Shown here: positions 1 through 64,000 of the stretch, piece by piece
Layout of the letters: each line of letters begins with the position of its first letter
Numbering within the stretch: the first letter of the stretch is position 1
Assembly (NCBI GenBank): GCA_040754075.1
Contig: JBFMDH010000006.1
Location: 102,285-166,284, forward strand
Direction of reading: 5' to 3'
DNA length: 64,000 bases
Origin: Acidobacteriota bacterium
GTDB taxonomy: Bacteria; Acidobacteriota; Blastocatellia; UBA7656
Position numbers and translations under genes: made by a program
Notes under the pieces: model-generated
Told to the model about the DNA's origin: nothing
Seen by the model: the letters and a program-made list of their open reading frames with translations, nothing else
Database searches by the model: none

Positions 1-28
1 CCCAGACACCGGACTCCAGACTCTTAAC
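1..28. repeat. Partial arm of a tandem-heptamer hairpin cut by the window edge; the reverse complement reads (AGTCTGG)(AGTCCGG)(TGTCTGG)
   Basis: Same CTGGAGT unit family as the hairpin at 17954-18117. Seen directly in the sequence. Confidence 0.3.
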
Positions 29-104
29 TCTTATCATTGACATCAGCGACATTGACAATTAGTCTGCAAGTGCTTTGCGGGTGAAATTGCTGGGAGGAAA
101 AGTT

Positions 105-482
105 ATGGTCTGTGCAAAGTGTGGTTCGGAAAATCGAGAAGAGTCCAATTTCTGCCGTTATTGTTCGGCACCGCTCAAACAACCCAATTCCGGTTATATT
201 CCATCCGTACCACCGCCCGGTGTCGATACCGCTAACCCTTTTAGTTCACAGCAAACTTATCAACAAGCGCCGCAGCCGCCGATGGCAATGCCCGCAGCAC
301 ATGCGGCGCACGGTTTGATTTGCCCGCGTTGCGGTTCAGCAAATGTTTTAAAAGGCAGCACCCCGATATGGGCAATCGTCGCTACGGTTGTCGGATTCTT
401 TTTCGTCTGCATTGTTTCTCTGCTCTTTCTGCTCGTCAAAGACCCCAACAAATGTCTCAATTGTGGGCTGGATTTCAAATAA
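105..482 (+). CDS. Zinc-ribbon domain membrane protein with two CxxC pairs and a C-terminal transmembrane helix
   Basis: ATG at 105 with a GGAGG ribosome-binding site 7 nt upstream. CAKCGS..CRYCS and CPRCGS..CLNCG motifs. The ORF track's TTG start at 75 was rejected. Confidence 0.55.
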   Translation: MVCAKCGSENREESNFCRYCSAPLKQPNSGYIPSVPPPGVDTANPFSSQQTYQQAPQPPMAMPAAHAAHGLICPRCGSANVLKGSTPIWAIVATVVGFFFVCIVSLLFLLVKDPNKCLNCGLDFK

Positions 483-485
483 AAA

Positions 486-518
486 AGCGACCAACAGTTT
501 ATCTATTGGTCGCTTTTG
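486..518. terminator. Bidirectional rho-independent terminator between two convergent genes
   Basis: A run of As, then stem AGCGACCAA/TTGGTCGCT, then TTT. It lies between the stop of 105..482 (+) and the stop of htrA (-). Confidence 0.55.
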
Positions 519-549
519 AGGTTTCCATTAAGGTTGATTTTCAATCACC

Positions 550-2025
550 TTAATCAAGGGTAACGGTTACGAAATCGAATTGACCGCCTGAACGCTCGAT
601 TTGCAAGGCAATCTCTTTTTGCCCTTTGAGACTGGCGATGGCGCTCATCCATTCGGCACGGTTTCTGACCAGCTTGCCTTCTACGCGATGAATCACCACG
701 CCGCGTTGCAAACCGGCTTCAGCCGCAGGGCTATCCGATTTGACCGCTTGCACCACAACGCCGGTATTCACTTTGAGGTTCAGTTGCGAAGCCATCTGCG
801 GGGTCACCGTTACAACCGAGATACCAAGCTCGTTATCGGTACTGTTTTCTTCTTCGTTCTCTTCAGGTTGCTCTTCGTTATTATCCGATAATTTCGGACG
901 CTCGGCTAAAACCACATTAGCTGATTGTTCCGTGCCTTCACGCACGAATTTCAGGTTGATTTGTTTACCAACCGGTAAATCGGCAACCGTTTCCACCAGC
1001 TCTTTAGAAGTTTTAATCGCTTTGCCGTCCACTTCGGTAATGATGTCACCGCTTTGCAAACCGGCTTTTGCAGCAGGACCACTTTGCGACGGAATGTTGG
1101 CAATCAACGCGCCGGTAGTTCCGCCTTTATAGCCGAGGCTGCGAGCGATTGCCGGGGTTAAATCCCGCGGATTGACGCCCAGATAGGCTCTGGTCACTTT
1201 ACCGTTTTTAACGATTTGCGAATAGACTTTCGATGCCAGGGATGAAGGGATAGCAAAACCGACGCCTTCGCTGGCTCCCGAACGCGAAAAAATCATTGAG
1301 TTAATGCCGATGATTTCGCCGTTCATGTTGACTAACGGGCCACCGGAATTGCCCGGATTAATCGAAGCATCGGTTTGAATGAATTTGGTAAATTGCGCCT
1401 GTGCGCCGAGGTCACGACCGAGCGCCGAAACGATGCCTGCGGTCATCGTCTGCTCTAAACCAAACGGGCTTCCCAGAGCAATCACCCATTCGCCCTGCTC
1501 AACCTTTTCGGAATCGCCGAGTTTAGCAAAGGGCAGGCTCTGGGCATCAATTTTAATTACCGCTAAATCGGTTTCCGGGTCTGAGCCTACGAGTTTGGCA
1601 GTAAACTCACGACCATCCGTAAGCTTCACCTTCAATTTACTGGCGTTGCCTGCGACATGGTTGTTGGTCAAAATGTAACCGTCCTGGCTGATGATTACAC
1701 CGGAGCCGGTTCCACGTTGACGACGCGGGACGCTATCGCCGAAATCAAAAAATGGAATCGGATTACTTTGACGCGATGAAGTCGAGCGTTTCACCTCTTC
1801 AACTGTATCAATGTTGACGACTGCCGGTTTAACCTGCTTGGCAATGCCTACGAAGGTCCGCGATAAATCCTGTGGTGTGGGCAACTGAGCTTGCGTAGCT
1901 GATTGTGCTGCTGCAATTTTTTCCAGTGAATACCCCGTCCCTATCGCCAGCATCAAAGCCAGCATTAAGACAATAATTTTTACGCGCTGCAATTGTTTTT
2001 TAATCATCGTTAGATTCTCATCCAT
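550..2025 (-). CDS. htrA: HtrA/DegP family periplasmic serine endoprotease with a trypsin-like domain and two PDZ domains
   Basis: GNSGGPLVN catalytic serine motif, an N-terminal signal or transmembrane segment and PDZ-like C-terminal repeats. Confidence 0.9.
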   Translation of the reverse strand: MDENLTMIKKQLQRVKIIVLMLALMLAIGTGYSLEKIAAAQSATQAQLPTPQDLSRTFVGIAKQVKPAVVNIDTVEEVKRSTSSRQSNPIPFFDFGDSVPRRQRGTGSGVIISQDGYILTNNHVAGNASKLKVKLTDGREFTAKLVGSDPETDLAVIKIDAQSLPFAKLGDSEKVEQGEWVIALGSPFGLEQTMTAGIVSALGRDLGAQAQFTKFIQTDASINPGNSGGPLVNMNGEIIGINSMIFSRSGASEGVGFAIPSSLASKVYSQIVKNGKVTRAYLGVNPRDLTPAIARSLGYKGGTTGALIANIPSQSGPAAKAGLQSGDIITEVDGKAIKTSKELVETVADLPVGKQINLKFVREGTEQSANVVLAERPKLSDNNEEQPEENEEENSTDNELGISVVTVTPQMASQLNLKVNTGVVVQAVKSDSPAAEAGLQRGVVIHRVEGKLVRNRAEWMSAIASLKGQKEIALQIERSGGQFDFVTVTLD

Positions 2026-2205
2026 CGTTCACATACTCCTATTAAACTTTTCAATAAGTACCTTTTTTGAAGAAGAGGCTGTTTGGCGATTGCTTAAACG
2101 CCTCAATAAAATTATGGTTCACAAATTATTTTATACCAACACGCAAGAGCCGGACTAACACGCGGCTAGCCCGGCTCTTATTTTCAGATGTTAAATTTGT
2201 CAAAC

Positions 2206-2757
2206 TTAACTGCGACGTTCAACTTTAAGATTATTGGTCACCGAAAAAGAACCGGGTACGCCTCTGGCTGAAATTCCGGCTAAATTCTTATCGCCTTCCG
2301 TAGCAACAATGCCTTCCAACGAAACATGACCGTTTTTCACAATAATGTGAATCGAAGGATTGACGCCTTGTCCATAACGATAAAGACTTCCTGCGCCGAA
2401 CACCGCGCGGTAAGTGCGCAGACGAATCGAATCATCGAAGCGTGATAGCGGCAAAACTTCAATGTTATTGATTACCCGCTCAACGCCTTCGATTTTGGCA
2501 ATCCGTTTTTCAGCATCTTTGCGCGTCGTCGGACGCACAACCTGCCCGTAAAGGATTACCGTATCGCCTTCCAGTTTAAATGCAAGGTTATCGAACACGC
2601 CGTAATACGGCAGAGTAACCAGTTCTTTTCTGATTTCTCTGGCGGTTCCGCTCTGTATGTCATTACCTTTTTTGCTGCCACCTGCCAAAACGGCTGATGA
2701 TGTTGCAATTAAAAACGCGACTGTTAAAGCTAATATTGTTGTTCTTATTCTTAACAT
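2206..2757 (-). CDS. BON domain-containing periplasmic protein (OsmY-like, two BON repeats)
   Basis: Signal peptide, two BON-like repeats and an AGGAGG ribosome-binding site. Confidence 0.55.
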   Translation of the reverse strand: MLRIRTTILALTVAFLIATSSAVLAGGSKKGNDIQSGTAREIRKELVTLPYYGVFDNLAFKLEGDTVILYGQVVRPTTRKDAEKRIAKIEGVERVINNIEVLPLSRFDDSIRLRTYRAVFGAGSLYRYGQGVNPSIHIIVKNGHVSLEGIVATEGDKNLAGISARGVPGSFSVTNNLKVERRS

Positions 2758-2962
2758 AATCTCTACCTCCTGGTGCTTCTACGAGCAACACCCGTAAATC
2801 CGATTTCATCTTGATGGGGTTACTCTCTCAAAGCCCTTGACGCATTCGGTTGGATGCTTGAGTTAGCCACATCGTAGCCCGTGTGAATTTTCATTTTTTT
2901 AAAATTGTTCACAATTTTAAGCGCAAAAAATTTCCTCCTTTTCCCTCAAATCAATTCGCCGG

Positions 2963-3550
2963 TTATGAATTTTCGGATTCTCTGGAATCAAATTCTGCTT
3001 TAAGTCGTTCGATGCGATTCTTTTCCGATTGCAGTTGTTCCAAAACAATTCCCATTCTGGCGCGTTCGCTTTTGTAGTATTCCAGTTTGTCGCGGTTCAT
3101 CAATTTGCGCCGCATCCGCAAAACGCTTATTACCAGCACTGCACCCACCGCTATCCAGAAAATCCAACCGCCGAAATAGCTTTTGCCAAGCGTTACAAAA
3201 GCTGCAAAAACCAGCAGTAAAATGCCGAACGTCCCGAATAACGAACAGCCCAACTGCAACGGCGCAACCTTTTCATTGGCTCTTAGAACTTCAATCTCTT
3301 CCGTCACTTTTTCAATGTCTTCATTCAGTTCGGCAAGACTGGCTTCGATAGCGTTGAGGTTGCTGGCATCATTTGGAAGCAGCATCGCTTCGTCCGTTTT
3401 GCCGATAATCGCCAGACTCAAGGTGTCTTTGTACTTACGCACACGATAAGAAGCGCCGCACACCGAACAAATCACATGCTCGAAATCGCTCGGAAATTCA
3501 AGCGCCACCGTACACGCGGGACAATTGGTTTTAATGATTTCCATAGTCAT
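2963..3550 (-). CDS. Hypothetical zinc-ribbon, coiled-coil and transmembrane protein
   Basis: N-terminal CPAC..CSVC zinc ribbon, a central hydrophobic helix and a charged coiled-coil tail. Confidence 0.45.
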   Translation of the reverse strand: MTMEIIKTNCPACTVALEFPSDFEHVICSVCGASYRVRKYKDTLSLAIIGKTDEAMLLPNDASNLNAIEASLAELNEDIEKVTEEIEVLRANEKVAPLQLGCSLFGTFGILLLVFAAFVTLGKSYFGGWIFWIAVGAVLVISVLRMRRKLMNRDKLEYYKSERARMGIVLEQLQSEKNRIERLKAEFDSRESENS

Positions 3551-3705
3551 TCAATCGCATTATAACGAATGCTCAAACGATGTCGGCAATCAGGGATTGG
3601 TTCAACCGTTTGTCATCAAACGGTAAACTTTCTAATCCCCTCCCGATTGTTGTATAGTTGCTGATTCAATTTTTGCAAAAATTCAAGCATTGAAGGATTC
3701 ATAAG

Positions 3706-5211
3706 ATGGTCACAATCGATACGATAACCTCGCTGGCGAAACGGCGCGGGTTTGTTTTTCAATCAAGCGACATTTATGGCGGACTCGGTTCGGTCTGGGA
3801 TTACGGCCCGCTCGGCGTTGAACTGGTCAACAACATCAAACGCGCCTGGTGGCGTTCGGTGGTCTATGAGCGCGACGATATGGTCGGACTCGACGCGGGC
3901 ATTTTAATGAACCGTCTGGTCTGGCATTATTCCGGTCACGAAGCGACGTTTTCCGACCCGATGGTCGATTGTCGCGAGTGCAAATCGCGTCTCCGCGCCG
4001 ATAAAATAGAAGGCAAATGTCCGGTTTGCGGCTCAACCAACTTAACCGAACCGCGTAAATTCAACCTGATGTTTCGCACCACGGTTGGCCCGGTTGATGA
4101 CGGGTCGGGACTCGCTTACCTGCGCCCTGAAACCGCGCAAGGCATCTTCGTTAATTTCAAAAACGTACTTGATTCGACCAATCGCAAATTGCCTTTCGGG
4201 ATTGCACAAACTGGCAAAGCCTATCGCAATGAAATCACGCCGGGCAATTTCATTTTCCGTACACGCGAATTCGAGCAGATGGAAATCGAATTTTTCGTCA
4301 AACCGCCGCACATTCTCAAAGAAGGCGATTTGAATGACGAACAATGGCACGACCGCTGGATTGAAGACCGCTTCAACTGGTATTTGTCGCTCGGCATGAA
4401 TGCCAATAATTTACGCCAATACGAACAACCGCCCGAAGAACTCGCGCATTACGCCAAGCGCACAGTCGATTTGCAATATCGCTTCTTCCCCGAACGCGAA
4501 GAGGAAGATAAGCAATTTGATGAACTCGAAGGCATCGCCAATCGCACGGCATTCGACACCATGTCACACTCGAAAAAAATGGTGCGCGTCAATAAACCTG
4601 TTAGCGAGCAAGCCGAAGGCGAATACATTTTGATTGACCCGGTAACCGGCGAAAAGGTTCTCGCGCGGATTAAAGAGGATTCCAAAAAATCCAAGGGCGA
4701 AGAGGAAGTCCGGCACAATCCCGATTCGACCGCCGATATGACCTATTTCGACCACGAATCGAATAAGCACGTCTTCCCTTACGTGATTGAACCGTCGGCG
4801 GGCGTAGCGCGTTCGACGCTCGCCTTCCTGATGGACGCTTACAACGAAGAGGAAGTGCGCGGCGAAACCCGCGTCGTCCTGAAACTTCATCCCCACCTCG
4901 CGCCGATTAAAGTCGCGGTTTTGCCGCTTGCCAAAAACAAAGAAGGCATCGTCAGTCTCGCTAAAGATATTAAAACCCGCTTGCAACGCACCGGCACCAT
5001 GCGCGCCGTTTACGATGACACGGGCGCGATTGGCAAACTCTATCGTCGGCAGGATGAAGTCGGCACGCCGTTCTGTTTGACGGTTGACCATCAATCGCTG
5101 GAAGATAATCAGGTCACCATACGCGACCGCGATACGATGGAACAGGAACGCATCGGCATTGCCGATATTGAAAAAACCATTGCACAAAAACTTGGCTTCA
5201 CGTTGAGCTAA
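3706..5211 (+). CDS. glyQS: Glycine--tRNA ligase (class II, homodimeric GlyQS type)
   Basis: N-terminal sequence and class II motifs, 501 aa. Confidence 0.9.
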
Positions 5212-5247
5212 CCACTATCACAAATTCTTGAAAGGGGAACTGATTGA

Positions 5248-5676
5248 ATGAAAAGTTTGAAGGCAGTTTTTGCTCTTATTTTCGCAGCAATTTTCTCTGT
5301 CGCTTGCGGCACCACAAGCGAATCCGCCAATAAAAACACGGCTACGCCGGTCGCCACCAGCACGACGCCGGCAGCGACGGCGAATGCCAATCAACCGGCA
5401 TCCGGTGAAACGATGAAAGCCAGCGTCGACGCGAAAGCGCTCTACACCGAAAAATGCGAGATGTGCCACGCCGCCGATGGCAAAGGCAATGCGCAAATGA
5501 AAATGAAAGAGATGCCTAACTTCACCAATGCCGAGTGGCAGAAAAAAGAGACTGATGAAGAATTCACCAAAGCCATTAAAGAAGGCAAAAAACCGATGCC
5601 GGGATTTGGCGACAAGATGAACGACGAACAGATCAAAGCTCTGGTCGCTTACGTTCGCGCCTTTGCGAAAAAATAA
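5248..5676 (+). CDS. Class I c-type cytochrome lipoprotein
   Basis: Lipobox SVAC, CEMCH heme-binding motif, Ala/Thr-rich linker. Confidence 0.75.
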   Translation: MKSLKAVFALIFAAIFSVACGTTSESANKNTATPVATSTTPAATANANQPASGETMKASVDAKALYTEKCEMCHAADGKGNAQMKMKEMPNFTNAEWQKKETDEEFTKAIKEGKKPMPGFGDKMNDEQIKALVAYVRAFAKK

Positions 5677-5682
5677 ATTTCA

Positions 5683-5760
5683 CGGTAGTCGGAAGCCGGA
5701 AGCCGGTGGTCGGTAATTCATATCTAAAACCGGCTACCGATCACCGACTACTGACTACCG
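5683..5760. repeat. Tandem-heptamer hairpin with unit CGGTAGT
   Basis: Left arm (CGGTAGT)(CGGAAGC)(CGGAAGC)(CGGTGGT)(CGGTAAT). The reverse complement of the right arm is (CGGTAGT)(CAGTAGT)(CGGTGAT)(CGGTAGC). Confidence 0.8.
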
Positions 5761-5763
5761 AAA

Positions 5764-7149
5764 ATGCTCAACGAAGTCTTGAAAATCTGTGAAGCGATAC
5801 GCGACGCGGGCGGGCGAGCGATGCTGGTTGGCGGCATCGTGCGTGATCGTTTGTTTGGCTACGAATCGAAGGATTACGACCTCGAAGTTTATTATTTAGA
5901 ACCTGCGCTTCTGCGTTCCACCCTCGAATCCTTCGGACACGTCAACACCGTCGGCGAACATTTCGCAGTTTACAAATTAACCATTTATGTTCCATCTTCC
6001 GAAACCAATTCTAAAAATGTAAAAATTATCCCGAAATCCGCAATCCGCAATCCGCAATCCGCAATTGTAAAGAAACAGCGCGTCGAGATAGATGTTTCCA
6101 TTCCGCGTCGCGAATCGAAATCGGGACGCGGGCATCGCGGCTTTGTTATCACAGGCGACCCGCACATGACATTTGCCGAAGCTGCCAGACGTCGCGATTT
6201 CACCATCAATGCGATTATGCAAGACCCGCTCACCGATGAAATCGTTGACCCATACGGCGGCGTTGCCGATATTGAAAACCGCATCATTCGCGCAATCGCT
6301 GCCGATACTTTTATTGAAGACAGCCTGCGCGTGCTGCGCGCAATGCAAATAGCCGCGCGTTTTGAAATGACGATTGCGCCGGAAACCATCGCGCTTTGTC
6401 GCACCATTGATCTATCGGATTTGCCGCATGAGCGCATCTGGGGTGAATTTGAAAAATTGTTTTTGCGCGCTGCCAAACCTTCTATTGGACTGCACGTCGC
6501 ACTGGAACTCGGCGTACTGGAAAAACTTTTCCCTCCGCTTTACGCGCTAACAAAAAATCCCCGTGCAAATGAATTGACGGCATTTACAAAAACGCAAAAG
6601 CGATTAGACGCCGGGGCAAGTCAAGTTGGTGAGTTGGCAAAAGAGAAACACTTGACGCTCATGCTGGCGGCGCTTTGTCTTGATTTATCGGTTGAGCAAG
6701 CAATTGACGTTTTAGACACCCTCAGCATTTTTACAATAAACAATTACGATGTGCGAAAACAGGTGCTCGCGCTGGTGAGCGAACACCAAAAGCCGATTCA
6801 ATTTTTTGAATCGCGCGAACAAACCACCGATGGCGACTTTCGCAGACTTGCCGGGCGGGTTGAGATGAATTTGCTTTATCACACCGTGAAAGCCGATTTG
6901 ATTGCCGGCGGTGATAAAAAAGCTCCGGCAGCAAAATGGTTCATCGAAAAAGTGCGGCAGCTTGATTTGCAGCGCGGCGCGCCGGAACCGATTTTGATGG
7001 GGCGACATCTGCGGGAAATCGGCATTCAACCGGGACCGCAAATGGGGAAACTTCTGCATCAGGTTTACGAACTACAACTCGACGGCGTTGTGCAAACCTT
7101 AGAACAAGCCCTTGAAAAAGCCTGTTCCATCCTTGCCAATCAAAAGTGA
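5764..7149 (+). CDS. cca: CCA tRNA nucleotidyltransferase (class II polymerase-beta head plus HD domain)
   Basis: Conserved N-terminus GGxVRD, DYDLEV, RRDFTIN and ERI..E motifs. Confidence 0.8.
   Translation: MLNEVLKICEAIRDAGGRAMLVGGIVRDRLFGYESKDYDLEVYYLEPALLRSTLESFGHVNTVGEHFAVYKLTIYVPSSETNSKNVKIIPKSAIRNPQSAIVKKQRVEIDVSIPRRESKSGRGHRGFVITGDPHMTFAEAARRRDFTINAIMQDPLTDEIVDPYGGVADIENRIIRAIAADTFIEDSLRVLRAMQIAARFEMTIAPETIALCRTIDLSDLPHERIWGEFEKLFLRAAKPSIGLHVALELGVLEKLFPPLYALTKNPRANELTAFTKTQKRLDAGASQVGELAKEKHLTLMLAALCLDLSVEQAIDVLDTLSIFTINNYDVRKQVLALVSEHQKPIQFFESREQTTDGDFRRLAGRVEMNLLYHTVKADLIAGGDKKAPAAKWFIEKVRQLDLQRGAPEPILMGRHLREIGIQPGPQMGKLLHQVYELQLDGVVQTLEQALEKACSILANQK
6035..6062 (+). repeat. In-frame tandem heptamer (AATCCGC)x4 inside the cca coding sequence
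   Basis: Four exact copies plus a partial AAT, encoding ..SAIRNPQSAI.. inside an apparent roughly 30-aa insertion in the head domain. Confidence 0.85.
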
Positions 7150-7218
7150 TTCCACATTCAGAAATTTCCGGCTCGCAAAAATCTTCTACACACGCTGCGA
7201 CCGCTGCGGGTTGCGGCG

Positions 7219-7680
7219 GTGCTTGCAAACTCTATCGAAGATTTCCGCAACCACCTCGAAGTCCTCATCGCGCCCGCCGATGTCAATCGATTCATTGAAG
7301 TCATCAATCATTTCTATCCGCGTTTTCATGCGTGGTGGCAGGCAGGCGCTGAGGAGCAACTGCGGAAAAAAGCTGAAAGTTACCGGCAAACAGAAATCTG
7401 CTTTCTGTCAGTGATTTTCTTTTCCTGCCGAACCTTTGGGAATTTTGGTGCCCGATTCCGGCATTTTATTTATGTCAGCAGAATGAACCTGGATTCGACA
7501 GTTAAACAGGAGGAAGCTATGCTCAGTGAAATCGGTTCCGAAGAATTCGCAGTTTATGAAAAATTCGTCCAAAGCGCGCTCGAAGCCTTCACCCATCAAA
7601 TTGTCGATTGTGAAGATTTTTTAACCGGCGACGCTTTGTATCTGCGGTTAGGCATCCTGCCCAACCGATTGAGGAGGTAA
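7219..7680 (+). CDS. Hypothetical protein; the full 153-aa ORF has a GTG start and no ribosome-binding site, while an internal ATG at 7519 has a strong AGGAGG site and would give 53 aa
   Basis: Open reading frame only, no recognisable domain. Confidence 0.25.
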   Translation: MLANSIEDFRNHLEVLIAPADVNRFIEVINHFYPRFHAWWQAGAEEQLRKKAESYRQTEICFLSVIFFSCRTFGNFGARFRHFIYVSRMNLDSTVKQEEAMLSEIGSEEFAVYEKFVQSALEAFTHQIVDCEDFLTGDALYLRLGILPNRLRR

Positions 7681-7684
7681 TTTA

Positions 7685-8740
7685 ATGAAGCGAGGGTTAT
7701 GGATTCTGCTTTTAAGCATCACCTTGTACTTCGCGGCGCGCGCTCCGGCAAGTGAGCCGCCTGCTTTTGTCGCGAATGAAAAAGTCGCCCCTGTCGATCA
7801 ACCGACCAAAGCAGGAAACATCATCCGCCTTGACCCGCGAATCGATAAACTGATTGCAACGGATGCCAAGCTTGAAAAGGTTGCCGACGGGTTCGATTGG
7901 GTCGAAGGTCCGGTGTGGAATCGCCAAGAAAATTACCTGCTGTTTTCCAACATTCCCGCAAATGCCATTATCAAATGGCAGGCAGATAAGCCTACAGAGA
8001 TTTTTATGAAACCGAGCGGCTATACGGGAAGCGCGCCATTTGCAGGGCGCGAACCCGGCACCAACGGGTTGACTTATGATAATGATGGTCACCTGGTGAT
8101 GTGTGAACATGGCGACCGCCGCATTACGCGACTTGAAAGCAACGGCAAAAAGACGACGCTTGCCGACAGGTTCGACGGCAAACGCCTGAACAGTCCGAAC
8201 GATTTGGTGTTTAGCGCGAAAGGCGATTTGTATTTCACAGACCCGCCCTGGGGACTTCCGAAAACTTTTGATGACCCGCAGAAAGCCTTGGATTTTTGCG
8301 GCGTCTACCGGCTGTCTAAGACCGGCAAACTCACCTTGCTTACCAAAGAACTCAAAGCCCCCAACGGCATCGCGCTTTCACCCGACGAGAAAAAACTGTA
8401 TGTGACCGAATCATTGGGTGAGCGCGCCGCCTGGTATGTGTTCGATGTCAAAGAAGACGGGACGATTACCAACGGGCGTATATTTTTTGACGCGGCGGCA
8501 TTGATGAAAATTCGCAAAGGCGCGCCCGATGGTTTGAAGGTCGATAAAGACGGCAATCTATTCAGCGCCGGACCCGAAGGCATTTATGTATTTGCGCCGG
8601 ATGGCACATTGCTCGGCACTATTGAAACCGGCGTGCCGACCGGCAATTGCAACTGGGGCGAAGACGGCTCGGCGCTTTTCATCACCGCCGACAAAGCCAT
8701 TTACCGCATTAAAACCACAACCAGAGGCAAAGGATTTTAA
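7685..8740 (+). CDS. SMP-30/gluconolactonase/LRE family secreted protein
   Basis: GAGGAGG ribosome-binding site, signal peptide, six-bladed propeller motifs. Confidence 0.75.
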   Translation: MKRGLWILLLSITLYFAARAPASEPPAFVANEKVAPVDQPTKAGNIIRLDPRIDKLIATDAKLEKVADGFDWVEGPVWNRQENYLLFSNIPANAIIKWQADKPTEIFMKPSGYTGSAPFAGREPGTNGLTYDNDGHLVMCEHGDRRITRLESNGKKTTLADRFDGKRLNSPNDLVFSAKGDLYFTDPPWGLPKTFDDPQKALDFCGVYRLSKTGKLTLLTKELKAPNGIALSPDEKKLYVTESLGERAAWYVFDVKEDGTITNGRIFFDAAALMKIRKGAPDGLKVDKDGNLFSAGPEGIYVFAPDGTLLGTIETGVPTGNCNWGEDGSALFITADKAIYRIKTTTRGKGF

Positions 8741-8802
8741 GATGAATGCGGTTGCTTGGCGATGCTCACAACTATAGCCGTTTGCAAAACGATTTACTCA
8801 AG

Positions 8803-8862
8803 TTGAGGAAGCGGTCTTTGACCGGGTTTCCCGTCATACGCGATCAAAGACCGTTTCCTCAA
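8803..8862. repeat. REP-like element, inverted pair
   Basis: TTGAGGAAGCGGTCTTTGACCGG ... CGATCAAAGACCGTTTCCTCAA. Confidence 0.75.
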
Positions 8863-8894
8863 CAGCGGCTGAGTAAACTCAATCGCAAACCGCT

Positions 8895-9188
8895 CTAAGC
8901 GACTGCATATTCGGTGTAAGGTCTGAGGTCAGGGTGGCGAAAACCTAAAACAATTTGATTTTTGGGAATGCCTGCGGCTTCGAGGTCGGTGGCAATGCCT
9001 TCTTCGGTGTTGTTTTCCTGAATCCAGATTTTGCCGTTGACGATTTCCAGATGCGCGATTACTCCGTGTTCGTGCCGTTTATTGTCCCAGCCATAACAGA
9101 GCCATAAATACTGGTCTCGTTCGTGGTCAAAAACAACACGGTCTTCAAGTTCGCTATTTGAGTTAGGAATCTTGGCATAGTTCGTCAA
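8895..9188 (-). CDS. XisI-like protein, probably N-terminally truncated
   Basis: Resembles XisI as recalled (..ERD.Y.....GW...R.HG...HLEI..GKIWIQ.N.TE.GIA..L...GIPK..IVLGF). At 97 aa it is shorter than typical XisI proteins. Confidence 0.5.
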   Translation of the reverse strand: MTNYAKIPNSNSELEDRVVFDHERDQYLWLCYGWDNKRHEHGVIAHLEIVNGKIWIQENNTEEGIATDLEAAGIPKNQIVLGFRHPDLRPYTEYAVA

Positions 9189-9257
9189 TACCTTTTCAAT
9201 GATGTCGCGGTATTGGTTTAAGGTATCTATAGCAAAACCTCTTCGTTCTCAAAAGAG

Positions 9258-9476
9258 CTAGAGTTTTTCCCAGTCGTCCTTATCAATTCCGGCTTGTCGT
9301 AGTATGCGGCTCAACAGGTCTTTGCTGATGTCGCCTTGATGTGGATTCGGAATTCGTAGAGTGATTGCGCCTTTCACCATAAATTGATGTTTGCCGCCAG
9401 AGTAAGGACCTTCAAATCCCAGTTGCCGCAAATATTGAATCAAATCTTTTCTTTTAGTCGCGCCGAAACTTGGCAT
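9258..9476 (-). CDS. hicA: HicA-family toxin of a type II toxin-antitoxin pair (mRNA interferase)
   Basis: YcfA/HicA-like sequence. Its start overlaps the hicB stop as ATGA. Confidence 0.65.
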   Translation of the reverse strand: MPSFGATKRKDLIQYLRQLGFEGPYSGGKHQFMVKGAITLRIPNPHQGDISKDLLSRILRQAGIDKDDWEKL

Positions 9477-9718
9477 CAGGCAACTTCCTTGATGGTTAAT
9501 TCGATGCCGTCAGCCACTGGTACAGGCAAATTACGGGAGATGCGAAACAGCAGCCATTCTTCGAGAACTTCCGCCAATTCTTCGCGGCAATCTTCCAGCG
9601 TTGCGGCATTGGCATAAACGCCCTCAAAGCCAGGAATCTCTGCGTAGAAACTATGGTCATCGGGCAAGATTTCGTAGCGTGCCTGTCGCATTGCGGCTTT
9701 CAGATAATTTGTCAACAT
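9476..9718 (-). CDS. hicB: HicB-family antitoxin (UPF0150 fold)
   Basis: YEILPDD..FYAEIPGFEGVYANAATLEDCREELAEVLEEWL is typical of HicB. It is translationally coupled to hicA. Confidence 0.65.
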   Translation of the reverse strand: MLTNYLKAAMRQARYEILPDDHSFYAEIPGFEGVYANAATLEDCREELAEVLEEWLLFRISRNLPVPVADGIELTIKEVA

Positions 9719-10072
9719 AACCGTTCTTCTCCTTGTCGAAAGCTAGATTGCGCCATTTTGTTCCATCCATCCTAACGCCGCCGCTTCCGATTCTTCAATG
9801 GCTATCTCAACCCCGCGTTTGGCAATGTCGAGCAGGCGTTTTGATACTCGGTAATATCATTTGAAATTTAAGGTCAAGATATTTAGCCGAATGAGTGGCG
9901 ATGCGCAATGCCGAAATGCTGATTGATTTTTCGTCAAGCATCGTACCTGCAATAAGCGCACTGCAAGTGTCGGATGATCTTTGCGGTGCGCTTGCAGTTG
10001 ACTTTGTCGCCCGTCAATAAAAATCAATAAAATAGCAGCAGCGCCGCTGTGGCACAGGGTTCGCTCTAAGGG

Positions 10073-11032
10073 TTGGCTCGGACTGCCGAAATTTTTATCA
10101 AGGGTTCATCTTTGGCGACGCATCTGGCAATCAAACCACGCTTACAATTCTGGCAACTGGCTGTGGGGCTTTGTGTGCTGGCGTATCTGGCGCTCGGTAT
10201 ATTGACTCACACGTTGAAAACCTATCACTGGTTTTTATTGCTGGCGATTCCGGGGGCACTATTTGCCGCTGAACGCGGTCGTCGATTTTTTATTGACTGG
10301 CTGCCGCTTTTTGCTTTCTGGTTGGGCTACGACCGCCTGCGTCTCGTCCAACCCCATTTGCTATCACGCGTCGTTGTCGAAGCGCCATATCAATTGGAAG
10401 CCTGGCTATTCGGCTGGTTGTTTGCGGGCGAAGTGCCGCCGCATGCGCTCAGAATATGGCTTGCAACCAACAGCCAGCAATTTTTCGCGCAGGCAATTTT
10501 GCTCAGTGCTCAACTCATCTATTTTTCACACATCTTCATCTTTCCATTGCTGATGCTTTTCTGGTGGTTGAAAAGCGTGTGGTTTGGCGCAAGCCGCGAA
10601 ATTTTCGCGCGTCACCTGCGGGCTTTTACCATTTTGAACGCTCTGGCGATTCTCACCTATTTGCTCTTGCCCGTAGCGCCGCCCTGGTGGGTGAGTTTAT
10701 ATGGTAACGCGCAACCGAACGCGGAACTGGTGGCGCAAACCAATATGGCGATGGCGATGGATGGCGCGCTGGTGCAAAAGATGATTGGCACCGCGCCGAT
10801 GTGGTTTGGCGCAGTGCCTTCGTTGCACGGCGCTTATCCGGTGCTATTTTTTCTGCTCGCCCTTCGTCAAAGAAATTTTTCTCTGCTTACGGGGATTGTC
10901 GTCTATGGTTTGGCGATGTGGTTTTCCACTGTAGTGCTCAATCAACATTACATCATTGATTTATTTGCCGGTGCGATTCTGGCATTTGCGGCTTACCGGT
11001 TAGGCGAACGCCTCTCCAGAAGATTTCGCTGA
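10073..11032 (+). CDS. PAP2-superfamily integral membrane protein (inositol-phosphorylceramide-synthase-like phosphatase)
   Basis: Multiple transmembrane helices and C-terminal PSLHGAY and NQHYIIDLFAG motifs resembling the PAP2 PSGH and SRxxxxxHxxxD motifs. Confidence 0.5.
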   Translation: MARTAEIFIKGSSLATHLAIKPRLQFWQLAVGLCVLAYLALGILTHTLKTYHWFLLLAIPGALFAAERGRRFFIDWLPLFAFWLGYDRLRLVQPHLLSRVVVEAPYQLEAWLFGWLFAGEVPPHALRIWLATNSQQFFAQAILLSAQLIYFSHIFIFPLLMLFWWLKSVWFGASREIFARHLRAFTILNALAILTYLLLPVAPPWWVSLYGNAQPNAELVAQTNMAMAMDGALVQKMIGTAPMWFGAVPSLHGAYPVLFFLLALRQRNFSLLTGIVVYGLAMWFSTVVLNQHYIIDLFAGAILAFAAYRLGERLSRRFR

Positions 11033-11252
11033 GAATAAAATACGCTTCTTAAAAGCGAAAGCTTTGTCCTCGGATTAAGCGGATTGAACCGATAAAGCGG
11101 ATTACATTTTTGCGATGAATCCGCCCAATTCGTTTCATTCGTTCAATCCGCGGATAACTTTTTACCTTCGGCTGATGAGCCAACCAACTTGCTAAGTTAT
11201 CCTGAATGAGCCTGCGGCTTCTCAAAGAATAAAAGCTGAAAAATTATAAGTG

Positions 11253-11281
11253 TTGACAAGGTTAAAAGCCTAAATTATAAA
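11253..11281 (+). promoter_or_regulatory. Candidate sigma-70 promoter (TTGACA, 17-nt spacer, TATAAA) in the AT-rich region upstream of the LuxR gene
   Basis: Hexamers read directly from the sequence. Confidence 0.35.
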
Positions 11282-11470
11282 AGGCTCGAAGCTACAAATA
11301 GTCCCGGAATTTTATAAAAGCAGGGCTAAAAATTATCTCCTTTTTTTCCCTGATGTTCCTGCCCCTTATGAATCGTCTCTTTGCTAATGATTGCTGAGGT
11401 TTTTGTGCCTGAAGGGAATGAACGGATTGCGACCTCTTCATTAGTAGAACAGGAATCAAGGAAAATATCT

Positions 11471-12097
11471 ATGCTCGCTCAAAGTTCTTTTGTCTCTGTG
11501 CCCGTCGAACCACCGCCATTTTTTCAACAAGGAGAGCGGTTCTCCTCACTGGCTAATATCCTTGACGAAATCAACGAAGGCGCACTCTTACTCAATGAAG
11601 AGGGACAGTTGCTCTGGCGCAACCGCGCGTTTGACAAACTTCTGGTTGATAATCGCGAAGGTCATCTGTTGGTGGCTGCCGTCATTGAATTCGCTTCGGA
11701 CTTTTATCAAGACCTCGATGGCGCGGATTTTTCAGGCAATCATCGCGGCAGTTCAAAAATCTATGATGCGACGGTCGGGCGCGTCGAACATGAATTCGTA
11801 TTCTCGTTATTGCCCAAAGGCATGCTTGGAGCCGATTGTTTCCTGCTCTGTGTGGTCAAACGACTGGCGTCCAGATGGTCGAACTATGAAGAACACCTGC
11901 GCCAGAGTTGGTCGCTTACCGAACGCGAGGCGCAAGTCGCTGTTGAATGCCTGCGCGGCAAAAAGAATCTGGAGATTGCCGATTATCTCAAAATCAGCGT
12001 CGAAACGGTCAATAAACATCTGGATAAGGTTTATCAAAAGGCAGGGGTTCGCGGACGCGCCGAACTGGCATCGCGCCTCCTGGACAGCACATTTTAA
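11471..12097 (+). CDS. LuxR-family transcriptional regulator with an N-terminal sensory (PAS-like) domain
   Basis: C-terminal LuxR helix-turn-helix LTEREAQVAVE..NLEIADYLKISVETVNKHL. ATG at 11471 with an AAGGA site. The ORF extends upstream to a TTG at 11381. Confidence 0.7.
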   Translation: MLAQSSFVSVPVEPPPFFQQGERFSSLANILDEINEGALLLNEEGQLLWRNRAFDKLLVDNREGHLLVAAVIEFASDFYQDLDGADFSGNHRGSSKIYDATVGRVEHEFVFSLLPKGMLGADCFLLCVVKRLASRWSNYEEHLRQSWSLTEREAQVAVECLRGKKNLEIADYLKISVETVNKHLDKVYQKAGVRGRAELASRLLDSTF

Positions 12098-12247
12098 TTT
12101 GCCAAATTCAATTTTCTTGCAACGCGCATAAGCTTCGGTGTCGGAGTTTGTGCGCGTTGGCGTTTGTAGACCGCCAACTATTTTGCATCGGCTGCACTTT
12201 AAAATGAACTTGCAAGGACTCGGTGGCAGCGATTATTTTTTAATCCG

Positions 12248-12517
12248 ATGCAAATCAATAAATCCATTGCAACTGTTTTCACGCCGCTTGATGATGGCAC
12301 GGGCATCTTACTTAATAAAGAGACGAAATCCACCTACAGCCTGAATCGCACCGGGTCATTGCTTTGGAAATTGCTCGAAGAAGTCCACAGCGTGTCGCTT
12401 GACGACCTGGTGTTGATTACCTGTGAACGCTTTGATGTTGGCGAAGATGATGCGCGGCTGGCGCTGCTTGCCTTCGTTGACCGCCTGGAAAAATACCGCA
12501 TGATTAAACTCTCCTGA
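12248..12517 (+). CDS. PqqD-family protein (RiPP recognition element, RRE)
   Basis: 89 aa with ..DDGTGILLNKETKSTYSLNRTGSLLWKLL..VSLDDLV..F.V.EDDARLALLAFVDRLEKYRMIK, typical of PqqD/RRE proteins. Confidence 0.6.
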   Translation: MQINKSIATVFTPLDDGTGILLNKETKSTYSLNRTGSLLWKLLEEVHSVSLDDLVLITCERFDVGEDDARLALLAFVDRLEKYRMIKLS

Positions 12518-12745
12518 AGTAATCGCCTGATAAATTCCGCAAGGTCGCCACTGTTTGTATAGTTTATTTTGAATTCGCGGATGCTTACCTGACGGCATTT
12601 GTCAGCCCGGTTATTCCAGTTTTTGTTACACCGATTTGGGGAAGGCGCAGTGCAGGCTTTTATTTTTAATAATTTAGGCTTACCCAAACAGGGCTGAGCC
12701 TTTGGCACGAGCCTTGCCAAATGAAACAGCGTATCTCGAAAGTAT

Positions 12746-12863
12746 GCAGCAATCGGGGTCACGGGGGCGACGCAGATTGCTGCTAACTTAGGGAAGCGAC
12801 AGAAGCACTTTCAATGAGCCACAGCGGGTTAGGGTCACGGGGGCGACGCTGACCTACTGTGGC
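12746..12863 (+). other. Twin stem-loops (12746-12783 and 12818-12863) each carrying the identical 18-nt loop core GGGTCACGGGGGCGACGC; candidate cis-regulatory or small RNA element
   Basis: Stems GCAGCAATC/GATTGCTGC and GCCACAG/CTGTGGC. The shared core falls in different reading frames in the two copies, so it is unlikely to be coding. Confidence 0.4.
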
Positions 12864-13003
12864 TTACTTACATGCTCGACTCCCCCTGAGCAAAGCGCTT
12901 ATTCAAAATATTTTTATCTCCCTTTAACGCTGTCTTAACAACTCAGGAATATAATCAACCTTCTAAGAGATGTAATTCTTGAAAGGAGTATGGGGGATTG
13001 ATT

Positions 13004-13204
13004 ATGAACAATTCGATTTCCAATATACAAAAAAACATCGCGTCATTTGTGCCGGGCGAAAATGTTGAAACCAGTTTCGGACCCGGTGTGGTTTCAAGCG
13101 TCAATCTGATTGATTCGCTGATTTATGTGGCTTTGTCACGCAAGCCCAAAGCGCTCTACATTTTCAAACCTGAACAATTGAATGAAGCAACGGCTGGCGT
13201 ATAA
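13004..13204 (+). CDS. Unannotated small protein (66 aa) downstream of the PqqD-like gene
   Basis: ATG with GGAG/GGGGGA upstream and a 201-nt open frame. No homolog recalled. Confidence 0.3.
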   Translation: MNNSISNIQKNIASFVPGENVETSFGPGVVSSVNLIDSLIYVALSRKPKALYIFKPEQLNEATAGV

Positions 13205-13256
13205 CAGAGCCTCACACTGGCTTGCGAATCAACTATCGCAAGTTGTTCAGGAGGCA

Positions 13257-13391
13257 ATGATGGAATTTATGACCGTAACCGGAACGCAGGATGGTCGTCG
13301 CTATATCGCGATTTACCGAAAATGGTTTAACGAAAAATTGAGCGCCTGGGAACTCAATATGGTTCCGGGCACGTTGCGCTGGTTGAGCTGA
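13257..13391 (+). CDS. Unannotated small peptide (44 aa, MMEFMTVTGTQDGRRYIAIYRKWFNEKLSAWELNMVPGTLRWLS)
   Basis: ATGATG start with a CAGGAGG ribosome-binding site 4 nt upstream. Confidence 0.3.
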   Translation: MMEFMTVTGTQDGRRYIAIYRKWFNEKLSAWELNMVPGTLRWLS

Positions 13392-13708
13392 CGGCTTCCC
13401 GCAATTGATTTCAACCGCCATCAAGTAATCGAAATCAACCTCACCCACCCTTGAACGACGGCTCTTCGTCCTCTCTGAATTTGCTTATTTTCCCTTCAAA
13501 TAGCCGATTTTATCGCTGCCAGGCATCCGTCATCTTTATTAACAAAGCGTTTTCCTAAGCCACGATTGACAATGCTTTCAAGCGTGTGCTAAAAGCAATC
13601 CCGTCAAGTAAGCATATAGTTTTTTCCAGCAGCAATACTCAATAATCGAAAGTTTACGAGTAAGAATTTCTGCGCGTTGACGCTCTCTTAAAATGCGCAA
13701 GTGCGGGG

Positions 13709-14656
13709 TTGAAAATGTCAGACGAAACCAAAGACCCTAACGCAACTCAAGACACGCCTCAGACGGAAGAACCGCCTAAACCGGAAGCGGTTCCGGCTTC
13801 TACAGAAGCCGCAGCCAAATCGCCAGACGCCAAACTCACCGAAACTGCCAACGTTGAGTCATCAGCGGAAGCCGATAAACCCGTCGATGCCAAGCCGGTT
13901 GACACACCCTCAACCGAAACTCAGACAAAACCTGAAGCGCCTGCTGAAGTATCAACAAAACCCGAACCCCCTAAAGCTGAAGCGCCCGCAAAACCTGCAC
14001 CGCCGCCGCGTCCGCCCGCGCCGCCCAAAGCCACGCCGACGGCTGCCGCCGCAGGTGGACACAAACCGCCCGCGCCGCCCGCAAAAAAAGGGCCGGTCGT
14101 TACGGTTGAGATTACCGACGATCCGTTTATTGATAAAATTAAAGCTAAATTCGGTGATGCCATTTCAGAAGCGGTCGCAACTTACGGACAGAAAATTGTC
14201 CGTGTTAAAAAAGCGACTTATCACGAATTGCTTGAGTTTTTGCATGATGACCCGGACAGCGAGTTCGATATGCTCGCGGATTTAACCGCCATGCATTATC
14301 CGGCAAAAGCCGGTGAAGAGTTCGATATTGTCGCGCAGCTTTATTCAACGACGAAAAATCAACGGTTGCGCGTGAAGACCGCGGTTGCCGATGGCGAAGA
14401 TGCGCCGAGCGTCACGGATATTTGGGAAGGGGCAAATTGGATGGAGCGCGAAGCCTACGATATGTTCGGCGTCAAATTCAGCGGACACCCGGATATGCGC
14501 CGCATCCTACTGCCGGAAGATTGGCCCGGCTTTCCGCTTCGCAAAGAATATCCGATTGAATATCGCGACAATGAGTGGACGGATAAACACATCGAATATC
14601 GCGAGGTCGATTACGATACCAGTTTGATTAATGTGCGTTATGCAGAACGCCGATAA
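13709..14656 (+). CDS. nuoC: NADH-quinone oxidoreductase subunit C (30 kDa) with a roughly 130-aa Pro/Ala/Lys/Glu-rich N-terminal extension
   Basis: C-terminal 180 aa match the NuoC core (EREAYDMFGVKFSGHPD, LPEDWPGFPLRKEYP). Confidence 0.85.
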   Translation: MKMSDETKDPNATQDTPQTEEPPKPEAVPASTEAAAKSPDAKLTETANVESSAEADKPVDAKPVDTPSTETQTKPEAPAEVSTKPEPPKAEAPAKPAPPPRPPAPPKATPTAAAAGGHKPPAPPAKKGPVVTVEITDDPFIDKIKAKFGDAISEAVATYGQKIVRVKKATYHELLEFLHDDPDSEFDMLADLTAMHYPAKAGEEFDIVAQLYSTTKNQRLRVKTAVADGEDAPSVTDIWEGANWMEREAYDMFGVKFSGHPDMRRILLPEDWPGFPLRKEYPIEYRDNEWTDKHIEYREVDYDTSLINVRYAERR

Positions 14657-14665
14657 ATAGATTTT

Positions 14666-14730
14666 AGTTTGTAGCCCATAGTCCGTAGTTCAGATTTCTG
14701 CTACGGGCTACGGGCTACAAACTGCGGACT
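14666..14730. repeat. Tandem-heptamer hairpin with unit AGCCCGT/AGTCCGT
   Basis: Left arm (AGTTTGT)(AGCCCAT)(AGTCCGT)(AGTTCAG). The reverse complement of the right arm is (AGTCCGC)(AGTTTGT)(AGCCCGT)(AGCCCGT). Confidence 0.75.
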
Positions 14731-14737
14731 CATCAAT

Positions 14738-15871
14738 ATGCAATCCATCGAAGTAACCAAACCACACGAAACGTTACTCGACACCGAAGAGATGGTGTTG
14801 AATATGGGACCGCAACACCCTTCGACGCACGGCGTGTTGCGCGTCATTTTAAAGCTTGATGGCGAGACCGTCACCGACCTTGATTGCGATGTCGGCTACC
14901 TGCACAGAGGCGTTGAAAAGATTGCCGAAAATTGCACCTATCAGATGATTACCCCTTACTGGGATCGGCTCGATTACGTTGCCGCGGTTTCAAACGACCT
15001 GGTTTATGTCGAAGCCGTCGAGAAATTGTTGCAGGTCGAAGTGCCGCGTCGCGCTCAGTATTTGCGGGTGATTTTAACCGAACTGCAACGCATTGCTTCG
15101 CATCTGCTGTGGCTTGGCACCCACGCCATTGATATTGGCGCAGTCACTGTGCTGCTTTATTGTTTCCGCGAGCGCGAAGAGATTTTGAAAATCTTTGAAG
15201 ATTTCATCGGCGCGCGCTTAACGGCGCATGCGTTTCGCATCGGTGGTTTGTGGTGGGATGCTTACCCGGAATTTGTTGAGCGGGTGCGCGCCTTTATTCA
15301 GATGATGCCCGGTCGCATTGATGAATACGAAACCCTGTTGAACACCAATCGCATCTGGCTGTCGCGCACGGTCGGCATCGGACATATCTCTGCCGAAGAC
15401 GCGATCAATTACAGTTTGACGGGTCCTGTGCTGCGCGGGTCGGGGGTCAAATATGACATTCGCAAAGCCAATCCCTACTCGGCGTATTCCGAATTCGATT
15501 TTGAAGTTCCGATTGGCGAAAACGGCGACACCTATGACCGTTATCTTTGCCGCATGGCTGAACTCAGGCAATCGCTGCTTATCATTGAACAGGCATTGAA
15601 TGGATTGCCGGAGGGACCGGTGATGGCGAAGGTGCCCAAGATTATCAAACCGCCGGTTGGCGAAGTGTATCATTCGATTGAAGCGCCGAAAGGTGAAATC
15701 GGCGTTTATCTGGTGAGCGATGGAACCGGTAAACCCTATCGCATGCGTATTCGTCCGCCTTCATTTATTAATCTGCAAGCGTTGAAGAAGATGTCCATCG
15801 GGCATCTGGTCGCAGATGTTGTGGCAATCATCGGAACGATTGACATCGTTCTGGGCGAAGTTGACAGGTAA
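14738..15871 (+). CDS. nuoD: NADH-quinone oxidoreductase subunit D (49 kDa)
   Basis: Conserved throughout, 377 aa. Confidence 0.9.
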
Positions 15872-15874
15872 TTT

Positions 15875-15928
15875 CAGTAATGAGTGATGAGTTATCGCTC
15901 GTCATTCTTTACTCATCACTGATCACTG
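15875..15928. repeat. Tandem-heptamer hairpin with unit AGTAATG/AGTGATG
   Basis: CAGTAATGAGTGATGAGTTATCG ... reverse complement of CTTTACTCATCACTGATCACTGAA. Confidence 0.7.
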
Positions 15929-15935
15929 AAGAACT

Positions 15936-17267
15936 ATGCAAGCACTCCTAACTATAACGTTGTTTGTTGCGCCGGAATGGGTGAGAAATCTGACAGGCGA
16001 AAAATTGCCCAATGTTTTCTGGGCTGAATATGTCGTCTGGCCGCTCGTTCAAATTATTGTTGTGCTTTTCATCATTCTGACGCTGGTGGCTTATCTGGTT
16101 TATGTCGAGCGTAAGGTATCGGCATTCATGCAGGCGCGACTCGGGCCGATGCGCGTTGGTCCTTGGGGACTATTGCAACCGGCTGCCGACGGACTCAAAC
16201 TCTTACTCAAAGAAGACATCATTCCGATTAAAGCCGACAAAGCGATTTTCCAACTCGCGCCGATTATTTCGGTCGCCGCGGCACTCGTTGTGCTGGCGGT
16301 CATTCCCTGGGGCGCGGCTTGGGCAACAATTGCCAACGTCAACATCGGCTTGCTGTTCATTCTCGCGGTGTCCTCGGTCGGGGTGCTTGGTTTAGTGCTT
16401 GCCGGTTGGTCATCGAATTCAAAATATTCATTGCTTGGGGCGCTTCGTTCATCGGCACAGATGGTGAGCTATGAAATCGGCATGGGACTTTCAATCATCG
16501 GGGCATTGATGTTTGCCCGCACCCTGTCGATGAACGGCATCATTGAAGCCCAACGCGCCGATGGCATCTGGTATTTTCTTTTTCAACCGCTCGGCTTTCT
16601 GGTTTATATCATCAGCGCGCTTGGCGAAACCAACCGCGCGCCATTCGATTTACCCGAAGCCGAATCCGAACTCGTCGCCGGTTATCACACGGAGTATTCG
16701 GGCTTTCGCTGGGCGCTGTTTTTTATGGCGGAATACACCGCGATGATTGTCACGTCGGCAATTGCGGTTACACTCTTTTTAGGCGGCTGGTCGTTTCCAG
16801 GATTGGATTTGATTAAAGACCCGAATATCTATGTGATTGCCAGCGTCCTGGTTTTTGCCGCAAAAGTCATGGCGTTGATTTACGCTTATATGTGGTTCCG
16901 CTGGACGTGGCCGCGTTATCGTTACGATCAGTTGATGGAACTCGGTTGGAAATGGATGATTCCGGCAGGGTTGGTGAACATCGTCCTCACGGGAATTTTA
17001 TATGTGCTGGCAATGCCGAAATCGCGCGGTGGATTTTTTGATTTCATGCACGAAGTCAACGGGCGGTTGACGCCAACCGGCGCGGGAAAAGTTTTCTTTA
17101 TTGTCACCGGTTTTTTAATCACCATTCCGGTGTCGTGGGCGATACTCGCATACATCAATCGCCATTCGCCGGATTTCAATTTAGATGAACAGCGACAGTT
17201 GCAAATCGCTTTGCGGCGCGAACGGCTGAAGAAAATCGAAGCGCAGTCGCCCGCCGAATCGAATTGA
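15936..17267 (+). CDS. nuoH: NADH-quinone oxidoreductase subunit H with a roughly 100-aa C-terminal extension
   Basis: Conserved NuoH core. Confidence 0.9.
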   Translation: MQALLTITLFVAPEWVRNLTGEKLPNVFWAEYVVWPLVQIIVVLFIILTLVAYLVYVERKVSAFMQARLGPMRVGPWGLLQPAADGLKLLLKEDIIPIKADKAIFQLAPIISVAAALVVLAVIPWGAAWATIANVNIGLLFILAVSSVGVLGLVLAGWSSNSKYSLLGALRSSAQMVSYEIGMGLSIIGALMFARTLSMNGIIEAQRADGIWYFLFQPLGFLVYIISALGETNRAPFDLPEAESELVAGYHTEYSGFRWALFFMAEYTAMIVTSAIAVTLFLGGWSFPGLDLIKDPNIYVIASVLVFAAKVMALIYAYMWFRWTWPRYRYDQLMELGWKWMIPAGLVNIVLTGILYVLAMPKSRGGFFDFMHEVNGRLTPTGAGKVFFIVTGFLITIPVSWAILAYINRHSPDFNLDEQRQLQIALRRERLKKIEAQSPAESN

Positions 17268-17280
17268 AAATCGTCTTAGG

Positions 17281-17353
17281 TTCAACCAGCGGTCTTTGAC
17301 CGCGACCTGGTGAGAAAGCGATTGACTATTTAGCGAGTGGTCTTTGACCGCAC
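17281..17353. repeat. REP-like elements, two direct copies
   Basis: CAGCGGTCTTTGACCGCGA and GTGGTCTTTGACCGCAC. Confidence 0.65.
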
Positions 17354-17410
17354 AATCAATGGCGTTAAACCATATTGAATTTGTCCTAATAAATTTGTAG
17401 TAGGTGAATT

Positions 17411-17956
17411 ATGACAGTCACATCAGTGCCGGGAAGAAGGCGAACTTTTACGAATGCCATCAAACGGCTGCTTTTGATTGATTTATTCAAAGGTCTGGCA
17501 GTGACCTTTAAATATAATCTTCGCGCCTTGTATGAAAAACGCGAAGGCGGCAATCCCAATCAGGCGATTTACACCGAGCAGTATCCGCTCGAACCGGCTC
17601 GCGTATCCGAGCGGTTTCGCGGCGCGCCGCGTCTCAACCTCGACCCGGAAACCGGCGGCACATTGTGTATTGCCTGCGACCTGTGCGCGCTGGCGTGCCC
17701 GGTTGATTGCATCACCGTCAACTCGACCCGTCGCGAAGTGCGTGACGGCGAAAAGGTGAACAAGAAAAAAGTGCTCACCACCTTTTTCTTCGACACCTCG
17801 CGTTGTATGTTTTGCAATCTCTGTTCGGAAGCCTGCCCGACCGATTGTCTGGAACTGACGCAAAGCTTCGAGCTTGCGGTTTATCACCGTTCAGGTTTCC
17901 GCTGGGATAGAGAAATGCTCGAAAAGGGCGTGAAGTATGTGAAATATAATAAGTAG
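17411..17956 (+). CDS. nuoI: NADH-quinone oxidoreductase subunit I (two 4Fe-4S ferredoxin motifs)
   Basis: CIACDLCALACP and CMFCNLCSEACP motifs. Confidence 0.9.
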   Translation: MTVTSVPGRRRTFTNAIKRLLLIDLFKGLAVTFKYNLRALYEKREGGNPNQAIYTEQYPLEPARVSERFRGAPRLNLDPETGGTLCIACDLCALACPVDCITVNSTRREVRDGEKVNKKKVLTTFFFDTSRCMFCNLCSEACPTDCLELTQSFELAVYHRSGFRWDREMLEKGVKYVKYNK

Positions 17957-18117
17957 TCCAGAGTCTGGAGTCTGGAGTCTGGAGTCAAAATAAAGAAAAG
18001 TGAAGTATGAATGATGAGGTATGAACAATTAAATTATTCTTTCAGTTCATCGTTCCGACTTTATCGTTTTCCTAAATTCTGACTCCCGACGCCAGACGCC
18101 AGACTCCAGACTCCCGG
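17954..18117. repeat. Tandem-heptamer hairpin with unit CTGGAGT; the longest one, with about 34-nt arms and a 93-nt interior carrying a secondary palindrome
   Basis: Left arm (CCAGAGT)(CTGGAGT)x3. The reverse complement of the right arm is (GGGAGT)(CTGGAGT)(CTGGCGT)(CTGGCGT)(CGGGAGT). Confidence 0.8.
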
Positions 18118-18124
18118 AGAATGG

Positions 18125-18721
18125 ATGCAACTACACGGATGGGAAGCAGTTCTCTTTTATGTACTGGCGTTTTCGACGCTGATTATGGGTGTGCTGGTGG
18201 TGTCGGCGCGCATCGCTGTACATTCGGCGCTTTTTTTAATCGGCACGCTGGTCAACATCGCCTTGCTGTTTATTCTGCTGCGCTCTGAATTCGTCGCCGG
18301 TGTGCAGATACTGGTTTATGTCGGCGGCGTGATGGTTTTGTTCCTGTTCGTCATTATGCTGGTGCAGACCCGCGCCGAAGAAGAGGCGAAAATCAAACTC
18401 TACACCGGGCAGATGTGGAGCGCCGTGGTCATTGCCTTGCTGCTTGCGGGCGGATTCTTTTTCGCCATGCATCCGGCGCAACCGGCATTTCGTCCGTCAA
18501 TCGAAGCCGCGCAGGAAACCCAGAGTAAACAGGACGAAGCCACCGAACGCACCCAAGCCGGTGCCGGTCAGGCAATTTCCACCGACACTCAGGATGTCGG
18601 TCAGGCGCTTTATAAAGAAGCTGCGCTGCCTTTTGAAATCGCTTCGGTGTTGTTACTCGTCGCGATGGTTGGCGCGGTGTTGCTCGCACGCGGCACCAAA
18701 CAAGAGAGCGAGCATAATTGA
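18125..18721 (+). CDS. nuoJ: NADH-quinone oxidoreductase subunit J with a charged C-terminal extension
   Basis: Conserved NuoJ transmembrane core. Confidence 0.85.
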   Translation: MQLHGWEAVLFYVLAFSTLIMGVLVVSARIAVHSALFLIGTLVNIALLFILLRSEFVAGVQILVYVGGVMVLFLFVIMLVQTRAEEEAKIKLYTGQMWSAVVIALLLAGGFFFAMHPAQPAFRPSIEAAQETQSKQDEATERTQAGAGQAISTDTQDVGQALYKEAALPFEIASVLLLVAMVGAVLLARGTKQESEHN

Positions 18722-18795
18722 TTCGCAATTTTCCTTCGCCGCATTAATTGATTCGATTTTCATTCGCTCATTTTTGATTCATTGAGGAGAACGCT

Positions 18796-19227
18796 GTGAC
18801 CCATCTTCTGTTAAGCGCATTCGGATTCTTAGCATTTATCCAAACTCAAGCTCAACAAAACGAACCATTCCTCAAACGTTTTGAACCGACGCTGGTCAAT
18901 TTTCTGATGCTCAGTTTTCTGTTATTTGTCGTCGGCATTGCAGGTGTTTTGTCGCGGCGCAATATCATCATCATTTTCATGTCCATTGAACTGATATTGA
19001 ATGCGGTCAATCTCAATTTGATTGCCTTCTCGCGCTATTTTCAATTGAACCCGGATGCATTAAAGAAGATGGGGCTTGACCCGAATCCGCTTTCCGGGCA
19101 GGTCTTTACAATTTTCATCATCGTCGTTGCCGCTGCCGAAGCCGCAGTCGGACTAGGTATCGTCATCTCGCTTTTCCGCAATCGCGAAACCGTCGAGGTT
19201 GACGAAATTGATTTATTGAAATGGTAA
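18796..19227 (+). CDS. nuoK: NADH-quinone oxidoreductase subunit K (GTG start, GAGGAG ribosome-binding site, about 35-aa N-terminal extension)
   Basis: Conserved ..[25 protein letters not shown].. NuoK core. Confidence 0.85.
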
Positions 19228-19233
19228 CTAGCA

Positions 19234-19311
19234 AGTAATGAGTAATGAGTGATGAGTGATGAGTGGATAGCCCACAACTTACTCATTACTCATTACTCAT
19301 TACTCATCACT
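19234..19311. repeat. Tandem-heptamer hairpin with unit AGTAATG
   Basis: Left arm (AGTAATG)x2(AGTGATG)x2. The reverse complement of the right arm is (AGTGATG)(AGTAATG)x3. The loop is GATAGCCCACAA. Confidence 0.85.
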
Positions 19312-19318
19312 TGGAAAT

Positions 19319-21469
19319 ATGTTAAAACTCGTTTGGCTTATACCCGTCTTACCCCTCATCGGCTTTTTAATCAATTTCATTCTCGGCAAAAAGCTTGCCC
19401 TCAGCGAAAAGGCTGTCTCTGTAATTGCCTGCGGCGTCATTCTGTTGTCGCTGTTGCTGACCATTGGGGCGTTTTTTGACTACAAGTACAACTTCAATCC
19501 GCAGAATGAAACCAAGCCTTATGTGACGAGTCGCGAAGGCGGCTTTGGCTTCACCTGGATGCCCGGCGGTCGCGCCCATCAAACGCAAGGTGAAGAAGCG
19601 GGAAAGCTTGCGAATTTCAACATCGAGTGGAGCTATCAAATTGACCAACTGTCGCTGGTGATGATGTTCGTCGTCACCTTTGTTGGTTTTTTGATTCACG
19701 TCTTTGCCACCGGGTATATGCACGGCGACACCGGATTTTATCGCTTTTTCGCTTACCTCAATCTGTTTATGTTCATGATGCTTCTGCTGGTGATGGGGTC
19801 GAACTTCATGATTATGTTCATCGGCTGGGAAGGCGTAGGGCTTTGTTCGTATCTGCTCATCGGTTACTACATCAATAAACAGGAAGCGGGCGACGCTGCA
19901 AAGAAGGCTTTCGTCGTCAACCGCATCGGCGATTTCGGTTTTGCGCTGGCAATTATGGGGGCGTTTGCCACTTTCGGCACTTTGCAATTCGATGAGATGG
20001 CGCGCGTGGCAAGCGCCTATCATGTGGAAGCGTTTGGCGCATTTGGACTGATGAGTTGGCTGGCGCTTGGACTGTTTATCGGCGCGACCGGTAAGAGCGC
20101 GCAGATTCCGCTCTATATCTGGTTGCCGGATGCAATGGCAGGTCCCACGCCCGTATCGGCGCTGATTCATGCGGCAACGATGGTGACGGCAGGCGTGTTT
20201 ATGGTGACGCGCACCAATTTTATTTTTCAACGCTCCGGGACAATGATGGCGGTCGTTGCCATCGTCGGCTGCGCGACGGCACTGGTTGCGGCAACCATCG
20301 GCATCACGCAAACCGACATTAAAAAAGTGCTGGCTTATTCGACGGTCTCGCAACTCGGCTATATGTTCTTAGGCGCAGGCGTCGGCGCATTCATTGCGGC
20401 AATTTTCCACGTCTTCACACACGCCTTTTTCAAAGCCCTGCTTTTCCTCGGCTCCGGTTCAGTGATTCACGGCATGCATCATGAACAGGAGATGCCGAAA
20501 ATGGGCGGTTTGAAAAAATATATGCCCACGACCTACAAAACCATGCTGATGGGATGGTTGGCGATTTGCGGCATTCCGATTTGGGCAGGCTTCTTCTCGA
20601 AAGACGAAATTCTCTGGAGCACCTTCAATTCGCACATCTTCGGCGGCGCAAAAGTTTTATGGATTATCGGCTTGATTACTGCTGGCATCACTGCCTTCTA
20701 TATGACGCGGTTGATGACGCTGACCTTTGAAGGCGAAGAGCGATTTAGAAAAAACCCTGATGCGCATTCAGCGCACGGACATGATGGGCATGGTCATCAC
20801 GGCACATTTGAACCGCACGAATCGCCGCAGAGCATGACTGTGCCGCTCATTGTGCTGGCGTTCTTTTCGACTTTCGTCGGACTTCTGGGCATTCCGCACT
20901 ACAGCGCCTTCGAGCATTGGCTTGAACCGGTGATGGATAAACCGCACGGAGCGGAAGCTGCGCATGGCAGTTTCGGGCTTGAGGTGGGGCTGATGATTGT
21001 ATCGGTTGCCGTAGCCGTTATTGGCATCTATCTGGCGCGACAATTTTATTTGAACAGACCGCAACTTGCCGAAGAGTGGACGAAGCGTTTACAACCGCTC
21101 TACAAACTCAGTTTCAATAAGTGGTATTGGGACTGGCTGCTGGATGTAAAAGGCGTCGAAGCAGGCAAGTCCGTAAACAACGCGCTCTGGAAAGTTGATG
21201 CGGCAGTCGTTGACGGTGGTGTCAACGGCGCGGGGGCGCTGACGCGCATCTGGGCGCGCATCAGCAACCTCTGGGACAAGTATGTGGTTGATTTATTAGT
21301 GAACGCCACCGGCTGGACATCGAAAGCCGGTTCGATTGTTCTGAGAACCGTGCAGACCGGATTCTGGCAAAATTACGCGCTGGTGTTCGCGCTTGGCGTT
21401 TTGATTATTCTGGGATTTTATGTTTTCCCGGCAATATCAACGACCTTTAGAGCTTTATTTGGGAAGTAA
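19319..21469 (+). CDS. nuoL: NADH-quinone oxidoreductase subunit L
   Basis: 716 aa with the conserved antiporter-like core and a long C-terminal horizontal helix region. Confidence 0.9.
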   Translation: MLKLVWLIPVLPLIGFLINFILGKKLALSEKAVSVIACGVILLSLLLTIGAFFDYKYNFNPQNETKPYVTSREGGFGFTWMPGGRAHQTQGEEAGKLANFNIEWSYQIDQLSLVMMFVVTFVGFLIHVFATGYMHGDTGFYRFFAYLNLFMFMMLLLVMGSNFMIMFIGWEGVGLCSYLLIGYYINKQEAGDAAKKAFVVNRIGDFGFALAIMGAFATFGTLQFDEMARVASAYHVEAFGAFGLMSWLALGLFIGATGKSAQIPLYIWLPDAMAGPTPVSALIHAATMVTAGVFMVTRTNFIFQRSGTMMAVVAIVGCATALVAATIGITQTDIKKVLAYSTVSQLGYMFLGAGVGAFIAAIFHVFTHAFFKALLFLGSGSVIHGMHHEQEMPKMGGLKKYMPTTYKTMLMGWLAICGIPIWAGFFSKDEILWSTFNSHIFGGAKVLWIIGLITAGITAFYMTRLMTLTFEGEERFRKNPDAHSAHGHDGHGHHGTFEPHESPQSMTVPLIVLAFFSTFVGLLGIPHYSAFEHWLEPVMDKPHGAEAAHGSFGLEVGLMIVSVAVAVIGIYLARQFYLNRPQLAEEWTKRLQPLYKLSFNKWYWDWLLDVKGVEAGKSVNNALWKVDAAVVDGGVNGAGALTRIWARISNLWDKYVVDLLVNATGWTSKAGSIVLRTVQTGFWQNYALVFALGVLIILGFYVFPAISTTFRALFGK

Positions 21470-21478
21470 AAGTTTTTA

Positions 21479-21545
21479 CCACAGAGACACCGAGGCACAG
21501 AGATAAAAATATAATTTCTTCTCTGTGTCTCGGTGCCTCTGTGGT
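21479..21545. repeat. Hairpin with 8-nt tandem units CACAGAGA/CACCGAGG; 25-bp arms with one mismatch
   Basis: ACCACAGAGACACCGAGGCACAGAG ... CTCTGTGTCTCGGTGCCTCTGTGGT. Confidence 0.85.
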
Positions 21546-21578
21546 TATCCATAAATCTATTCTCTCTCAGGAGATGGC

Positions 21579-23357
21579 ATGAAGAACATTCTTTCATTAA
21601 CGACCTGGCTGCCGACCATCGGCGCAATCATTCTGCTCTTTTTCAACAAATCGAAAAACGATGCGATTCGCTGGTTTGCCAATATCTGGATGGGGCTTTG
21701 CTTTTTAATCTCTATCCCCATCATCACAGGCTATGACAAAGGGCTTGGTGGGTTACAATTCATCGAAGATTACGACTGGATTCCACTGATCGGCGCGCGT
21801 TATCAACTCGGCGTCGACGGACTCACGGTGACGTTGATTATTTTAACGACCTTGCTCGGCGTGATTGCGGCGGTCTGTTCGTGGTCTTATATACGCGAAA
21901 AAGGGCGCGAGAAAGAATACTACATCATGCTCTTGTTGTTGCAGACCGGCATGATTGGCGCGTTCGTTGCGGCAGACCTGTTCCTGTTTTTCATCTTCTG
22001 GGAAGTGATGCTGGTGCCGATGTACTTTCTGATTGGCATCTGGGGCGGCAAAAATCGCCTCTATTCGGCAATCAAATTTTTCCTCTACACACTGGTCGGT
22101 TCCGTGCTGATGTTGCTTGCGGTTTTAAAACTCTATTTCGTGTTTCCCGAAGTCGTAAAAGCGCAACTTGAACCGACGCGAGTAACCGCTATGCAATACG
22201 CCACCAATCAGGCGACCGGCAGAGTTAATGATGGCATGATGAAGATGGTTGAGGATGCCCTCAAGCGCGCACAAGGCATAGACCCCTCGGATGCAAGCGG
22301 CAAAAAATCCCTGCCCACAAGTCATGTCCGCTCGTCGTTTAACATTGCGGCGCTGACGGCAATCGGGCCACACATCAAAACGGTTTATGGCGTGAGCGTG
22401 GTTATCTGGATGTTTTTAGGGTTTGCCATTTCCTTTGCGATTAAGGTGCCGATGTTTCCCTTCCACACCTGGTTGCCGGACGCCCACTATGACGCGCCGA
22501 CTGCCGGGTCAGTTATTCTGGCGGGGGTGTTGCTGAAGATGGGAACTTACGGTTTTATGCGATTTTCCTTGCCGATATTTCCCGATGCCGCAACCCATCC
22601 GACGGTCAGAGCGTGGGTGATTGTGCTGGCGATTGTCGGCATCATTTACGGCGCGCTGGTCGCAATGGCGCAAAAAGATGTGAAGAAATTGGTCGCTTAT
22701 TCGTCCGTCTCGCACCTGGGCTTTGTGATGCTCGGACTGTTTGCCTTGAACCCGAACGGCATCAATGGCGCGGTGATGCAGATGATCAATCACGGCATTT
22801 CAACCGGCGCGCTCTTCATGCTTGCGGGTATTTTGTACGAACGCCGCCACACTTATGAGATTGCCGAATTCGGCGGACTGGCAAGCGTGATGCCGACCTA
22901 TTCGACGATCTTTTTAATCGTTACGCTGTCCTCACTTGGTTTGCCATTGATGAACAATTTCATCGGCGAGTTTTTGGTTTTAAGAGGCGCGTTTGAAGCC
23001 AATGTTTACTGGGGCGCGCTTGCCACAGTCGGCATTATTTTAGGCGCGGCGTATATGCTGTGGCTCTATCAACGGGTGTTTTTCGGCGAAGTGAAAAACG
23101 ACCACAACCGGGAGTTACCGGATATGAATGCGCGTGAAGCGTGGCAATTTGCGCCGCTCATCTTTTTGATTTTCTTCATCGGCATCTATCCGAAACCGGT
23201 GCTCGATTTCATCAATCCGCAAACCGAAGCGGTGGTCGCGCAAGTTTACCCGGACTATTTCAAACCGGCTGCTCAACCTGCGGTGGCAAAAGAAAAAATG
23301 GAAGGGCAAACCGGCGAAGAAGAAAAAGTTGCGCCCAAAGCCGGTGAGTCGCATTAA
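21579..23357 (+). CDS. nuoM: NADH-quinone oxidoreductase subunit M with a roughly 75-aa internal insertion
   Basis: Conserved NuoM core. The insertion spans approximately residues 185-260. Confidence 0.9.
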   Translation: MKNILSLTTWLPTIGAIILLFFNKSKNDAIRWFANIWMGLCFLISIPIITGYDKGLGGLQFIEDYDWIPLIGARYQLGVDGLTVTLIILTTLLGVIAAVCSWSYIREKGREKEYYIMLLLLQTGMIGAFVAADLFLFFIFWEVMLVPMYFLIGIWGGKNRLYSAIKFFLYTLVGSVLMLLAVLKLYFVFPEVVKAQLEPTRVTAMQYATNQATGRVNDGMMKMVEDALKRAQGIDPSDASGKKSLPTSHVRSSFNIAALTAIGPHIKTVYGVSVVIWMFLGFAISFAIKVPMFPFHTWLPDAHYDAPTAGSVILAGVLLKMGTYGFMRFSLPIFPDAATHPTVRAWVIVLAIVGIIYGALVAMAQKDVKKLVAYSSVSHLGFVMLGLFALNPNGINGAVMQMINHGISTGALFMLAGILYERRHTYEIAEFGGLASVMPTYSTIFLIVTLSSLGLPLMNNFIGEFLVLRGAFEANVYWGALATVGIILGAAYMLWLYQRVFFGEVKNDHNRELPDMNAREAWQFAPLIFLIFFIGIYPKPVLDFINPQTEAVVAQVYPDYFKPAAQPAVAKEKMEGQTGEEEKVAPKAGESH

Positions 23358-23459
23358 TCGTCTGAGAGTTTGTACCACCCCTGGTTAGCGGGCGGGTTCT
23401 CTCGATATAACGCAGCACGACAGGGCGGCATTTACCGCCTTTCTTACAAAAGAAAAACC

Positions 23460-25124
23460 ATGATCTTAGCACTTCTACAAACAACGGTTGATCTCTCAGC
23501 CATCGCCAAACAAACCACACAGTTGCTCATGCCCGAAGTGATTTTGATTCTCTTCGCTTGCGGCGCGCTGGTTCTCGATGTGTTGTTGCCGCGCGGGCAA
23601 AAACGCGCCGTCGCGTGGTTGAGCCTTGGCGGATTGGGCGTGTCGCTGGTCTCGTTAATCCTTCTCTACGCAGATGTCTTATCCCAGGGCGGCGCGCGCA
23701 AAGGTTTCTTTGACATGATTGTCATTGATACCTATGGCTTCGTTTTCAAAGTGATATTCATCATCGGAGCCATCATCTCTATTTTGCTGTCGATTCGCTA
23801 TCTCGACGAAGAAGGCGAGCAACGCGGCGAATATTATTCGCTGATTCTGTTTTCCGTAGTTGGCATGATGTTTATGGCATCGGGCGCGGATTTACTCAGT
23901 CTGTTTATCGCCCTTGAACTGATGGCGATTTCGATTTACATCCTGGTCGGTTATTTGCGCCGTAGCGAAAAATCGAATGAAGCGGCAATGAAATATTTTC
24001 TACTTGGCGCATTTTCATCCGGCATTCTGCTCTATGGCATTTCACTGGTCTACGGCATGACCGGCACCACCAACCTTGCCAACATCGCCGCCGCGCTGCC
24101 GACGGTTATCAGTAAAAGTTATGCGCCGCTCGGCACGGTTGCCGATATGCGTTATCTGGTGTTGATGTCCATGATTTTGATGGCAGCCGGGATGTTCTTT
24201 AAAGTTGCAGCAGTGCCTTTTCATATGTGGGCACCCGACGCTTACGAAGGCGCGCCGACGTCGGTCACAGCGTTCATGTCGGTTGCTGTGAAAGCCGCAA
24301 GTTTCGCCATGTTCGGGCGCATCTTCCTTTATGGCTTATCGGATATTCGCGGCGCGATTGCGGGCAATGCCGCAAATAATATTCCGGGGCTTCCCGGCTG
24401 GTGGGCGTTGATGAGCGTGGTCGCTGCCATCACTATCGTCTGGGGAAATCTTGCGGCGCTGACGCAAAACAACACTAAACGATTGCTCGCTTATTCATCG
24501 ATTTCACACGCGGGCTACACGTTGCTCGGTATGATTGCCGGCAATCGCACGGGCTACACCGGGTTTGTGATTTATCTGTTCATTTACACGTTAATGAACC
24601 TGGGGGTTTTCGGGTGCATCATCGCGCTGCGCCGTCAAGGGGTGATTGGCGACCAGATGGAAGACCTCAACGGACTCATCAAAAAATCGCCGTGGCTCAC
24701 GGTGATGATGACGATCTTTCTGTTATCGCTTGGCGGCATTCCGCCGACCGCGGGGTTCATCGGCAAGTTCTATCTGTTTGCCGGGCTTATTGAAACCGGC
24801 AACCCCTGGCTTGTGCGTCTGGCAATCCTTGCGGTGCTGATGAGCGCGGTGTCACTTTATTACTATCTTCGTTTCATTCGCGCGATGTATATTGATGAAG
24901 GCAAAGAGAGCGCGCCGATAGCTGCGGCAATGCCGCTCAGGGTTGCGCTGGGGGTTGCGGCAATTCTCGTCCTGTTAATCGGCATCTTCCCGCAGCGGTT
25001 GATTGATTTGACACAAAAAGCGGGAGCGGAACCGAAGACTTACATTTATGAAAAGAAGGACGCGACCGAAACCGAAAGTAAAGATGACGAGTCGGATGAG
25101 CCGATGCGTTCATCTGCAAAATAA
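23460..25124 (+). CDS. nuoN: NADH-quinone oxidoreductase subunit N
   Basis: ATG at 23460 (MILALLQTTVDLSAI..) matches the NuoN N-terminus. The upstream TTG at 23370 was rejected. Confidence 0.85.
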   Translation: MILALLQTTVDLSAIAKQTTQLLMPEVILILFACGALVLDVLLPRGQKRAVAWLSLGGLGVSLVSLILLYADVLSQGGARKGFFDMIVIDTYGFVFKVIFIIGAIISILLSIRYLDEEGEQRGEYYSLILFSVVGMMFMASGADLLSLFIALELMAISIYILVGYLRRSEKSNEAAMKYFLLGAFSSGILLYGISLVYGMTGTTNLANIAAALPTVISKSYAPLGTVADMRYLVLMSMILMAAGMFFKVAAVPFHMWAPDAYEGAPTSVTAFMSVAVKAASFAMFGRIFLYGLSDIRGAIAGNAANNIPGLPGWWALMSVVAAITIVWGNLAALTQNNTKRLLAYSSISHAGYTLLGMIAGNRTGYTGFVIYLFIYTLMNLGVFGCIIALRRQGVIGDQMEDLNGLIKKSPWLTVMMTIFLLSLGGIPPTAGFIGKFYLFAGLIETGNPWLVRLAILAVLMSAVSLYYYLRFIRAMYIDEGKESAPIAAAMPLRVALGVAAILVLLIGIFPQRLIDLTQKAGAEPKTYIYEKKDATETESKDDESDEPMRSSAK

Positions 25125-25135
25125 GCAGTAAACCG

Positions 25136-25372
25136 ATGGCAGATGATGAAGAGAAACCGAAAGATGATATCGATTGGCGGCAAGCGTTGACCACCGTCGG
25201 GCTTGCCTTTGCAATTCCCTGGATGATCGGCGTTCCAGCCTATCTTGGCTGGTTAGCAGATAAACGCTACGAAACCACTCCTCTTTGGTTTATTGTCGGC
25301 TTAATTTTAGGCTTGTTAAGCATGATAATAGACATTTACAAAATTCTTAAACGCCTCGGTCAATTCAAATAA
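25136..25372 (+). CDS. AtpZ/AtpI-like small membrane protein with two transmembrane helices
   Basis: 78 aa, acidic N-terminus, two hydrophobic helices. Confidence 0.4.
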   Translation: MADDEEKPKDDIDWRQALTTVGLAFAIPWMIGVPAYLGWLADKRYETTPLWFIVGLILGLLSMIIDIYKILKRLGQFK

Positions 25373-25413
25373 ATCAAAACATCCCACAAGAATTTGCCGA
25401 GGGTCAGTGCAGT

Positions 25414-26013
25414 TTGAATCAAGAAGCAGGTTGCCCTATGCCTACAGAAAACTATAGCAATCCCGCCCCACGAGGCGGCTGGACATACACCCAAAGTGAT
25501 GTTGATACCCTGAGAGAACACATTCAACAAACCGAAGCCGTCAAACGCCGCTGGCTTTTTTTGCTGTTGCTTTTGACCGCTGCCGCGCTCGTTGGCAGCA
25601 TCATCTGGCTTTCGACCAACTATGCCTTGTATGCCGCAAGCGAAGCGGAGAAGAAAAAACTGAGCGACGAGAATGCCGCCTTGAAAGCGCAACTCAGCAA
25701 AACCCAAAAAGAGTTGAGCGTCTATGTTGATAAAGAGAAGAAACAGACCGAAGCCGTCGATAAAGCCAAACAGAGCGTCGCGCAGATGTTGCCGGGGGCG
25801 CTTGGCGGCGTCAATGTCCCGGCGTTTGCCAAAATGGTTTACGAATCGCCCAACAGCCGCGTCGAGATGGACAACATCCCGCCAAGCAGTTTGTTTCGCA
25901 ACTGGAAGATGCCCAATGAAGCGGGCGGCGTTGATGTCTATACACTCGTAGGCGGCAACGTCAGCGGCAAATGGGTAATCTATTCCAACCTGATTTCCAA
26001 ACAAGCGCAGTGA
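25414..26013 (+). CDS. Hypothetical membrane-anchored coiled-coil protein
   Basis: One transmembrane helix and a Lys/Glu-rich coiled coil. No known domain. Confidence 0.45.
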   Translation: MNQEAGCPMPTENYSNPAPRGGWTYTQSDVDTLREHIQQTEAVKRRWLFLLLLLTAAALVGSIIWLSTNYALYAASEAEKKKLSDENAALKAQLSKTQKELSVYVDKEKKQTEAVDKAKQSVAQMLPGALGGVNVPAFAKMVYESPNSRVEMDNIPPSSLFRNWKMPNEAGGVDVYTLVGGNVSGKWVIYSNLISKQAQ

Positions 26014-26040
26014 GCATCTTTATAGCGGTCAACACACTAA

Positions 26041-26100
26041 CTGAGGAAGCGGTCTTTGACCGCGTTATCCTGTAAATCGCGGTCAAAGACCGCTTCCTCA
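26041..26100. repeat. REP-like element, near-perfect inverted pair
   Basis: CTGAGGAAGCGGTCTTTGACCGCG ... CGCGGTCAAAGACCGCTTCCTCA. Confidence 0.85.
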
Positions 26101-26170
26101 ATAGACTGAACACATAAATTGCCAAGTGCTATAGCCTCACCAAGTTTTAAAAATATCAAATCCCCCATTT

Positions 26171-27415
26171 TTACTTCGCTGTAGATACTTTTAATATCGC
26201 AGTGCGAACACGCGCCGGTTGCGTTGGGTCAGTCCACGCAAAAATAATCTCATCTTTAAGCGCGGCGATTTGTGGAAAGCCGCTCGCGCGCGCGCCGCTC
26301 GTGGCGCTCACGATAATGCTTGCGCTCGTCTTGCCGCCTGGCTCGATGCGTTTGGCGCGAATCTCGGTTTGCTTTTCGGTATTCTCCAGCCACACCACAA
26401 ATGCCGAGCCATCCGCAAGCAAAACCACTTCGACACGACCTGCGGGTCTGCCGTCATCAACCTGAACCGGCGCTTTGAAGGTCGCCCCTGCGTCATCGGA
26501 AAATGCAAGTTTTACGCGCCCCTGCTCATTTACGCCGGTGAACCACGCGACCGCAACCCGTTTGCCTGATGCCGTAATCGAAGGACCGTTGACCGGGCAA
26601 CCGTTGATTTTCCAGTTGTCGGCGTAAACGCTTTTCGGCTGTGTCCATTTGCCTTTGACGAAACGCGCTATCGAAATATCGCGCACCTCATCGTTTGACC
26701 GGTCACGATAGGCGACAATCAAACCTTCTGAAGTCACTGCCGCAGAGGTCTGACAACACTCGCAGGCGCGTCCGTCAATCTCGCTCTCATCCGATAGTTT
26801 GCCGTCCCGCCCAATCGTCGCATAACGCAAGGTCATTTCATTCATTGAAGCTGTATGCGCGTCGTGCCCGTGCCCGTCACTTTTGAATTTGCGCCCGTCC
26901 AGCCAGATGGCTGCGGCGCGACTTTCGGAAAGCGGTAACAAGGAAACAAATCCATGTTCGGTTGCGGTGGCGTCTTTATGCGGGGTAAACGGTTTGCTCC
27001 AGCTTTTGCCACCGTCGCTTGAACGCGCGATATTGACATCATAGGCAAAGGTATCTTTGCTGCTTTTAACCAGCCAGTGAGCGACAAGCGTACCGTCATC
27101 GAGCGCCACCAGCGAAGGAAAATCCGCCCAGTTGACGAACCAGTTTGCGCCTTCAGCAATGGTTTGCCCCATCGTCCATTGGTTCTTTTCATAAATGGAA
27201 AACTTCAATGCATGGCGGCTGTCGGCGAGTTTTTCAATCCAGCTTAAATAGATGCGCCCGTCACGCGCCGCAAACAGATTCGGTTCGGCGGAATTTGTGG
27301 CGGCAGGCGAATCCAGCATTTGCATTTTGGCTTCCGGCATTTGCGCGAAAACAAATGGCGAAGCAATGAGAAAGTAAAAAATCAGGACGACAATATTTTT
27401 TAGACAAGGTTTCAT
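26171..27415 (-). CDS. BNR-repeat (sialidase-like) secreted beta-propeller glycoside hydrolase family protein
   Basis: Signal peptide starting at MKPCL, and an SSDGGKSWS BNR motif. Confidence 0.5.
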   Translation of the reverse strand: MKPCLKNIVVLIFYFLIASPFVFAQMPEAKMQMLDSPAATNSAEPNLFAARDGRIYLSWIEKLADSRHALKFSIYEKNQWTMGQTIAEGANWFVNWADFPSLVALDDGTLVAHWLVKSSKDTFAYDVNIARSSDGGKSWSKPFTPHKDATATEHGFVSLLPLSESRAAAIWLDGRKFKSDGHGHDAHTASMNEMTLRYATIGRDGKLSDESEIDGRACECCQTSAAVTSEGLIVAYRDRSNDEVRDISIARFVKGKWTQPKSVYADNWKINGCPVNGPSITASGKRVAVAWFTGVNEQGRVKLAFSDDAGATFKAPVQVDDGRPAGRVEVVLLADGSAFVVWLENTEKQTEIRAKRIEPGGKTSASIIVSATSGARASGFPQIAALKDEIIFAWTDPTQPARVRTAILKVSTAK

Positions 27416-27440
27416 AAATTCAGTACCCACTTTGAAATTT

Positions 27441-27818
27441 TTAAACCAGATTGATCGCCATCACTGTGCGCTGGCGTTTGCGCAGGCGACTGAACAGATT
27501 GCCGATTTTTTTCATCCAGCCATATTTTTTATCAAGCAGTTGATGACCGAGTTGTTCTTCATCGCCCGTGACGATTCGCGCCTCGGCATCAAGCCATTCG
27601 CCTTTCAAGTTGCCGCGCATATCGCAAGGCGCAAGGCGAACTTTCGGGTTATGGCGCACCCGTTTGACTTTCCACGACTCGGCTAAAGTATAAACGTAAA
27701 TCGTGCCCTGGCGTTCGGCAAACCACACAGGCGTCGGAACCCCTGTGCCATCTTTTTTAAAGGTCATCAGATTCAGATAATTTTCATTCGCAAAAGCTTT
27801 CAGCCGGTCATCGCTCAT
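27441..27818 (-). CDS. Pyridoxamine 5'-phosphate oxidase / F420-dependent split-barrel family protein
   Basis: ..TFKKDGTGVPTPVWF..GTIYVYT...KVKRVRHNPKVRL.. is typical of the family. Confidence 0.5.
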   Translation of the reverse strand: MSDDRLKAFANENYLNLMTFKKDGTGVPTPVWFAERQGTIYVYTLAESWKVKRVRHNPKVRLAPCDMRGNLKGEWLDAEARIVTGDEEQLGHQLLDKKYGWMKKIGNLFSRLRKRQRTVMAINLV

Positions 27819-28004
27819 CGGGATTGCCTCGCTTGTTTATCATCAAAAAGTGGCGACACTATAACACAACTTCGACATCTGCGTGAATGCTTGTGAACCG
27901 CCTAAATCGTGTGGTATAAGCCTCAGTGTTGTTTTGTCTCAGTCTTCTTCAGCAACCATTTAACCGGTGAATTCTAATAATGGAGTCATAACCCTCAAAT
28001 CAAC

Positions 28005-29333
28005 ATGTCAACGTTTACGCTTTTTAAATTTCTCGTAAAACCGATTACTAAAACCGTCGCTTTTGCGCAGGGTGCGGTGTCGGCGCTGTGGACGTTTCCA
28101 TCGGTGCTGGGGTCTGCGGTTTTAATCGCCTGGGCAGCCGAAGCCGCGCAATTTTTCATCTCTCAGGGGCTTGCGCTTGCCATTCTCGCGTGGTTGCAAA
28201 CCTTGCCGGAATTTGCCGTCGAAGCGGTGATTGCCTGGCAAGCCGGTAAAACCGTTCTAGCCAGTCCCGATTCGCAGGAAGCAGCGCACGCGACGGCGCT
28301 GATGACCGCAAATTTTACCGGCAGTTTAAGACTGCTGGTCGGACTCGGTTGGCCGATGATCTACGCCACGGCATCATTCTTTAAACGCAAAGGCGATGGC
28401 AATAAACTGGACGGTATTGAACTCGATGATGAACATTCGGTTGAGGTGATTTTTTTACTCGTTTGCATCCTTTACTTTTTCATCGTCTGGTGGAAAGGCA
28501 CGCTCAATTTAATCGATTCAGCGATTTTGACAATCATCTATGGTATCTATCTTTTCTTTTTAAATAAAATTCCACCGCAAAGCGAAGAGAGCGTCGAAGA
28601 CCTTGACCGCGTGCCGCGTTATATCATCGCGCAAAAACGGCTGACCCGAAATTTGCTCATTACCGGACTTTTCATTGGCGGCGGCTTGATTCTCTATTTC
28701 GCGGCACATCCGTTTCTCGAAAGCCTGAAATCCATCGCCCTCGGTTTAGGCATTTCAACCTTCGTATTCGTGCAATGGGTTGCGCCGTTTCTATCGGAAT
28801 TTCCCGAAAAGGTTTCCGCCTTCAACTGGGCGCGCAGAGTCTCTACAGCGCCGATGGCGGTGATGAATATGGTCAGTTCCAACATCAATCAATGGACGAT
28901 GCTGGTGGCAATGATTCCCATCGCTTATGTGTGGGCGCTCGGACAAAACGGCACCATTATTTTCGACCATCATCAAAGAGTTGAAATTATAATGACCATC
29001 GGGCAATCGTTGCTTGGCGCATTGCTGCTTTCCAATATGCGATTTTCATGGTGGGAAGCCCTTTTGCTATTTTTGCTGTGGCTCATACAATTTGTTTTAT
29101 CGGGTTTTGAAAAACCCCTCGATCCGGGCGTTGAACATAATGCTTTTGCCGTGCAGGTTGGCGGGCTGCTTTCCGTGAGCGCCACCGCTATAGAAAATCT
29201 GGCGCGCATCGGTAAAGAAACCATCACCATCCTCTATTTCGTGTGGGCGGGCATCTTGGTTCTTTTAGGATTGACGGGCAGAGGCTTTAGCGTATTCAAA
29301 GTCTTTCCAAAAATGATTCGCGAACACTGGTAA
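28005..29333 (+). CDS. CaCA-type cation/calcium exchanger family membrane protein
   Basis: Two alpha-repeat-like motifs (QTLPEFAVE and LSEFPEKVSA) and at least 10 transmembrane segments. Confidence 0.45.
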   Translation: MSTFTLFKFLVKPITKTVAFAQGAVSALWTFPSVLGSAVLIAWAAEAAQFFISQGLALAILAWLQTLPEFAVEAVIAWQAGKTVLASPDSQEAAHATALMTANFTGSLRLLVGLGWPMIYATASFFKRKGDGNKLDGIELDDEHSVEVIFLLVCILYFFIVWWKGTLNLIDSAILTIIYGIYLFFLNKIPPQSEESVEDLDRVPRYIIAQKRLTRNLLITGLFIGGGLILYFAAHPFLESLKSIALGLGISTFVFVQWVAPFLSEFPEKVSAFNWARRVSTAPMAVMNMVSSNINQWTMLVAMIPIAYVWALGQNGTIIFDHHQRVEIIMTIGQSLLGALLLSNMRFSWWEALLLFLLWLIQFVLSGFEKPLDPGVEHNAFAVQVGGLLSVSATAIENLARIGKETITILYFVWAGILVLLGLTGRGFSVFKVFPKMIREHW

Positions 29334-29338
29334 AAGAA

Positions 29339-29470
29339 TTTAGGATACAGGCAGAAGAAACGATGAAGGCGGAATGTTAAACGATGAACAAGGTGAAATT
29401 CTTTTTGTTCATCGTTCATCGTTCCTACTTCATACTTTCCTTTCCCTGAATCCTGAATCCTGTATCCTGA
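29339..29470. repeat. Compound hairpin: outer arms TTAGGATACAGG and (CAGGATT)x2-type tandem units, inner arms AACGATGAAC tandem units
   Basis: The reverse complement of the right arm is (TCAGGATA)(CAGGATT)(CAGGATT). The interior carries GAACGATGAACGATGAAC inverted against AACGATGAAG...AACGATGAAC. Confidence 0.65.
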
Positions 29471-29623
29471 TTCTATTGATTTTCCCTCATCAGCGGCTGC
29501 CCCTCCGGTTTGTCGTTTCATCGCTTGTTTATGCAATCCAAGCCATGATATTTCTTTATGCATTCGCGCAAGCCTCAATTAATGCGTCCCCGATATACTG
29601 ATAAGTTCTCTCGGAGGGAGTTC

Positions 29624-31444
29624 ATGAAAAAATCGCTCTATACAATTCTCATCGCTCTACTGATATTTGCTGCATCTTGTGCGTCCTGTAGTCCAAAACC
29701 ACCTAAAAGCACGAACGCGCCCAATCCTCCCTTCGAGGGTGAAACGCCGCAAGAAGCTTATCAATTTCCAGGCGAAACGGGCACCTACGGCGGACAACTG
29801 GTGATGGCTTCGCCCGATGATATGCAAAAATTCAACATCGTCACCGCCGATGATGTGCCTTCGACTTTCGTGCTCTGGTATCACGTCTTTCGCTGTCTGG
29901 TCGATTATCGCAATGGCGCGAATCCGCCGGATTATGACCCGGGCGTCTGCACAAAATACGAAGCCTCGCCCGATGCCAAAGAGTGGACATTCTATATCAG
30001 AAAAGGGGTGCGCTGGTCTGACGGTCAACCGTTTACCGCCGATGATGTTTTATTCACCTATGAGGTGATTAAAGATGAGCGCGTGCAAACCCCGATTCGC
30101 GATATTTTCACCGAAGGCAAAGACGCCAGCGGCAAAGCGACCTATCCCGAATTGCAGAAGATTGATGACCACACGGTGCGTTTTAAACTCACGAAATCCA
30201 ACGGCGCATTTCTCGATTCGATTTTCAACCTCTGGTTAATTCCCAAACACAAATGGGAGCAAGCCTGGCGCGAAGGCAAATTCAATGACGCCATGAAAAT
30301 CAGCGATGACCCGAAAGATGTCGTCGGTCTTGGACCTTTCCGCATTAAAGAATATACCTCCGGTCAACGTGTCGTCCTCGAACGCAACCCTTATTTCTGG
30401 AAAGTCGATAAACAGGGACAGCGCCTTCCATATCTTGACCGCATCATTTTCGTGATTGCCAAAGATTTCAATGCCCTCACCGCGAAATTCCAAGCCGGTG
30501 AAATCGATGTCATGGATAGAGTGCGCGCCGCGGAATTCACTCTGGTTCAAAAGATGGAAAGCCCCGAAGTCAAAGTCGAAGACATCGGCATTTCGCTCAA
30601 TCCCAACTGGATTACCTTGAATCAAAACACCGGCACTAATCCGAAAACCGGCAAACCTTATGTTGAAGCCTGGAAACTCAAACTCTATCGCAATCAAAAA
30701 TTCCGTCAGGCGCTCTCCTTTGCGATTGACCGCGAGGGTTTAGCCAATACGGTGTTTGCCGGTCGCGCGGTGCCGATTTATTCCATCATCACGCCCGGCG
30801 ATAAAACCTGGTATTCCGACGACATCATGAAATACCCGTATAACAAAGACCTCGCCAAACAGCTGCTTGCGGAACTCGGACTCAAAGACACCAATGGCGA
30901 TGGCTTTCTGGAAGACGGCGAAGGGCACACAGTTGGAATCAATATCACCACCAATGCCAGCAATTCACAGCGTGTCAGCACCGCGGCATTCATCGTGAAA
31001 AATTTTCAGGATGTCGGCATCAAAGCCATTTCCAATCCATCGGATATGAAAGTGATTCGCGAAGCCCTCAGTTCAACCTTCATGTTCGATGCGATTGTTC
31101 TCGGTTGGAGTACGGGCGTGCCGCCGGGTCCGCCAAATGTCAAAAATACGCTTTTATCATCGGCGCAAAATCACTCGTTTTTCCCTTTGCAGAAATCGCC
31201 ATCAACCGAATGGGAAGCGCGTATTGATGAGTTGATAGAAAAGATTGACGAAACCGCCGACCAGACTGAACGCAAACGACTGTTTGCCGAAGCCCAGCGC
31301 ATCTGGTCAGAACAGATGGCGGAAATCAACACGGTTGCCGAAAAAGTCGGCATCGCTTATAAAAACAAATTCGGCAATGTGCTACCGAGTCCTTTAGACC
31401 CGAAATTCTCCTGGAACAGCGAAGAGCTTTACATCAAGAAGTAG
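29624..31444 (+). CDS. ABC transporter substrate-binding lipoprotein, family 5 (oligopeptide/dipeptide/nickel type)
   Basis: ATG at 29624 with a GGAGGGAG site and lipobox AASCASC. The ORF track's start at 29558 was rejected. SBP_bac_5-like sequence throughout. Confidence 0.85.
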   Translation: MKKSLYTILIALLIFAASCASCSPKPPKSTNAPNPPFEGETPQEAYQFPGETGTYGGQLVMASPDDMQKFNIVTADDVPSTFVLWYHVFRCLVDYRNGANPPDYDPGVCTKYEASPDAKEWTFYIRKGVRWSDGQPFTADDVLFTYEVIKDERVQTPIRDIFTEGKDASGKATYPELQKIDDHTVRFKLTKSNGAFLDSIFNLWLIPKHKWEQAWREGKFNDAMKISDDPKDVVGLGPFRIKEYTSGQRVVLERNPYFWKVDKQGQRLPYLDRIIFVIAKDFNALTAKFQAGEIDVMDRVRAAEFTLVQKMESPEVKVEDIGISLNPNWITLNQNTGTNPKTGKPYVEAWKLKLYRNQKFRQALSFAIDREGLANTVFAGRAVPIYSIITPGDKTWYSDDIMKYPYNKDLAKQLLAELGLKDTNGDGFLEDGEGHTVGINITTNASNSQRVSTAAFIVKNFQDVGIKAISNPSDMKVIREALSSTFMFDAIVLGWSTGVPPGPPNVKNTLLSSAQNHSFFPLQKSPSTEWEARIDELIEKIDETADQTERKRLFAEAQRIWSEQMAEINTVAEKVGIAYKNKFGNVLPSPLDPKFSWNSEELYIKK

Positions 31445-31586
31445 TCGGCGGTCAGTAGTCGGTAGCCGGTGTTTGATTTGAAAAGTAATCATTGAATGAT
31501 TCACTGTAATATTCATGTTTTAAATTCCGGCTACTGACCACCGGCTACCGACTACTGACCACCGACTACCGGCTACCGACTATTGG
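31441..31586. repeat. Tandem-heptamer hairpin with unit CGGTAGT; asymmetric (about 4 units on the left, 8 on the right) with an inner AATCATTGAATGATT palindrome
   Basis: The reverse complement of the right arm is (CGGTAGC)(CGGTAGT)(CGGTGGT)(CAGTAGT)(CGGTAGC)(CGGTGGT)(CAGTAGC). It lies exactly between the binding-protein stop and the permease start. Confidence 0.8.
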
Positions 31587-31589
31587 CTA

Positions 31590-32561
31590 ATGAAAACCTT
31601 TATTCTGCGAAGGCTGCTTGCAGCTATCCCGTTAATCATCGTCGTCACCTTCATCACTAGTGCGATGCTGGTGTTGTCGCCGGGAAATTTTTTCGATGAA
31701 CTCAGGCTCAATCCCACCATCTCGCCCGATTACATCCGCCGCATGGAGCAAATCTATCATCTCGACAGTCAGAATATTTTTGAACGTTACTGGTACTGGT
31801 TGATGCCTGCGCTCAAAGGTGACTTGGGATTTTCCTACGCTTCGCGCGTGCCAGTCACTTCGTTAATCGGTGAGCGGGTACTCAATACTTTGTTGCTTAC
31901 AGGTTCGGCATTGATTTTTTCCTGGCTTCTGGCGATTCCTTTCGGGGTGCTCGCGGGTGTCTATCGCAATCGCTGGATAGATAAATTGTCGGGGTTCATT
32001 TCCTATTTCGGTCTGTCAATTCCGAGCGTCTTTTTCTCTCTGCTTGCCTTGCTGTTTGCGGCAAAAACCAAACTCTTTCCGGTTGGCGGCATTCACGACC
32101 AGGTCAACTGGGATTATATGAGCGCGGGAGAAAGAATCCTGGATACCCTCTGGCATATGGTCTTGCCCTGCATGGTGCTGGGCACGATTGGTGTTGCGCA
32201 GTATATGCGTCAGATGCGCAGCGAAATGATTGAAACCTTGTCGCAGGATTTCATTCGCACGGCAAAAGCCAAAGGACTCAGCCGGCGGCGCATCATCTTT
32301 CGCCACGCGCTCGGCAATGCCATCAATCCGTTGATTACGCTGTTTGGTTTTTCGCTGGCGTATCTGTTTTCGGGCGCTTTGCTTACCGAGTATGTTTTCA
32401 GTTGGCCCGGACTTGGCACTTTGATTTATGACGCCCTGATTAAAAAAGATGAGCCGGTGGTGATGGCGGCAGTCACCATGCTGACGATTATGCTCGTCAT
32501 CGGCAATCTCGTCGCAGACATTTTACTTGCTCTGATTGACCCGCGCATCCGGCTGGAATAA
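31590..32561 (+). CDS. ABC peptide transporter permease (OppB/DppB family)
   Basis: BPD_transp_1 EAA-loop region and 6 transmembrane helices. Confidence 0.85.
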   Translation: MKTFILRRLLAAIPLIIVVTFITSAMLVLSPGNFFDELRLNPTISPDYIRRMEQIYHLDSQNIFERYWYWLMPALKGDLGFSYASRVPVTSLIGERVLNTLLLTGSALIFSWLLAIPFGVLAGVYRNRWIDKLSGFISYFGLSIPSVFFSLLALLFAAKTKLFPVGGIHDQVNWDYMSAGERILDTLWHMVLPCMVLGTIGVAQYMRQMRSEMIETLSQDFIRTAKAKGLSRRRIIFRHALGNAINPLITLFGFSLAYLFSGALLTEYVFSWPGLGTLIYDALIKKDEPVVMAAVTMLTIMLVIGNLVADILLALIDPRIRLE

Positions 32562-32599
32562 GAGCAGAAAGGAATTGAATTTGAATTACTGAAAGGATG

Positions 32600-32625
32600 T
32601 TGAAGGAGCGGTCTCTGACCGCGAC
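32600..32625. repeat. REP-like element, single copy
   Basis: GTTGAAGGAGCGGTCTCTGACCGCGA. Confidence 0.65.
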
Positions 32626-32663
32626 CCGTAACTACTCACAAACTGCTCCGGTGAAAGCAAATT

Positions 32664-33824
32664 ATGAGCGACCCGAATATATTGGAAGAAATCAAACTCG
32701 CCGAATCGTCAACACAACTGGTTGATGCAGGCGAAAGCGCCTCGCGTGTCATCAGTCGCTCACCGTCGCAAATCATCTTAATGAAACTGAGGCGCAACCG
32801 GTTGGCGATGACAGGATTTTATCTTCTGACCGTATTTTATTTTTTAGCGATTTTTGCCGGTTTTTTCGCGCCTTATAAATATGACACCGCCGACCACGAT
32901 TTGCCTTTTCACGCGCCGATGCTAACCCGCATTCACTTTTTCGACGAGCAAGGCAAGTTTCAAAGACCGTTTGTTTACAGCATCATTCCCGAAGACCTGC
33001 AACTGAAAACCTATCGCGAAGACACCACCAAAAAATATCCGATACGCTTTTTGGTGCGCGGCGATAGCTATCACATTTTATGGATGATTCGCGCCAACAT
33101 TCATCTATTCGGGGTTGATGAACCGGGACGCATCTTTTTATTCGGGTCAGACAAACTCGGACAGGATATGCTCTCAAGGTTGCTTTACGGGGCGCAGATT
33201 TCTTTATCCATCGGCATTGTCGGCATCGTCATCTCAACTATTATTGGCATGTTGATTGGCGGCATTGCCGGATATTTCGGCGGCGCGATTGATTTCCTGT
33301 TGATGCGCGGCGTCGAAGTTCTGCTTGCGCTTCCGAGTCTCTATTTCATTCTGATTTTGCGGCAAACTTTCGGCACCGCTTTCAGTTCAACGCAAATCTA
33401 TCTGGTCATCGTGATTATTCTGGCATTCATCGGCTGGGCAACCGAAGCGCGGGTGATTCGCGGCATGGTCTTATCCATTAAAGAGCAGGATTATGTGACG
33501 GCAGCGCGGGCTTTGGGACTTAGCAATATGCGCATCATCATTCGTCACATTCTGCCGAACACTTTTTCGTTTGTGATCGTCACGGCGACGCTTTCGGTGC
33601 CGTTTTATATTTTAAGCGAAGTCGCCCTGTCGTTTCTGGGCGTCGGCATTCAGGAACCCGAAGCCAGTTGGGGCAATATGTTAAAAGACGCCAACGACAT
33701 TCGTTTCCTACAGGATTTCCCCTGGGTTTTATTGCCGGGCGTTTGCATCTTCATTGCAGTAATGGCTTGGAATTTTTTAGGCGACGGGCTACGCGACGCC
33801 GCCGACCCGCGAACCATGAATTAG
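32664..33824 (+). CDS. ABC peptide transporter permease (OppC/DppC family) with an N-terminal extension
   Basis: Conserved permease core, 386 aa. Confidence 0.85.
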   Translation: MSDPNILEEIKLAESSTQLVDAGESASRVISRSPSQIILMKLRRNRLAMTGFYLLTVFYFLAIFAGFFAPYKYDTADHDLPFHAPMLTRIHFFDEQGKFQRPFVYSIIPEDLQLKTYREDTTKKYPIRFLVRGDSYHILWMIRANIHLFGVDEPGRIFLFGSDKLGQDMLSRLLYGAQISLSIGIVGIVISTIIGMLIGGIAGYFGGAIDFLLMRGVEVLLALPSLYFILILRQTFGTAFSSTQIYLVIVIILAFIGWATEARVIRGMVLSIKEQDYVTAARALGLSNMRIIIRHILPNTFSFVIVTATLSVPFYILSEVALSFLGVGIQEPEASWGNMLKDANDIRFLQDFPWVLLPGVCIFIAVMAWNFLGDGLRDAADPRTMN

Positions 33825-33959
33825 CAGACAGTAGGCAGAAAGCAGTAGGCAGTCTTTTCGTTTAAGGTTTATACTCTCTTTGGCGAGGAAATTGGAAAAG
33901 TAATTCAAGGAAGAAATTTTATAACTGCCTGCTGCCTGCTGCTTTCTGCCTACTGATGC
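33824..33959. repeat. Tandem-heptamer hairpin with unit CAGTAGG/CAGAAAG
   Basis: Left arm CAGACAGTAGG CAGAAAG CAGTAGG CAGTC. The reverse complement of the right arm is (CAGTAGG)(CAGAAAG)(CAGCAGG)(CAGCAGG). The right arm abuts or overlaps the ptsH start codon. Confidence 0.8.
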
Positions 33960-34246
33960 AAGAGCGCACTGTAAAAATCAAAAATCGTTTGGGACTGCAC
34001 GCCAGAGCTGCCGCAAGGTTTGTACAATGTGCTGCGCAATTTACCAGTAAAGTTCAACTACAACGCGATGACAAAGAAGAAATCGCCAATGGCAAATCCA
34101 TTCTCGATGTGTTGATGTTAGCCGCATCAAACGGCACGACGCTTATCATTCAAACCGATGGCGCAGATGAAGAACGCGCTGCCGACGCGCTGGTAAAAAT
34201 AGTTGAAGACCGTTTCGGCGAAGAGGTGTCGGATGGACTTTTCTAA
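33956..34246 (+). CDS. ptsH: Phosphocarrier protein HPr
   Basis: GLHARAAA active-site His region, 96 aa. Confidence 0.85.
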   Translation: MQERTVKIKNRLGLHARAAARFVQCAAQFTSKVQLQRDDKEEIANGKSILDVLMLAASNGTTLIIQTDGADEERAADALVKIVEDRFGEEVSDGLF

Positions 34247-36044
34247 CGAATCTTCCCCTATCAAAAAACCCACTCAACGAGATGTCAGAATGCAGGGACT
34301 TGCGGCAAGTTCGGGAATTGCCGTGGGTCGCGCTCTGCGTCTTGATGAAAAAGGCCGCCAGCAAATTTTTTATGTGGTGGTATCGAGCAATCAGGTGCGC
34401 AGCGAAGTCCGCCGCCTGCGCGATGCCATCACGGAAGCGCGCGCGCAACTCGAAGAGATACGCTCAAAACTGGTGCGCGAACTCGGCATCGAACATTCTT
34501 ACATTCTTGATTCGCATTTGATGATGCTCGAAGATGAACGCTTTCAAGCGGAACTCAAACAGGAAATCCGCGCCCGAAAAATCAATGCCGAATGGGCGGT
34601 GCGCGCCGTAACCGACCGCATCGTCAGCGCCTATAAACAGGTGCAGGATTCCTATCTTCGCGAACGCTCGACCGATTTGGAAGATGTTGCCGCGCGCCTC
34701 ATTAACATCTTGTCGGGTCACACCAAATTCAACCCGGAGGAATTGAATGAAAAGGTTGTCCTCGTAGCCGAAGACATATTGCCTTCGACGGTTGCTGAAC
34801 TCAATTTCAATAATGTGCTTGGCTTTGCCACAAATTCCGGCGGACTCACTTCGCATTCGGCAATTATCGCCAGAGCTTTAAATATTCCGGCGGTCGTCGG
34901 TCTGCATGACATCACCCTGAAAATCAAAACCGGCGACGCAATGGTGATTGATGGAACCGCAGGCGAAGTCATCCTGCGTCCGACCAAACCGTTGATTCGC
35001 GATTATCTCGAAAAGAGCGAGCACGAAGCGAAACGCCCCACTAATTCGGCAACCAGAGTCGCCGAACCGACGATGACCATTGATGGGGTTCGCATTAAAT
35101 TGCGCGCCAATCTTGAACTCCCGAATGAGATTGTTTCGCTGCCGTTATTTGGCGCAGAGGGCATCGGGCTTTATCGTTCGGAATTCATGTTTTTAAATCG
35201 TTTGCCGAATTTGCCCGATGAAGAAGAGCAATGTCTGCTCTATTCCTGGCTTGCCGAATCGGCAGGCGACGCGGGCGCAAGCATTCGCATTTTTGATTTG
35301 GGCGGCGATAAACTTTCACTGCAAGGGTTTGAAGGCGAAGCCAACCCGGCGCTCGGTATGCGGGCGATTCGTCTATCGCTCAGGGTGCAGGAAATTTTCA
35401 AAACCCAGTTGCGCGCCATTTTTCGCGCCAATATGCAGGGCAATTTGCGAGTCATTTTGCCGCTGGTCACGACCATCAATGAACTGAGAGAAGCCAAAAA
35501 AATTATTGAAGAGGTCAAGCGCGACCTCAAAAACGAGCGCGTCAAATATAATCCCAACACCAAACTCGGGGTAATGATTGAAGTACCCGCTGCCGCGATG
35601 ATGGCGGATTTGTTTGCCCACGAATCCGATTATTTATGCGTAGGGACGAATGATTTGATTCAGTATATCCTGGCGGTTGACCGCGCCAATGAAAGCGTTG
35701 CGCATCTTTATCAACCGTTTCATCCGGCAGTGCTGAGGACACTGGCGCATCTGGTGCGGGTTGCCGAAGCGGAAAATAAACCCCTGGAAGTTTGCGGCGA
35801 GATGGCATCAGACCCTGTGCAGGCGATTGCTTTGGTTGGGCTTGGCGTGCGCACCCTGAGCATGGTGCCGACCTCGATTCCGCTGATCAAAAATGCGCTC
35901 GCGACCATCGATTGCTCCAGTGTGCGCGAGTTGATGACCAAAGCCTTGAAACTCGCATCCGCCGATGAAGTGCAGGAGTTGCTCTCAAAAGAACTCCCCA
36001 ATCAAGCGCCGCGATTAGTCGCCGCACTGGCTTCGCAAAGTTAG
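34233..36044 (+). CDS. ptsI: Phosphoenolpyruvate-protein phosphotransferase (PTS enzyme I)
   Basis: Conserved enzyme I N-terminal, PEP-utilising and TIM-barrel regions. Chosen ATG at 34233 with a GAAGAGG site, overlapping the ptsH 3' end by 14 nt. Confidence 0.85.
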   Translation: MDFSNESSPIKKPTQRDVRMQGLAASSGIAVGRALRLDEKGRQQIFYVVVSSNQVRSEVRRLRDAITEARAQLEEIRSKLVRELGIEHSYILDSHLMMLEDERFQAELKQEIRARKINAEWAVRAVTDRIVSAYKQVQDSYLRERSTDLEDVAARLINILSGHTKFNPEELNEKVVLVAEDILPSTVAELNFNNVLGFATNSGGLTSHSAIIARALNIPAVVGLHDITLKIKTGDAMVIDGTAGEVILRPTKPLIRDYLEKSEHEAKRPTNSATRVAEPTMTIDGVRIKLRANLELPNEIVSLPLFGAEGIGLYRSEFMFLNRLPNLPDEEEQCLLYSWLAESAGDAGASIRIFDLGGDKLSLQGFEGEANPALGMRAIRLSLRVQEIFKTQLRAIFRANMQGNLRVILPLVTTINELREAKKIIEEVKRDLKNERVKYNPNTKLGVMIEVPAAAMMADLFAHESDYLCVGTNDLIQYILAVDRANESVAHLYQPFHPAVLRTLAHLVRVAEAENKPLEVCGEMASDPVQAIALVGLGVRTLSMVPTSIPLIKNALATIDCSSVRELMTKALKLASADEVQELLSKELPNQAPRLVAALASQS

Positions 36045-36074
36045 AGGAATTTGCGACTGGCTTTACTTTGACTT

Positions 36075-36140
36075 TGTTGAGACAGCAATCTTTGACCGCG
36101 TCGTTGGGAAATCGCGGTCAGAGACCGCTCTCTCAACAAC
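36075..36140. repeat. REP-like element, inverted pair
   Basis: TTGTTGAGACAGCAATCTTTGACCGCG ... CGCGGTCAGAGACCGCTCTCTCAACAA. Confidence 0.75.
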
Positions 36141-36250
36141 CTTCATCTAAACCGGAATGCAGAAGATTGGTACACGACACATTAAGAATAAGCCCGGTTT
36201 ATCGGCATTTTTTCAACATCGAGTGAACCAACCTCTTGTATCTCGGTTTA

Positions 36251-36280
36251 GCAATCGTGGTCAAAGACCGTTTGCTCAAC
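36251..36280. repeat. REP-like element, single copy in reverse orientation
   Basis: TGGTCAAAGACCGTTTGCTCAAC. Confidence 0.6.
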
Positions 36281-36308
36281 CTTAGAATGGTTTGGCAAAC
36301 CGCTGTAG

Positions 36309-36641
36309 TCATTTTCTGCGTTTGAAAAAATAGACCGGATCGCCTTGTGAGCCATAGACGGTTACCAATTCCCAACCCTTCTCGCCTAACTTATCCAGGT
36401 TTGATTCCAGTGGGAACGCTTCACGAAAAGCGCCAATATTTTCTTTGCGCATGGTTGCGCTGGTCGAAGATGAAAGGTTGGTGGTGCCGCCTTGAACGAC
36501 TAAATATTCCCATTGCTCTGCGGCAACCGCTTCTGTGGATGCCGCCGCGTCTTTGCTCTTTTGGAAAACTGTGTTGGCGGTCACGCCGATGACAAATATC
36601 AAAATTAATCCAGCAGTTGAAATGAAGATGATGCGCCGCAT
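36309..36641 (-). CDS. Small membrane-anchored protein, possibly DUF4177-like
   Basis: N-terminal transmembrane helix and a C-terminal ..LGEKGWELV.V....FKRRK tail. Confidence 0.35.
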   Translation of the reverse strand: MRRIIFISTAGLILIFVIGVTANTVFQKSKDAAASTEAVAAEQWEYLVVQGGTTNLSSSTSATMRKENIGAFREAFPLESNLDKLGEKGWELVTVYGSQGDPVYFFKRRK

Positions 36642-36724
36642 ATATTCTCTCCTCTTTTGGGTTGAAGTTACTGATAAGCGTTTAAACGGCGCACCGGCAG
36701 ATTGGTTCAGACTTTAAGTCGTGG

Positions 36725-39307
36725 TTAAACGCGAATCGTGAAGGGTTGTGAACGTTGATTATTTTCAATCACAACGATTTGATTATCGGTGTCGGAAATC
36801 AGTTTGAGTTTCTTGGCTTTCAGGCGAATGCTCAGCGAATTGGTCGCGGCATCGAAAACAAAAGGCATTTCAATGATTTTCCCATTGATTTCAACTTGCG
36901 CGGCAGCAGTGAAATCCTGTCCCGTGATGGTCAGCAGTTTTTTGACATAGGTTACATTCGCAATCACAGGTTTTTTCGGCGGCGGCGGCACATCAGGGAC
37001 AGGGTCGGCGATGTTGTAAACCACCAGCGCAAAATCCTGATCCAATTCACTATCGTTTCCCGGTACGCCATTGCCTGCGATATTGGCAGCGCGAATTGTA
37101 ATCGTGAAATTGCCTGCTACGCCTTCCGGTATCAGTTCAGGTTTGATGAAAACGCTTTCAACATTATTCAAATGGTCGGCTTCGCCATCGGCAATTGAAA
37201 AGGCTTCGGAAAAATTATTGCCGCGATAAATGGTCGCATCGCCAACCTTCACTTCCAAGTCCAAATCATTAACCAGTACCGCACCGAGAAGCGCGCCCGG
37301 CGCATCCGTCCACGCAAGGGTCAAGCGCAAAGGTTTGGTGCGGTCAGCAAGCGAGCCGCGCAATTCATAAACCTGTCCGCTTGCCGTAAAGCGTTCCGTT
37401 TGATCAATGAGTTTGCGCGTGGTCGCATCGAAGGTTTGCGCCAGATTCAAAAGCCCCCAGCCCTGTCGCGCTTGCGGTAAATTGCCTCCAGCATTTTCGC
37501 CGTTCATATACGAAGCGGCATTGATGAGAAAAGCTTTGGTCATCGCCGGCGACGGCGCATGGTTGTTGCCGAGCAGGTTGTTCTGCGCAAAATATTTTCT
37601 CAGCAACCCGGCGGCTCCGGTGACGTGCGGCGCGGCAAGCGATGTTCCCGAAGACCAGGTGTAGAGTTGTTGCCCGGCAGGTTGAAAAATCGGCACGCCC
37701 GGACAAAGCCCCAACCCGAAAAAGTTTTGTGATTGCGAAGCCGCGCCGTGAACGTGGGTGCCGGGTGCAGCAAGGTCAGGTTTGGCGCGACCATCAGCGG
37801 TTGGTCCCCCGGATGAAAAACGCAGAATATCCTGCGCACTGTCCGCGCCATCGGGACCGATGCCGCCAAGCCCGTCGTTATTGCATGAATCCAATCCCGT
37901 GGGTCGGTAATTTTCACTTGCGGCAACCGACAAAACATTTTTTGCAGCGCCGGGTGAACTAACGCGACCACCGGCTCCGTCATTACCTGCCGAGAACACA
38001 AACAGCATTTCCTGATTTCCTGAAACCGCAGGTTGCGCGTCACGCGCCAGCGCATCGTATTGTTGAGAAATGATGTCATAAGCGTTTAAACTCGTGCCCC
38101 AACTGTTATTCGAGATGCGCGCCCCGGCTGCATAAGCAGCGGAAATCACATTAGTGAAATTCAAATTTGCCGGTTGCAATCCGTTATCCGTAAAGATGCG
38201 CGAAGAACCGATGCGGCTTTGCGGGTCAACCCCCAAACCATACAAATAGCCTGCGTCGTCTTGCATACCATCAGCCCCGTTGCCGCAGATAATCGAGGCG
38301 ACCAGTGTGCCATGTCCTCTGATGTCTTCGCTGTTCGCGGTGTAGTTTTTCACATAGACGATGCGGCTTTGATTCTGCGCGTCGAGAAAATCGGGATGCA
38401 AAAGGGTCGGCAACAGCGAACCCCGGTCTACGCCCGAATCAGCTACGTCGATGATGAAATCGCCCTGTGTATTCAACCCTTTTTCGGCAAGCCAATTTAA
38501 ATAGCCTGCCGTTGTCGGTTCCGTGCGCCCCTCATTTAAATTTGCGGCGATGATTTGCAGACTCCGTTCATCGTGCAAAGTGAAACTGGCGGCAGGCTCA
38601 ACAAACACCACTTCATCAAGCGCGGCAATCTTTACCAGTTCACCTGCTGGAACAATCGCTGAAATAATTTGATAGTGTAAAAATTTTTGCGGGGTTGTTA
38701 GGGCGTCCACATTTTTCGCGATGGCTTGGATGTATTCGAGGTCGTCTTGAGCTTCCGGCGCGGCGATGAGTTCGATAGTGACGCGGGCATCATTACTGGC
38801 ATTACCCTGTAAACTCGCGTCGAGTTCCGGGGCGATTTTCTGTAGCGGTTGCAGGCGGCTCATCCAGCGAAGCGGTCGCGCATCGTCGGCAGCCTCTTGC
38901 GCATCGAGTTCAGCGACTCGCGCCATTTCCATTTCATCACCGCGAATCAGATAAGCGTTGTGCGGAATATAAGCGATAATTTCTGCGCCGGTGGCTTTGA
39001 GTTGTTGAAACCAGTCGGGACGAATCGCATCTACAAATTGCACGATGCGCAATTGTTTTCGCGCTGCGAAGCCCTGTGTAGCGATATTTTTTTGCAGCGC
39101 GAGTCGGTCTTCACGTGACGTGTCGAGATGCGCCTGGGCGCGGGTGTCGATTGCGCCGCGCCGAAATAAAATCGCTTGCGAATCGGGTGATGCTTTGCCT
39201 GGCGGCACTGAACTGGCATTGACGCCGACCAGAGCGGCGCAGGCGAATATCATGAAGACAAAAATCAGCAGTGTTTTATTTATTTTTTGCGAAATTGAAT
39301 GTGCCAT
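36725..39307 (-). CDS. S8-family (subtilisin-like) secreted serine peptidase, 860 aa, with C-terminal beta-rich domains
   Basis: Asp (DVADSGVD), His (GHGTLVASI) and Ser (GTSLAAPHVTGAAGLL) catalytic motifs, plus a signal peptide. Confidence 0.85.
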   Translation of the reverse strand: MAHSISQKINKTLLIFVFMIFACAALVGVNASSVPPGKASPDSQAILFRRGAIDTRAQAHLDTSREDRLALQKNIATQGFAARKQLRIVQFVDAIRPDWFQQLKATGAEIIAYIPHNAYLIRGDEMEMARVAELDAQEAADDARPLRWMSRLQPLQKIAPELDASLQGNASNDARVTIELIAAPEAQDDLEYIQAIAKNVDALTTPQKFLHYQIISAIVPAGELVKIAALDEVVFVEPAASFTLHDERSLQIIAANLNEGRTEPTTAGYLNWLAEKGLNTQGDFIIDVADSGVDRGSLLPTLLHPDFLDAQNQSRIVYVKNYTANSEDIRGHGTLVASIICGNGADGMQDDAGYLYGLGVDPQSRIGSSRIFTDNGLQPANLNFTNVISAAYAAGARISNNSWGTSLNAYDIISQQYDALARDAQPAVSGNQEMLFVFSAGNDGAGGRVSSPGAAKNVLSVAASENYRPTGLDSCNNDGLGGIGPDGADSAQDILRFSSGGPTADGRAKPDLAAPGTHVHGAASQSQNFFGLGLCPGVPIFQPAGQQLYTWSSGTSLAAPHVTGAAGLLRKYFAQNNLLGNNHAPSPAMTKAFLINAASYMNGENAGGNLPQARQGWGLLNLAQTFDATTRKLIDQTERFTASGQVYELRGSLADRTKPLRLTLAWTDAPGALLGAVLVNDLDLEVKVGDATIYRGNNFSEAFSIADGEADHLNNVESVFIKPELIPEGVAGNFTITIRAANIAGNGVPGNDSELDQDFALVVYNIADPVPDVPPPPKKPVIANVTYVKKLLTITGQDFTAAAQVEINGKIIEMPFVFDAATNSLSIRLKAKKLKLISDTDNQIVVIENNQRSQPFTIRV

Positions 39308-39478
39308 AAACTATCAAATCAAAGGGGACACAGGGAGAACGCTGTCAAATTTTGATTGGGTCATTATAACTTTTAAGAAAAGCTTTTGTCAGGTATTCTT
39401 TTGATTACTAATCATCAGGGCATGAAATCCCCGTGCTGTCGTTTATAGCGAATTCATATTGAAGAGGAAGGTTCATTG

Positions 39479-40039
39479 ATGAAGCATCTCAGAAGCACTT
39501 TACGACTGATTCAAATGGTGTGCGCAGCATTTATTCTGTTTTCTATCGCATTCACGATTCAGGCGCAAATCCAACTGCAAAGACCGAAATCCGAACAACG
39601 CCTGCCCAATCCTTATATGATGGGAGCGCCGCGTGACGAAATCATAACTTCGACCAAACAGATGTTTGAGGCGCGCGAGATACCGCTCGATAAAGAAGAT
39701 TGCAATCAATTGACCGGCGAATGCACCATAATCAGCAAACCCGTCATCTTCATCAAAGGCACCACCACCCGTAGCCAGTTGGAACATTATTGCGACGTGC
39801 CAGCCGCCAATGTGCAGAACTGGTCAAGGGGGCGTTATGTGTTACGCATTCAAATCGCTCCGGCATCGCCCAGACAATCGCAGGTCAGCGTCCATTGTAA
39901 ATTTGAAGGTATGGTCGATAGCTTCACCGGTAACGAATGGGTGCAGTTGAACTCCAAGGGGGTTTTGGAAGACGACCTCATGCGTTGCATCGAAGACCGT
40001 GTGCGCGGCGGCAATTGCGAAAACATCAAACCGCGATAA
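39479..40039 (+). CDS. Hypothetical secreted, Cys-containing protein
   Basis: GAAGAGGAAGG ribosome-binding site, signal peptide, no known domain. Confidence 0.4.
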   Translation: MKHLRSTLRLIQMVCAAFILFSIAFTIQAQIQLQRPKSEQRLPNPYMMGAPRDEIITSTKQMFEAREIPLDKEDCNQLTGECTIISKPVIFIKGTTTRSQLEHYCDVPAANVQNWSRGRYVLRIQIAPASPRQSQVSVHCKFEGMVDSFTGNEWVQLNSKGVLEDDLMRCIEDRVRGGNCENIKPR

Positions 40040-40235
40040 GGTTTCAATCAATCGGCTCAGACCGACCGTCTAAAGACCACCAAACCGTTTGAAACGGAGC
40101 GGTTGCTGTGCAACCTGATTCAGCATCATTAACTAATCCAAGTTGCCAGTTGCTCACAAAACGACATTGCTCCAAAGGGGCAAAGGAAATTAACCTGTGG
40201 TGCAGCCACAGGTCAATGAGCCAGTTAAAGCTCGC

Positions 40236-40346
40236 GCGCCCTGAAGGGCAATGCCATTAAGTTAAGACTGGGAGCGCGGACGTGGACGTCCGCGCTCCCG
40301 GTAAGTAATTCTCCTTAACTTAATGGCATTGGCACTGAAGGGGCGC
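40236..40346. repeat. Nested palindrome between two convergent genes: 18-bp outer inverted repeats CAATGCCATTAAGTTAAG flanking a perfect 13-bp inner stem GGGAGCGCGGACG with a TGGA loop
   Basis: Read directly from the sequence. CTGAAGGG direct repeats sit at both outer ends. Confidence 0.75.
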
Positions 40347-40429
40347 AAAAATCTCAGGCTTCACATTCCGGCAGTTGCACCGCTGGCTAATCTCCGCTAG
40401 TTCAACGAACCCGCAACCTGGATTAACTA

Positions 40430-41386
40430 TTATTTCTTATCTCTTTTCATTTCCGGTGCAGAAGATTTTTTCAGGCGTTTCCAGAGGATGGTCACTGCGC
40501 CGCTCTCTTCCTGACGAATGACCCGGAAAGCGACGATGATGTCGGCTCCCTGATAAGGGTTGAATGGACTGATGGTGATGGTGGTTCCCGGAATAAATCG
40601 GATGAAGTCCGGGCGTTTGTAGGTTATAGAGCGCAATACATAAGTAATGCCGGGCACAACGCGAATCCCTGACCGGTAACTGAAGTTGCCTTCTTTAAAA
40701 CCTGCGGCATAGCGTTTGGCTTCGGCTGAAGCTTCGGAATAGCGTGTGGGAACGTTTAGTTTATGCAAATACTCGACGCCCGATGTTTGTAAGGTAACGC
40801 TTTCAAGCGCCACATCACCGAGGGCTGTGAAAAGTCCCAGCGATAATCTGGTGACTTGGGTGAGAAAAATATTTTCCTGCAAACCTAAATCAGACCAGAA
40901 GCCGTAAACATGGGTCTTCTTGCCGAAAGAATAAAACGCCCCGCCGCCGCGAATTGGCATTGCTTGCTCAGGCGCAGTTGCCGATACCGTAAGCGACGTT
41001 TCGTAATCGACTTTGGGTAACAGTCGAATCAACCCGGTGTTGGATTGTTTGAGGAATTGAGCGTATTGCAAACGGTCTTCAGCGGAACCCGCGAGATATT
41101 TTTTTTGCTCATCGGTCAACGGCTTTTCATTTATCTCGGGAGGCACCTGTGAAAGTTTTTCGATATTTTCTTCAACCTGGGCTTTAGCAGCCTCGGCGCG
41201 AGCCTTATTCAAGTAATCCACCGGCACATTGTCTCTGGTTATCGAATGTTCAGGAGCGCTCATCGGCGAGGGTGGCAGAGATTGATTGGGCTTATTCTGA
41301 GTTTGAGCAGGCAGAGGCGCACTAAGAGAGATGAATAAACCGGCAGCAACGATTAAAACAGATGACCGGTTGAGCAAACGAGACAT
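40430..41386 (-). CDS. Hypothetical secreted protein
   Basis: ATG at 41386 with an AAGGAG site 9 nt upstream, signal peptide. The TTG at 41404 was rejected. Confidence 0.4.
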   Translation of the reverse strand: MSRLLNRSSVLIVAAGLFISLSAPLPAQTQNKPNQSLPPSPMSAPEHSITRDNVPVDYLNKARAEAAKAQVEENIEKLSQVPPEINEKPLTDEQKKYLAGSAEDRLQYAQFLKQSNTGLIRLLPKVDYETSLTVSATAPEQAMPIRGGGAFYSFGKKTHVYGFWSDLGLQENIFLTQVTRLSLGLFTALGDVALESVTLQTSGVEYLHKLNVPTRYSEASAEAKRYAAGFKEGNFSYRSGIRVVPGITYVLRSITYKRPDFIRFIPGTTITISPFNPYQGADIIVAFRVIRQEESGAVTILWKRLKKSSAPEMKRDKK

Positions 41387-41550
41387 ATAAAACTTCTCCT
41401 TCAACTCCCCAACGCTTCAACGGTTTTGTCATCTTATCACAGCGACAATTTTCTCTTCAAAGAGGGTGCGTGAGACTTCCTAGAAAAACCCTGTAAAATC
41501 GGTGTATCATCGTTGATTCGCAACTAAAGCCGTTTGCGATGGTCACAAGC

Positions 41551-41576
41551 TGTTGAGGAAGCGGTCTCTGACCGCA
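41551..41576. repeat. REP-like element, single copy
   Basis: TGTTGAGGAAGCGGTCTCTGACCGCA. Confidence 0.65.
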
Positions 41577-41638
41577 AACCTTAGTCTTGGCAACGCGCGC
41601 GAAAGCGGAAAAGTGTCTTTACCTATAAAGGAAGTTTC

Positions 41639-42997
41639 ATGACGCAAAAGAAAAAAATCGGCATGGTCAGTCTCGGTTGTCCCAAAAATCTCGTTGACAG
41701 CGAAGTGATGATGGGGCTGCTCGCACAGCAAGGCTATGAACTCACCCACAATCAACAGGACGCCGATGTGTTGGTGGTCAATACCTGCGGGTTTATTGAT
41801 TCGGCGCGACAGGAATCGGTTGAAACGATTCTGGAAATGGCGGAATTCAAAAAATCCGGCAAAGCCCAGCAACTCATCGTCGCGGGCTGTCTGGTCGAAC
41901 GCTATCACGAAGAGTTGCAAAAAGAGATTCCCGAAATTGATGCATTGATTGGCGTCAATCAACTGACGGAAATCACCTCAATCGTCAAACCGAATGGCGC
42001 AAAACCGTTGCCGATTTACAGCGAAGGGCGCACCGCGCCTGAACTTTTTCTTTACGACGAAACCACCCCCAGACTTCGCGCCACCGCGCCTTACAGTTCG
42101 TATGTGAAGATTGCCGAAGGCTGCGACCACACCTGCGCCTTTTGCATTATTCCGAAACTGCGCGGCGTATTTCGCAGCCGGTCGCCGGAATCCATTTTGC
42201 GCGAAGTTGAAATTCTCGCGGCGCAAGGCGTCAAAGAAATCGTTTTGATTTCGCAGGACACCACCGCATACGGAAGCGACCTGGCTTTAAAAGACGGCTT
42301 GGCGCAACTGGTTGAATCCATCGCCAATGTCGAAGGCATCGAGTGGGTGAGGTTTTTATATTGTTACCCGACTGCCATCAGCGATGAACTATTGCGGGTG
42401 ATGGCTGAACATCCAAACGTCTGCAAATATTTCGACATCCCTTTGCAACACGCGAGCAGCAATGTATTGAAGTTGATGCGGCGCGGCGGCAATCGCCAGT
42501 CTTATGAACGATTATTCAAACGCATCCGCGAACGGGTGCCGGGGGTGGCGCTGCGCACCACCTTCATTGTCGGCTTTCCCGGCGAGACTGACGCGGATTT
42601 TCAGGAACTCGTCGAATTCGTCAACGCCATGCAATTTGACCGCGTCGGCGTTTTCACCTATTCGGATGAAGAGAACTCTCCGGCGTTTGAAATCGACAAC
42701 AAAGTGCCGCATTCAGTGGCAAAAAAGCGCGAAAAGATTTTAATGAAAGCGCAGGCGAAAATTTCCAAACGCAAGAACAAAGCTTTAGTTGGCAAGCGCG
42801 TGCAAGTCCTGCTTGAAGGCAAATCGAAAGAGAGCGATTTACTGCTTGAAGGTCGCATGCAATCGCAAGCGCCGGAAATTGACGGCTGCGTATTAATCAA
42901 CGATATACCCGAAGAGGCGGACATTCGCGCCGGCGATTTCGTCACCGTTGAAATCACCGAAGCCCACGAATACGATATAATTGCGCGAATCATTTAA
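41639..42997 (+). CDS. rimO: Ribosomal protein S12 methylthiotransferase RimO (MTTase N-terminal domain, radical SAM domain, TRAM domain)
   Basis: MTQKKKIGMVSLGCPKN.. N-terminus, CDHTCAFC radical SAM motif, TRAM C-terminus. Confidence 0.8.
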   Translation: MTQKKKIGMVSLGCPKNLVDSEVMMGLLAQQGYELTHNQQDADVLVVNTCGFIDSARQESVETILEMAEFKKSGKAQQLIVAGCLVERYHEELQKEIPEIDALIGVNQLTEITSIVKPNGAKPLPIYSEGRTAPELFLYDETTPRLRATAPYSSYVKIAEGCDHTCAFCIIPKLRGVFRSRSPESILREVEILAAQGVKEIVLISQDTTAYGSDLALKDGLAQLVESIANVEGIEWVRFLYCYPTAISDELLRVMAEHPNVCKYFDIPLQHASSNVLKLMRRGGNRQSYERLFKRIRERVPGVALRTTFIVGFPGETDADFQELVEFVNAMQFDRVGVFTYSDEENSPAFEIDNKVPHSVAKKREKILMKAQAKISKRKNKALVGKRVQVLLEGKSKESDLLLEGRMQSQAPEIDGCVLINDIPEEADIRAGDFVTVEITEAHEYDIIARII

Positions 42998-43012
42998 ATC
43001 AAAGGGGAGCTT

Positions 43013-43270
43013 ATGAGCGTCGACGACTCAACATTTGAACAGGCATTGGCAATGGCACAACAACTTCCACCTGTTGACCAAGCGCGTTTAATTGCGCGTC
43101 TGGCTCCGGCTATCGAAAAATTCCTTGAACACGTGGAAAAGCCCGAATTGCCTGAACGCCAGGTTCGTATGCGGGGCTTGCTTGCGGATTTGGGCGCGGC
43201 TCCTTCCACAGAAGAGATTGATGAAGTTCAGCACGAAATGTGGGCATCTTTTGCAGAGGACAAGCGATGA
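43013..43270 (+). CDS. Putative antitoxin of a VapBC-like pair (no recognisable RHH, AbrB or Phd fold)
   Basis: AAAGGGGAG ribosome-binding site. Its stop overlaps the PIN gene start as ATGA. 85 aa, acidic. Confidence 0.45.
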   Translation: MSVDDSTFEQALAMAQQLPPVDQARLIARLAPAIEKFLEHVEKPELPERQVRMRGLLADLGAAPSTEEIDEVQHEMWASFAEDKR

Positions 43271-43626
43271 TTTGTGCGATTGCTGATACCCAAACGGCAG
43301 GTGCATTGATGGATAAAGCAGAAACGGATGGCGAGCAAATCGCCATCTCTTCCGTAACCTTAGATGAGATGGTTTATCTTATCGAAAAAGGGCGTATTGA
43401 TTCTGCCGCCTTTGACCGTGTCATTGATGCTTTAAATATGCCGAATTCGCTGTTTGTGGAAATTCCTTTGGACAGCAACGTCGTTAAAGCTATGCGACTG
43501 ATTGCCCGTTCAGAAGTTCCTGATTTGCCAGACCGTATCATTGCGGCAACCGGACTTTTTCTGGGAGCGCCGGTTATCAGTCGGGATAGCAAGATTCAAT
43601 CTTCGTCCGTAAAACCGTTATGGTAA
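43267..43626 (+). CDS. vapC: PIN-domain ribonuclease toxin (VapC-like)
   Basis: Acidic residues spaced as in PIN domains (D near the N-terminus, LDEMV, DRIIAAT, RDSK). Confidence 0.55.
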   Translation: MICAIADTQTAGALMDKAETDGEQIAISSVTLDEMVYLIEKGRIDSAAFDRVIDALNMPNSLFVEIPLDSNVVKAMRLIARSEVPDLPDRIIAATGLFLGAPVISRDSKIQSSSVKPLW

Positions 43627-43630
43627 AAAC

Positions 43631-44641
43631 ATGGGAACCAACCGACCACAAGAGCTAATCCAACCAAGGCTTTTCCAACCAATTGACCGTTTTGCTTATT
43701 TGATAGCAACAGGGTTTGGCGCGGGGCTTATGCCGAAAGCCCCGAACGTGCCCGGCGCTCTCGAAAGGGTGGTGGCTATTTTTTATGTGTTGATGTTGCT
43801 TTCGTTCGGCAATCCATCTTTTGCCCGGAACGAAGATGAGGTCGGCGCAAAACCTAAACCGATAAAACTACCTGGCGCTTTTGTCGCATTTTCAAACGAT
43901 GATGTGTTAAAGAAAACGTTTTCTGATTATGACATTCAAACGGGAAGAATTTCATCACGTTTGAATGAAAATAATCAGCCTTCATTGGTTCGTATCAATC
44001 AAGCGCGTTTGTGGAGAGTGAAGGGGCAGGAACACTTAGTGGCGCTCATAGATATTGCTGGAGCAGACCATTATTTTAAAGACTTGTGCGGGAATTGCGG
44101 AATATTTGCAACATTAGTTGTGCTCAAAAGAGCAGGTAATCAATTGGTTGTCGTTGCCAAACAACCGCCAAACCAATCTATGCCCTCTGATTTTTCCAGA
44201 GATAGAACGGATGCAATTTATTATACCGGTCATGACCCTATCGTCTCGTTAGACCTTGCGCCATATAAACTCACTGACAACGAGATGTTGATAGGTTTCC
44301 GCGTTGAACATATGTGGTTACCTGCGCGTACTTGGGATGTCTATCTGTCGCTTTATAGAATCGAAGGCGATAAGTTGCGTGAGGTTTTCAGCGAATCGGT
44401 TGTCGAAAGAAGGTATCCAGGCGAAAATCCACAGTACGAGGTTGTGAAATCGGTGTCCGAGCTTTCTCCTCTACGCCTGAACTCAAAATTTTATGATTAT
44501 GAAATCCGTAAAACCGTAACGCATTGCTTTGATAAAAACGATGATGCCGATTGCACCGTAAAAGCTGACAAAATCACGCGAATAGAAAAACAAACCGAAT
44601 TATGGCGATTTAACGGGGCAAGATTTGAAAAAATAAAATAG
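43631..44641 (+). CDS. Chimeric hypothetical protein: the N-terminal ~60 aa are paralogous to the PgpA N-terminus (the IDRFAYLIATGFGAGLMPKAP core is identical), fused to a 275-aa domain of unknown function
   Basis: 60-nt perfect DNA identity with the pgpA 5' region, with diverged homology flanking it. Confidence 0.5.
   Translation: MGTNRPQELIQPRLFQPIDRFAYLIATGFGAGLMPKAPNVPGALERVVAIFYVLMLLSFGNPSFARNEDEVGAKPKPIKLPGAFVAFSNDDVLKKTFSDYDIQTGRISSRLNENNQPSLVRINQARLWRVKGQEHLVALIDIAGADHYFKDLCGNCGIFATLVVLKRAGNQLVVVAKQPPNQSMPSDFSRDRTDAIYYTGHDPIVSLDLAPYKLTDNEMLIGFRVEHMWLPARTWDVYLSLYRIEGDKLREVFSESVVERRYPGENPQYEVVKSVSELSPLRLNSKFYDYEIRKTVTHCFDKNDDADCTVKADKITRIEKQTELWRFNGARFEKIK
43684..43743 (+). repeat. Direct repeat, copy 1: 60-nt perfect duplicate of the pgpA 5' coding region
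   Basis: Identical to 44746-44805. Confidence 0.9.
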
Positions 44642-44700
44642 GCAGTACAACAACAGCCGATTATGATTTTCATCTATTAAAATACGCCTGACACAAATTC

Positions 44701-45219
44701 ATGAACCAACACACCAGCATTCAATTCAAAACTTTCAATGCCATAGACCGTTTTGCTTATTTGATAGCAACAGGGTTTGGCGCGGGGCTTATGCCGAAAG
44801 CCCCGGGCACCTTTGGGGCAATTGAAAGTGTGTTGGTTTTTGTAGCGGCAGTTGCTTTGCCGTTATCTCCGCAAATTCTGCTGATTCTTTTTTCACTAAT
44901 GAGTCTAGTGAGTTTCGCAGCCGGTGTCTGGGCTGCAAATCGCGTCTGCAAAGCGACAGGCTTGGACGACCCCGGTCAAATCGTCGTTGATGAAATCTGC
45001 GGGCAATTCATCGCTCTGGTGCCGGTCGCGCTTGCGCCTTCGTGGCTCAATATCGTCCTGGCATTTTTGTTGTTTCGTTTATTTGACATTACCAAGCCCT
45101 ACCCGATTCGCAAACTCGAAAATTTTCATGGCGGACTCGGCGTGATGGCTGATGATGTGCTCGCCGGAATTTACGCCGCTCTGCTTGTCTGGTTGGCTCA
45201 TCTCTTGCACCTCGTATAA
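44701..45219 (+). CDS. pgpA: Phosphatidylglycerophosphatase A
   Basis: ATGFGAGLMPKAPGTFGA N-terminal motif and PgpA-like transmembrane organisation. Confidence 0.75.
   Translation: MNQHTSIQFKTFNAIDRFAYLIATGFGAGLMPKAPGTFGAIESVLVFVAAVALPLSPQILLILFSLMSLVSFAAGVWAANRVCKATGLDDPGQIVVDEICGQFIALVPVALAPSWLNIVLAFLLFRLFDITKPYPIRKLENFHGGLGVMADDVLAGIYAALLVWLAHLLHLV
44746..44805 (+). repeat. Direct repeat, copy 2, inside the intact pgpA
   Basis: Identical to 43684-43743. Confidence 0.9.
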
Positions 45220-45229
45220 ACTGCATTGG

Positions 45230-45973
45230 ATGGGAAATCTCGAACAGGCGATTGAAACCGCTCGGCACGCTGAACAACCAGTTATTCAATTTATCAAAAA
45301 AGCGCCCATCAAACCGCAACGCTTAGGCATCTTTGCGGCTTCTTTTAATCCGGTCACCACAGCCCACCTTGAGCTTATGCAACAAGCGAAGGTTGATTTT
45401 TCGCTTGATGCAATCATCGCGCTTGCCGGAATCGCAAATGCCGATAAAAGCGAATACGAATGCGCCATCGCTGACCGCTTGCGAATGCTTGAGTTGGTTT
45501 TTAATGAAAACGCGCAAACCTCCATCGCGGTCTCTTCGCACGCTTTTTTTGTTGATAAACTCGACGCCCTTCGCGCGCATTATGACGCGGGAACCGAGTT
45601 GCACTTCATCCTCGGCTTCGATACCTTTGAGCGCGTGCTTGACCCGGAAGACAAATACACACGGCTTTATCACAGAAATTTTGCAAACCGCAACCTGGCG
45701 CTCTCCTATCTGCTCGCACAATCTCGTTTGATTGTTGCAAGTCGCCTGAACGCCAATCGAAACGATTTTCATTCGCTGGTTGAAAAATTCGTACCCGCGC
45801 AATTTGCCGTTCGCATTGCGTTTCTGGATTTCCCGAAAACCTACGGCGAACAATCGGCAACCGAAGTTCGTCGTCGCCTCGAAAATAAAACACCTATTGC
45901 CGGACTTGTCCCCGACGCGGTTGCGCGTTACATCATTGAAAGAGGATTGTATCAACCAAGCTCACGCCAATAA
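45230..45973 (+). CDS. NadD-like nucleotidyltransferase (nicotinate/nicotinamide mononucleotide adenylyltransferase family) with an atypical TTAH in place of HxGH
   Basis: GIFAASFNPVTTAHLELM resembles the GxFGGSFNPxHxGHL motif. ATG at 45230. Confidence 0.5.
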   Translation: MGNLEQAIETARHAEQPVIQFIKKAPIKPQRLGIFAASFNPVTTAHLELMQQAKVDFSLDAIIALAGIANADKSEYECAIADRLRMLELVFNENAQTSIAVSSHAFFVDKLDALRAHYDAGTELHFILGFDTFERVLDPEDKYTRLYHRNFANRNLALSYLLAQSRLIVASRLNANRNDFHSLVEKFVPAQFAVRIAFLDFPKTYGEQSATEVRRRLENKTPIAGLVPDAVARYIIERGLYQPSSRQ

Positions 45974-46050
45974 GCGGATATTTGATTTAAGCGGCGCGGC
46001 TGTTGATCGCCCTGCACCCAAAGAAAATTATTTGAACTTAGGAAAACCTT

Positions 46051-47289
46051 ATGTTGAAAGCAGAAATACTTGCCATCGGTTCGGAAATGCTCACCCCGTT
46101 TAGAGTCGATACCAACTCGCTGTGGCTCACCGAACGATTGAATGCCATCGGTATCGAAGTGCATCTGAAAACCATCGTCGGCGATGACGAAGCGATTATG
46201 GAAGACGTCATCACCCACGCTTTACAACGTTCAGATATTATTATTTCGACCGGCGGGCTTGGGCCTACGGAAGATGATGTGACGCGCAAAGTCTTTTCGC
46301 GGGTCACCAACCGGCAACTCAAACTGGATTATGAAATTCTCGAAAACCTGCGCCAGCGTATGGAGAGCCGGGGTTTCAAGATGACCCCCAATAATGAACG
46401 CCAGGCGCTCGTCCCGCGTGGCGCAATCGTGTTGCCCAATCCGCACGGCAGCGCGCCGGGACTCAAAATCGAGCAGGATGAAAAACTCATCTACTTGCTT
46501 CCGGGACCGCCACGCGAAAATAAACCGATGTTCAATGATTATGTCTTTCCCGAACTTGAAAAACTTTCGCGTGGGGTGCGCATCGCCAAACGTTTTCTGA
46601 AAGTCGCAGGCATCGGCGAATCGGCGATGGATGATATGATTGCGCCGATTTACAAAGAATATACTGATGTAACCACCACCGTGTTATTCACCAACACCGA
46701 CATCGAAATTCATTTGATTGCCAAAGCCGACACCATCCAACGGGCGCAGGAGCGGGTTGACGAACTGGCGGAAAAGTTAGAAGAAAAACTTGATTTGCTT
46801 TGCTACTCGACGCAGGGCGAATCGCTCGAACAGGTGATTGGCAATCGACTGCAATTGAAAGGTTACACCATCGCCACTGCCGAAAGTTGCACAGGAGGAC
46901 TGGTCGCCGAACGCTTGACGCAAATTCCCGGCGCCAGCAAATACTTTGTCGGCAGCATCATCAGTTATACCAACGAAATTAAACAATGGTTGTTGAATGT
47001 GCCGAAAGAGATGCTCGATAGAAGCGGCGCAGTGAGCGGTGAAGTCGCCGAAGCGATGGCGCGCGGCATCAAAGAACAAACCGGTGCGACCATTGGTGTC
47101 AGCATCACGGGCGTCGCGGGGCCTGACGGCGGAACCGAGGCAACACCTGTTGGCACAGTTTACGTGGGGCTTGCCGACGACACCGGCTCATCCAATAAAC
47201 GATTAAACCTGTTCGGCGACCGCGAATTGATTCGCTGGCGTGCATCTGCCGCAGCACTCGAATTAGTCAGGCGAAGATATTTGCTATGA
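46051..47289 (+). CDS. cinA: CinA family protein (competence/damage-inducible, NMN deamidase type) with an MoCF-binding N-terminal domain and a CinA C-terminal domain
   Basis: MLKAEILAIGSEMLTPFRVDTN.. is a canonical CinA N-terminus. Confidence 0.85.
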   Translation: MLKAEILAIGSEMLTPFRVDTNSLWLTERLNAIGIEVHLKTIVGDDEAIMEDVITHALQRSDIIISTGGLGPTEDDVTRKVFSRVTNRQLKLDYEILENLRQRMESRGFKMTPNNERQALVPRGAIVLPNPHGSAPGLKIEQDEKLIYLLPGPPRENKPMFNDYVFPELEKLSRGVRIAKRFLKVAGIGESAMDDMIAPIYKEYTDVTTTVLFTNTDIEIHLIAKADTIQRAQERVDELAEKLEEKLDLLCYSTQGESLEQVIGNRLQLKGYTIATAESCTGGLVAERLTQIPGASKYFVGSIISYTNEIKQWLLNVPKEMLDRSGAVSGEVAEAMARGIKEQTGATIGVSITGVAGPDGGTEATPVGTVYVGLADDTGSSNKRLNLFGDRELIRWRASAAALELVRRRYLL

Positions 47290-47291
47290 AA

Positions 47292-47366
47292 GTTTCTGGT
47301 TTTCTAGTTTGTGTTTCCATCACTCTTGCATTATCAGGATTAAACTAGAAACCAGAAACCAGAAAC
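47292..47366. repeat. Tandem-heptamer hairpin with unit GTTTCTG
   Basis: Left arm GTTTCTG GTTTTCTA GTTT. The reverse complement of the right arm is (GTTTCTG)(GTTTCTG)(GTTTCTA). Confidence 0.75.
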
Positions 47367-47374
47367 TCAAAACC

Positions 47375-49069
47375 ATGCCTAATTCAATTGAATTCTTGCT
47401 CAACCAACTTGAAGAAGCGAAGCGGCGATTTGATGACCAGTCGCAAACACTAATCGTCAAATGCCTTGAAAAGCTCTCCAGGAGCCGGTTTCAAGACGCC
47501 AGCACCTTGATTCGCTTTCATGAAATCCTGCTCTTTTTGCGCGCTTATCCGGCAAGCGCCGAAATTCTTGAGCAAGCGGAAACCTTGCTCAACAACTTTG
47601 TGGAACGGGTTCAGAGGCTATACGACGATGGCGCTGATATGGCTGAGTTTTGGGACGCCGAGTATTCGGGCATCGCAGGAAATGAAATCTCTGCGGTCTT
47701 CTCTTATAAAATCGCCCGCTTCCTTGCTGAACAATTTCCGCAATCCGCTGAAGTCGATTGGCAAGCCTTTAAACGAAAAGACCGACTTGGCGCGATACTG
47801 CCGCGTCTGATTCCGCTACTTGACGAAGATGCTTCAGTTGAAGCGAACGTCCCTTATTATACCTGGCTCAAAACTGCAAAAGGACAACGAGGAAGTGACC
47901 TTGCCTGGATGATTCGCGGTTTTGCTGAGTTGGATTTAAGTGAAAGAGCGAAAGCTGAGCTTTTTGATTCGCTTGATCTGCCTATCTGGTGGCGCATTGA
48001 AAATGCGAAAGCGTCACGAACCCGTTTGCGACTTGCGACCAAAAAATTCTTCTATCATACGACGCCGCTCATTAAACGAAGTGAAGTTTCGATAGCGGAT
48101 GAATTTGCCGGTAAACCGCTTCGCGTAAAAAAGCTTTCCTCAACACAAGGCAAGAAAGCGATTAACCTTGCCCGCGTCGCGTCGGTTGAGCGTTACCGGG
48201 AACTCTATGGATTTACTCACGGCGATGCAAACTGCGTTTCGCACGCTGAACTCGGACGCGGCGTTGAAATGTTCATATATGAACTCGCGCCCGAATGGCG
48301 TTTACCACTTCGCGCTTATCACGCGGGAATGATTTTCAAAAACGGCGTTCCGGTTGGCTATGTCGAAACGCTTTCGCTGTTTGAGCGGTGCGAGGTTGGC
48401 TTCAACCTTTACTACACTTTTCGCGATGGCGAAACCGCCTGGCTTTATGCGCGGTTGTTGAAACTCTTTCATCAACTGTTCGGCGTGACCTATTTTTCGA
48501 TTGACCCGTATCAAATCGGCTTTCATAACGAAGAAGCCATCGAATCGGGCGCGTTCTGGTTTTATCGCAAACTCGGTTTTCGGTCGACGCAACCGGGGAT
48601 TCGACAACTCATTGAGGCGGAAGAAAAGCGTTTGCATGAACGCGCTGGTTATCGAACGCCCGCGCGCACACTTCGCAAAATTGCCGCAGGACACCTGGTG
48701 TTTGAATTGCACAAACCGGAAAGCGATTGGGATGGCTTTCAAATTCGCAACCTCGGATTGAACCTGCAAAAGCACATCGCAAAAAATTTTGCCGGCAGCG
48801 CCAAAAAGATGAAAGCGGTGACGATCAAGGAAATCGCTCGCGAGTTACGAATCCAGCTCGCATCCTTCAGTGAAAGCGAACATCGATTGTTTGAAAATTT
48901 TGCTCTGGTGCTCGCTTTAATAAACGATTTCCATACCTGGACGCCAGGCGAAAAACAACTCCTTGCCGACATTATTGAGGCGAAACTGCAGCGCAGCGAA
49001 AACGATTATCTCGCATTACAACAAAAACACTCGCGATTGCGCGATGCAGTGATTCGTTCAGGCTTTTGA
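47375..49069 (+). CDS. Hypothetical 564-aa protein: helical N-terminal half and a C-terminal region with a possible GNAT-like acyltransferase signature
   Basis: ATG at 47375. The ORF track's upstream extension runs through the hairpin. ..GAFWFYRKLGFR.. is GNAT-like. No confident family assignment. Confidence 0.4.
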   Translation: MPNSIEFLLNQLEEAKRRFDDQSQTLIVKCLEKLSRSRFQDASTLIRFHEILLFLRAYPASAEILEQAETLLNNFVERVQRLYDDGADMAEFWDAEYSGIAGNEISAVFSYKIARFLAEQFPQSAEVDWQAFKRKDRLGAILPRLIPLLDEDASVEANVPYYTWLKTAKGQRGSDLAWMIRGFAELDLSERAKAELFDSLDLPIWWRIENAKASRTRLRLATKKFFYHTTPLIKRSEVSIADEFAGKPLRVKKLSSTQGKKAINLARVASVERYRELYGFTHGDANCVSHAELGRGVEMFIYELAPEWRLPLRAYHAGMIFKNGVPVGYVETLSLFERCEVGFNLYYTFRDGETAWLYARLLKLFHQLFGVTYFSIDPYQIGFHNEEAIESGAFWFYRKLGFRSTQPGIRQLIEAEEKRLHERAGYRTPARTLRKIAAGHLVFELHKPESDWDGFQIRNLGLNLQKHIAKNFAGSAKKMKAVTIKEIARELRIQLASFSESEHRLFENFALVLALINDFHTWTPGEKQLLADIIEAKLQRSENDYLALQQKHSRLRDAVIRSGF

Positions 49070-49082
49070 AACGATCTTCAAC

Positions 49083-50003
49083 TCAATCTTTCGGTTCGCC
49101 TTTGGCAATAGCCTGCAATTTATTGATGTTTTGCAAAATAAAATTCACGAATGCTCTGGTGGCTGATGCCTGAAAGCGACCAAGCGATACCATTGCCACC
49201 GTGCGTCTGAGATTGTGACCCTCGATTTTCAGCTTCGCGAGTTTTCCTGATTTCAATTCATCGCGCACTGTCCAACTGGGTAAAACCGAAATACCCAGAC
49301 CTTTTTCAACCATGCGTTTAATGAAATAGGTGTCATTGGATTCCATTGCCACGTCGGGTTTGATTTCCACCTGTTTGAAAAAATTGTCAGTCGCCCGTCG
49401 CACTGATGCGCCGCGTTCAAATAAAATCAAGCGTTCGTGTTCGATCTCTTCGACCCGGATTTTGCGTTGGTGGGCAAATTTATGTTTTCGACCGACAACC
49501 AAAACCAGTTCATCGTTAAAGAGTTCGGTGACTTGCAGGTTCGGCGAGTAAATCGGCAGCGAGGCAAATCCGACATCAGCAACTCCATTTAAAATATCGG
49601 CGATGGTTTGTTCCGTACTGACGGTGGTGCGGTAAGAAACTTCTATGCCGGTATGTGACCGCATAAAGGCTTCAAAGAGCGGGTCGAAAAGGTAAACAAA
49701 CGCCTGGGTGGCGGCAGCGACGCGAACCCTTCCTTTAAGTTTGGCTTTTTGTCCCGATACGCTTTCGCGCAGTTGTTCGACATCTTCGAGAATGCGTTCG
49801 GCATAGGCAAGCGCGATTTTCCCGGCTTGTGATAATTTGACGCCGCGTTTGGCGCGAATAAATAACGGTTCGCCGAGTTCCGATTCCAAAGCTTTGATTT
49901 GATGGCTGACCGCCGATTGGGTCATGTGCAGACGTTCGGATGCGCGCGTAAAATTCAAATGTTCGGCGACGACCCGAAAGGTTTTTAGATGTGATAATTC
50001 CAT
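49083..50003 (-). CDS. LysR-family transcriptional regulator
   Basis: N-terminal helix-turn-helix (FTRASERLHMTQSAVSHQIKALE) and a LysR substrate-binding domain. Confidence 0.85.
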   Translation of the reverse strand: MELSHLKTFRVVAEHLNFTRASERLHMTQSAVSHQIKALESELGEPLFIRAKRGVKLSQAGKIALAYAERILEDVEQLRESVSGQKAKLKGRVRVAAATQAFVYLFDPLFEAFMRSHTGIEVSYRTTVSTEQTIADILNGVADVGFASLPIYSPNLQVTELFNDELVLVVGRKHKFAHQRKIRVEEIEHERLILFERGASVRRATDNFFKQVEIKPDVAMESNDTYFIKRMVEKGLGISVLPSWTVRDELKSGKLAKLKIEGHNLRRTVAMVSLGRFQASATRAFVNFILQNINKLQAIAKGEPKD

Positions 50004-50181
50004 TCTCTCCTCCTGATGATAAGATGAGACATTAGCATAATTGATGATAGTGATGAAAACAATGAATTAGACGAATCGTAGTGTATGGGTTACTCTATGG
50101 TTGTCACACTGAACGATGATTCAAAGTTTTGAAAATCGGTTGGCTTACGAATTGATTTTCATTAACGAGAAAGGAGTTTTT

Positions 50182-50502
50182 ATGCCGATACCGTTCAGGT
50201 TGGAATATGTTATTGAAAAGACGCTTGTCGAACCGGATAACCTCAAACAAAAAGCGTTGAGAAAGCTGGCGGGCGTAAAACTTTCGCATACCGAGGCGCT
50301 GACGATTTGGAATCGCATCTTAGACCACAAATGGTTTTTGAGCGAGCGTCTGGGTCGCGATGTCGGGATGCGCGTGGCAAGCATTGATTATTTTGAAAAT
50401 ATTTATTCGCCGCGCCAACGTCATCATAACGAATTTTATAGATTGATGCGTCGTTTAATGCGACCGTTAATAAGTTACAGAGTTATTTCATCTCTCCTAT
50501 AA
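50182..50502 (+). CDS. Small DUF-type protein divergently transcribed from the LysR gene (DUF4032-like)
   Basis: ATG at 50182 with a GAGAAAGGAG site. IWNRILDHKWFLSERLGRDVG motif. Confidence 0.4.
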   Translation: MPIPFRLEYVIEKTLVEPDNLKQKALRKLAGVKLSHTEALTIWNRILDHKWFLSERLGRDVGMRVASIDYFENIYSPRQRHHNEFYRLMRRLMRPLISYRVISSLL

Positions 50503-50538
50503 CGACCCTTCCTTAGATAATTAGAGAGCTTACTAAAC

Positions 50539-50580
50539 GAGGTCGTGAGCCAATTAAACTCACGACCTCAATTTTTTTTG
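50539..50580 (+). terminator. Rho-independent terminator
   Basis: Stem GAGGTCGTGAG/CTCACGACCTC followed by AATTTTTTTT. Confidence 0.75.
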
Positions 50581-50594
50581 GCTGAATATCGAGG

Positions 50595-52058
50595 TTACTC
50601 GACATGATGTTTCTTTTTGAGATTATGGACGTGAACTTTTGATACGCCGAGTTTACGCGCAGCGCGGGTCAAACTGTTATTGGTTTGACGCAAGGCATTG
50701 CGTAAGAGAAACCCTTCGAGGGTGCGTTTGGCTTCCTGCCAGCGCGGCAATTGATTCCCGTCAAAAACCAACCGGTTATCGTCGGTGAATTGAATCTGTT
50801 CTTCATATTTTGCAGAAACGCGGTCATATTCTTCGCCAAGCCAGGTATCTTCGATACCACTGAGAATGCTTGCCGCCCGGGTTAATTCCGCACGACCGGC
50901 TCGCGTATCGAAATTATGATAGGCTTCAGCAAGAAAGATGGTGGCTTCAAGTTCTGCGCGCTTGAGAATCAATGAAGGACTGGACTGTCGAGCGATTTCG
51001 GCAGCTTCTGCTAAAAATTGCGCGGCTTCTCGGAAATCGTGTGAAGCCAATTTCACGTGACCGAGTGAGATGCGCGCCCGCGCCCGTGAAACCGCCGATT
51101 TGCTCTGGTCTGCAAGTTCCAGCGCTTTGCTGGCATAACTCAAGGCATCTTCAATTTCATTTTGCAGGAGAGAAACAAACGATAAAACTGAAAGGGCGGC
51201 GCTTTCACCCGCCGGGTTATTGCTTTGAATTTCCCGGCTGTCGAACGCCATGCGCTCGGCGCGTTCAAAGCGTTTGAGCCTGATGAGCGCGGTTGCCAGT
51301 TTCAGTTGGCTTTCGGCGCGGTCGCGCTTCAAATCATAACGTTCAAAAACAATATTGGCTTCTTTGTAAATTTCCAGCGAATCCTGAAACTCACCCAGCG
51401 CATATTTGAGGTCAGCAATGCCGACCAGGGTATAGGCATAATGGCGTCCCCGTTCAACGCCTTTCAAAATCGTTGAAGCCTCTTCATAACGTTTATTGGC
51501 GGCTTCGAGGTCTCCCAATTCAGCCAGCACCGCCGCCTGTTCACTGATGATGAGACCTTTGAGATATTCGGCTTTTTTACTGGCTCGACCGGCGAGTTTG
51601 GCTTCGGCGATTTTTAATTTTTCAGCAGCCTGTTCAAATTGTCCGGTTTTTCGCTCCAAACGGGCGATTTCCAGCAGTGCCTGGCTGGCGCCAAACGCAT
51701 CTTCTTTGAAGGTATAAAAATAGTAAGCGCCTTGGAGAAGCGTTTGCGCACGCTCAGCGTCATTTAACGAAAGCGCCAATCGTCCCTGCGCCAAGGAAAA
51801 GCGTGAGGCAACTTCGATATCGGTGGCGCGACCTTTGACTTTATCCAGCAAGTTCGCGGCTTCATCATATTTTCCAAAATAGTTAGCGACTTCGGCACGA
51901 ACCACCATTTCCAGGGGATCGTCGGTTCTGCGCTCGGAAAATATCTCTTCCGCCGCAAGAAACTGTCCGCTATCTATCAAATCAACATAACTCTCTTGAG
52001 CTGTTCTCCTTTCCATCTCTACTTTTTCGTCCAATAGAGCTTTTGATTGCAGTTGCAA
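50595..52058 (-). CDS. TPR-repeat protein with a C-terminal Fis-type helix-turn-helix domain
   Basis: Multiple TPR-like helical repeats. C-terminal ..NSLTRAARKLGVSKVHVHNLKKK. Confidence 0.55.
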   Translation of the reverse strand: MQLQSKALLDEKVEMERRTAQESYVDLIDSGQFLAAEEIFSERRTDDPLEMVVRAEVANYFGKYDEAANLLDKVKGRATDIEVASRFSLAQGRLALSLNDAERAQTLLQGAYYFYTFKEDAFGASQALLEIARLERKTGQFEQAAEKLKIAEAKLAGRASKKAEYLKGLIISEQAAVLAELGDLEAANKRYEEASTILKGVERGRHYAYTLVGIADLKYALGEFQDSLEIYKEANIVFERYDLKRDRAESQLKLATALIRLKRFERAERMAFDSREIQSNNPAGESAALSVLSFVSLLQNEIEDALSYASKALELADQSKSAVSRARARISLGHVKLASHDFREAAQFLAEAAEIARQSSPSLILKRAELEATIFLAEAYHNFDTRAGRAELTRAASILSGIEDTWLGEEYDRVSAKYEEQIQFTDDNRLVFDGNQLPRWQEAKRTLEGFLLRNALRQTNNSLTRAARKLGVSKVHVHNLKKKHHVE

Positions 52059-52505
52059 CCAATACAGACAACTCTCCCTCTCAAACAGCTTACGCTATCC
52101 CTTTAGAGATCGTCCTATAAATACTCCCACAAGCCCCCGCTCTAATGGGCGTATTCCTCCTTTATGTGATATTAAACTCCCCTTGTTCTAAACCTACACT
52201 AATACCCGAACTGCTTTCGCAGCTTTCTAACATCAACAATGGATTCCCCACTGACTAAGCTAAGCGAAACTTTTTAAAGTGAAATATATCTTCCCCTCTT
52301 CACTTAAAAAGTTATTTTCTTTTAATCCGCTCAAAATATATGGTGAAAGAGTACCAAGAGCAGGTCAGCAATACAAGCAGTTTTTAAAAGGATAACGAAT
52401 GATAAAGTTTAAGCGAACGATGGATTGAAGCAGCGTGCTGGGATTTAATAATATCCAAATAATTGCCGGACGAGTAACTTTTACGAAACCTGCAATAAAT
52501 CCCAA

Positions 52506-52539
52506 CAGCCGCCTTCAGATTATTCTCCAAAGGCGGCTG
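52506..52539 (-). terminator. Candidate terminator hairpin downstream of the small zinc-ribbon ORF
   Basis: Stem CAGCCGCCTT/AAGGCGGCTG, with a moderately U-rich tail on the minus strand. Confidence 0.4.
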
Positions 52540-52545
52540 TCAATT

Positions 52546-52698
52546 TCACTCTGAAACCGCGTAACGATGACCTTCAGCATCGCTGATCCCGCTACCCGAT
52601 TCTGAGTGGAATCTGTGACCTAAAGGACAGGTGAACCAAACTGCATCTTCAGTTGTGGCAACCTTCCTCAGGGGGTTGTAACATTTTGGGCATTTCAT
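52546..52698 (-). CDS. Unannotated 50-aa zinc-ribbon protein (MKCPKCYNPLRKV...CPLGHRFHSE..)
   Basis: CxxC...CxxGH pattern and a 153-nt open frame. It falls below the ORF track's size cutoff and is followed by a hairpin. Confidence 0.35.
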   Translation of the reverse strand: MKCPKCYNPLRKVATTEDAVWFTCPLGHRFHSESGSGISDAEGHRYAVSE

Positions 52699-52752
52699 AG
52701 GCTGAATTCTAGCACAAGTTTTTTAATTTGTGCGGATTTTTTTTAGAAAAAT

Positions 52753-53721
<969 letters not shown>

Positions 53722-53882
53722 TCAGATGTTAGCTTCATCAGGCGGGCTAATCGCGACCTTCGGACATCTACCATCTGTTAAAAGTAAGCTGATGATTTTA
53801 ACGCACAGGAGGGGAATCGTAAATCAAGAATAGCGGCTACCAAACAGGTAAAGGATTTAAGAAAAGGGGCAAACTTCCGCTA

Positions 53883-54833
53883 CTAAATTGCCGTCAGTTT
53901 TTTTGGCGCAAGCACGCTGAACAGTTTTTGAATGCGCCCTTCGCTATCAACTTCGCAATGCAAGGTATAGCGTTTAGCTAAACCGGCTTTAAAACGCGGC
54001 GCTAAATGCTCTCCTTCATAGCGCACCTTGATTAGCAAAGCCGGTAACCCATTCAATGTCATAAATGAATAGTCCAGTATATTCGCGCCTTTTTTGGCAA
54101 GTCCGAACAATAGCCGCAGAACATTGCGACGACCACGAATCGGATTAAGCGCGGCATACACATCGCCGCCGCCATCGGAAAAACTCACGGCATCTTCGGT
54201 CAATAATTTTTCAAGTCCTTCAACATTTCGAGTCTTCATAAACAGCAAAAATTTTTCCAGCGCCTTGCGAGTCAAGTCTCCGAGATTGGCGCGCGCTGCC
54301 AATCGCTCTTTGTTATACCCTTGCAAAGCTTTGCGCGCGCGATGCAGATGCACTTTGACATTGGCTTCGGTTATATCAAGTGCCCTGGCAGTTTCAACGG
54401 TTGAATAATCGAAAACATCGCGCAATAAAAGCACGGCGCGCGCCGTTGGCGTCAAGACTTCGAGCGCCAGCAAAAAGGCGAACGACACACTCTCTAACAT
54501 TTCATATCGCCACACCGGCGAATCTTCATCCGGCGCGGATGGCTCATAAGATGGCAGCGGCTCTATTTCCTGAGTTGGCACAGGTGACGGCAACCACTCA
54601 CCAACATATCGGCTGCGTTTCCGCTTTCTCAGTAAATCGCGGCTGAGATTGATGGCAACGCGAATCAGCCAAGGTTTAAGCGGTTCATCCAAACGCGCAG
54701 GCGGTCGTTCAATTGCTCGCATAAAGGTTTCCTGCACAAGCTCATCGGCATCGGCAGCGTTGCCCGTCATGCGATAACAAAGTCCCCACAACATCGATTG
54801 ATTCGCTTCAAAAACTTCCGCGCTTATTGCCAT
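53883..54833 (-). CDS. ECF sigma-70 factor with a fused C-terminal SnoaL-like extension (ECF41/SigJ-like)
   Basis: Sigma region 2 (ELVQETFMRAIE) and region 4, plus a roughly 120-aa C-terminal extension. No anti-sigma gene nearby. Confidence 0.75.
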   Translation of the reverse strand: MAISAEVFEANQSMLWGLCYRMTGNAADADELVQETFMRAIERPPARLDEPLKPWLIRVAINLSRDLLRKRKRSRYVGEWLPSPVPTQEIEPLPSYEPSAPDEDSPVWRYEMLESVSFAFLLALEVLTPTARAVLLLRDVFDYSTVETARALDITEANVKVHLHRARKALQGYNKERLAARANLGDLTRKALEKFLLFMKTRNVEGLEKLLTEDAVSFSDGGGDVYAALNPIRGRRNVLRLLFGLAKKGANILDYSFMTLNGLPALLIKVRYEGEHLAPRFKAGLAKRYTLHCEVDSEGRIQKLFSVLAPKKLTAI

Positions 54834-54887
54834 CTCTTTCGCTCTGTAAAATTTAAAATCTGCAACCTATCTCCTGAATTCAAGGCT

Positions 54888-54914
54888 GGTTTAGCAAGCG
54901 GTCTTTGACCGCGA
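54888..54914. repeat. REP-like element, single copy
   Basis: GGTTTAGCAAGCGGTCTTTGACCGCGA. Confidence 0.65.
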
Positions 54915-54963
54915 ATTATCACAGAATAAAACCGCCTCTCAATAGAATATCAACATTAATCCC

Positions 54964-56286
54964 TCAGGCAGTTTTTGCCAGTTGCGGCGCGTTCCGTTTA
55001 ACAATCAAGTTCGCCGCTTGCCTGGCGCTCGCCAAACTTGCATCAACCAGCAAACCTTCATTGCCAATCCAATCGCCTACCACAAAAAGCCCATCTACAT
55101 CTTCAATCTGAGGTCCCGGTCTGCCCGCGATTCCGCGCATCGTCGCGGTGGGAATCGCATGGGTTACGGTGAGCGCAGGCAAAAATCTGCGATGCACCAC
55201 GGTCTCGCGCCAACCCGGTTGCACCAAATCCATCAACCCTTCGAGTTCCCTTTCAACATCGCCGTTTTTCGCCTGTTCATCAGGCGGCAAATATTTCATC
55301 AAGTGAACCAGCACACCACCTTCAGGCGCAAGCGCCGCGACTGCCGAATGCACTGAAAGATAGTGCGGCTTATCGATTCCCAAAGCAAATGTTGCGTTTT
55401 CAACCGGCAAGCGTTCCAGAGCTAAATCCAGACACGCCGCTTTCACAACGTTTAATTCTTGCGCCCATCGGGCAAGCGAAGTGCTCTTACTGTTTTCAAC
55501 CAGCGCGGCGGCAACCGTGGGACTTGCGGCAATGACGACGACATCCCCTTCATATACGCGACCATCCGCCAGACGAACCGCCCGCACCGCGCCATTACTT
55601 GCGCGTTCGATGAGTTTCACATTGGCGTTGGTTTCAATCATCGCTCCGGCTTGTCGTGCCACATCTCGCACGCCACTTACTAAAACCTGCCAGCCGCCAT
55701 CCAGATAAAGCACATTCTTTTTGAAAGCTTTCTGCAACTGGTCAATCGCTGCGCCCGCGCTCATCAACTCCGGCGCATTGACATACGAAGACACGCGAAC
55801 CAATGCCCTGAGTAAATCTTTCACTTTTTCATGCGAAATCGTTTCATCAAGCCAATCTTTTAAGGTCACCTTCATCAGCGCATTGGCATCAAGTTTAGGC
55901 AACGCGCCAAGCAATTTGCCGACTTCCAGCTTTTCAGAAAAGTTGAACAAACCGGTGGTCACCAACGAAAGAAATCCCGCCGGTAAGGTATGTTTCGTGT
56001 TGTCATAAATCGCAAATCCGCCTGAAGTCAGCGGCTGTGCGCCTTTTGGCTCAATCCCAAGTTCACGCAAAACCTCTATACCGTAACTGCCGCGATAGAG
56101 GGCGTGCGCGCCAAGGTTGAAAAGAAAACCGTCCTGCTCCTGCGTGCGCGCCCGCCCGCCGAGTTCCTGTGATTGTTCAAATAGCCTGACCGATTTTCCG
56201 GCTCTTGCAAGAAACGCCGTTACCGTTAGTCCCGCGAGTCCGCCGCCAATGACGATCACCTCGGTTTTGTGTGGTTCCAATGACAT
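54964..56286 (-). CDS. FAD/NAD(P)-binding oxidoreductase (phytoene-desaturase or amine-oxidase-like)
   Basis: VIVIGGGLAGL dinucleotide-binding motif, 440 aa. Confidence 0.65.
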   Translation of the reverse strand: MSLEPHKTEVIVIGGGLAGLTVTAFLARAGKSVRLFEQSQELGGRARTQEQDGFLFNLGAHALYRGSYGIEVLRELGIEPKGAQPLTSGGFAIYDNTKHTLPAGFLSLVTTGLFNFSEKLEVGKLLGALPKLDANALMKVTLKDWLDETISHEKVKDLLRALVRVSSYVNAPELMSAGAAIDQLQKAFKKNVLYLDGGWQVLVSGVRDVARQAGAMIETNANVKLIERASNGAVRAVRLADGRVYEGDVVVIAASPTVAAALVENSKSTSLARWAQELNVVKAACLDLALERLPVENATFALGIDKPHYLSVHSAVAALAPEGGVLVHLMKYLPPDEQAKNGDVERELEGLMDLVQPGWRETVVHRRFLPALTVTHAIPTATMRGIAGRPGPQIEDVDGLFVVGDWIGNEGLLVDASLASARQAANLIVKRNAPQLAKTA

Positions 56287-56446
56287 ATAGAAATCTCCTT
56301 GTAAAACAATCTCATTTGCTTCCTACCCACAACACGTTTGAGTCCGGGGAAACGTTACACATCGCAAAAAAAATTTTATTTGGAACAGAAAATCACTCAG
56401 AGGTGTCTATGTTCGTGAGCGCCCAATCCAATCAGAGGTCGCGATT

Positions 56447-56851
56447 TTGAAAAATGAAAATGTAAAAGCTGCACCCGCCAAACCCAACATCAACGTCACA
56501 CCGCTCATCGATGTGTTGCTCGTGTTAATCATTATCTTTATGGTCATCAATCCGCGCCGCGAAGAACAATTACCGGTCAAAGCTCCGCAACCGGCACCTG
56601 AAGGCGCGGCTCCTGCACCTGAAACCTTGATGCTTACGGTATCGCCTGATTATCAACTCGCCTTGAATACCAAACCTGTGGGAATTGATGAAATCGGTGT
56701 GGTGCTGAAAACCTTGATGGAGCAAAGAGAGGCAGAAGCGCGTGTGTTGTTTATCAAAGCCCCGGCGGTGCTGCCTTATGATTCAATTGTGCGCTTGATC
56801 GATAACGCCAGAGGTTCAGGGGTTATCACCATTGGACTATTGACTAATTGA
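56447..56851 (+). CDS. exbD: ExbD/TolR family biopolymer transport protein
   Basis: INVTPLIDVLLVLIIIFMV transmembrane segment and a periplasmic domain. Confidence 0.7.
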   Translation: MKNENVKAAPAKPNINVTPLIDVLLVLIIIFMVINPRREEQLPVKAPQPAPEGAAPAPETLMLTVSPDYQLALNTKPVGIDEIGVVLKTLMEQREAEARVLFIKAPAVLPYDSIVRLIDNARGSGVITIGLLTN

Positions 56852-56886
56852 TTGGCAATCAACATCGGTTTAACTGGCGGCTGGCA

Positions 56887-57561
56887 TCATTCGAGCGCGC
56901 AATCAAACACCACATCGGTTCCCAGTTGCGCGATTTTTACTGACTGAAAAGTAATGGCATCGCGCAATCTGGTGATACTCAAATCGCCGATGGCTTCGAT
57001 GCCGCGCCCGATGATTTTCGGAGCAATCACCACAATCAATCGGTTGACCAATTGTTCACGAAGTAGAGCCGTAATGATTCCGGCTCCGCCTTCAACTAAA
57101 ACCGACTGGATTTGGCGTCTGCGGAGTTCTGCCAGTAACTGTTTAAGATTTACGCGGGAAGAGATGACATCCGGAATTTCGCCACCAATGGTCAGGACTT
57201 CCGCGCCAAGTTCTTTTATGGCTGCTTTGCGGGTTTCATCGGCACCAGGACTGGTGGCGATGAGTGTGCCTGGTGCTGCATCTTCACTTAATATATTTGC
57301 CTCAAGTGGAATTTTTAAATCGCCATCAACAATCACTCGCAAAGGGTCACGGCCTTTAACCAAACGGACATTCAAACGCGGATTGTCGGCGAGAACCGTG
57401 CCAACGCCAACCATAATCGCATCATGTTCTGCGCGCAGTTGATGCGCGAGGGTGAGCGTTTCCTGACAACTAATCCATTGCGAATCGCCTGTGCGGGTGG
57501 CGATGCGACCATCAAGCGTCGATGCATATTTCACCGTAACAAAAGGCTGAGAATGTTTCAC
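56887..57561 (-). CDS. RibD C-terminal domain reductase (5-amino-6-(5-phosphoribosylamino)uracil reductase / DHFR-like family)
   Basis: FVTVKYASTLDGRIA..GDSQWIS motif. Reductase domain only, with no deaminase domain. Confidence 0.7.
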   Translation of the reverse strand: MKHSQPFVTVKYASTLDGRIATRTGDSQWISCQETLTLAHQLRAEHDAIMVGVGTVLADNPRLNVRLVKGRDPLRVIVDGDLKIPLEANILSEDAAPGTLIATSPGADETRKAAIKELGAEVLTIGGEIPDVISSRVNLKQLLAELRRRQIQSVLVEGGAGIITALLREQLVNRLIVVIAPKIIGRGIEAIGDLSITRLRDAITFQSVKIAQLGTDVVFDCALE

Positions 57562-57665
57562 ACCTACGATTACCTTTCAAAGTTTTTATTGACAGGCAGT
57601 TTAACCGAATCGCTGATGGTTGGTCATTTACAGGAAGGAAATTTTTAATGACAGGTTGATAAACT

Positions 57666-60122
57666 TTACATCACGCGAAATGAAGTCAAATCAACTTCAG
57701 CAGGGTTATCAGGAGTTGAATCTGCCGGTTGTCCGGCATTTTTGCGTTTGAATTTATTGCTATACATTCCTCTATCGGCGGAAAGCAGTAATTCATCGAG
57801 CGTATAGCCATCCAAACCATAGCAAGCATACCCAATGCTTATGCCAATGTGTTTGCCGGCTTGATGACAACTGAAAACGTGTGCATCAATGGTGTGTTGA
57901 ATACGCCCGACCACCATCGGGGCTTCTTCGGATGTTGCCTGAACGATAGCCACAAACTCATCGCCGGCATATCTGCACAAAAAGTCAAATGAGCGAATCT
58001 GTTTTGAAAGCGTGGTGGCAATCTCTTTCAACACCGTATCACCTGCCTGATGCCCCAAGCTATCGTTGACCGTTTTGAAGCCATCCAAATCCATCATCAA
58101 CACGGCAAATTTATTACCGTAACGTTGGGAACGCGAAACCTCTTCTTCAAACCGTTGTCTGAGGGCGCGGGCATTCGGCAGCCCCGTCAGCGGATCGGAC
58201 AATGCACTGGCTTCGGTTTGTTTATGATGTAAAACATTGGCAATCGCATCCGATGCCAGTTTGGCAACGGCTTCGACCAATCGCAAGTGGTCGGCTTCGT
58301 AGGCGGCTTTATCCTGCGAATACAAAGTCAATGCGCCAAATATCTCCTTCCCTTTAATCAAGGGCACCGCCATCACGGTTTGATAATTATCGAGTTTATC
58401 TAATTTCAAGGCATTGAAATCCAATCGTGGGTCAGCGTTATACATCGGTTTGGCGTTGTCGACCACCCACCCGGAAATGCCTACCCCCAGCCCCATTTTC
58501 GCGCCTCTTAAATATTCCGAATTGCGCCCGATGACGTGTGCGACTTCGAGCATCCCCGCGTCTGCCGAGCGCAGGTAGAGGACACAGGTCGTATAACTGA
58601 CAATATCCTGTAAACGCGAAGAGAAGACCGTAAAGGTATCGCGCAAATCGAGACTCGTGCCGATGGTTTGCGCGATGTTGTAGAGGGTGATGACTTCACG
58701 ATGCGCATTGCGTATGGTTTCAAACGGCGCGTATTTCACCGGCATTGCGTCCGCTGAATCCACCGATGAACGCATCTCCGTTTGTCTATCTTTGCGTTCG
58801 ACATTCTGATATTTTACTTCCGCTTCAAATCTCGACAGGTTGTCCACAAACGCTTTAACGACTTTCGGATCGTACATTCGCCCGGTATTGTCTTCTAAAA
58901 GTTTGACGGCTTCGGCGGGTGTCATGGCTTTGCGATATTGCCGCTCTTCGAGAGCCGAATCATAACAATCAACCACTGAGAGAATGCGTGCCGTAATGGG
59001 AATTTGTTCGCCGCGCAAGCCGTCAGGGTATCCTTGACCATCCCAACGTTCGTGATGATGGCGGACAATCGGCACCACCGGGTAAGGAAAGCTGACACGC
59101 TCTAAAATTTCCGCGCCGACAATCGTATGGACTTTCATCTTGTCATATTCGGCGGGCGTCAATTTGCCAGGCTTATTGAGAATGTAATCGGGAACCGCCA
59201 GTTTGCCGATGTCGTGCAGGAGTGCGCCGGCTTTTAAGGATTCGGTTTCGCTTTCCGAAAGTCCAAAAATTTTTGCCAGACCCGTCGCATAAATCTGTAC
59301 TCGACGCACATGGTCGTGAGTGACTTCATCTTTGGCATCGATGGCAATCGCCAACGCTTCAATGGTTCTGAGATGCAAATCCGCCATCTCTTCCGAATGG
59401 CTAATCGAAGCCCGGACTTTGTCGAGATAGTTTTTATAAGTCAAATAGGTGATTGCCAGAATCGGCACCGCGATGATGAAGGCAAAAAACGAAACCCAGG
59501 AAATTAATTCCACCACCAGGCAGGCGGCGATGGCTCCGGCAAAATAGGAAACCGAAGTCCAGAGGAAAGATTCGCGCCAGAATTTGATGACATCGCGCCC
59601 GCGCCTCAACGCTTGAACAATGTTTACCAGTCCGGCATTGATCAGGTAATGAACCAATGCCAGCGTCTGCGCTGCTAAAATCAATTGACTGAAATTTCCC
59701 GGCAAACCTTTCAGGTCGTCGAAAAGATACCTGACAAATGAACTCGATAAAAATACAGACAAACTCATGACCGCCGTATTAAAGCGCATGACTTTGAGCC
59801 GGTTCGGATAATTCAATGAACAGACCGCCGCATTCAATCCGGCAAGGACTACCGCAGGCGCTACACCGTACAGCAATGCCGCAACATAAATAAAAGTATC
59901 ATCGAGTGTAACGGTGTTTGATAATTTCGGAATGTGTATATCGGTGCGGGAAACCACCACAACCGTCACCAAACTGAGCAGCACCCATTCAATGGTGAAT
60001 TCCTGTGTGGCAACTTTGAATGCGGAATAGGCAAAAATGACAAGCCCGAATAACGAAACCACGTTGATGAAGAACATGGAAGAGGCGTTTTCATTTTTTC
60101 TGGAGCTAGCTTGCATTTTCAC
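57666..60122 (-). CDS. Multidomain c-di-GMP signalling protein: N-terminal polytopic membrane sensor, HD-GYP phosphodiesterase, GAF domain, and a GGDEF domain with an AGDEF variant motif
   Basis: HDIGKL...HHERWDGQGYP (HD-GYP), a GAF-like middle region, and RYAGDEF in the GGDEF domain. Confidence 0.8.
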   Translation of the reverse strand: MKMQASSRKNENASSMFFINVVSLFGLVIFAYSAFKVATQEFTIEWVLLSLVTVVVVSRTDIHIPKLSNTVTLDDTFIYVAALLYGVAPAVVLAGLNAAVCSLNYPNRLKVMRFNTAVMSLSVFLSSSFVRYLFDDLKGLPGNFSQLILAAQTLALVHYLINAGLVNIVQALRRGRDVIKFWRESFLWTSVSYFAGAIAACLVVELISWVSFFAFIIAVPILAITYLTYKNYLDKVRASISHSEEMADLHLRTIEALAIAIDAKDEVTHDHVRRVQIYATGLAKIFGLSESETESLKAGALLHDIGKLAVPDYILNKPGKLTPAEYDKMKVHTIVGAEILERVSFPYPVVPIVRHHHERWDGQGYPDGLRGEQIPITARILSVVDCYDSALEERQYRKAMTPAEAVKLLEDNTGRMYDPKVVKAFVDNLSRFEAEVKYQNVERKDRQTEMRSSVDSADAMPVKYAPFETIRNAHREVITLYNIAQTIGTSLDLRDTFTVFSSRLQDIVSYTTCVLYLRSADAGMLEVAHVIGRNSEYLRGAKMGLGVGISGWVVDNAKPMYNADPRLDFNALKLDKLDNYQTVMAVPLIKGKEIFGALTLYSQDKAAYEADHLRLVEAVAKLASDAIANVLHHKQTEASALSDPLTGLPNARALRQRFEEEVSRSQRYGNKFAVLMMDLDGFKTVNDSLGHQAGDTVLKEIATTLSKQIRSFDFLCRYAGDEFVAIVQATSEEAPMVVGRIQHTIDAHVFSCHQAGKHIGISIGYACYGLDGYTLDELLLSADRGMYSNKFKRKNAGQPADSTPDNPAEVDLTSFRVM

Positions 60123-60780
60123 CGCTACGAACTTATTTGACCTAAGCTATGTTTGCTGCGTTTTGTGAGCAGGGGCTTGAGCCATCAATTGCTTAAATTT
60201 CTCATTCGCATTACCAAAAAGGGGGAGCATTTTTTGTAGGTATCAACAGGCACGCATCTCCACCTGCTGTTAAATAGCTTTTGCGATATTTGCGACTCCT
60301 TTTTCGCTACAAGAAGATGGCAAAAATCTCAATCAATAATCGTGCCACAAACACAACTTCCCCTTACTATCATCAAGATTTTTCCTGTCGCATTTGCGGG
60401 TTCGCCTGAAGCGCTGAATGAATACGGAAATTATTGAATTAAATCACTTTTGAGGGCATTTTCTGCGCTGAATAATTCTATTAAGAAAATTTCTGCTTAT
60501 CCCGTCTATAAAAATTATCATTGTAAATATCAGTCATCTTGATTGAATCGCATCTCCTCAATCAGTCAAAATGCCTGAACAGGTTTATTTTTTATAACCG
60601 TACCGATTACAAGATAAATAACCAGCACCAATCTCAATCGTTGGTCAATTTTCTAATAGGGTGTTTATAAATTTTAAACTCTTGGCTACGGTTGTATTCA
60701 AGCAGGTTGAAATTGGTTCAATCTGAACTTTTGGAAAAACCTGTCATCACCAATACAATTTGTTATCTTGCGAAACCATT

Positions 60781-61554
60781 TTATGGCACATTCATTCCCA
60801 TAACGTGATATCCGCTATCAACATGTAGCAATTCGCCAGTTACGCCGCGTGATAAATCCGAGAGTAAAAATAACCCGGCATCGGCAACCTCTTCCTGTGT
60901 AACATTGCGCCGCAACGGCGCATTATTTCGCATATGTTCAAGAATTTTTGAAAAGCCGGTAATCCCTGCTGCCGCGAGTGTCTTAATCGGGCCAGCCGAA
61001 AGCGCATTGACGCGAATCCCTTTTGGTCCCAAATCGGCTGCCAGATAACGCACACTCATATCGAGCGCCGCTTTTGCGACCCCCATCACATTGTAATGCG
61101 GGATGACTCGTTCGCCACCAAGATAGGTGAGCGTCAAAATGCTGCCGCCGTTTTCCATCAACGGCGTCGCATGTTTGGCAATCGCCGTGAGCGAATAAAC
61201 ACTGATGTCCTGAGCGATGCGAAACCCTTCACGTGAAGTTTCAACATATTCGCCTTCGAGTTCTTCTTTTAGCGCAAAAGCAACGCCGTGTACCACAAAA
61301 TCCAGGGTGCCAAATTCTTCTTTCACTTTACTGAAAACACCTGCGACATCTTCGTCTTTGGTCACATCGCATTCAAACAACGAGGGGTTATCTATGGTTG
61401 CCGCCAATTCTTCGGCATTCTCTTTTAACCGTTCACCCTGGTAGGTTAAAGCGATTCTCGCGCCGTGCTCTGCGGCTTTCTTGGCAATCGCCCAGGCAAT
61501 GCTGCGTTTATTAGCAACACCAAAAATGATTCCCTTCTTTCCATTCAAAAGCAT
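60781..61554 (-). CDS. fabI: Enoyl-[acyl-carrier-protein] reductase (NADH) FabI
   Basis: SDR fold with the FabI Tyr-x6-Lys region, 257 aa. Confidence 0.9.
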   Translation of the reverse strand: MLLNGKKGIIFGVANKRSIAWAIAKKAAEHGARIALTYQGERLKENAEELAATIDNPSLFECDVTKDEDVAGVFSKVKEEFGTLDFVVHGVAFALKEELEGEYVETSREGFRIAQDISVYSLTAIAKHATPLMENGGSILTLTYLGGERVIPHYNVMGVAKAALDMSVRYLAADLGPKGIRVNALSAGPIKTLAAAGITGFSKILEHMRNNAPLRRNVTQEEVADAGLFLLSDLSRGVTGELLHVDSGYHVMGMNVP

Positions 61555-61561
61555 AGTCTCT

Positions 61562-61725
61562 CCGTTTTTAGTTTCTAGTTTATGGTTTTTAGTTTCTGGT
61601 TGCTAATCTCTGCCGGGTAGTCCTTCAACTTGTTGCGAAAAAATTTCGGCTAAATCTGATACCCGCAACTTGCCGGGCAGCAATTCATTTTCTGAACCAG
61701 AAATCAAAAACCAGAAACGAAAAGG
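61562..61725. repeat. Tandem-heptamer hairpin with unit GTTTCTG/GTTTTTA and a structured interior
   Basis: Left arm (GTTTTTA)(GTTTCTA)(GTTTATG)(GTTTTTA)(GTTTCTG). The reverse complement of the right arm is CGTTTCTG GTTTTTGA TTTCTG GTTCAGA. Confidence 0.7.
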
Positions 61726-63693
61726 TCATTGTCTTTTTTCAGGTGTGAGTTTAACTTTCAACTCCTGCCCGTCACGTTTAATGACGACTTCGATCTCTTC
61801 ACCCGCTTTCAATTCACCCAATACCGCTGTGTAATCATAGACGTTTTTAATATTCATTTGCGCGATTTTGATAACCACATCGCCCGCTTTGAGTCCGGCT
61901 TTTTCGGCAGGCGAACCCGGTCTGACGCCGTCGAGTTTCAACCCGTCGTTTTGTTCTGCATAACTTGGTACGGTGCCGATGTACACACGAAAGCCGCCGC
62001 GTCTGCCTTGATTCGGTTGTTCGCTTTTAACCCGAACAAAAGCGATGCGCTGAGGTTCATTGGCAACTGTCGTAGCAATTTCGCGAACGAATTCGGCAAT
62101 CTGTCTGGTGCCTTCGGCATTAATTTTTTCTGCGGTATCTGTCGATTTGTGATAATCATCGTGCGAGCCGGTGAAGAAAAACAGCACCGGCACATCCTTC
62201 ACATAAAATGATTGGTGATCACTGGGACCGAAACCGTCCTGCCCCGTGCCAAGCTGAAACCGGCTACCAGAGCCATTTCCAGGGTTTGGACCGCTCGCTG
62301 AGGTTACGGTTTCACCGTTCAATTTATCGAGCAATGGTTTCCAGGTTGGCGATGTGCCGACGCCACCGACAAACAGTGAACGGTCGCGAAGCCGTCCAAC
62401 CATATCCATATTGAGCATGGCGACGGTTGACGCAAGCGGCACCAGCGGGTTGCGCGTGTAAGCTGCTGAACCGAGCAAGCCAAGTTCTTCGGCAGAAAAC
62501 GATAGGAAAACCACGCTACGTTTAAGGTTGGCTTTGTCGCTCATCATCACCCGCGCGAGTTCAAGTAATGCCGAAGTTCCCGACGCATTATCATCCGCGC
62601 CGTGATGAATCTTGCCGTAAGGGTTGCCTTCAAGCGATTCGCCACCGCCCAATCCGAGATGGTCATAATGCGCGCCGATGACGACGTATTCGGATTTGAG
62701 TTGCGGGTCGCTGCCTTCAATCAAGCCTGCAACGTTTGCCGTCTTGCCATTGAGCTTTACAACATCGGTTTGAAACCCAACTGTGGTGGTCTTTATAACC
62801 GAGTTGGCTTGCTTGGCTTCGACAGTCTTTTCTCCATTAGCGCGTTTGGTCGCGTCTTGAATCGAAAAGCCCAACAACGACTCAGCAGCTTGTTTGCTCA
62901 CCACGACAACCGGAATGCCGGCATCGAGGAAATTCAAATCGTGGCGCATGGTCGAGAGTTTATCGTCGCTGAACTTGTCGGTTTCGCTGATAAAGATGAC
63001 GCCTGCCGCGCCTTTTTCGCGGGCTTTAATGGTCTTCTTTTGTACTTCGAGACCGGGCGCGGTGAATTCAGCGAATTTGCCGTGCGGGTTGTTGCCATCG
63101 GGACTGCCGCGCAAAATGGCGACAACTTTGCCTTTCACATCAACACCCGCGTAATCATCGTGCTGTAGTTCCGGCGCGCTGATGCCATAGCCGACAAACA
63201 CTAATTGACCATTGACCGGAGTCGAAGATGAAAACGCCAGCGGCATAAAATCGGTGCCAACTTTTAATTTCGTACTAACGATTCCCGGCGTCTCATTGGT
63301 GAAAGTTGATGCTACGACCATTTTAATAGCATGGAATTCAAAACTGTTCTTGGCTCCCAGTTTCACGCCTGAAATAAACGAAAAATCCTGTAGATAATTT
63401 TTTCCGTCAACCGGTTTCAATCCGGCTTTTTTAAATTCATTGGCGATGTATTTAGCGGCTTCGTCGGCTGGCGGCGTTCCGGCGCGACGACCTTGCAATT
63501 TATCCGATGCCAGATAATTGACGTGACGAGTGATGGCATCGGCTGATACTTTGCCACTTGCGACTTTCTGCGCAGTTGCCTGTTGCGCGTAAGCCCGCTG
63601 CCAGGCGGGAGTTGCCAACATCAATGCAACAACAAATGAAAATACAAAAGTTTTTTGTACAAATTTATTCACGGCACGATACGGAATTTTCAT
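61726..63693 (-). CDS. M28-family zinc peptidase with a PA domain and a C-terminal PDZ domain, secreted
   Basis: Signal peptide, HYDHLG...DDNASG zinc-binding motifs, C-terminal PDZ. Confidence 0.75.
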
Positions 63694-64000
63694 AATTGCC
63701 TCTTGTAAATACGCGGCACGCGTGCGCTGATGCCGCAGGTAATTTCATACGATATAGTGCCTGCCAGTTGAGCGATCTCTTCTGCAGTAATTTCTGCATC
63801 GCCTTGCCGACCCATTATAACAACCTCATCGTCAAGCGTCGCCTCAGTAATGTCGGTCACATCGACTAAAGTCAAATCCATACTGATGCGTCCGACAATC
63901 GGCGCAAACTGCCCGCGCACCAGCACACGCCCGCGATTTGACAGCACGCGCGGCAATCCGTCTTCATAACCGATGGCAATCGTCGCAATCCGGCTTTCGC
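63690..64000 (-). CDS. alr: Alanine racemase, C-terminal portion; the gene continues beyond the window edge
   Basis: ..[13 protein letters not shown].. is the conserved Alr C-terminal domain. Its stop overlaps the M28 gene start. Confidence 0.7.

Follow-up and report, generated by a model that had tools for sequence, protein, structure and literature searches.

The closest described relatives of the elements analysed here are the STRR repeats of cyanobacteria, 7-bp units that form hairpins between cistrons, for example between hupS and hupL; their function is unknown, and roles in transcript stability or translational coupling have been proposed (PMC2670836). In Anabaena, nif transcripts are stabilised by stem-loops located at processing sites (PMC4284476). 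That heptanucleotide repeats are over-represented among bacteria is stated in PMC4692102 and PMC4679880, both of which cite Mrazek 2007. TAACTGA heptamers of marine Beggiatoaceae, some cyanobacteria and Bacteroidetes are intergenic and lie near start codons, in 169 direct sets as against one inverted repeat (PMC4679880), and the GGGAATC / GGGGAYT repeats of Xanthomonas and Nostoc are over-represented and intergenic, vary in length and sequence at the same junctions in close relatives and include some inverted pairs (PMC4692102).

Here we describe long hairpins built from heptamer arrays in one soil acidobacterium, using a window of 64,000 nucleotides (GCA_040754075.1, JBFMDH010000006.1:102285-166284) for the census of loci. 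All 12 loci are intergenic: 11 are inverted pairs of tandem arrays, ten with heptamer and one with octamer units, and the twelfth is an arm cut off by the window start. In the following list, z compares the predicted fold with 200 dinucleotide shuffles.

1–23, plus strand: cut-off 3′ arm of GACTCCA-type units, A+C-rich; its 5′ arm precedes the window start, and its reverse-complement consensus is GAGTCTG, as at 17961.
5683–5760, plus strand: heptamer hairpin of GGTAGTC / GGAAGCC units (arms 5683–5714 and 5729–5760; −39.7 kcal/mol, z −7.0), between the stop codon (5676) of a cytochrome c gene and the start codon (5764) of a gene of the CCA-adding/poly(A) polymerase family, both genes assigned by Pfam.
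14666–14723, plus strand: heptamer hairpin between nuoC and nuoD, with GTAGCCC / ATAGTCC units (arms 14666–14688 and 14701–14723, 91% complementary; z −7.7; flanking genes by Pfam).
15873–15930, plus strand: heptamer hairpin of AGTRATG units in the nuoD–nuoH spacer (lag-7 autocorrelation 0.77/0.85; z −4.7).
17955–18112, plus strand: composite hairpin in the nuoI–nuoJ spacer with outer arms (GAGTCTG)n / (CAGACKC)n (−68.5 kcal/mol, z −8.8); its loop holds a second, nested heptamer hairpin, GAAGTAT/GAATGAT...GTTCATC.
19232–19313, plus strand: heptamer hairpin (AGTAATG)2(AGTGATG)2 / (CATTACT)3(CATCACT) in the nuoK–nuoL spacer (z −11.4), the best conserved example.
21478–21545, plus strand: hairpin with octamer units, CACAGAGA / CACCGAGG, between nuoL and nuoM (period 8; z −11.6).
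29335–29470, plus strand: composite hairpin separating a Na/Ca-exchanger gene from oppA, with outer CCTGAAT and inner GTTCATC units and a degenerate 5′ arm (z −8.7).
31441–31586, plus strand: heptamer hairpin of the GGTAGTC family in the oppA–oppB spacer, with a 3′ array of 8 units (97% complementary; z −9.1); the oppA stop codon, TAG, falls within its first unit.
33829–33955, plus strand: heptamer hairpin of CAGTAGG / CAGAAAG units immediately 3′ of the oppC stop codon (96% complementary; z −7.3).
47292–47366, plus strand: heptamer hairpin of GTTTCTG / CCAGAAA units immediately 3′ of the cinA stop codon (z −5.4).
61562–61725, minus strand: GTTTCTG-family heptamer hairpin whose long loop is itself structured, separating an M28 peptidase gene from fabI (z −2.8, the weakest fold of all).

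A first-pass annotation of this DNA had proposed inverted repeats with arms of 7–8-nt tandem units at 11 loci plus a partial arm, and these are real. Tandem Repeats Finder places period-7 arrays at 5690, 14700, 15911, 17961/18081, 19234/19279, 29407/29445, 31527, 33829/33925, 47342 and 61564/61695 and a period-8 array at 21520; an inverted-repeat search of the window pairs arms of 23–57 nt that are 72–97% complementary; and every one of the 11 loci folds better than its dinucleotide shuffles, with z from −4.7 to −11.6 in ten and −2.8 at 61562–61725. Rfam searches of the hairpins returned sub-threshold matches to microRNA-precursor models. The period is specific: a simple array detector found eight period-7 arrays in the window as against 0.0 in shuffles and no arrays of period 8–12, and under looser settings 12 of 13 window arrays of period 5–11 had period 7. 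Across the window and related Blastocatellia loci, lag 7 gave the best arm autocorrelation in 23 long hairpins and any other lag in at most three, and shuffles gave none. Nearly every heptamer array in the window has an inverted partner; one inside a coding region, at 6031–6065, stands alone.

These data support a single architectural family of long intergenic hairpins whose arms are heptamer repeats. That the architecture is constant was thus rightly proposed, but the accompanying idea that each locus has its own unit does not hold: GAGTCTG occurs at 1–23 and 17961, GGTAGTC is common to 5683, 14666 and 31441, AGTAATG to 15873 and 19232, and GTTTCTG to 47292 and 61562. Most units have AG(Y) as their core and the 5′ arm is G+T-rich, a polarity that reads alike on both DNA strands; the four other unit positions are free and vary between loci and genomes. 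An identical unit is shared by 20% of within-genome pairs and 4% of pairs between genomes. Variants in one arm are compensated in the other, as had been suggested: arm matches number 2026, whereas permuting the units within one arm leaves 1897 ± 14 (z 9.4), and the true order is better in 78 of 95 hairpins. The nested palindromes noticed in some loops are likewise present, as inner hairpins at 17954, 29335, 31441, 33824 and 61562.

The hairpins occupy a defined position relative to genes. In the window they are found in 12 of 30 co-directional spacers and in none of 14 convergent or divergent spacers (Fisher p 0.008), with five or six in spacers of the nuo operon and two in the opp cluster; others separate functionally unrelated genes (cytochrome c and the CCA-adding enzyme, cinA and an unknown gene, peptidase and fabI). 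Each hairpin takes up almost the whole of its spacer: measured over 93 that lie between co-directional genes, the gap has a median of 6 nt from stop codon to stem and 12 nt from stem to start codon. Just 24 of these 93 have an SD-like motif. Enrichment on the nuo-operon strand (98 of 607 '++' junctions) far exceeds that at other co-directional junctions (3 of 149 '--' junctions); because the comparative sample was built around nuoL, what can be said of operons in general depends chiefly on the window.

Heptamer hairpins are widespread in Acidobacteriota. Around the nuo operon they number 10.9 per 100 kb in the window, 8.6 in Blastocatellia (which include the nearest named relatives of the source), 5.1 in other Acidobacteriota and 0.6 outside the phylum. 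The NuoL encoded in the window matches, at 100% identity, that of a MAG which NCBI labels Acidobacteriota. The nuoK–nuoL spacer spans 63–111 nt in all Blastocatellia as against a median of 25 nt outside the phylum, and a hairpin is present there in 13 of 13 Blastocatellia examined, with lag 7 the best in 11 and at least five different units. Relatives at 80% NuoL identity keep period-7 hairpins at both nuoI–nuoJ and nuoK–nuoL, with differing units. In the trio formed by the window and the relatives L161 and L162, identity in the nuoK–nuoL hairpin spacer (19228–19318) is 82–85%, as against 51–60% at fourfold-degenerate sites and 39–54% in neighbouring spacers (binomial p 2e-7), and this hairpin is clearly under sequence constraint. 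Only one of three comparable junction hairpins is conserved in sequence among the closest relatives, the others being replaced or absent; the octamer hairpin at 21478 is missing from L161, L162, L166 and L167, and where a relative has no hairpin the spacer is replaced rather than cleanly empty. The first-pass annotation had left the choice between mobility and expansion in situ to such relatives, which reveal vertical inheritance of orthologous hairpins, loops and flanks included, but no length polymorphism of the kind expected from slippage: at three junctions, hairpin lengths and unit numbers are identical in seven contigs differing by 0.1–0.6%. We therefore reject a phase-variable simple-sequence contingency locus.

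Our preferred reading, which we consider somewhat better than an even bet, is that these are STRR-type heptanucleotide-repeat hairpins, slippage-built arrays whose arms are held complementary and which persist because, as stem-loops between the cistrons of an mRNA, they serve processing, stability or translational coupling. A 7-nt unit, usually with AG plus a pyrimidine in it, would be multiplied in place by replication slippage, a step assumed from the tandem structure. Selection for pairing, or intrastrand template switching that copies one arm from the other, would preserve the match between the arms, including the sequence in which variant units follow one another, and over longer times one unit would be swapped for another while the hairpin stays at the same gene junction. 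Transcribed within polycistronic mRNAs, as assumed from their position within operons, the hairpins would fold into stems of 20–60 bp. The predicted stems (20–57 bp, balanced G+C) would provide the nearly perfect duplex of about 20 bp or more expected of an RNase III substrate. Such stems may block 3′ exonucleases and would present a duplex of the kind cut by RNase III, and we therefore propose that the operon transcript is cut or protected at gene boundaries. Folding would also leave no more than about 18 nt between the stop codon and the start of the next gene, so that translation of the downstream, mostly Shine–Dalgarno-poor gene could stay coupled.

A rather unlikely alternative is that the hairpins are a neutral or selfish by-product at the DNA level, arising in a lineage whose replication and repair favour 7-nt slippage and hairpin-templated copying, so that palindromic microsatellites persist where tolerated and have no RNA function. 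Stem mismatches on the sense strand show no preference for G·U over A·C (96 versus 81, p 0.29) and sense and antisense strands fold equally well (p 0.27), and a signature of RNA-specific selection is thus absent, which speaks for this alternative. It would also accommodate the polarity common to both DNA strands, the partnerless array inside a coding region, the quick turnover of units and lengths between relatives, with hairpins gained and lost, and Mrazek's idea of polymerase slippage on heptamers, as cited in passages of PMC4692102 and PMC4679880. It does not account well for a nuoK–nuoL hairpin whose conservation greatly exceeds that of fourfold-degenerate sites and of neighbouring spacers and which recurs with different units in every Blastocatellia examined, for the empty convergent and divergent spacers, for the tight stop–stem–start geometry or for the constant lengths in the seven near-identical strains. 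A more far-reaching version of the preferred reading, to which we give little credence, would make the hairpins a selected system of 'operon punctuation' common to Acidobacteriota and cyanobacteria, in which the G+T-rich 5′ arm might be recognised by an OB-fold/cold-shock-type protein, or by a nuclease, that reads single strands seven nucleotides at a time, with dedicated arm-to-arm copying, segmental mRNA stability and enforced translational coupling where Shine–Dalgarno sequences are little used.

Unconventional terminators or attenuators without a U-tract, ending or pausing transcription between genes, are improbable. The stems are very stable, follow directly on stop codons and in several cases flank functionally unrelated genes, and heptamer hairpins can be mistaken for terminators; however, those within the nuo operon and the opp cluster sit where transcription must read through. 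The first-pass annotation had judged them unlike intrinsic terminators and mostly without a U-tract, and inspection bears this out, with no T-run after the hairpin at any locus. Convergent gene ends in the window carry a REP-like family or other hairpins, none of heptamer type. We reject intrinsic (Rho-independent) terminators on these grounds and on the length and balanced G+C of the stems.

Still less probable is a non-autonomous mobile family of MITE or REP/REPIN type, with its transposase encoded elsewhere in the genome. Such an origin could explain why units recur more often within than between genomes and why hairpins nest in the loops of others, and GTAG, a tag carried by many REPs (PMC3733652), appears in some units. 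Yet no consensus extends beyond 7 nt, loops and flanks are unrelated, orthologous hairpins descend vertically, and a Pfam scan of the 52 window ORFs found no transposase and, within the window, no RAYT (Y1 transposase) gene. The window also holds a genuine consensus-type family of quite another appearance, the REP-like GAGGAAGCGGTCTTTGACCGCG with nine copies. We reject REP/BIME, for which a long common consensus is lacking and too few within-genome pairs share a unit, and likewise MITEs, as the stem bases lack target-site duplications and conserved cores are absent. Highly improbable, too, are binding-site arrays for a protein reading about 7 nt of single strand per monomer, such as a cold-shock OB-fold, that opens or closes the hairpin to regulate the downstream gene: the strict period, the AG(Y) core on the G+T-rich arm and a discussion in PMC4679880 of CspB on heptamer repeats (one protein per heptamer, T-rich strands preferred) favour them, but the remaining four positions of the unit are free, and its sequence changes from one locus or genome to another.

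The conserved nuoK–nuoL hairpin, the shared AG(Y) core and the defined stop–stem–start geometry provide handles for experiments and comparative genomics, and these hairpins may interfere with assembly or PCR in acidobacterial genomes.

REPs act as 3′-exonuclease barriers that stabilise upstream mRNA segments. Hairpins processed by RNase III lie between cistrons in the phage T7 early region and in bacterial rRNA and mRNA operons. The latter offer a possible functional analogy, as long, near-perfect duplexes between cistrons, but known RNase III sites do not have a tandem-repeat construction. Like the acidobacterial hairpins, the REP/BIME elements found in enterobacteria and pseudomonads are palindromic, extragenic and located within operons (REP roles are summarised in PMC3733652 and PMC3479197); they have, however, a consensus of 20–40 nt, a GTAG or CGTC tag and a link to RAYTs, whereas the acidobacterial hairpins have a 2–3-nt core plus a period and are two to five times longer. 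TAACTGA repeats share period 7 and intergenic placement, and their reverse complement, TCAGTTA, contains AGT (PMC4679880), but they are a single unit genome-wide, nearly always in direct orientation, in contrast to many inverted units here. GGGAATC / GGGGAYT repeats are G-tract units for which G-quadruplexes have been proposed, whereas the acidobacterial units contain no G-tracts and pair as duplex stems.

The STRR (short tandemly repeated repetitive sequences) of filamentous cyanobacteria come closest, with a 7-bp unit, several unit families per genome, a location that is also intergenic or between cistrons, and inverted arrays that form hairpins, at hupS–hupL as well as in nif clusters. The window likewise contains 7-bp tandem units (with one octamer exception), many dispersed intergenic copies (12 loci in 64 kb) and intercistronic hairpins. 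The STRR1–3 units of Mazel 1990 are said to be CCCCAGT, TTGGTCA and CAACAGT; none of these occurs in tandem in the window, where units mostly share AGY. Downstream of hupS in Nostoc PCC 7120, repeats with the same AGT core as here run ttgtcagttgtcag..., ttgttagttgttag... and then ccactgactactgac (PMC2408588 Table 3), and on our reading of these sequences they appear to have the polarity of the acidobacterial hairpins. In a 150-kb Nostoc plasmid, 7 is the sole long period (6–11), one period-5 array being the only other. The first-pass annotation recognised no described REP, BIME, MITE or HIP class; it was right about REP/BIME and MITE, but the elements are not undescribed in kind, since STRR hairpins and heptanucleotide over-representation are already in the literature. 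We found no earlier report for Acidobacteriota, of near-obligatory inverted pairing or of fixed polarity, and these seem new. Nearly all arrays in the window are partnered, as against only one of six arrays in the Nostoc plasmid sample, there with opposite polarity; tight stop–stem–start placement sets the acidobacterial hairpins apart from STRR; and the host is an acidobacterium rather than a filamentous or heterocystous cyanobacterium. The hairpins thus add a second, unrelated phylum to those with STRR-type hairpins, in a more regular form: almost all inverted pairs, of fixed polarity, and at the same nuo junctions across a whole class.

Tandem Repeats Finder recovered period-7 arrays at nearly all of the loci proposed by the first-pass annotation, together with one period-8 array at 21520, and an inverted-repeat search of the window paired the arrays as inverted arms of 23–57 nt that are 72–97% complementary. 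As RNA, each of the 11 loci has a more stable fold than 200 dinucleotide-preserving shuffles, with z scores of −4.7 to −11.6 in ten and a weaker fold at 61562–61725 (z = −2.8), confirming the heptamer and octamer hairpins. A simple array detector found eight period-7 arrays in the window versus 0.0 in shuffles and none of periods 8–12; at looser settings, 12 of the 13 arrays of period 5–11 have period 7. Among long hairpins from the window and related loci, lag 7 gives the top arm autocorrelation in 23 and any other single lag in three or fewer, and period 7 is not an artefact of reading. Unit order is mirrored between the arms, with 2,026 matches versus 1,897 ± 14 after permuting unit order within one arm (z = 9.4) and real arms outperforming permuted arms in 78 of 95 hairpins, a set picked by arm similarity and thus subject to ascertainment. 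The proposal that variants in one arm are compensated in the other is accordingly upheld, and direct reading bears out both the nested inner palindromes and the lack of a U-tract, as no T-run follows the stems. Rfam returned no match at gathering thresholds and only generic microRNA-precursor models below them.

Pfam assignment of the flanking genes places the hairpins as follows.

nuo operon: junctions nuoC–nuoD, nuoD–nuoH, nuoI–nuoJ, nuoK–nuoL and nuoL–nuoM
opp cluster: between a Na/Ca exchanger gene and oppA, between oppA and oppB, and after oppC
Cytochrome c gene and CCA-adding enzyme gene: their junction
cinA and a gene of unknown product: their junction
M28 peptidase gene and fabI: their junction, minus strand

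Of the 30 co-directional spacers in the window, 12 contain a hairpin, versus 0 of 14 convergent or divergent spacers (Fisher p = 0.008), and Pfam detects no encoded transposase. Across the 93 co-directional hairpins of all loci, the median distance is 6 nt from stop codon to stem and 12 nt from stem to the next start codon, and a loose Shine–Dalgarno-like motif is present at only 24 of these 93 junctions. The nuoJ–nuoK junction has no hairpin in the window (18722–18795), in the two closest relatives (L161, 966–1062; L162, 560–654) or in two further relatives (L166, 6729–6801; L167, 9407–9475). It is also the nuo junction with a strong conserved Shine–Dalgarno sequence (GGAG) and a GTG start, whereas hairpin junctions mostly have no Shine–Dalgarno; the two features may be inversely related at nuo junctions.

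The first-pass annotation described the units as locus-specific. Many units do differ, but several loci have one in common and most carry an AG(Y) core, that is, AG followed by a pyrimidine. Units recurring in the window are listed by locus.

1–23 (cut arm) and 17961: GAGTCTG
5683, 14666 and 31441: GGTAGTC
15873 and 19232: AGTAATG
47292 and 61562: GTTTCTG

Over all loci collected, a unit, allowing up to one mismatch, is common to two hairpins in 20% of same-genome pairs versus 4% of different-genome pairs. Rotational alignment of 131 units places A in 99, an adjacent G in 108 and then usually a pyrimidine, with an information content of 3.98 bits versus 2.90 ± 0.06 in shuffled units. The arms are also polarized: the 5′ arm is the G+T-rich one in 92 cases versus 32, 74 of the 131 5′-arm units contain the dinucleotide GT versus 12 of 131 3′-arm units, and the polarity is identical whichever DNA strand is read. 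We rejected stop codons as the cause of the core or the polarity (present in 59 of 131 5′-arm and 61 of 131 3′-arm units), and likewise a longer 3′ array serving as an unstructured leader, as array lengths differ marginally (p = 0.056) and overhangs past the stem base are equal. Polarity might confine the only C-rich, G-poor strand attractive to Rho to the 3′ arm, where it would be hidden as soon as it is made, and it might also set a G-poor sequence without start codons beside the true start.

The window's NuoL (19319–21469) has an identical counterpart in a metagenome-assembled genome that NCBI labels Acidobacteriota, and its nearest named relatives are Blastocatellia. Genome and metagenome scans gave no close relative above 80% identity among the matches listed, and close relatives were obtained by a protein-index search. 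The closest NuoL proteins in public collections, from L161 and L162, are only 91% and 86% identical to that of the window, indicating that the source lineage is poorly sampled. The G+C content of the window is about 49%, versus 55–60% in related Blastocatellia loci. The first-pass annotation had pointed to orthologous sites in relatives as informative, and these have fared differently: the nuoK–nuoL hairpin is kept, the nuoI–nuoJ unit has been replaced and the nuoL–nuoM octamer is absent. At nuoK–nuoL, L161 and L162 carry the AGTRATG unit seen in the window, with equal length and a recognizably homologous loop. This spacer is 82–85% identical among the three genomes, exceeding both the fourfold-degenerate sites of nuoJ, nuoK and nuoL (51–60%) and the neighbouring spacers in the L161 and L162 comparison (39–54%; binomial p = 2 × 10−7), demonstrating that the hairpin is under constraint. 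By contrast, the (GAGTCTG)n array at nuoI–nuoJ of the window corresponds to (GGTCAGG/GGTCGGN)n in L161, and nuoL–nuoM lacks the octamer hairpin in each of the four close relatives. L166 and L167, at 80% NuoL identity, have period-7 hairpins at nuoI–nuoJ and nuoK–nuoL built of different units. Overall, position and foldability are conserved while sequence is replaced over time. A different Blastocatellia species, represented by seven strains that diverge by only 0.1–0.6%, has constant unit number at three hairpins, ruling out hypermutable contingency loci.

Stem mismatches do not favour G·U over A·C significantly on the sense strand (43 versus 37, then 96 versus 81; p = 0.29), and no difference in folding energy separates the sense from the antisense strand; there is thus no direct signature of selection on RNA rather than DNA. 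A role in RNA is argued indirectly, from co-directional-only placement, stop–stem–start geometry and the constraint at nuoK–nuoL. We lean towards a model in which AG(Y)-containing heptamer arrays would grow in place, their two arms would stay complementary, and the products would be retained as intercistronic mRNA stem-loops that influence processing, stability and translational coupling. The main rival, that these are palindromic microsatellites drifting neutrally at the DNA level, sits comfortably with the equal folding of both strands and poorly with the constrained nuoK–nuoL spacer, and we consider it unlikely.

The heptamer hairpins extend well beyond this genome. One detector was run on 80 nuoL-centred loci, one genome per species: Blastocatellia have 8.6 period-7 hairpins per 100 kb, the remaining Acidobacteriota (Terriglobia, Acidobacteriaceae and others) 5.1 and non-Acidobacteria 0.6, while the window itself has 10.9. 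Most Blastocatellia units contain AGT and most Terriglobia units AGC(T). The nuoK–nuoL spacer spans 63–111 nt in every Blastocatellia locus, versus a 25-nt median beyond the Acidobacteriota, and folds into a hairpin in 13 of 13 Blastocatellia, with 7 as the best lag in 11 of 13 and at least five different units. Together, these densities and spacers establish the heptamer hairpins as a trait of the phylum Acidobacteriota and not a peculiarity of one genome. One clear period-7 hairpin with GGGTCAN units adjoins nuoL in a metagenome-assembled genome labelled Syntrophobacterales (L037, 1668–1827), reflecting either sporadic occurrence outside the phylum or a mis-binned contig.

Other repeats and gaps accompany these hairpins in the window. 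A second family has a fixed consensus, GAGGAAGCGGTCTTTGACCGCG, that includes the small palindrome GCGGTC-TTT-GACCGC.

8805–8860, 26043–26099, 32602–32623, 36113–36134, 36256–36277, 41555–41576 and 54892–54913: copies of the GAGGAAGCGGTCTTTGACCGCG family

At up to three mismatches the window holds nine copies versus 0 expected, some as inverted pairs, and the nuoH–nuoI spacer contains further versions of the core that are more degenerate; the family looks REP-like, and its copies sit in spacers without heptamer hairpins. A (CCGCAAT)x5 array without an inverted partner (6031–6065) lies in the frame of a CCA-adding/poly(A) polymerase-family gene (5764–7149) and codes part of an apparent insertion, ..PKSAIRNPQSAIV.., indicating that heptamer arrays can also enter coding sequence. 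An inverted repeat at 40234–40346, with 33-nt arms (GCGCGCCCTGAAGGGCAATGCCATTAAGTTAAG) around a G+C-rich inner palindrome, shows neither heptamer periodicity nor an Rfam match; the convergent spacer 40040–40429 (390 nt) is strongly structured (−159 kcal/mol). A period-9 array at 11071–11151 (CGGATTAAG-like, 3.8 copies, inverted partner of 25 nt) lies in a spacer of 348 nt that precedes a LuxR/GerE-type regulator gene. No ORF of at least 100 aa occurs in 8741–10072 (1.3 kb) or 12763–13708 (0.95 kb), the latter upstream of nuoC where nuoA and nuoB are expected; the nuoC ORF is extended at its N terminus by 160 aa that match no Pfam family.

REP/BIME elements, MITEs, intrinsic terminators and contingency loci each have a defining feature that the heptamer hairpins lack. 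Searches of an incomplete literature yielded no prior account in Acidobacteria or Blastocatellia, which is weak evidence of absence. The suggestion that the class is undescribed does not hold: published accounts already describe heptanucleotide repeats as over-represented in many bacteria, with polymerase slippage offered as the cause (PMC4692102, PMC4679880, both citing Mrazek 2007), and filamentous cyanobacteria have short tandemly repeated repetitive (STRR) sequences, usually with a 7-bp repeat and able to form hairpins (PMC2670836). Neither the canonical STRR units nor the heptamers TAACTGA and GGGAATC form tandem arrays in the window. In 150 kb of Nostoc PCC 7120 plasmid alpha, 7 is the sole long period (6–11) seen, beside one period-5 array. 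Of its six arrays a single one is paired with an inverted partner, and with polarity opposite to that of acidobacterial hairpins; numbers this small make the plasmid a poor sample of chromosomal STRR hairpins. Downstream of hupS in the same strain lie ttgtcagttgtcag, ttgttagttgttag and then ccactgactactgac (PMC2408588), which in our own reading have the AGT core and arm polarity of the acidobacterial hairpins. The heptamer hairpins are best filed with a known kind of element, as the acidobacterial counterpart of cyanobacterial STRR hairpins.

Follow-up and report, generated by a model that had tools for sequence, protein, structure and literature searches.

A possible regulatory cassette of Blastocatellia that combines a LuxR-family gene, a stand-alone PqqD/RRE gene and a sigma-54-preceded peptide gene

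Blastocatellia are an abundant and poorly studied group of soil bacteria. Our study concerned a 64-kb stretch of DNA from the genome of one of these soil Acidobacteria, referred to below as the window, and a cassette that lies within it. All of the elements listed in an earlier note on this DNA, namely a LuxR regulator, a PqqD gene, a structured spacer and two small ORFs, were found in the sequence. They are arranged as follows, in window coordinates:

11253 to 11281, + strand: sigma-70-type LuxR promoter, read from the sequence (TTGACA at 11253-11258, 17-nt spacer, TATAAA at 11276-11281)
11359 to 11366, + strand: invariant CUGCCCCU box in the LuxR 5' leader, from the leader alignment
11471 to 12097, + strand: LuxR/GerE-family regulator, 208 aa (PF00196, E=1.2e-13), start set by homology
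12210 to 12239, + strand: promoter-like element of the PqqD gene, TTGCAA-17-TTATTT, ending ~9 nt 5' of the PqqD ATG
12248 to 12517, + strand: PqqD-family/RRE protein, 89 aa, acidic (PF05402, E=1.3e-13)
12518 to 13003, + strand: PqqD-sORF1 spacer, 486 nt, folding better than shuffled sequence (z=-3.96 on the + strand)
12590 to 12604, no strand assigned: inverted repeat TGACG-N5-TGTCA, candidate activator site, ~110 nt upstream of the sigma-54 promoter
12625 to 12643, no strand assigned: second inverted repeat, GTTACNCCGATTTGGGTAAC-like, with a 7-2-7 layout, ~75 nt upstream of the sigma-54 promoter
12703 to 12717, + strand: sigma-54 promoter (-24 TGGCAC, N5, -12 TTGC), the sole strict match in 64 kb
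12729 to 12867, + strand: twin-hairpin RNA domain, supported by covariation, downstream of the sigma-54 promoter
12747 to 12782, + strand: hairpin 1, loop at 12761-12768, seated on an outer helix (12730-12798)
12818 to 12863, + strand: hairpin 2, loop at 12837-12844
12918 to 12955, + strand: conserved leader block TCTCCCTTTAAC...AGGAATATAAT with TATAAT at 12950-12955, from the leader alignment
13004 to 13204, + strand: sORF1, a predicted all-beta small protein of 66 aa, conserved in 13 group-1 loci
13260 to 13391, + strand: sORF2, a basic peptide of 43 aa, MEFMTVTG..RRYIAIYRKWFNEKLSAWE..VPGTLRW, start set by homology

Since conserved promoters precede both the LuxR and the PqqD gene, and a sigma-54 promoter precedes the small ORFs, the three appear to be separate transcription units rather than a single operon behind the TTGACA promoter. 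The latter, already pointed out in the earlier note, can be read straight off the sequence, and TTGACA-N17-TATAA is common to 14/14 orthologous loci. Homology places the LuxR start at ATG 11471 and not at the first TTG (11381). The protein, which is 65-85% identical between loci, consists of an N-terminal domain of ~140 aa without assignment followed by a C-terminal HTH (GerE, PF00196, residues 178-231 of the 238-aa ORF). This HTH is closest to those of the EPS/biofilm regulators EpsA, CsgD and VpsT and falls under every equivalog cutoff; the matches to EpsA (TIGR03020, 36 bits vs a cutoff of 170) and to the CsgD equivalog (35 bits vs 250) are both confined to the HTH. A PAS identity for the N-terminal domain was rejected, with only PDB matches of E~0.4 and none in Pfam, as was a defence system, for which PADLOC had matched the HTH alone via CARF-HTH models. 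In the ~180-nt LuxR leader, TGCCCCT of the CUGCCCCU box is identical in 14/14 aligned sequences and the remainder is variable; no consensus structure was found around the box or elsewhere in these 14 leaders.

The PqqD-like ORF aligns to the PqqD HMM, as the earlier note had supposed, with 51.5 bits (cutoff 23.4) over positions 3-67 of the 67 of the PF05402 profile, which marks it as a genuine member of the PqqD/RRE family. Its assignment within the family is less specific: it scores under all NCBIfam subfamily cutoffs, its best matches being the lasso and ScmD chaperones. The PqqD model of the HPr-rel-A system (TIGR04353) gave 25.3 bits for a cutoff of 35, with no kinase genes, such as the HprK-related ones of that system, near the PqqD gene, and the NCBIfam PqqD model of the PQQ pathway was absent among the matches. 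A homologue search returned 27 proteins, and every one with a source name came from Acidobacteriota. In the spacer between LuxR and PqqD, the pattern CTTGC(A/G)...(G)(A/T)(T/C)TAT(T/C)TT is kept in 14/14 loci within sequence that is otherwise not alignable. There is no SD sequence 5' of the PqqD ATG, and the position of the promoter-like element suggests that the PqqD mRNA is apparently near-leaderless.

The region between PqqD and sORF1 had been described as about 480 nt of structured non-coding DNA. The structure is borne out, and the region itself is better described as a sigma-54 promoter region of ~210 nt with inverted repeats upstream, followed by a transcribed leader of ~275 nt. Wherever the 43-aa gene is intact, a sigma-54 promoter precedes it, and this holds for group 2 and for a distant homologue (L056) as well. 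The -24/-12 element lies 30-50 nt 5' of sORF2 in L056 and in five loci of group 2, and in group-1 loci it is placed 5' of the hairpin leader; its position directly before sORF2 in group 2 and L056 argues that the peptide gene is the ancestral sigma-54 target. A sigma-54 activator might bind at the two inverted repeats conserved upstream: TGACG-N5-TGTCA occurs as a single copy at a constant position in each group-1 locus, and the GTTACNCCGATTTGGGTAAC-like repeat forms a conserved block in the group-1 alignment and presumably resembles NarL-type 7-2-7 sites, which we take as a lead only. No such activator (GAFTGA/AAA+) is encoded in the 64-kb window, an observation that counts against a regulatory reading of the cassette, as does the restriction of the EpsA/CsgD likeness to the HTH at scores far under the cutoffs.

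Downstream of the sigma-54 promoter, an 18-nt sequence is repeated exactly (chance expectation 0 matches), the two copies lying 76 nt apart and each forming the apex of a hairpin with the loop A(C/A)GGGGGC. RNAalifold detected 13 compensatory pairs; across 12 sequences, pairing holds in 97.6% of cells, and compensatory changes occur at 17/41 pairs, compared to 6.1 +/- 1.7 in shuffles and at most 5 in slid controls. The RNA was assigned to the + strand because of its G-U pairs. No Rfam family matched the window at gathering score, and at E<=10 the only match was a chance one to RAGATH-33, outside the hairpin element. This twin-hairpin RNA, supported by covariation, is a new motif without an Rfam family. 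A covariance-model search with it recovered group-1 loci only, and the hairpins and sORF1 strictly co-occur, with both present in 13 loci and neither in 5 (13/13 vs 0/5). A 12-mer of the repeat is also seen in unrelated CRISPR repeats, and a metagenome search with the twin motif found mainly CRISPR arrays and coding repeats. A CRISPR mini-array was nevertheless rejected at this locus, where there are two copies only, each topping a covarying hairpin, and the inter-repeat AGAGAAGCGACAGAAGCAC hardly varies between species. Further along the leader, the TCTCCCTTTAAC...AGGAATATAAT block showed no consensus structure in the leader alignment; the block, with its TATAAT, may be either a motif of the leader or an internal -10 element.

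These features raise the possibility, which we consider improbable, that the twin hairpins form a sigma-54-dependent sRNA in their own right, which ends at hairpin 2 and acts in trans via the GGGGGC loops, with the CUGCCCCU box in the LuxR leader as one conceivable target, and that sORF1 and sORF2 are expressed from a promoter of their own at TATAAT (12950-12955). A U-rich tract does follow hairpin 2 in several loci (e.g. UUUGUUUUUU in L003 and L057), yet it is not conserved, reading CUUACUUACAUG in the window and being absent from L058. The TATAAT lies ~50 nt 5' of sORF1 and is conserved, but a convincing -35 element is missing, and in group 2 and L056 the peptide gene has its sigma-54 promoter immediately in front of it. 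The invariant C-rich box is complementary to the hairpin loops and offers the loop its best duplex site in 6/7 loci; however, this pairing of just 6-7 bp is without statistical significance, its energy being equalled by ~10% of shuffled leaders, and the box is kept in loci that have no hairpins.

Both small ORFs proposed in the earlier note are genuine, being conserved across loci with an excess of changes at third codon positions (954/572/1774 at positions 1/2/3 for sORF1 and 909/647/2799 for sORF2), a pattern which indicates that both are under purifying selection. The coordinates of the 66-aa ORF were exact, although it is not unannotated, since the NCBI MAG record carries it as hypothetical protein AB1757_08695; for the second ORF, homology moves the start from 13257 to 13260, giving 43 aa. 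Members of the sORF1 family are 62-68 aa long and have no Pfam or NCBIfam matches. Its AF2 model has four strands at a pLDDT of 60, and Foldseek gave weak matches to Tudor/KOW-type barrels (E>=2.5e-3), so that sORF1 is probably a Tudor/SH3-like barrel, by a weak assignment. The shallowness of this model and the weakness of the assignment are explained by the homologue search, which used a word index and gave 2 proteins only.

The sORF2 peptide has 75 close homologues, and 17 columns are invariant in an alignment of 32 sequences. A profile search of 1.8 billion representatives found ~13 true clusters at 50% identity along with spurious matches to repeat proteins; the two most distant members lie on contigs too short to show their gene context, on one of which the sigma-54 promoter is visible. 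The AF2 model (pLDDT 69) shows a beta-hairpin, a short helix and a disordered tail, and fold and PDB searches gave no meaningful match. A signal peptide, a PEP motif and a TM/Arg tail are all absent. From their sequences, PqqD is acidic and sORF2 basic. The earlier proposal that the small ORFs are candidate precursors or ligands is upheld in one half: the 43-aa peptide is the plausible ligand, and it has little resemblance to a RiPP precursor, being conserved end to end without a leader/core split. This full-length conservation, together with the disordered tail, is more in keeping with a binding partner than with a precursor that has a leader and a variable core.

RiPP genes are usually clustered. 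The absence of neighbouring maturase genes, which had been noticed for this locus, holds here and across ~20 orthologous loci. Pfam searches of the large ORFs in the 64 kb, covering all of them except the nuoD-N block, which was assigned by homology to relatives, revealed no Asn-synthase-like cyclase, transglutaminase-like protease, rSAM-SPASM, YcaO or Lan enzyme; the sole radical SAM protein in the window is a methylthiotransferase of the MiaB/RimO type (41639-42997). Lasso B2 (PF13471) and C (PF00733) were found neither among the scanned ORFs nor in precomputed Pfam matches for the genes called in the relatives' loci. No maturases were present in the flanks of the 16 clustered loci (<=10 kb per side) or within ~5-10 kb of any of the ~20 loci examined. 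The window sweep likewise found no genes of a PQQ operon (PqqA with E-x3-Y, PqqB, PqqC, the radical SAM enzyme PqqE), and the lasso precursor pattern (YxxP, Thr at -2, a core starting with G/A/S/C, D/E at 7-9) is missing from the alignments of both sORF1 and sORF2.

The cassette might still belong to a RiPP pathway with enzymes encoded elsewhere, in which PqqD, as a discrete B1-type RRE, would deliver sORF2 (or sORF1) as precursor to a protease/cyclase or a radical SAM enzyme, with LuxR and the sigma-54 promoter regulating production. The solved structures closest to a profile of 16 PqqD orthologues are lasso B1 proteins (TbiB1, 5v1u, E=1.2e-7; 9x90_B, 3.1e-5; TfuB1, 1.9e-3), in line with the lasso and ScmD chaperones as top NCBIfam matches, and a Y-x-x-I in sORF2 fits the loose recognition pattern W/Y/L-xx-P/L/I. 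However, a match of this kind is expected by chance, PqqD stays below every NCBIfam subfamily cutoff, the maturase is missing from the 64 kb and from the flanks of ~20 syntenic loci, and sORF2 has 17 invariant positions over its undivided length and none of the lasso signature (T at -2, G1 with D/E at 7-9). We therefore regard a pathway completed in trans as rather unlikely, even though all characterised RREs are biosynthetic and serve modifying enzymes (PMC7470986, PMC12710340), so that a non-enzymatic role for an RRE would be without precedent, a point against a regulatory reading of the cassette.

The cassette occurs in ~20 related Blastocatellia loci. Its constant partner is sORF2, recovered together with the cassette in each of three sORF2-seeded look-ups, and sORF1 and the hairpins are confined to group 1. 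PqqD identity drops from 89% to 43% among loci while LuxR, PqqD and sORF2 stay together. In L018 and L019, LuxR and PqqD are kept and sORF2 is not detectable, and L010 is without LuxR; these loci also count against a regulatory reading. An XrtA/PEP-CTERM-type exopolysaccharide locus is the divergent neighbour of the cassette in most relatives. EPS-type neighbours were seen in 10/16 clustered loci (the window being one of the 16), and additionally in L057 and L058; they encode Wzz, AAA, BY-kinase-like, Bac_transf and Wza proteins with best matches to XrtA/PEP-CTERM families (TIGR03013 at 470 bits vs a cutoff of 393; TIGR03007/03015/03018/03027 under their cutoffs). This linkage in relatives speaks more for regulation than for the synthesis of a natural product, and the parts of the cassette probably belong to an exopolysaccharide/biofilm control circuit in Blastocatellia. 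The EPS locus is absent from the entire 64-kb window and is not adjacent in the closest relative (L007) either, which counts against such a regulatory reading, and no exosortase gene was present in any flank examined. In group 1, the nuoC-N operon accompanies the cassette as constantly as the EPS genes do, a further observation on the same side.

It is conceivable, if decidedly improbable, that these are conserved neighbours without a common function, PqqD being an orphan domain and the small proteins serving the nuo operon or an unrelated process. The cassette is indeed immediately 5' of nuoC-D-H-I in most group-1 loci, its units are under separate promoters and one component is missing from some loci. 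Nevertheless, the order and orientation of LuxR, PqqD and sORF2 persist while the flanks change (EPS, PAP2, nuo, PilT-like and others), the trio is kept in group-2 loci without a nuo neighbour, and the sORF2 family was found in the cassette context only.

The reading that we tentatively prefer, while placing it somewhat short of probable, is that the cassette is a Blastocatellia-specific regulatory module with a stand-alone RRE as peptide receptor or chaperone, and not a local RiPP biosynthetic cluster. Its first unit is the EpsA/CsgD-like LuxR-family regulator with its sigma-70-type promoter and long leader, its second the stand-alone PqqD/RRE protein with its own promoter and its third the 43-aa peptide behind an enhancer-dependent sigma-54 promoter; in one sublineage, to which the window belongs, the twin-hairpin leader RNA and the gene of the Tudor-like protein of 62-68 aa precede the peptide gene in this third unit. 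RREs bind leader peptides by strand addition, and by analogy this RRE may bind the 43-aa peptide. The complex would then be a signal-gated switch, with the peptide made only once a putative sigma-54 activator fires, and this switch would modulate either the LuxR regulator itself or the exopolysaccharide/biofilm targets of that regulator. Inherited together, the Tudor-like protein and the hairpin leader may add a further layer of control to the sigma-54 transcript, where the RNA could be a protein-binding site or a site of translational control. That an RRE was co-opted for signalling in this way, a PqqD-fold receptor and a sigma-54-gated peptide controlling a LuxR-type matrix regulator, is possible, and we hold it to be doubtful.

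If the proposed module is real, it would be the first enzyme-independent RRE-peptide pair, and one sublineage would couple it to a twin-hairpin riboregulator with GGGGGC loops and a Tudor-like protein. RRE/PqqD domains serve as class-independent beacons in RiPP genome mining; a widely conserved RRE-plus-peptide pair that is always without maturases nearby would be a systematic false positive in such searches and, at the same time, a possible example of the RRE fold in a regulatory rather than a biosynthetic role. Direct tests can be made on three concrete parts, namely the 43-aa peptide, its sigma-54 promoter and the twin-hairpin RNA. We found no description of the cassette in the literature on PqqD with LuxR, EPS or HPr-related systems.

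Among known systems, the lasso B1 RREs (TbiB1, TfuB1) and PqqD of the PQQ pathway share with the cassette protein the PF05402 domain, a size of ~90 aa and a small peptide gene close by, and the PqqD profile matches the solved B1 structures. Unlike these systems, the cassette has no B2 protease, C cyclase, PqqE or other maturase in the 64 kb or the flanks of ~20 loci, its sORF2 lacks both the YxxP/T(-2) and the PqqA E-x3-Y motifs and is conserved throughout, and its PqqD falls below the cutoffs of all curated subfamilies. In PEP-CTERM regulons, sigma-54 promoters are known to precede small operons of one gene each that have large intergenic regions (PMC1569441), and the XrtA/PEP-CTERM EPS regulon with its sigma-54 promoters involves PrsK/PrsR/PrsT (Haft et al., 2006, PMC1569441). 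The cassette resembles this regulon in the EPS neighbours of its relatives, in a LuxR-family regulator at the edge of the locus and in a small single-gene-like unit preceded by a sigma-54 promoter whose upstream region is large. It differs in that its sigma-54 target, sORF2, does not belong to the PEP-CTERM proteins, a PrsR-like activator was not observed and the window has no EPS locus, and its LuxR protein differs from EpsA (TIGR03020) in matching over the HTH only (36 vs 170 bits). To our knowledge, no role has been described for PqqD in the XrtA/PEP-CTERM system. The LuxR-type biofilm regulators CsgD and VpsT likewise have a C-terminal GerE-type HTH, to which that of the cassette is most similar, and the linkage to matrix/EPS genes in relatives is a second resemblance, whereas the N-terminal domain of the cassette regulator is not a receiver domain, and we know of no pairing of either with an RRE protein. 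Finally, the twin hairpins recall multi-hairpin RNAs with repeated loop motifs that sequester proteins or act as leaders, such as CsrB/RsmZ, in their tandem arrangement, their identical, invariant purine-rich loops and their covarying stems, and are set apart from them by the loop sequence (A(C/A)GGGGGC vs A(N)GGA), by having two copies only and by their cis position in a sigma-54 leader.

Our comparison showed that a LuxR-type regulator gene, a gene for a PqqD-family RiPP recognition element (RRE) and a sigma-54-driven gene for a 43-aa peptide (sORF2) form a conserved and taxonomically restricted cassette. We compared the contigs of PqqD homologues, twelve GTDB species representatives and three contigs reached from the 43-aa protein, giving about 20 distinct cassette loci, nearly all labelled Blastocatellia or Acidobacteriota. 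The 27 homologues of the PqqD protein are all metagenome- or MAG-derived, and those bearing a source name all come from Acidobacteriota. The order and orientation of the three core genes are fixed across loci in tblastn comparisons, at identities of 65-85% for LuxR, 43-89% for PqqD and 63-88% for sORF2. A few relatives are exceptions: contig L010 is without LuxR and has a duplicated 22-aa PqqD fragment (2811-2876), a frameshift splits sORF2 in L014, and L018 and L019 keep LuxR and PqqD, with sORF2 undetectable. A further small ORF (sORF1, 62-68 aa) is confined to one group of 13 loci that includes the window (group 1).

Reading of positions 11000-13700, together with an ORF listing, gave the following elements.

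Elements of the cassette in the window
11253-11258 and 11276-11281: TTGACA and TATAAA of the LuxR promoter, 17-nt spacer
11359-11366: CUGCCCCU box in the LuxR leader
11471: start of the LuxR gene (by homology), 208 aa
12210-12247: LuxR-PqqD spacer segment with the TTGCA-17-TTATTT element, which itself ends about 9 nt before the PqqD ATG
12248-12517: PqqD-family gene, 89 aa
12590-12604: inverted repeat TGACG-N5-TGTCA, upstream of the sigma-54 promoter, group 1
12625-12643: inverted repeat GTTACNCC-AT-TTGGGTAAC-like, upstream of the sigma-54 promoter, group 1
12703-12717: canonical sigma-54 -24/-12 promoter, TGGCAC-N5-TTGC
12747-12782 and 12818-12863: hairpins 1 and 2, in the first ~140 nt after the predicted start at ~12729
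12950-12955: conserved TATAAT in the leader
13004-13204: sORF1, 66 aa
13260-13391: sORF2, 43 aa (start by homology)

Most of what the earlier note had read here was borne out: the LuxR promoter is present, the ORF behind it matches the GerE/LuxR family (PF00196, E=1.2e-13), the PqqD-family gene reaches 51.5 bits against a PF05402 cutoff of 23.4, and the 486-nt spacer that follows, described as structured, has a more stable fold than shuffled versions of it (z=-3.96). Both small ORFs exist, the first exactly as proposed and the second with its start moved by homology from 13257; they had been called unannotated, which does not hold for sORF1: the source MAG lists it as a hypothetical protein. 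Both are conserved and have the third-codon-position excess typical of real genes.

Alignment of the PqqD-sORF1 spacers exposed strongly conserved non-coding blocks. The sigma-54 promoter, the single strict match in the whole 64 kb, is kept in all group-1 loci; five loci of group 2, which have neither sORF1 nor hairpins, carry the same promoter 30-50 nt upstream of sORF2, and in contig L056 it lies ahead of the remotest sORF2 homologue found (47 aa). Sigma-54 driving sORF2 is thus the invariant arrangement. In group-1 loci this promoter is preceded by the two inverted repeats plus a shared AT-rich block, as is typical of enhancer-dependent promoters. A sigma-54 activator with a GAFTGA motif was sought in the window and none is encoded. 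The window does encode, on the minus strand, a TPR protein whose C terminus carries a Fis-type HTH_8 but which lacks a sigma-54 AAA+ domain (50595-52058) and a large HD-GYP/GAF/GGDEF c-di-GMP protein (57666-60122); there is no evidence here tying either to the cassette.

The LuxR promoter is kept in 14/14 loci, and its leader of about 180-200 nt is variable save for the CUGCCCCU box, invariant in the same 14/14. In the LuxR-PqqD spacer, otherwise unalignable, the TTGCA-17-TTATTT element is conserved, and no Shine-Dalgarno sequence lies upstream of the PqqD ATG, a layout suggesting that PqqD has its own, leaderless or near-leaderless transcript. With separate promoters for LuxR, PqqD and the sigma-54 unit, the cassette has three promoters and is not one operon. 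Genes transcribed in this way might be mere conserved neighbours, an explanation that we consider very unlikely for a trio of fixed order and orientation.

In group 1 the sigma-54 transcript would begin with two hairpins; in the window their apexes are an exact 18-nt repeat, GGGTCACGGGGGCGACGC, where chance predicts none, and hairpin 1 rests on an extra outer helix. RNAalifold on ten sequences gave 40 pairs, 13 with compensatory changes. In a count of the pairs, 96% were paired and the 13 compensatory pairs compared with 6.2 +/- 1.6 in shuffles (0/500), and a slid-partner control gave 5 or fewer. With 12 sequences, in an alignment that is model-fitted and so leans towards the structure, 97.6% were paired and 17/41 pairs compensatory (6.1 +/- 1.7 in shuffles). 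Covariation extends to the 3-bp apical stem (GUC/GAC, AUC/GAU, GUU/AAC), which closes an 8-nt loop, ACGGGGGC, or AAGGGGGC in one locus, and several conserved G-U pairs establish the plus strand as the functional one. Locus L017 has one hairpin only, a fused one. Some loci have a strong U-rich tract 3' of hairpin 2 and others, the window among them, have none, so hairpin 2 is not a universal terminator. Beyond the hairpins the leader keeps the sequence TCTCCCTTTAAC...TATAAT but has no consensus structure. A covariance model matched the element in group-1 loci only; group-2 loci and the remainder of the window gave no match, and the spacer RNA has no Rfam match, whether at the gathering score or at E<=10. 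sORF1 is present in all 13 loci with the hairpins and in none of the 5 without them; the structured leader and the small beta protein form a sublineage-specific module. A CRISPR-like reading of the twin repeats was rejected: a metagenome motif search returned mainly unrelated CRISPR and coding repeats, and only three matches were true members. The 12-mer TCACGGGGGCGA occurs in several unrelated CRISPR repeat families (metagenome loci L023, L028, L037, L041, L044 and L051, among others), so that motif-only searches with the hairpin apex return CRISPR arrays for the most part.

The hairpins could instead be an independent trans-acting sRNA, with the LuxR leader box as a possible target. The box shows 6-7 bp of complementarity to the GGGGGC loops of the hairpins and is the best pairing site in 6/7 loci, yet this pairing lacks statistical significance, and we regard this role as distinctly unlikely.

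A second RNA-like element, about 190 nt long, intergenic and absent from the window, is 85-95% identical among genomes in which PqqD identity is only ~50%.

Positions of the ~190-nt element on relatives' contigs
L008: 5761-5996
L012: 10871-11110
L013: 1561-1794
L014: 10675-10910
L015: 11450-11673
L016: 5643-5869
L017: 13192-13415
L018: 10462-10695
L019: 10534-10760
L020: 10881-11115

It has its own promoter-like TTGACG...TATGATATAA, folds stably (-69.5 kcal/mol, z=-4.0) with GGGGGC in its hairpin loops, and stays without an Rfam match at a threshold as loose as E<=10. It is probably a Blastocatellia sRNA, housekeeping or regulatory, that has not been described before. Two GTDB records bearing the title 'uncultured Clostridia bacterium', L014 and L020, carry this element and a Blastocatellia-type LuxR-PqqD cassette, and their Clostridia label is probably wrong.

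The PqqD protein is acidic. When 16 orthologues are combined into a profile, its best matches are the solved lasso B1 RREs TbiB1, 9x90_B and TfuB1; against the curated NCBIfam subfamilies (lasso, ScmD, HPr-rel-A) the protein stays below each cutoff. Such matches would fit a RiPP pathway with its enzymes encoded in trans. The absence of an adjacent maturase, as the earlier note had it, extends to the flanks of all loci and, in a Pfam scan, to the large ORFs of the window outside the nuoD-N block, among which the sole radical SAM protein is a MiaB/RimO-type enzyme (41639-42997). The sORF2 alignment has no leader/core split, no lasso YxxP...T(-2) and no PqqA motif; conservation spans all 43 residues, with 17 invariant columns in 32 sequences, and its Y-x-x-I fits a loose RRE recognition pattern, a match expected by chance. 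We find a RiPP pathway in trans somewhat unlikely.

sORF2 belongs to a narrow family: it has 75 close homologues, and a search of 1.8 billion representatives gave about 13 clusters at 50% identity. Its AF2 model (pLDDT 69) folds residues 2-21 into a beta-hairpin, adds a short helix and leaves the tail disordered; fold and PDB searches gave no match. The sORF1 model is all-beta and of low confidence (pLDDT 60); Foldseek matches are weak but consistently Tudor/SH3/KOW-type barrels, including the RNA-polymerase-binding domains of bacterial RapA, Mfd and UvrD/PcrA, which we take as a lead rather than an assignment. Neither small protein matches a Pfam or NCBIfam family. The LuxR HTH is nearest to EpsA, CsgD and VpsT, at scores far below their cutoffs, and the conserved N-terminal ~140 aa of the protein are unassigned, the PAS matches reaching only E~0.4.

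Clustering of flanking ORFs in 16 loci, the window included, showed that the cassette is usually linked to an XrtA-type exopolysaccharide (EPS) locus. A divergent block of Wzz-like, AAA_22 ATPase, ParA/BY-kinase-like, Bac_transf and Wza-like genes lies upstream in 10/16, accompanied by a ~115-aa family present in 9/16; contigs L057 and L058 carry the same Wzz/Wza-type block. XrtA/PEP-CTERM families are its best NCBIfam matches, TIGR03013 above cutoff and TIGR03007, 03015, 03018 and 03027 each below. The block is absent from the entire 64-kb window, where, as in the nearest relative, PAP2, SGL, HicAB and XisI genes take its place. On the minus strand, an XisI-family protein (8895-9188) and a HicA toxin/UPF0150 (HicB-like) antitoxin pair (9258-9718) occupy the relatives' EPS position; this suggests that DNA upstream of the cassette has been inserted or rearranged. 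Downstream lie nuoC-D-H-I... in group 1 and genes for a Zn-ribbon/receiver protein and a PilT-like ATPase in group 2. The window's nuo operon (13709-25124) begins with nuoC right after the cassette, with no nuoA/B upstream; its order, nuoC-D-H-I-J... without nuoE/F/G, recurs in L001, L006 and L007. NuoC (13709-14656) has its Complex1_30kDa domain at residues 164-285, behind a ~160-aa Pro/Ala/Lys/Glu-rich low-complexity N-terminal extension; relatives' products are 273-371 aa.

We tentatively favour a model, possible rather than probable, in which the RRE would receive or chaperone the 43-aa peptide, the pair, as a signal-gated switch, would act on matrix/EPS genes together with the LuxR regulator, and the hairpins and sORF1 would add control on the sigma-54 transcript. 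Our literature searches found no description of the LuxR-PqqD-sORF2 cassette; what is new is an RRE in a maturase-less, putatively regulatory setting and an RNA motif without an Rfam family. The pieces are concrete and testable, and the mechanism is the one we infer from them. PEP-CTERM regulons, in which sigma-54 promoters with upstream activator sites precede small single-gene operons (Haft et al., PMC1569441), offer a useful analogy, with the difference that sORF2 is not a PEP-CTERM protein.

Follow-up and report, generated by a model that had tools for sequence, protein, structure and literature searches.

The hairpins that lie between genes in this Acidobacteriota genome are, at a probability of roughly 55%, DNA-level palindromic heptamer microsatellites that colonise the spacers between the stop codon of one gene and the start codon of the next, and that form an Acidobacteriota-wide class. 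In each hairpin, 7-nt units repeat in tandem along one arm and their reverse complement runs along the other, a construction missed by the first-pass annotation of this DNA. The hairpins are not a set made for the two operons named in that annotation; they are a phylum-wide repeat class found at many functionally unrelated junctions. The window, as used below, is the whole 64-kb stretch of DNA that was analysed. Its host is a relative of the Blastocatellia.

The 7-nt period recurs wherever the hairpins were sampled. Lag analysis found it in seven of the nine strong inverted repeats of the window that have periodic arms, and TRF, which is independent of the lag analysis, returned mostly period 7 (16 arrays). 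Of the 162 periodic-arm hairpins in 151 further nuo loci from Acidobacteriota, 152 have period 7; the count was 78 of 86 in 34 Blastocatellia loci, with 33 more in Terriglobia, and 74 of 76 in 71 independent metagenome loci. The arms are also polar. The 5′ arm is the G+T-rich one in 163 hairpins against 25 in both sets together (102 against 15, p 4e-17, and 61 against 10 in the replication set), and 5′ arms have a G content of 0.31 and a C content of 0.17. A palindrome is identical on both strands, so this polarity belongs to the element and not to the strand of the gene.

No unit sequence is common to the elements, with AGT present in just 41 of 119. The window alone contains the families AGTRATG, TAGYCCR, GAGTCTG, CGGTAGY, CAGTAGG and GTTTCTR. 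In most units no more than two G residues stand in a row, and only some families, such as AGGGGCT, GGGGATA and GGGATGA, have a G-tract. The spacer between the arms has a median of 29 nt and reaches about 100 nt; it is non-conserved and carries no shared motif. Predicted stems span 20-33 bp.

Pfam searches confirmed the identities of nuoC, D, H, I, J, K, L, M and N, and beyond nuo those of SBP_bac_5, two ABC permeases, HPr, PtsI and CinA. The hairpins reported earlier at nuoC-D, D-H, I-J, K-L and L-M are inverted repeats exactly in the named spacers. Strong hairpins in the window have folding z values, which set the folding energy against dinucleotide shuffles, from -3.5 to -10.6. The nuoC-nuoD hairpin (14666..14723) combines 23-nt arms of TAGYCCR and CTACGGG units with a 12-nt loop (lag-7 identity 0.62, TRF period 7, spacer z -7.8). 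At nuoD-nuoH (15873..15930) the 20-nt arms consist of AGTRATG units (lag-7 identity 0.77, z -5.1), and the hairpin begins 1 nt past the stop codon and ends 5 nt ahead of the ATG. The nuoK-nuoL hairpin (19232..19313) has 33-nt arms, with 4.6 copies of AGTRATG and 4.7 of TTACTCA, around a 16-nt loop; it is supported by TRF and has a z of -8.2, or -9.6 in a second folding. A nested hairpin fills nuoI-nuoJ (17955..18116), where outer arms of (GAGTCTG)n and (GACKCCA)n, with lag-7 identity 1.00 and TRF period 7 in both arms, enclose an imperfect inner hairpin at about 17999-18078 (z -7.6). The inverted repeat at nuoL-nuoM (21476..21547, z -10.6) is atypical, with 8-nt units (CACAGAGA/CACCGAGG; TRF period 8, best lag 8) and reversed polarity, its 5′ arm being A+C-rich; the 31 nt that follow it contain an AGGAG Shine-Dalgarno sequence. 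The spacers nuoJ-K (z 0.1) and nuoM-N (z -1.7), for which no hairpin had been claimed, are unstructured in the window.

Outside nuo, the three further hairpins annotated earlier were likewise recovered as inverted repeats that fold strongly. The one between the SBP gene and the permease gene (31441..31587, z -9.0) is built from CGGTAGY units, eight of them in the 3′ arm, and is supported by TRF; the SBP stop codon (TAG) lies within its 5′ arm and its end is 2 nt ahead of the permease ATG. The hairpin between permease and ptsH (33829..33955, z -7.2, TRF-supported) has 24-nt arms of CAGTAGG and CTGCCTG units and a 79-nt loop. It had been described as overlapping the ptsH start but in fact abuts the ATG at 33956 with a gap of 0 nt. 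The proposed single SBP-permease-permease-ptsHI operon is not established, and the loop holds a weak promoter-like match at 33846-33875. Downstream of cinA, TTTCTGG units and 4.9 copies of AAACCAG form a TRF-supported hairpin at about 47292..47371 (z -4.3), and the next gene starts at the ATG at 47375.

Three more elements of the same kind were absent from the earlier account. One lies at 5679..5764, between the cytochrome c gene (5248-5676) and a PolyA_pol/CCA-adding-type gene (5764-7149); it is an inverted repeat of CGGWAGY units (TRF period 7, z -6.2) that alignment identifies as paralogous to the element at 31441-31587, part of the loop included. A second, which separates the SBP gene from a Na/Ca-exchanger gene (29338..29472, TRF-supported, z -6.4), is nested, with outer arms of the form AGGATAC.../CCTGAAT (3.7 copies of the latter); its inner element, at 29350-29445, aligns as a homologue of the inner element of nuoI-nuoJ. 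The third (61576..61723) lies between two minus-strand genes and has GTTTCTA and AACCAGA units around a 93-nt loop (TRF-supported, z -3.5). A scan of the whole window with Rfam 15 gave no matches at or above the gathering threshold.

Placement is selective. All 13 strong inverted-repeat clusters fall in the non-coding DNA that makes up ∼16% of the window (P about 4e-11), and the 11 elements in these 64 kb are every one outside ORFs. A solitary heptamer array within an ORF, at 6031-6065, is the single exception in kind. Hairpins occupy 11 of 34 co-directional junctions in the window against none of 17 others (p 0.009). The corresponding figures for relatives are 64 of 345 where the genes are co-directional and 6 of 101 where they are convergent or divergent (p 0.0016). 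Of convergent junctions alone, 0 of 9 carry a heptamer hairpin in the window, and among relatives the figure is 4 of 53. The nuo junctions are richer than other co-directional ones (46 of 179 against 18 of 166), an enrichment whose p-value is inflated because orthologous hairpins are not independent events. The earlier observation that hairpins sit at cistron boundaries is real, and it recurs in relatives: across the window and the 34 Blastocatellia loci, z falls below -3 at 24 of 31 K-L junctions, 17 of 34 D-H, 17 of 31 J-K and 15 of 32 I-J, and K-L and L-M are also occupied in Terriglobia. The fit is tight, with medians of 4 nt from stop codon to stem, 10 nt from stem to start codon and 14 nt of residual spacer. 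Shine-Dalgarno sequences, where present (GGAGG at J-K, GGAG at I-J), sit just outside the stem; K-L and D-H hairpins end only 2-10 nt ahead of the ATG and have none.

The sites are kept among relatives while length and sequence vary. Between genomes whose nuoD genes are 95-97% identical, a given junction can be filled by heptamers of different families or by a REP-like doublet. Two loci that differ by 19 substitutions in 21 kb (L021 and L098) have only two indels, both inside hairpin arrays and each confined to one arm. Presence itself varies among close relatives, at D-H (L002 against L005, L008 against L009) and at H-I (L087 against L026), and the hairpin-free junctions are bare spacers of about 13-25 nt. 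Where the heptamer hairpin is absent, another palindrome often stands in its place (K-L in L012, J-K in L100). Nested intermediates occur at nuoI-J and 29338 in the window and at D-H in L103, and the paralogous elements at 5679 and 31441 have loop sequence in common. The comparison sequences are mostly metagenome-assembled, and some of the differences in array length could therefore be assembly errors.

An element thus has a first array of 7-nt units, as a rule the G+T-rich one, then a spacer that is not conserved, then the reverse complement of the first array, and elements collect in the short stop-to-start spacers of co-directional genes. From these patterns we infer how the elements may arise and persist. 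Arrays would originate and be remodelled in DNA by unit-wise slippage within one arm; a palindrome inserted into the middle of an existing one would produce nested elements, and replacement and clean deletion may be further routes of remodelling. An insert in such a short spacer may be tolerated because in the polycistronic RNA it would fold into a 20-33 bp helix and loop itself out, leaving the stop and start codons about 14 nt apart. The absence of a U-tail implies no intrinsic termination, and the C-rich, G-poor 3′ arm would present no false Shine-Dalgarno sequence or start codon.

Several observations sit uneasily with palindromic microsatellites. Some junctions are occupied across a whole class, as the K-L counts show, and the nuo enrichment could reflect selection for having a hairpin. 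No transposase or mobilising-enzyme domain was found in the scanned ORFs of the window and no IS was found there, though 64 kb says little genome-wide. MITEs combine terminal inverted repeats, target-site duplications at their flanks and a related autonomous IS; here paralogous copies exist, but alignments of occupied with unoccupied sites show no target-site duplication. The reading also leaves the 7-nt period and the polarity without a cause.

A possible but doubtful alternative is the one that the first-pass annotation proposed by analogy with malE-malF, in which the hairpins are RNA stem-loops under selection. The helix would protect the upstream cistron after endonucleolytic cleavage or from 3′-to-5′ exonuclease attack, or would be cut by RNase III, and separate stretches of the long nuo mRNA and of the SBP message would each have a fixed stability. 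Since any stable hairpin would serve, the sequence would be free to turn over, and the persistence of hairpins at the same junctions across Blastocatellia (and at K-L and L-M into Terriglobia), the substitute palindromes and the enrichment at nuo all fit. RNase III needs a helix of about 20 bp or more, and the predicted stems between cistrons reach that length, which is enough to matter for RNA decay. The malE-malF REP stabilises upstream mRNA by protecting it from 3′-to-5′ exonucleases, and the hairpin that directly follows the SBP gene parallels it. The analogy with REP is apt in kind, both being dispersed extragenic palindromes inside operons, but the malE-malF logic fits the SBP-permease junction only. 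Complex I subunits are equimolar, which removes the stoichiometric rationale for differential segment stability that had been suggested for nuo. Nor do stem mismatches favour G:U pairs on the sense strand (61 G:T against 66 A:C, p 0.72), a comparison made without a positive control and of low power if homogenisation of arrays outpaces selection. Also against selected stem-loops, the loops are large and unconserved, several junctions are hairpin-free in close relatives, the same elements stand at functionally unrelated junctions, and operon ends, the best place for a 3′ stabiliser, rarely carry a heptamer hairpin, as the convergent counts indicate. There is no sign of selection on the elements for setting subunit ratios. 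Elements that must fold in mRNA may plausibly alter its stability all the same, and effects of such helices on mRNA decay or processing are to be expected.

Translational coupling would make different use of the tight geometry: the base of the helix would join stop and start codons, and a terminating ribosome would melt the lowest pairs, expose the start region and re-initiate, tying the synthesis of neighbouring subunits together. Shine-Dalgarno sequences left just outside the stem at J-K and I-J suit this model, as do the 2-10 nt that separate stem from ATG at K-L and D-H, where no such sequence occurs, and the scarcity of ATG or GTG in 3′ arms (7 units, against 33 in 5′ arms). We nevertheless judge it improbable, because any insertion into a spacer of 15-25 nt yields such geometry trivially, hairpin-free relatives manage with a bare spacer, and some elements lie at junctions where coupling is unlikely, as between cinA and an unknown gene and between the cytochrome c and CCA-adding enzyme genes. 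Action on the DNA itself is about as improbable. As cruciforms or as sites bound by a protein, in the manner of the gyrase-binding BIMEs of Escherichia coli, the elements could buffer the supercoiling that comes from transcription and co-translational insertion of a long membrane-protein operon, and it is true that the mismatch spectrum is strand-symmetric, that polarity is a property of the duplex and not of the transcript, and that the enriched nuo operon encodes mostly integral membrane subunits. Long spacers disfavour cruciform extrusion, however, and those seen here are long; neither units nor loops offer a protein any conserved motif to recognise, and depletion from divergent regions is unexpected of a purely topological device. 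Least probable of all are transcription terminators or attenuators that would split the cluster into separate transcription units, for although the hairpins are very stable and three weak consensus matches overlap them (15880, 17976 on the minus strand, 31458), those matches use minor sub-stems, the 36 consensus matches in the region do not exceed shuffles (27.9 ± 5.5), no full hairpin in any element is followed by a U-tail or T-run, loops are too long at their median, the G+T-first, A+C-last order reverses that of A-tract, stem and U-tract, elements are rarer at convergent gene ends than within gene strings, and termination inside a cluster for one obligate complex is implausible.

The heptamer hairpins are distinct from a second repeat family in the same DNA. 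The nuoH-nuoI spacer (z -1.4) carries, as had been noted, REP-like copies in place of a hairpin: two direct plus-strand copies of GCGGTCTTTGACCGC, at 17281-17303 and 17329-17351. A single plus-strand copy, GCGGTCTCTGACCGC, lies between the two permease genes (32600..32622; spacer z -0.8). The GCGGTCTTTGACCGC family has 10 copies in the window and almost none in the loci of relatives, and so is species-specific; it forms inverted doublets at operon ends and has one conserved imperfect-palindrome consensus of 20-40 nt. It behaves like a true REP.

Several known systems resemble the heptamer hairpins in part. In phage T7 early mRNA, RNase III hairpins between cistrons are specific, conserved and bulged, and their cleavage has been demonstrated; they too are long helices at successive cistron boundaries of one long transcript, whereas the helices described here are predicted and their sequences turn over. 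Cyanobacterial STRR heptanucleotide repeats were reportedly described by Mazel et al. in 1990, and Elhai et al. are said to have described in 2008 small dispersed repeats that insert into them. The STRR units CCCCAGT, TTGGTCA and CAACAGT occur in heterocystous cyanobacteria and are described mainly as direct arrays. STRR share with the present elements an intergenic location, tandem heptamers, many copies per genome and the hosting of nested small palindromic insertions, and differ in units and phylum; hairpin arrangement and polarity are the rule here.

Closer still are the heptamers of Xanthomonas and Nostoc. Xanthomonas GGGAATC arrays form 70-75 pairs that are always convergent; their sites are conserved from one species to another and their length varies. 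In Nostoc PCC 7120, GGGGAYT repeats also occur within operons, as between pecE and pecF (Rehm et al. 2015, PMC4692102). Like the elements described here, they are intergenic 7-nt tandem units, with opposite-strand arrays of which the G-rich one comes first, occur inside operons and keep their sites while length and sequence vary (PMC4692102). In contrast, the Acidobacteriota elements comprise many unit families per genome and no single unit, nearly all arrays are paired into hairpins, some of them nested, and the preference for co-directional stop-to-start spacers is strong. Unlike the G-tract unit GGGAATC, most units here cannot form G-quadruplexes. The TAACTGA repeats of Beggiatoaceae, cyanobacteria and Bacteroidetes are heptamer arrays, almost all intergenic, that end a few nucleotides from a start codon, and a translational role has been proposed for them; they are direct arrays of one specific unit, inverted in only 1 of 170 sets (MacGregor 2015, PMC4679880). 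Enterobacterial REP and BIME elements, the subject of two reviews (PMC3733652, PMC2817692), are likewise dispersed extragenic palindromes, often between genes of one operon, transcribed to stem-loops and variable between species. REPs have one 20-40-nt consensus per family and short stems and loops, and are associated with a RAYT (IS200/IS605-like) transposase and a GTAG/CGTC end tag. No consensus unites the heptamer hairpins, whose arms are periodic and 20-33 nt or longer and whose loops are long and variable. The literature search found no paper linking heptanucleotide repeats to Acidobacteriota.

The 7-nt register, the G+T-first polarity and the self-renewing occupancy of junctions that are shared by Acidobacteriota, Xanthomonas, cyanobacteria and Beggiatoaceae hint at a bolder and unlikely proposal: a single unrecognised, conserved process that measures 7 nt and builds or repairs palindromic arrays. 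One candidate would be a polymerase or primase, or else a repair step, that works on extruded hairpins. If such a process exists, its products may have been co-opted as a sequence-independent ‘operon punctuation’. In long operons for membrane proteins, nuo among them, such punctuation would maintain the coupling of translation and protect the RNA between cistrons from Rho and nucleases.

By sequence, the source of the window is related to Blastocatellia (Acidobacteriota); NuoD shares 95% identity with that of a Blastocatellia MAG (L078 in our L-numbered set of nuoD neighbourhoods from relatives) and 92% with those of two other MAGs. Neither NuoD nor NuoI of the window has an exact database match. 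Pfam matches place nuoC at 13709-14656, followed by nuoD, nuoH, nuoI, nuoJ, nuoK, nuoL, nuoM and nuoN (end at 25124). They also identify a family-5 solute-binding protein (SBP) gene at 29558-31444, after which come two ABC permeases, HPr and enzyme I, and cinA at 46051-47289. The nuo cluster (13709-25124) reads nuoC-D-H-I-J-K-L-M-N, without nuoE, F or G and with nuoA and nuoB not directly upstream; in the 950 nt 5′ of nuoC the only reading frames are two small unannotated ones (13005-13205 and 13260-13390). NuoC carries an N-terminal extension of ~160 residues (13709-14200), rich in Pro, Ala, Lys and Glu, before the Complex1_30kDa domain (residues 164-285), and this extension aligns poorly across relatives.

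The first-pass annotation had described hairpins at gene boundaries within these strings, and that description is accurate save for minor corrections. Each was found at its place, folding far beyond dinucleotide shuffles: nuoC–nuoD (z −7.8), nuoD–nuoH (−5.1), nuoI–nuoJ (−7.6), nuoK–nuoL (−8.2, and −9.6 in a second folding run), nuoL–nuoM (−10.6), SBP–permease (−9.0), permease–ptsH (−7.2) and cinA–next gene (−4.3). The nuoH–nuoI spacer, said to carry REP-like copies in place of a hairpin, indeed holds two direct copies of GCGGTCTTTGACCGC (z −1.4). No structure was found in the window's nuoJ–nuoK and nuoM–nuoN spacers (z 0.1 and −1.7), for which none had been claimed. Three more hairpins of the same kind, beyond those originally listed, lie at 5679-5764, 29338-29472 and 61576-61723. 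The window has 13 strong inverted-repeat clusters in all, every one of them within its ~16% of non-coding sequence (P about 4e-11).

Each arm of these hairpins is a tandem array of 7-nt units, faced by a reverse-complement array in the opposite arm. The nuoK–nuoL hairpin reads (AGTRATG)4.6 ... (TTACTCA)4.7 and that at nuoI–nuoJ (GAGTCTG)3.7 ... (GACKCCA)4.9; the units are CGGTAGY in both the SBP–permease and the 5679 hairpins, and CAGTAGG in the hairpin before ptsH. By lag self-identity the best period is 7 in seven of nine periodic hairpins of the window, and Tandem Repeats Finder independently returned period 7 in 16 arrays. The nuoL–nuoM hairpin, with period 8 and reversed polarity, is the exception. 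Loops have a median length of 29 nt and reach about 100 nt; no motif is common to them, and their sense strand shows only a slight purine excess (p 0.01-0.02). Paralogy links the hairpin at 5679 with that at 31441 and extends over part of their loops. Two others, at nuoI–nuoJ and 29338, are nested, with an inner imperfect hairpin of one family lying within the loop of outer arrays of another; the inner elements are mutually homologous and the outer arrays differ.

A search for a universal unit motif yielded no consensus and nothing stronger than AGT, which 41 of 119 units contain (21.6 would be expected). AGT and CAG are ~2-fold enriched, and stop trinucleotides mildly so in units of both arms, all counts inflated by shared ancestry. 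A mirror order of variant units was suggested by a register-shift test (pairing of 0.91 native versus 0.82 when shifted by 7), a winner's-curse artefact. Against a null of permuted units in their best register, pairing was 0.916 observed versus 0.908, so these data do not show that either arm was copied as a mirror image of its partner. A solitary array, AATCCGC x5, lies without an inverted partner at 6031-6065 inside the ORF at 5764-7149, where the PolyA_pol head domain carries an insertion; as its reverse complement the array belongs to the GATTGCG family, which is common at nuoJ–nuoK of relatives.

Comparison with nuoD neighbourhoods from 80 Acidobacteriota genomes and 80 metagenome contigs established a phylum-wide phenomenon: palindromes with a 7-nt period, fixed polarity and rapid turnover fill the junctions of a conserved operon. 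Period 7 was found in 78 of 86 periodic-arm hairpins from 34 Blastocatellia loci and in 74 of 76 from 71 non-redundant metagenome loci. Terriglobia loci contributed 33 further period-7 hairpins, and a thermophilic Chloracidobacterium-like group is nearly devoid of them. In the window and the 34 Blastocatellia loci, the same junctions were occupied repeatedly; occupancy at z < −3 was highest at nuoK–nuoL (24/31), followed by nuoJ–nuoK (17/31), nuoM–nuoN (12/23), nuoD–nuoH (17/34) and nuoI–nuoJ (15/32), and fell to only 4/26 at nuoL–nuoM and 4/33 at nuoH–nuoI. Unit families vary by genome; those seen at nuoK–nuoL include AGTGATG, TAGTCCT, GAGTCCT, TTGTCAT, CGTGATG, GGTTCAG and GTGACAA.

The hairpins keep close company with co-directional genes. 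In the window they occupy 11 of 34 co-directional junctions versus 0 of 17 convergent or divergent ones (p 0.009), and in the Blastocatellia loci the period-7 hairpins occupy 64 of 345 versus 6 of 101 (p 0.0016). The stem begins a median of 4 nt past the stop codon and ends a median of 10 nt before the next start. With the stem discounted, a median of 14 nt separates the two genes, much as in hairpin-free relatives, whose spacers measure 13-25 nt. Where a Shine-Dalgarno sequence is present (nuoJ–nuoK and nuoI–nuoJ), it lies just outside the stem.

Turnover at these sites is fast. A metagenome scan for closer relatives gave a top NuoD identity to the window of at most 89%, so strain-level comparison was made on pairs among the relatives. 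Over 21 kb, loci L021 and L098 are separated by 19 substitutions and just two indels, of 55 nt and 9 nt, both inside hairpin arrays and each affecting a single arm. In L024, L099 and L100 (nuoD 96-97% identical) the same nuoD–nuoH hairpin sits in spacers of 72, about 175 and 109 nt; the comparison sequences are mostly MAGs, in which some array-length differences could be assembly errors, and the arrays are shorter than typical reads. L103 and L104 carry a REP-like palindrome in the centre of this same hairpin, with the 3′ arm mostly gone. Within this group, the occupant of the nuoJ–nuoK spacer is variously an (AAAAGGT)n or a (GATTGCG)n hairpin or a REP-like doublet, and the nuoK–nuoL and nuoI–nuoJ hairpins come from different unit families. 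L026 and L087 (96.5%) likewise have different occupants, with nuoH–nuoI spacers of 225 nt versus 16 nt. The nuoD–nuoH hairpin is absent in L002 and present in L003 and L005 (92-94%); L008 retains a mere remnant of the one in L006 and L009, consistent with a deletion across the stem base. In these comparisons, sites persist as occupants change, and the nested forms look like intermediates. In the nuoK–nuoL spacer of L027 (about 6070-6170), a run of Ns lies within a duplicated heptamer hairpin region, which suggests that the arrays break or confuse short-read assemblies.

The arms also have a fixed order. An element of the form X-loop-rc(X) reads X first from either strand, and arm order therefore belongs to the element itself, irrespective of the strand of the gene. 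The G+T-rich arm came first in 102 hairpins versus 15 (p 4e-17), and in 61 versus 10 in the independent metagenome set (p 5e-10). First arms contain 0.31 G and 0.17 C, and 33 of their units include ATG or GTG, versus only 7 units of second arms. The same rule was noted for the GGGAATC arrays of Xanthomonas, whose 70-75 pairs are 'always' in convergent orientation (Rehm et al., PMC4692102). Reversed polarity would put a U/G-rich arm 3′ of the stem, where it would resemble a terminator, and Shine-Dalgarno-like or start-like triplets just 5′ of the genuine start codon. The observed polarity could then result, whichever way the gene points, from filtering at the transcript level.

We favour, at a probability of about 55%, the explanation that the hairpins are DNA-level palindromic heptamer microsatellites. 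Arrays would grow and shrink through unit slippage, be replaced through insertion into existing hairpins, and be lost through deletion across the stem; no transposase was found among the window ORFs scanned. The arrays accumulate between the stop and start codons of co-directional neighbours, where harm would be least. At such sites the transcript would fold the insert aside, leaving stop and start codons ~14 nt apart, forming no terminator and offering no false start. The helices must form in mRNA, and an influence on decay or RNase III cleavage is plausible; we regard any such influence as a consequence of the hairpins and not the reason for their presence.

The first-pass annotation had gone further, proposing that the hairpins may set mRNA segment stability and subunit ratios, and this functional part finds partial support only. 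In its strongest form, a stable hairpin of any sequence would be selected at these junctions as a decay barrier or processing site, its sequence turning over neutrally. Persistent nuoK–nuoL occupancy speaks for it, as does enrichment at nuo junctions (46/179, versus 18/166 at other co-directional junctions), although the p-value of this contrast overstates the case, since orthologous hairpins do not count as separate events. The idea is weakened by the differences seen between close relatives, the rarity of the elements at operon ends and the composition of complex I, whose subunits are equimolar. Selection on the sense-strand helix should moreover leave G:U-compatible mismatches in excess of A:C. 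No excess was seen in 2180 stem positions (61 G:T, 66 A:C and 93 transversions; p 0.72), an absence of support for RNA-level selection and no disproof, power being limited if arrays homogenise quickly. We consider such selection possible and rather unlikely. A role in translational coupling is improbable, and a role in DNA topology is quite improbable too. That the hairpins are terminators is hardly credible: no T-run follows any full hairpin, and terminator consensus matches were no more numerous than in shuffles.

Other classes were rejected on structure: the units are contiguous and lack the spacers of CRISPR, the sequence is not conserved as in a riboswitch or sRNA family, and the elements lie outside ORFs with a period that is not a multiple of 3, unlike coding repeats. 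Rfam gave no match at gathering thresholds in the whole window. Matches to the promoter consensus likewise did not exceed shuffles. A weak sigma-70-like one (TAGGCA-18-TATACT, 33846-33875) falls within the loop, 79 nt long, of the hairpin before ptsH, and ptsHI may therefore be its own transcription unit rather than the tail of the transporter operon.

The over-representation of heptameric repeats in bacterial genomes has been recognised for decades, and cyanobacterial STRR repeats are among the closest described systems. According to a dedicated study, one of few, no detailed literature on such repeats exists (PMC4692102). The closest systems are the inverted GGGAATC pairs of Xanthomonas and the GGGGAYT arrays of Nostoc (PMC4692102), together with TAACTGA direct repeats (PMC4679880) and REP/BIME elements. 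The window elements have what defines 'heptameric SSR in inverted pairs' and lack the family-specific features (unit sequence, G-quadruplex potential, single consensus); they resemble REPs only loosely, as transcribed extragenic palindromes. In the literature collection searched, heptanucleotide repeats and Acidobacteria are nowhere mentioned together. We rate the elements as a variety of an already known, poorly understood repeat class.

The GCGGTCTTTGACCGC family, in turn, is strictly REP-like and specific to its species. It occurs 10 times in the window and is all but missing from the loci of 80 relatives, whose nuoH–nuoI spacers hold other species-specific palindromes instead. Inverted doublets lie past the gene ends at 8740 and 36044 (8802-8863 and 36071-36142) and between two minus-strand genes (26040-26102); single copies at 17281, 17329, 32600, 36252, 41553 and 54890 lie inside gene strings. 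A gene of the XisI family, best known from cyanobacteria, adjoins the first doublet (8895-9188, minus strand). Some 850 nt 5′ of nuoC, two adjacent hairpins with unlike stems (12740-12789 and 12813-12868) share an identical 17-18-nt loop, GGGTCACGGGGGCGACGC. The ~130 nt around them are near-identical in the closest relative (L078, 7950-8080), far above other intergenic DNA; the pair has no Rfam match and is probably a conserved small RNA or regulatory element. An overlapping minus-strand ORF (12334-12762) has no Pfam match and may be spurious. Elsewhere, a 73-nt direct repeat (43672-43744 and 44733-44805, 93% identical) near the starts of neighbouring ORFs (43631-44641 and 44701-45219) suggests partial gene duplication.

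In practical terms, the heptamer elements will mislead start-codon calling, terminator prediction and short-read assembly in Acidobacteriota genomes. They also offer an unusually clean comparative system, with one universally conserved operon, eight orthologous junctions, more than 150 genomes, and turnover fast enough for gain, loss, nesting and replacement to be seen under way. It makes testable how heptamer arrays and their inverted pairing arise, and whether intra-operon palindromes are parasites, tolerated passengers or functional punctuation.
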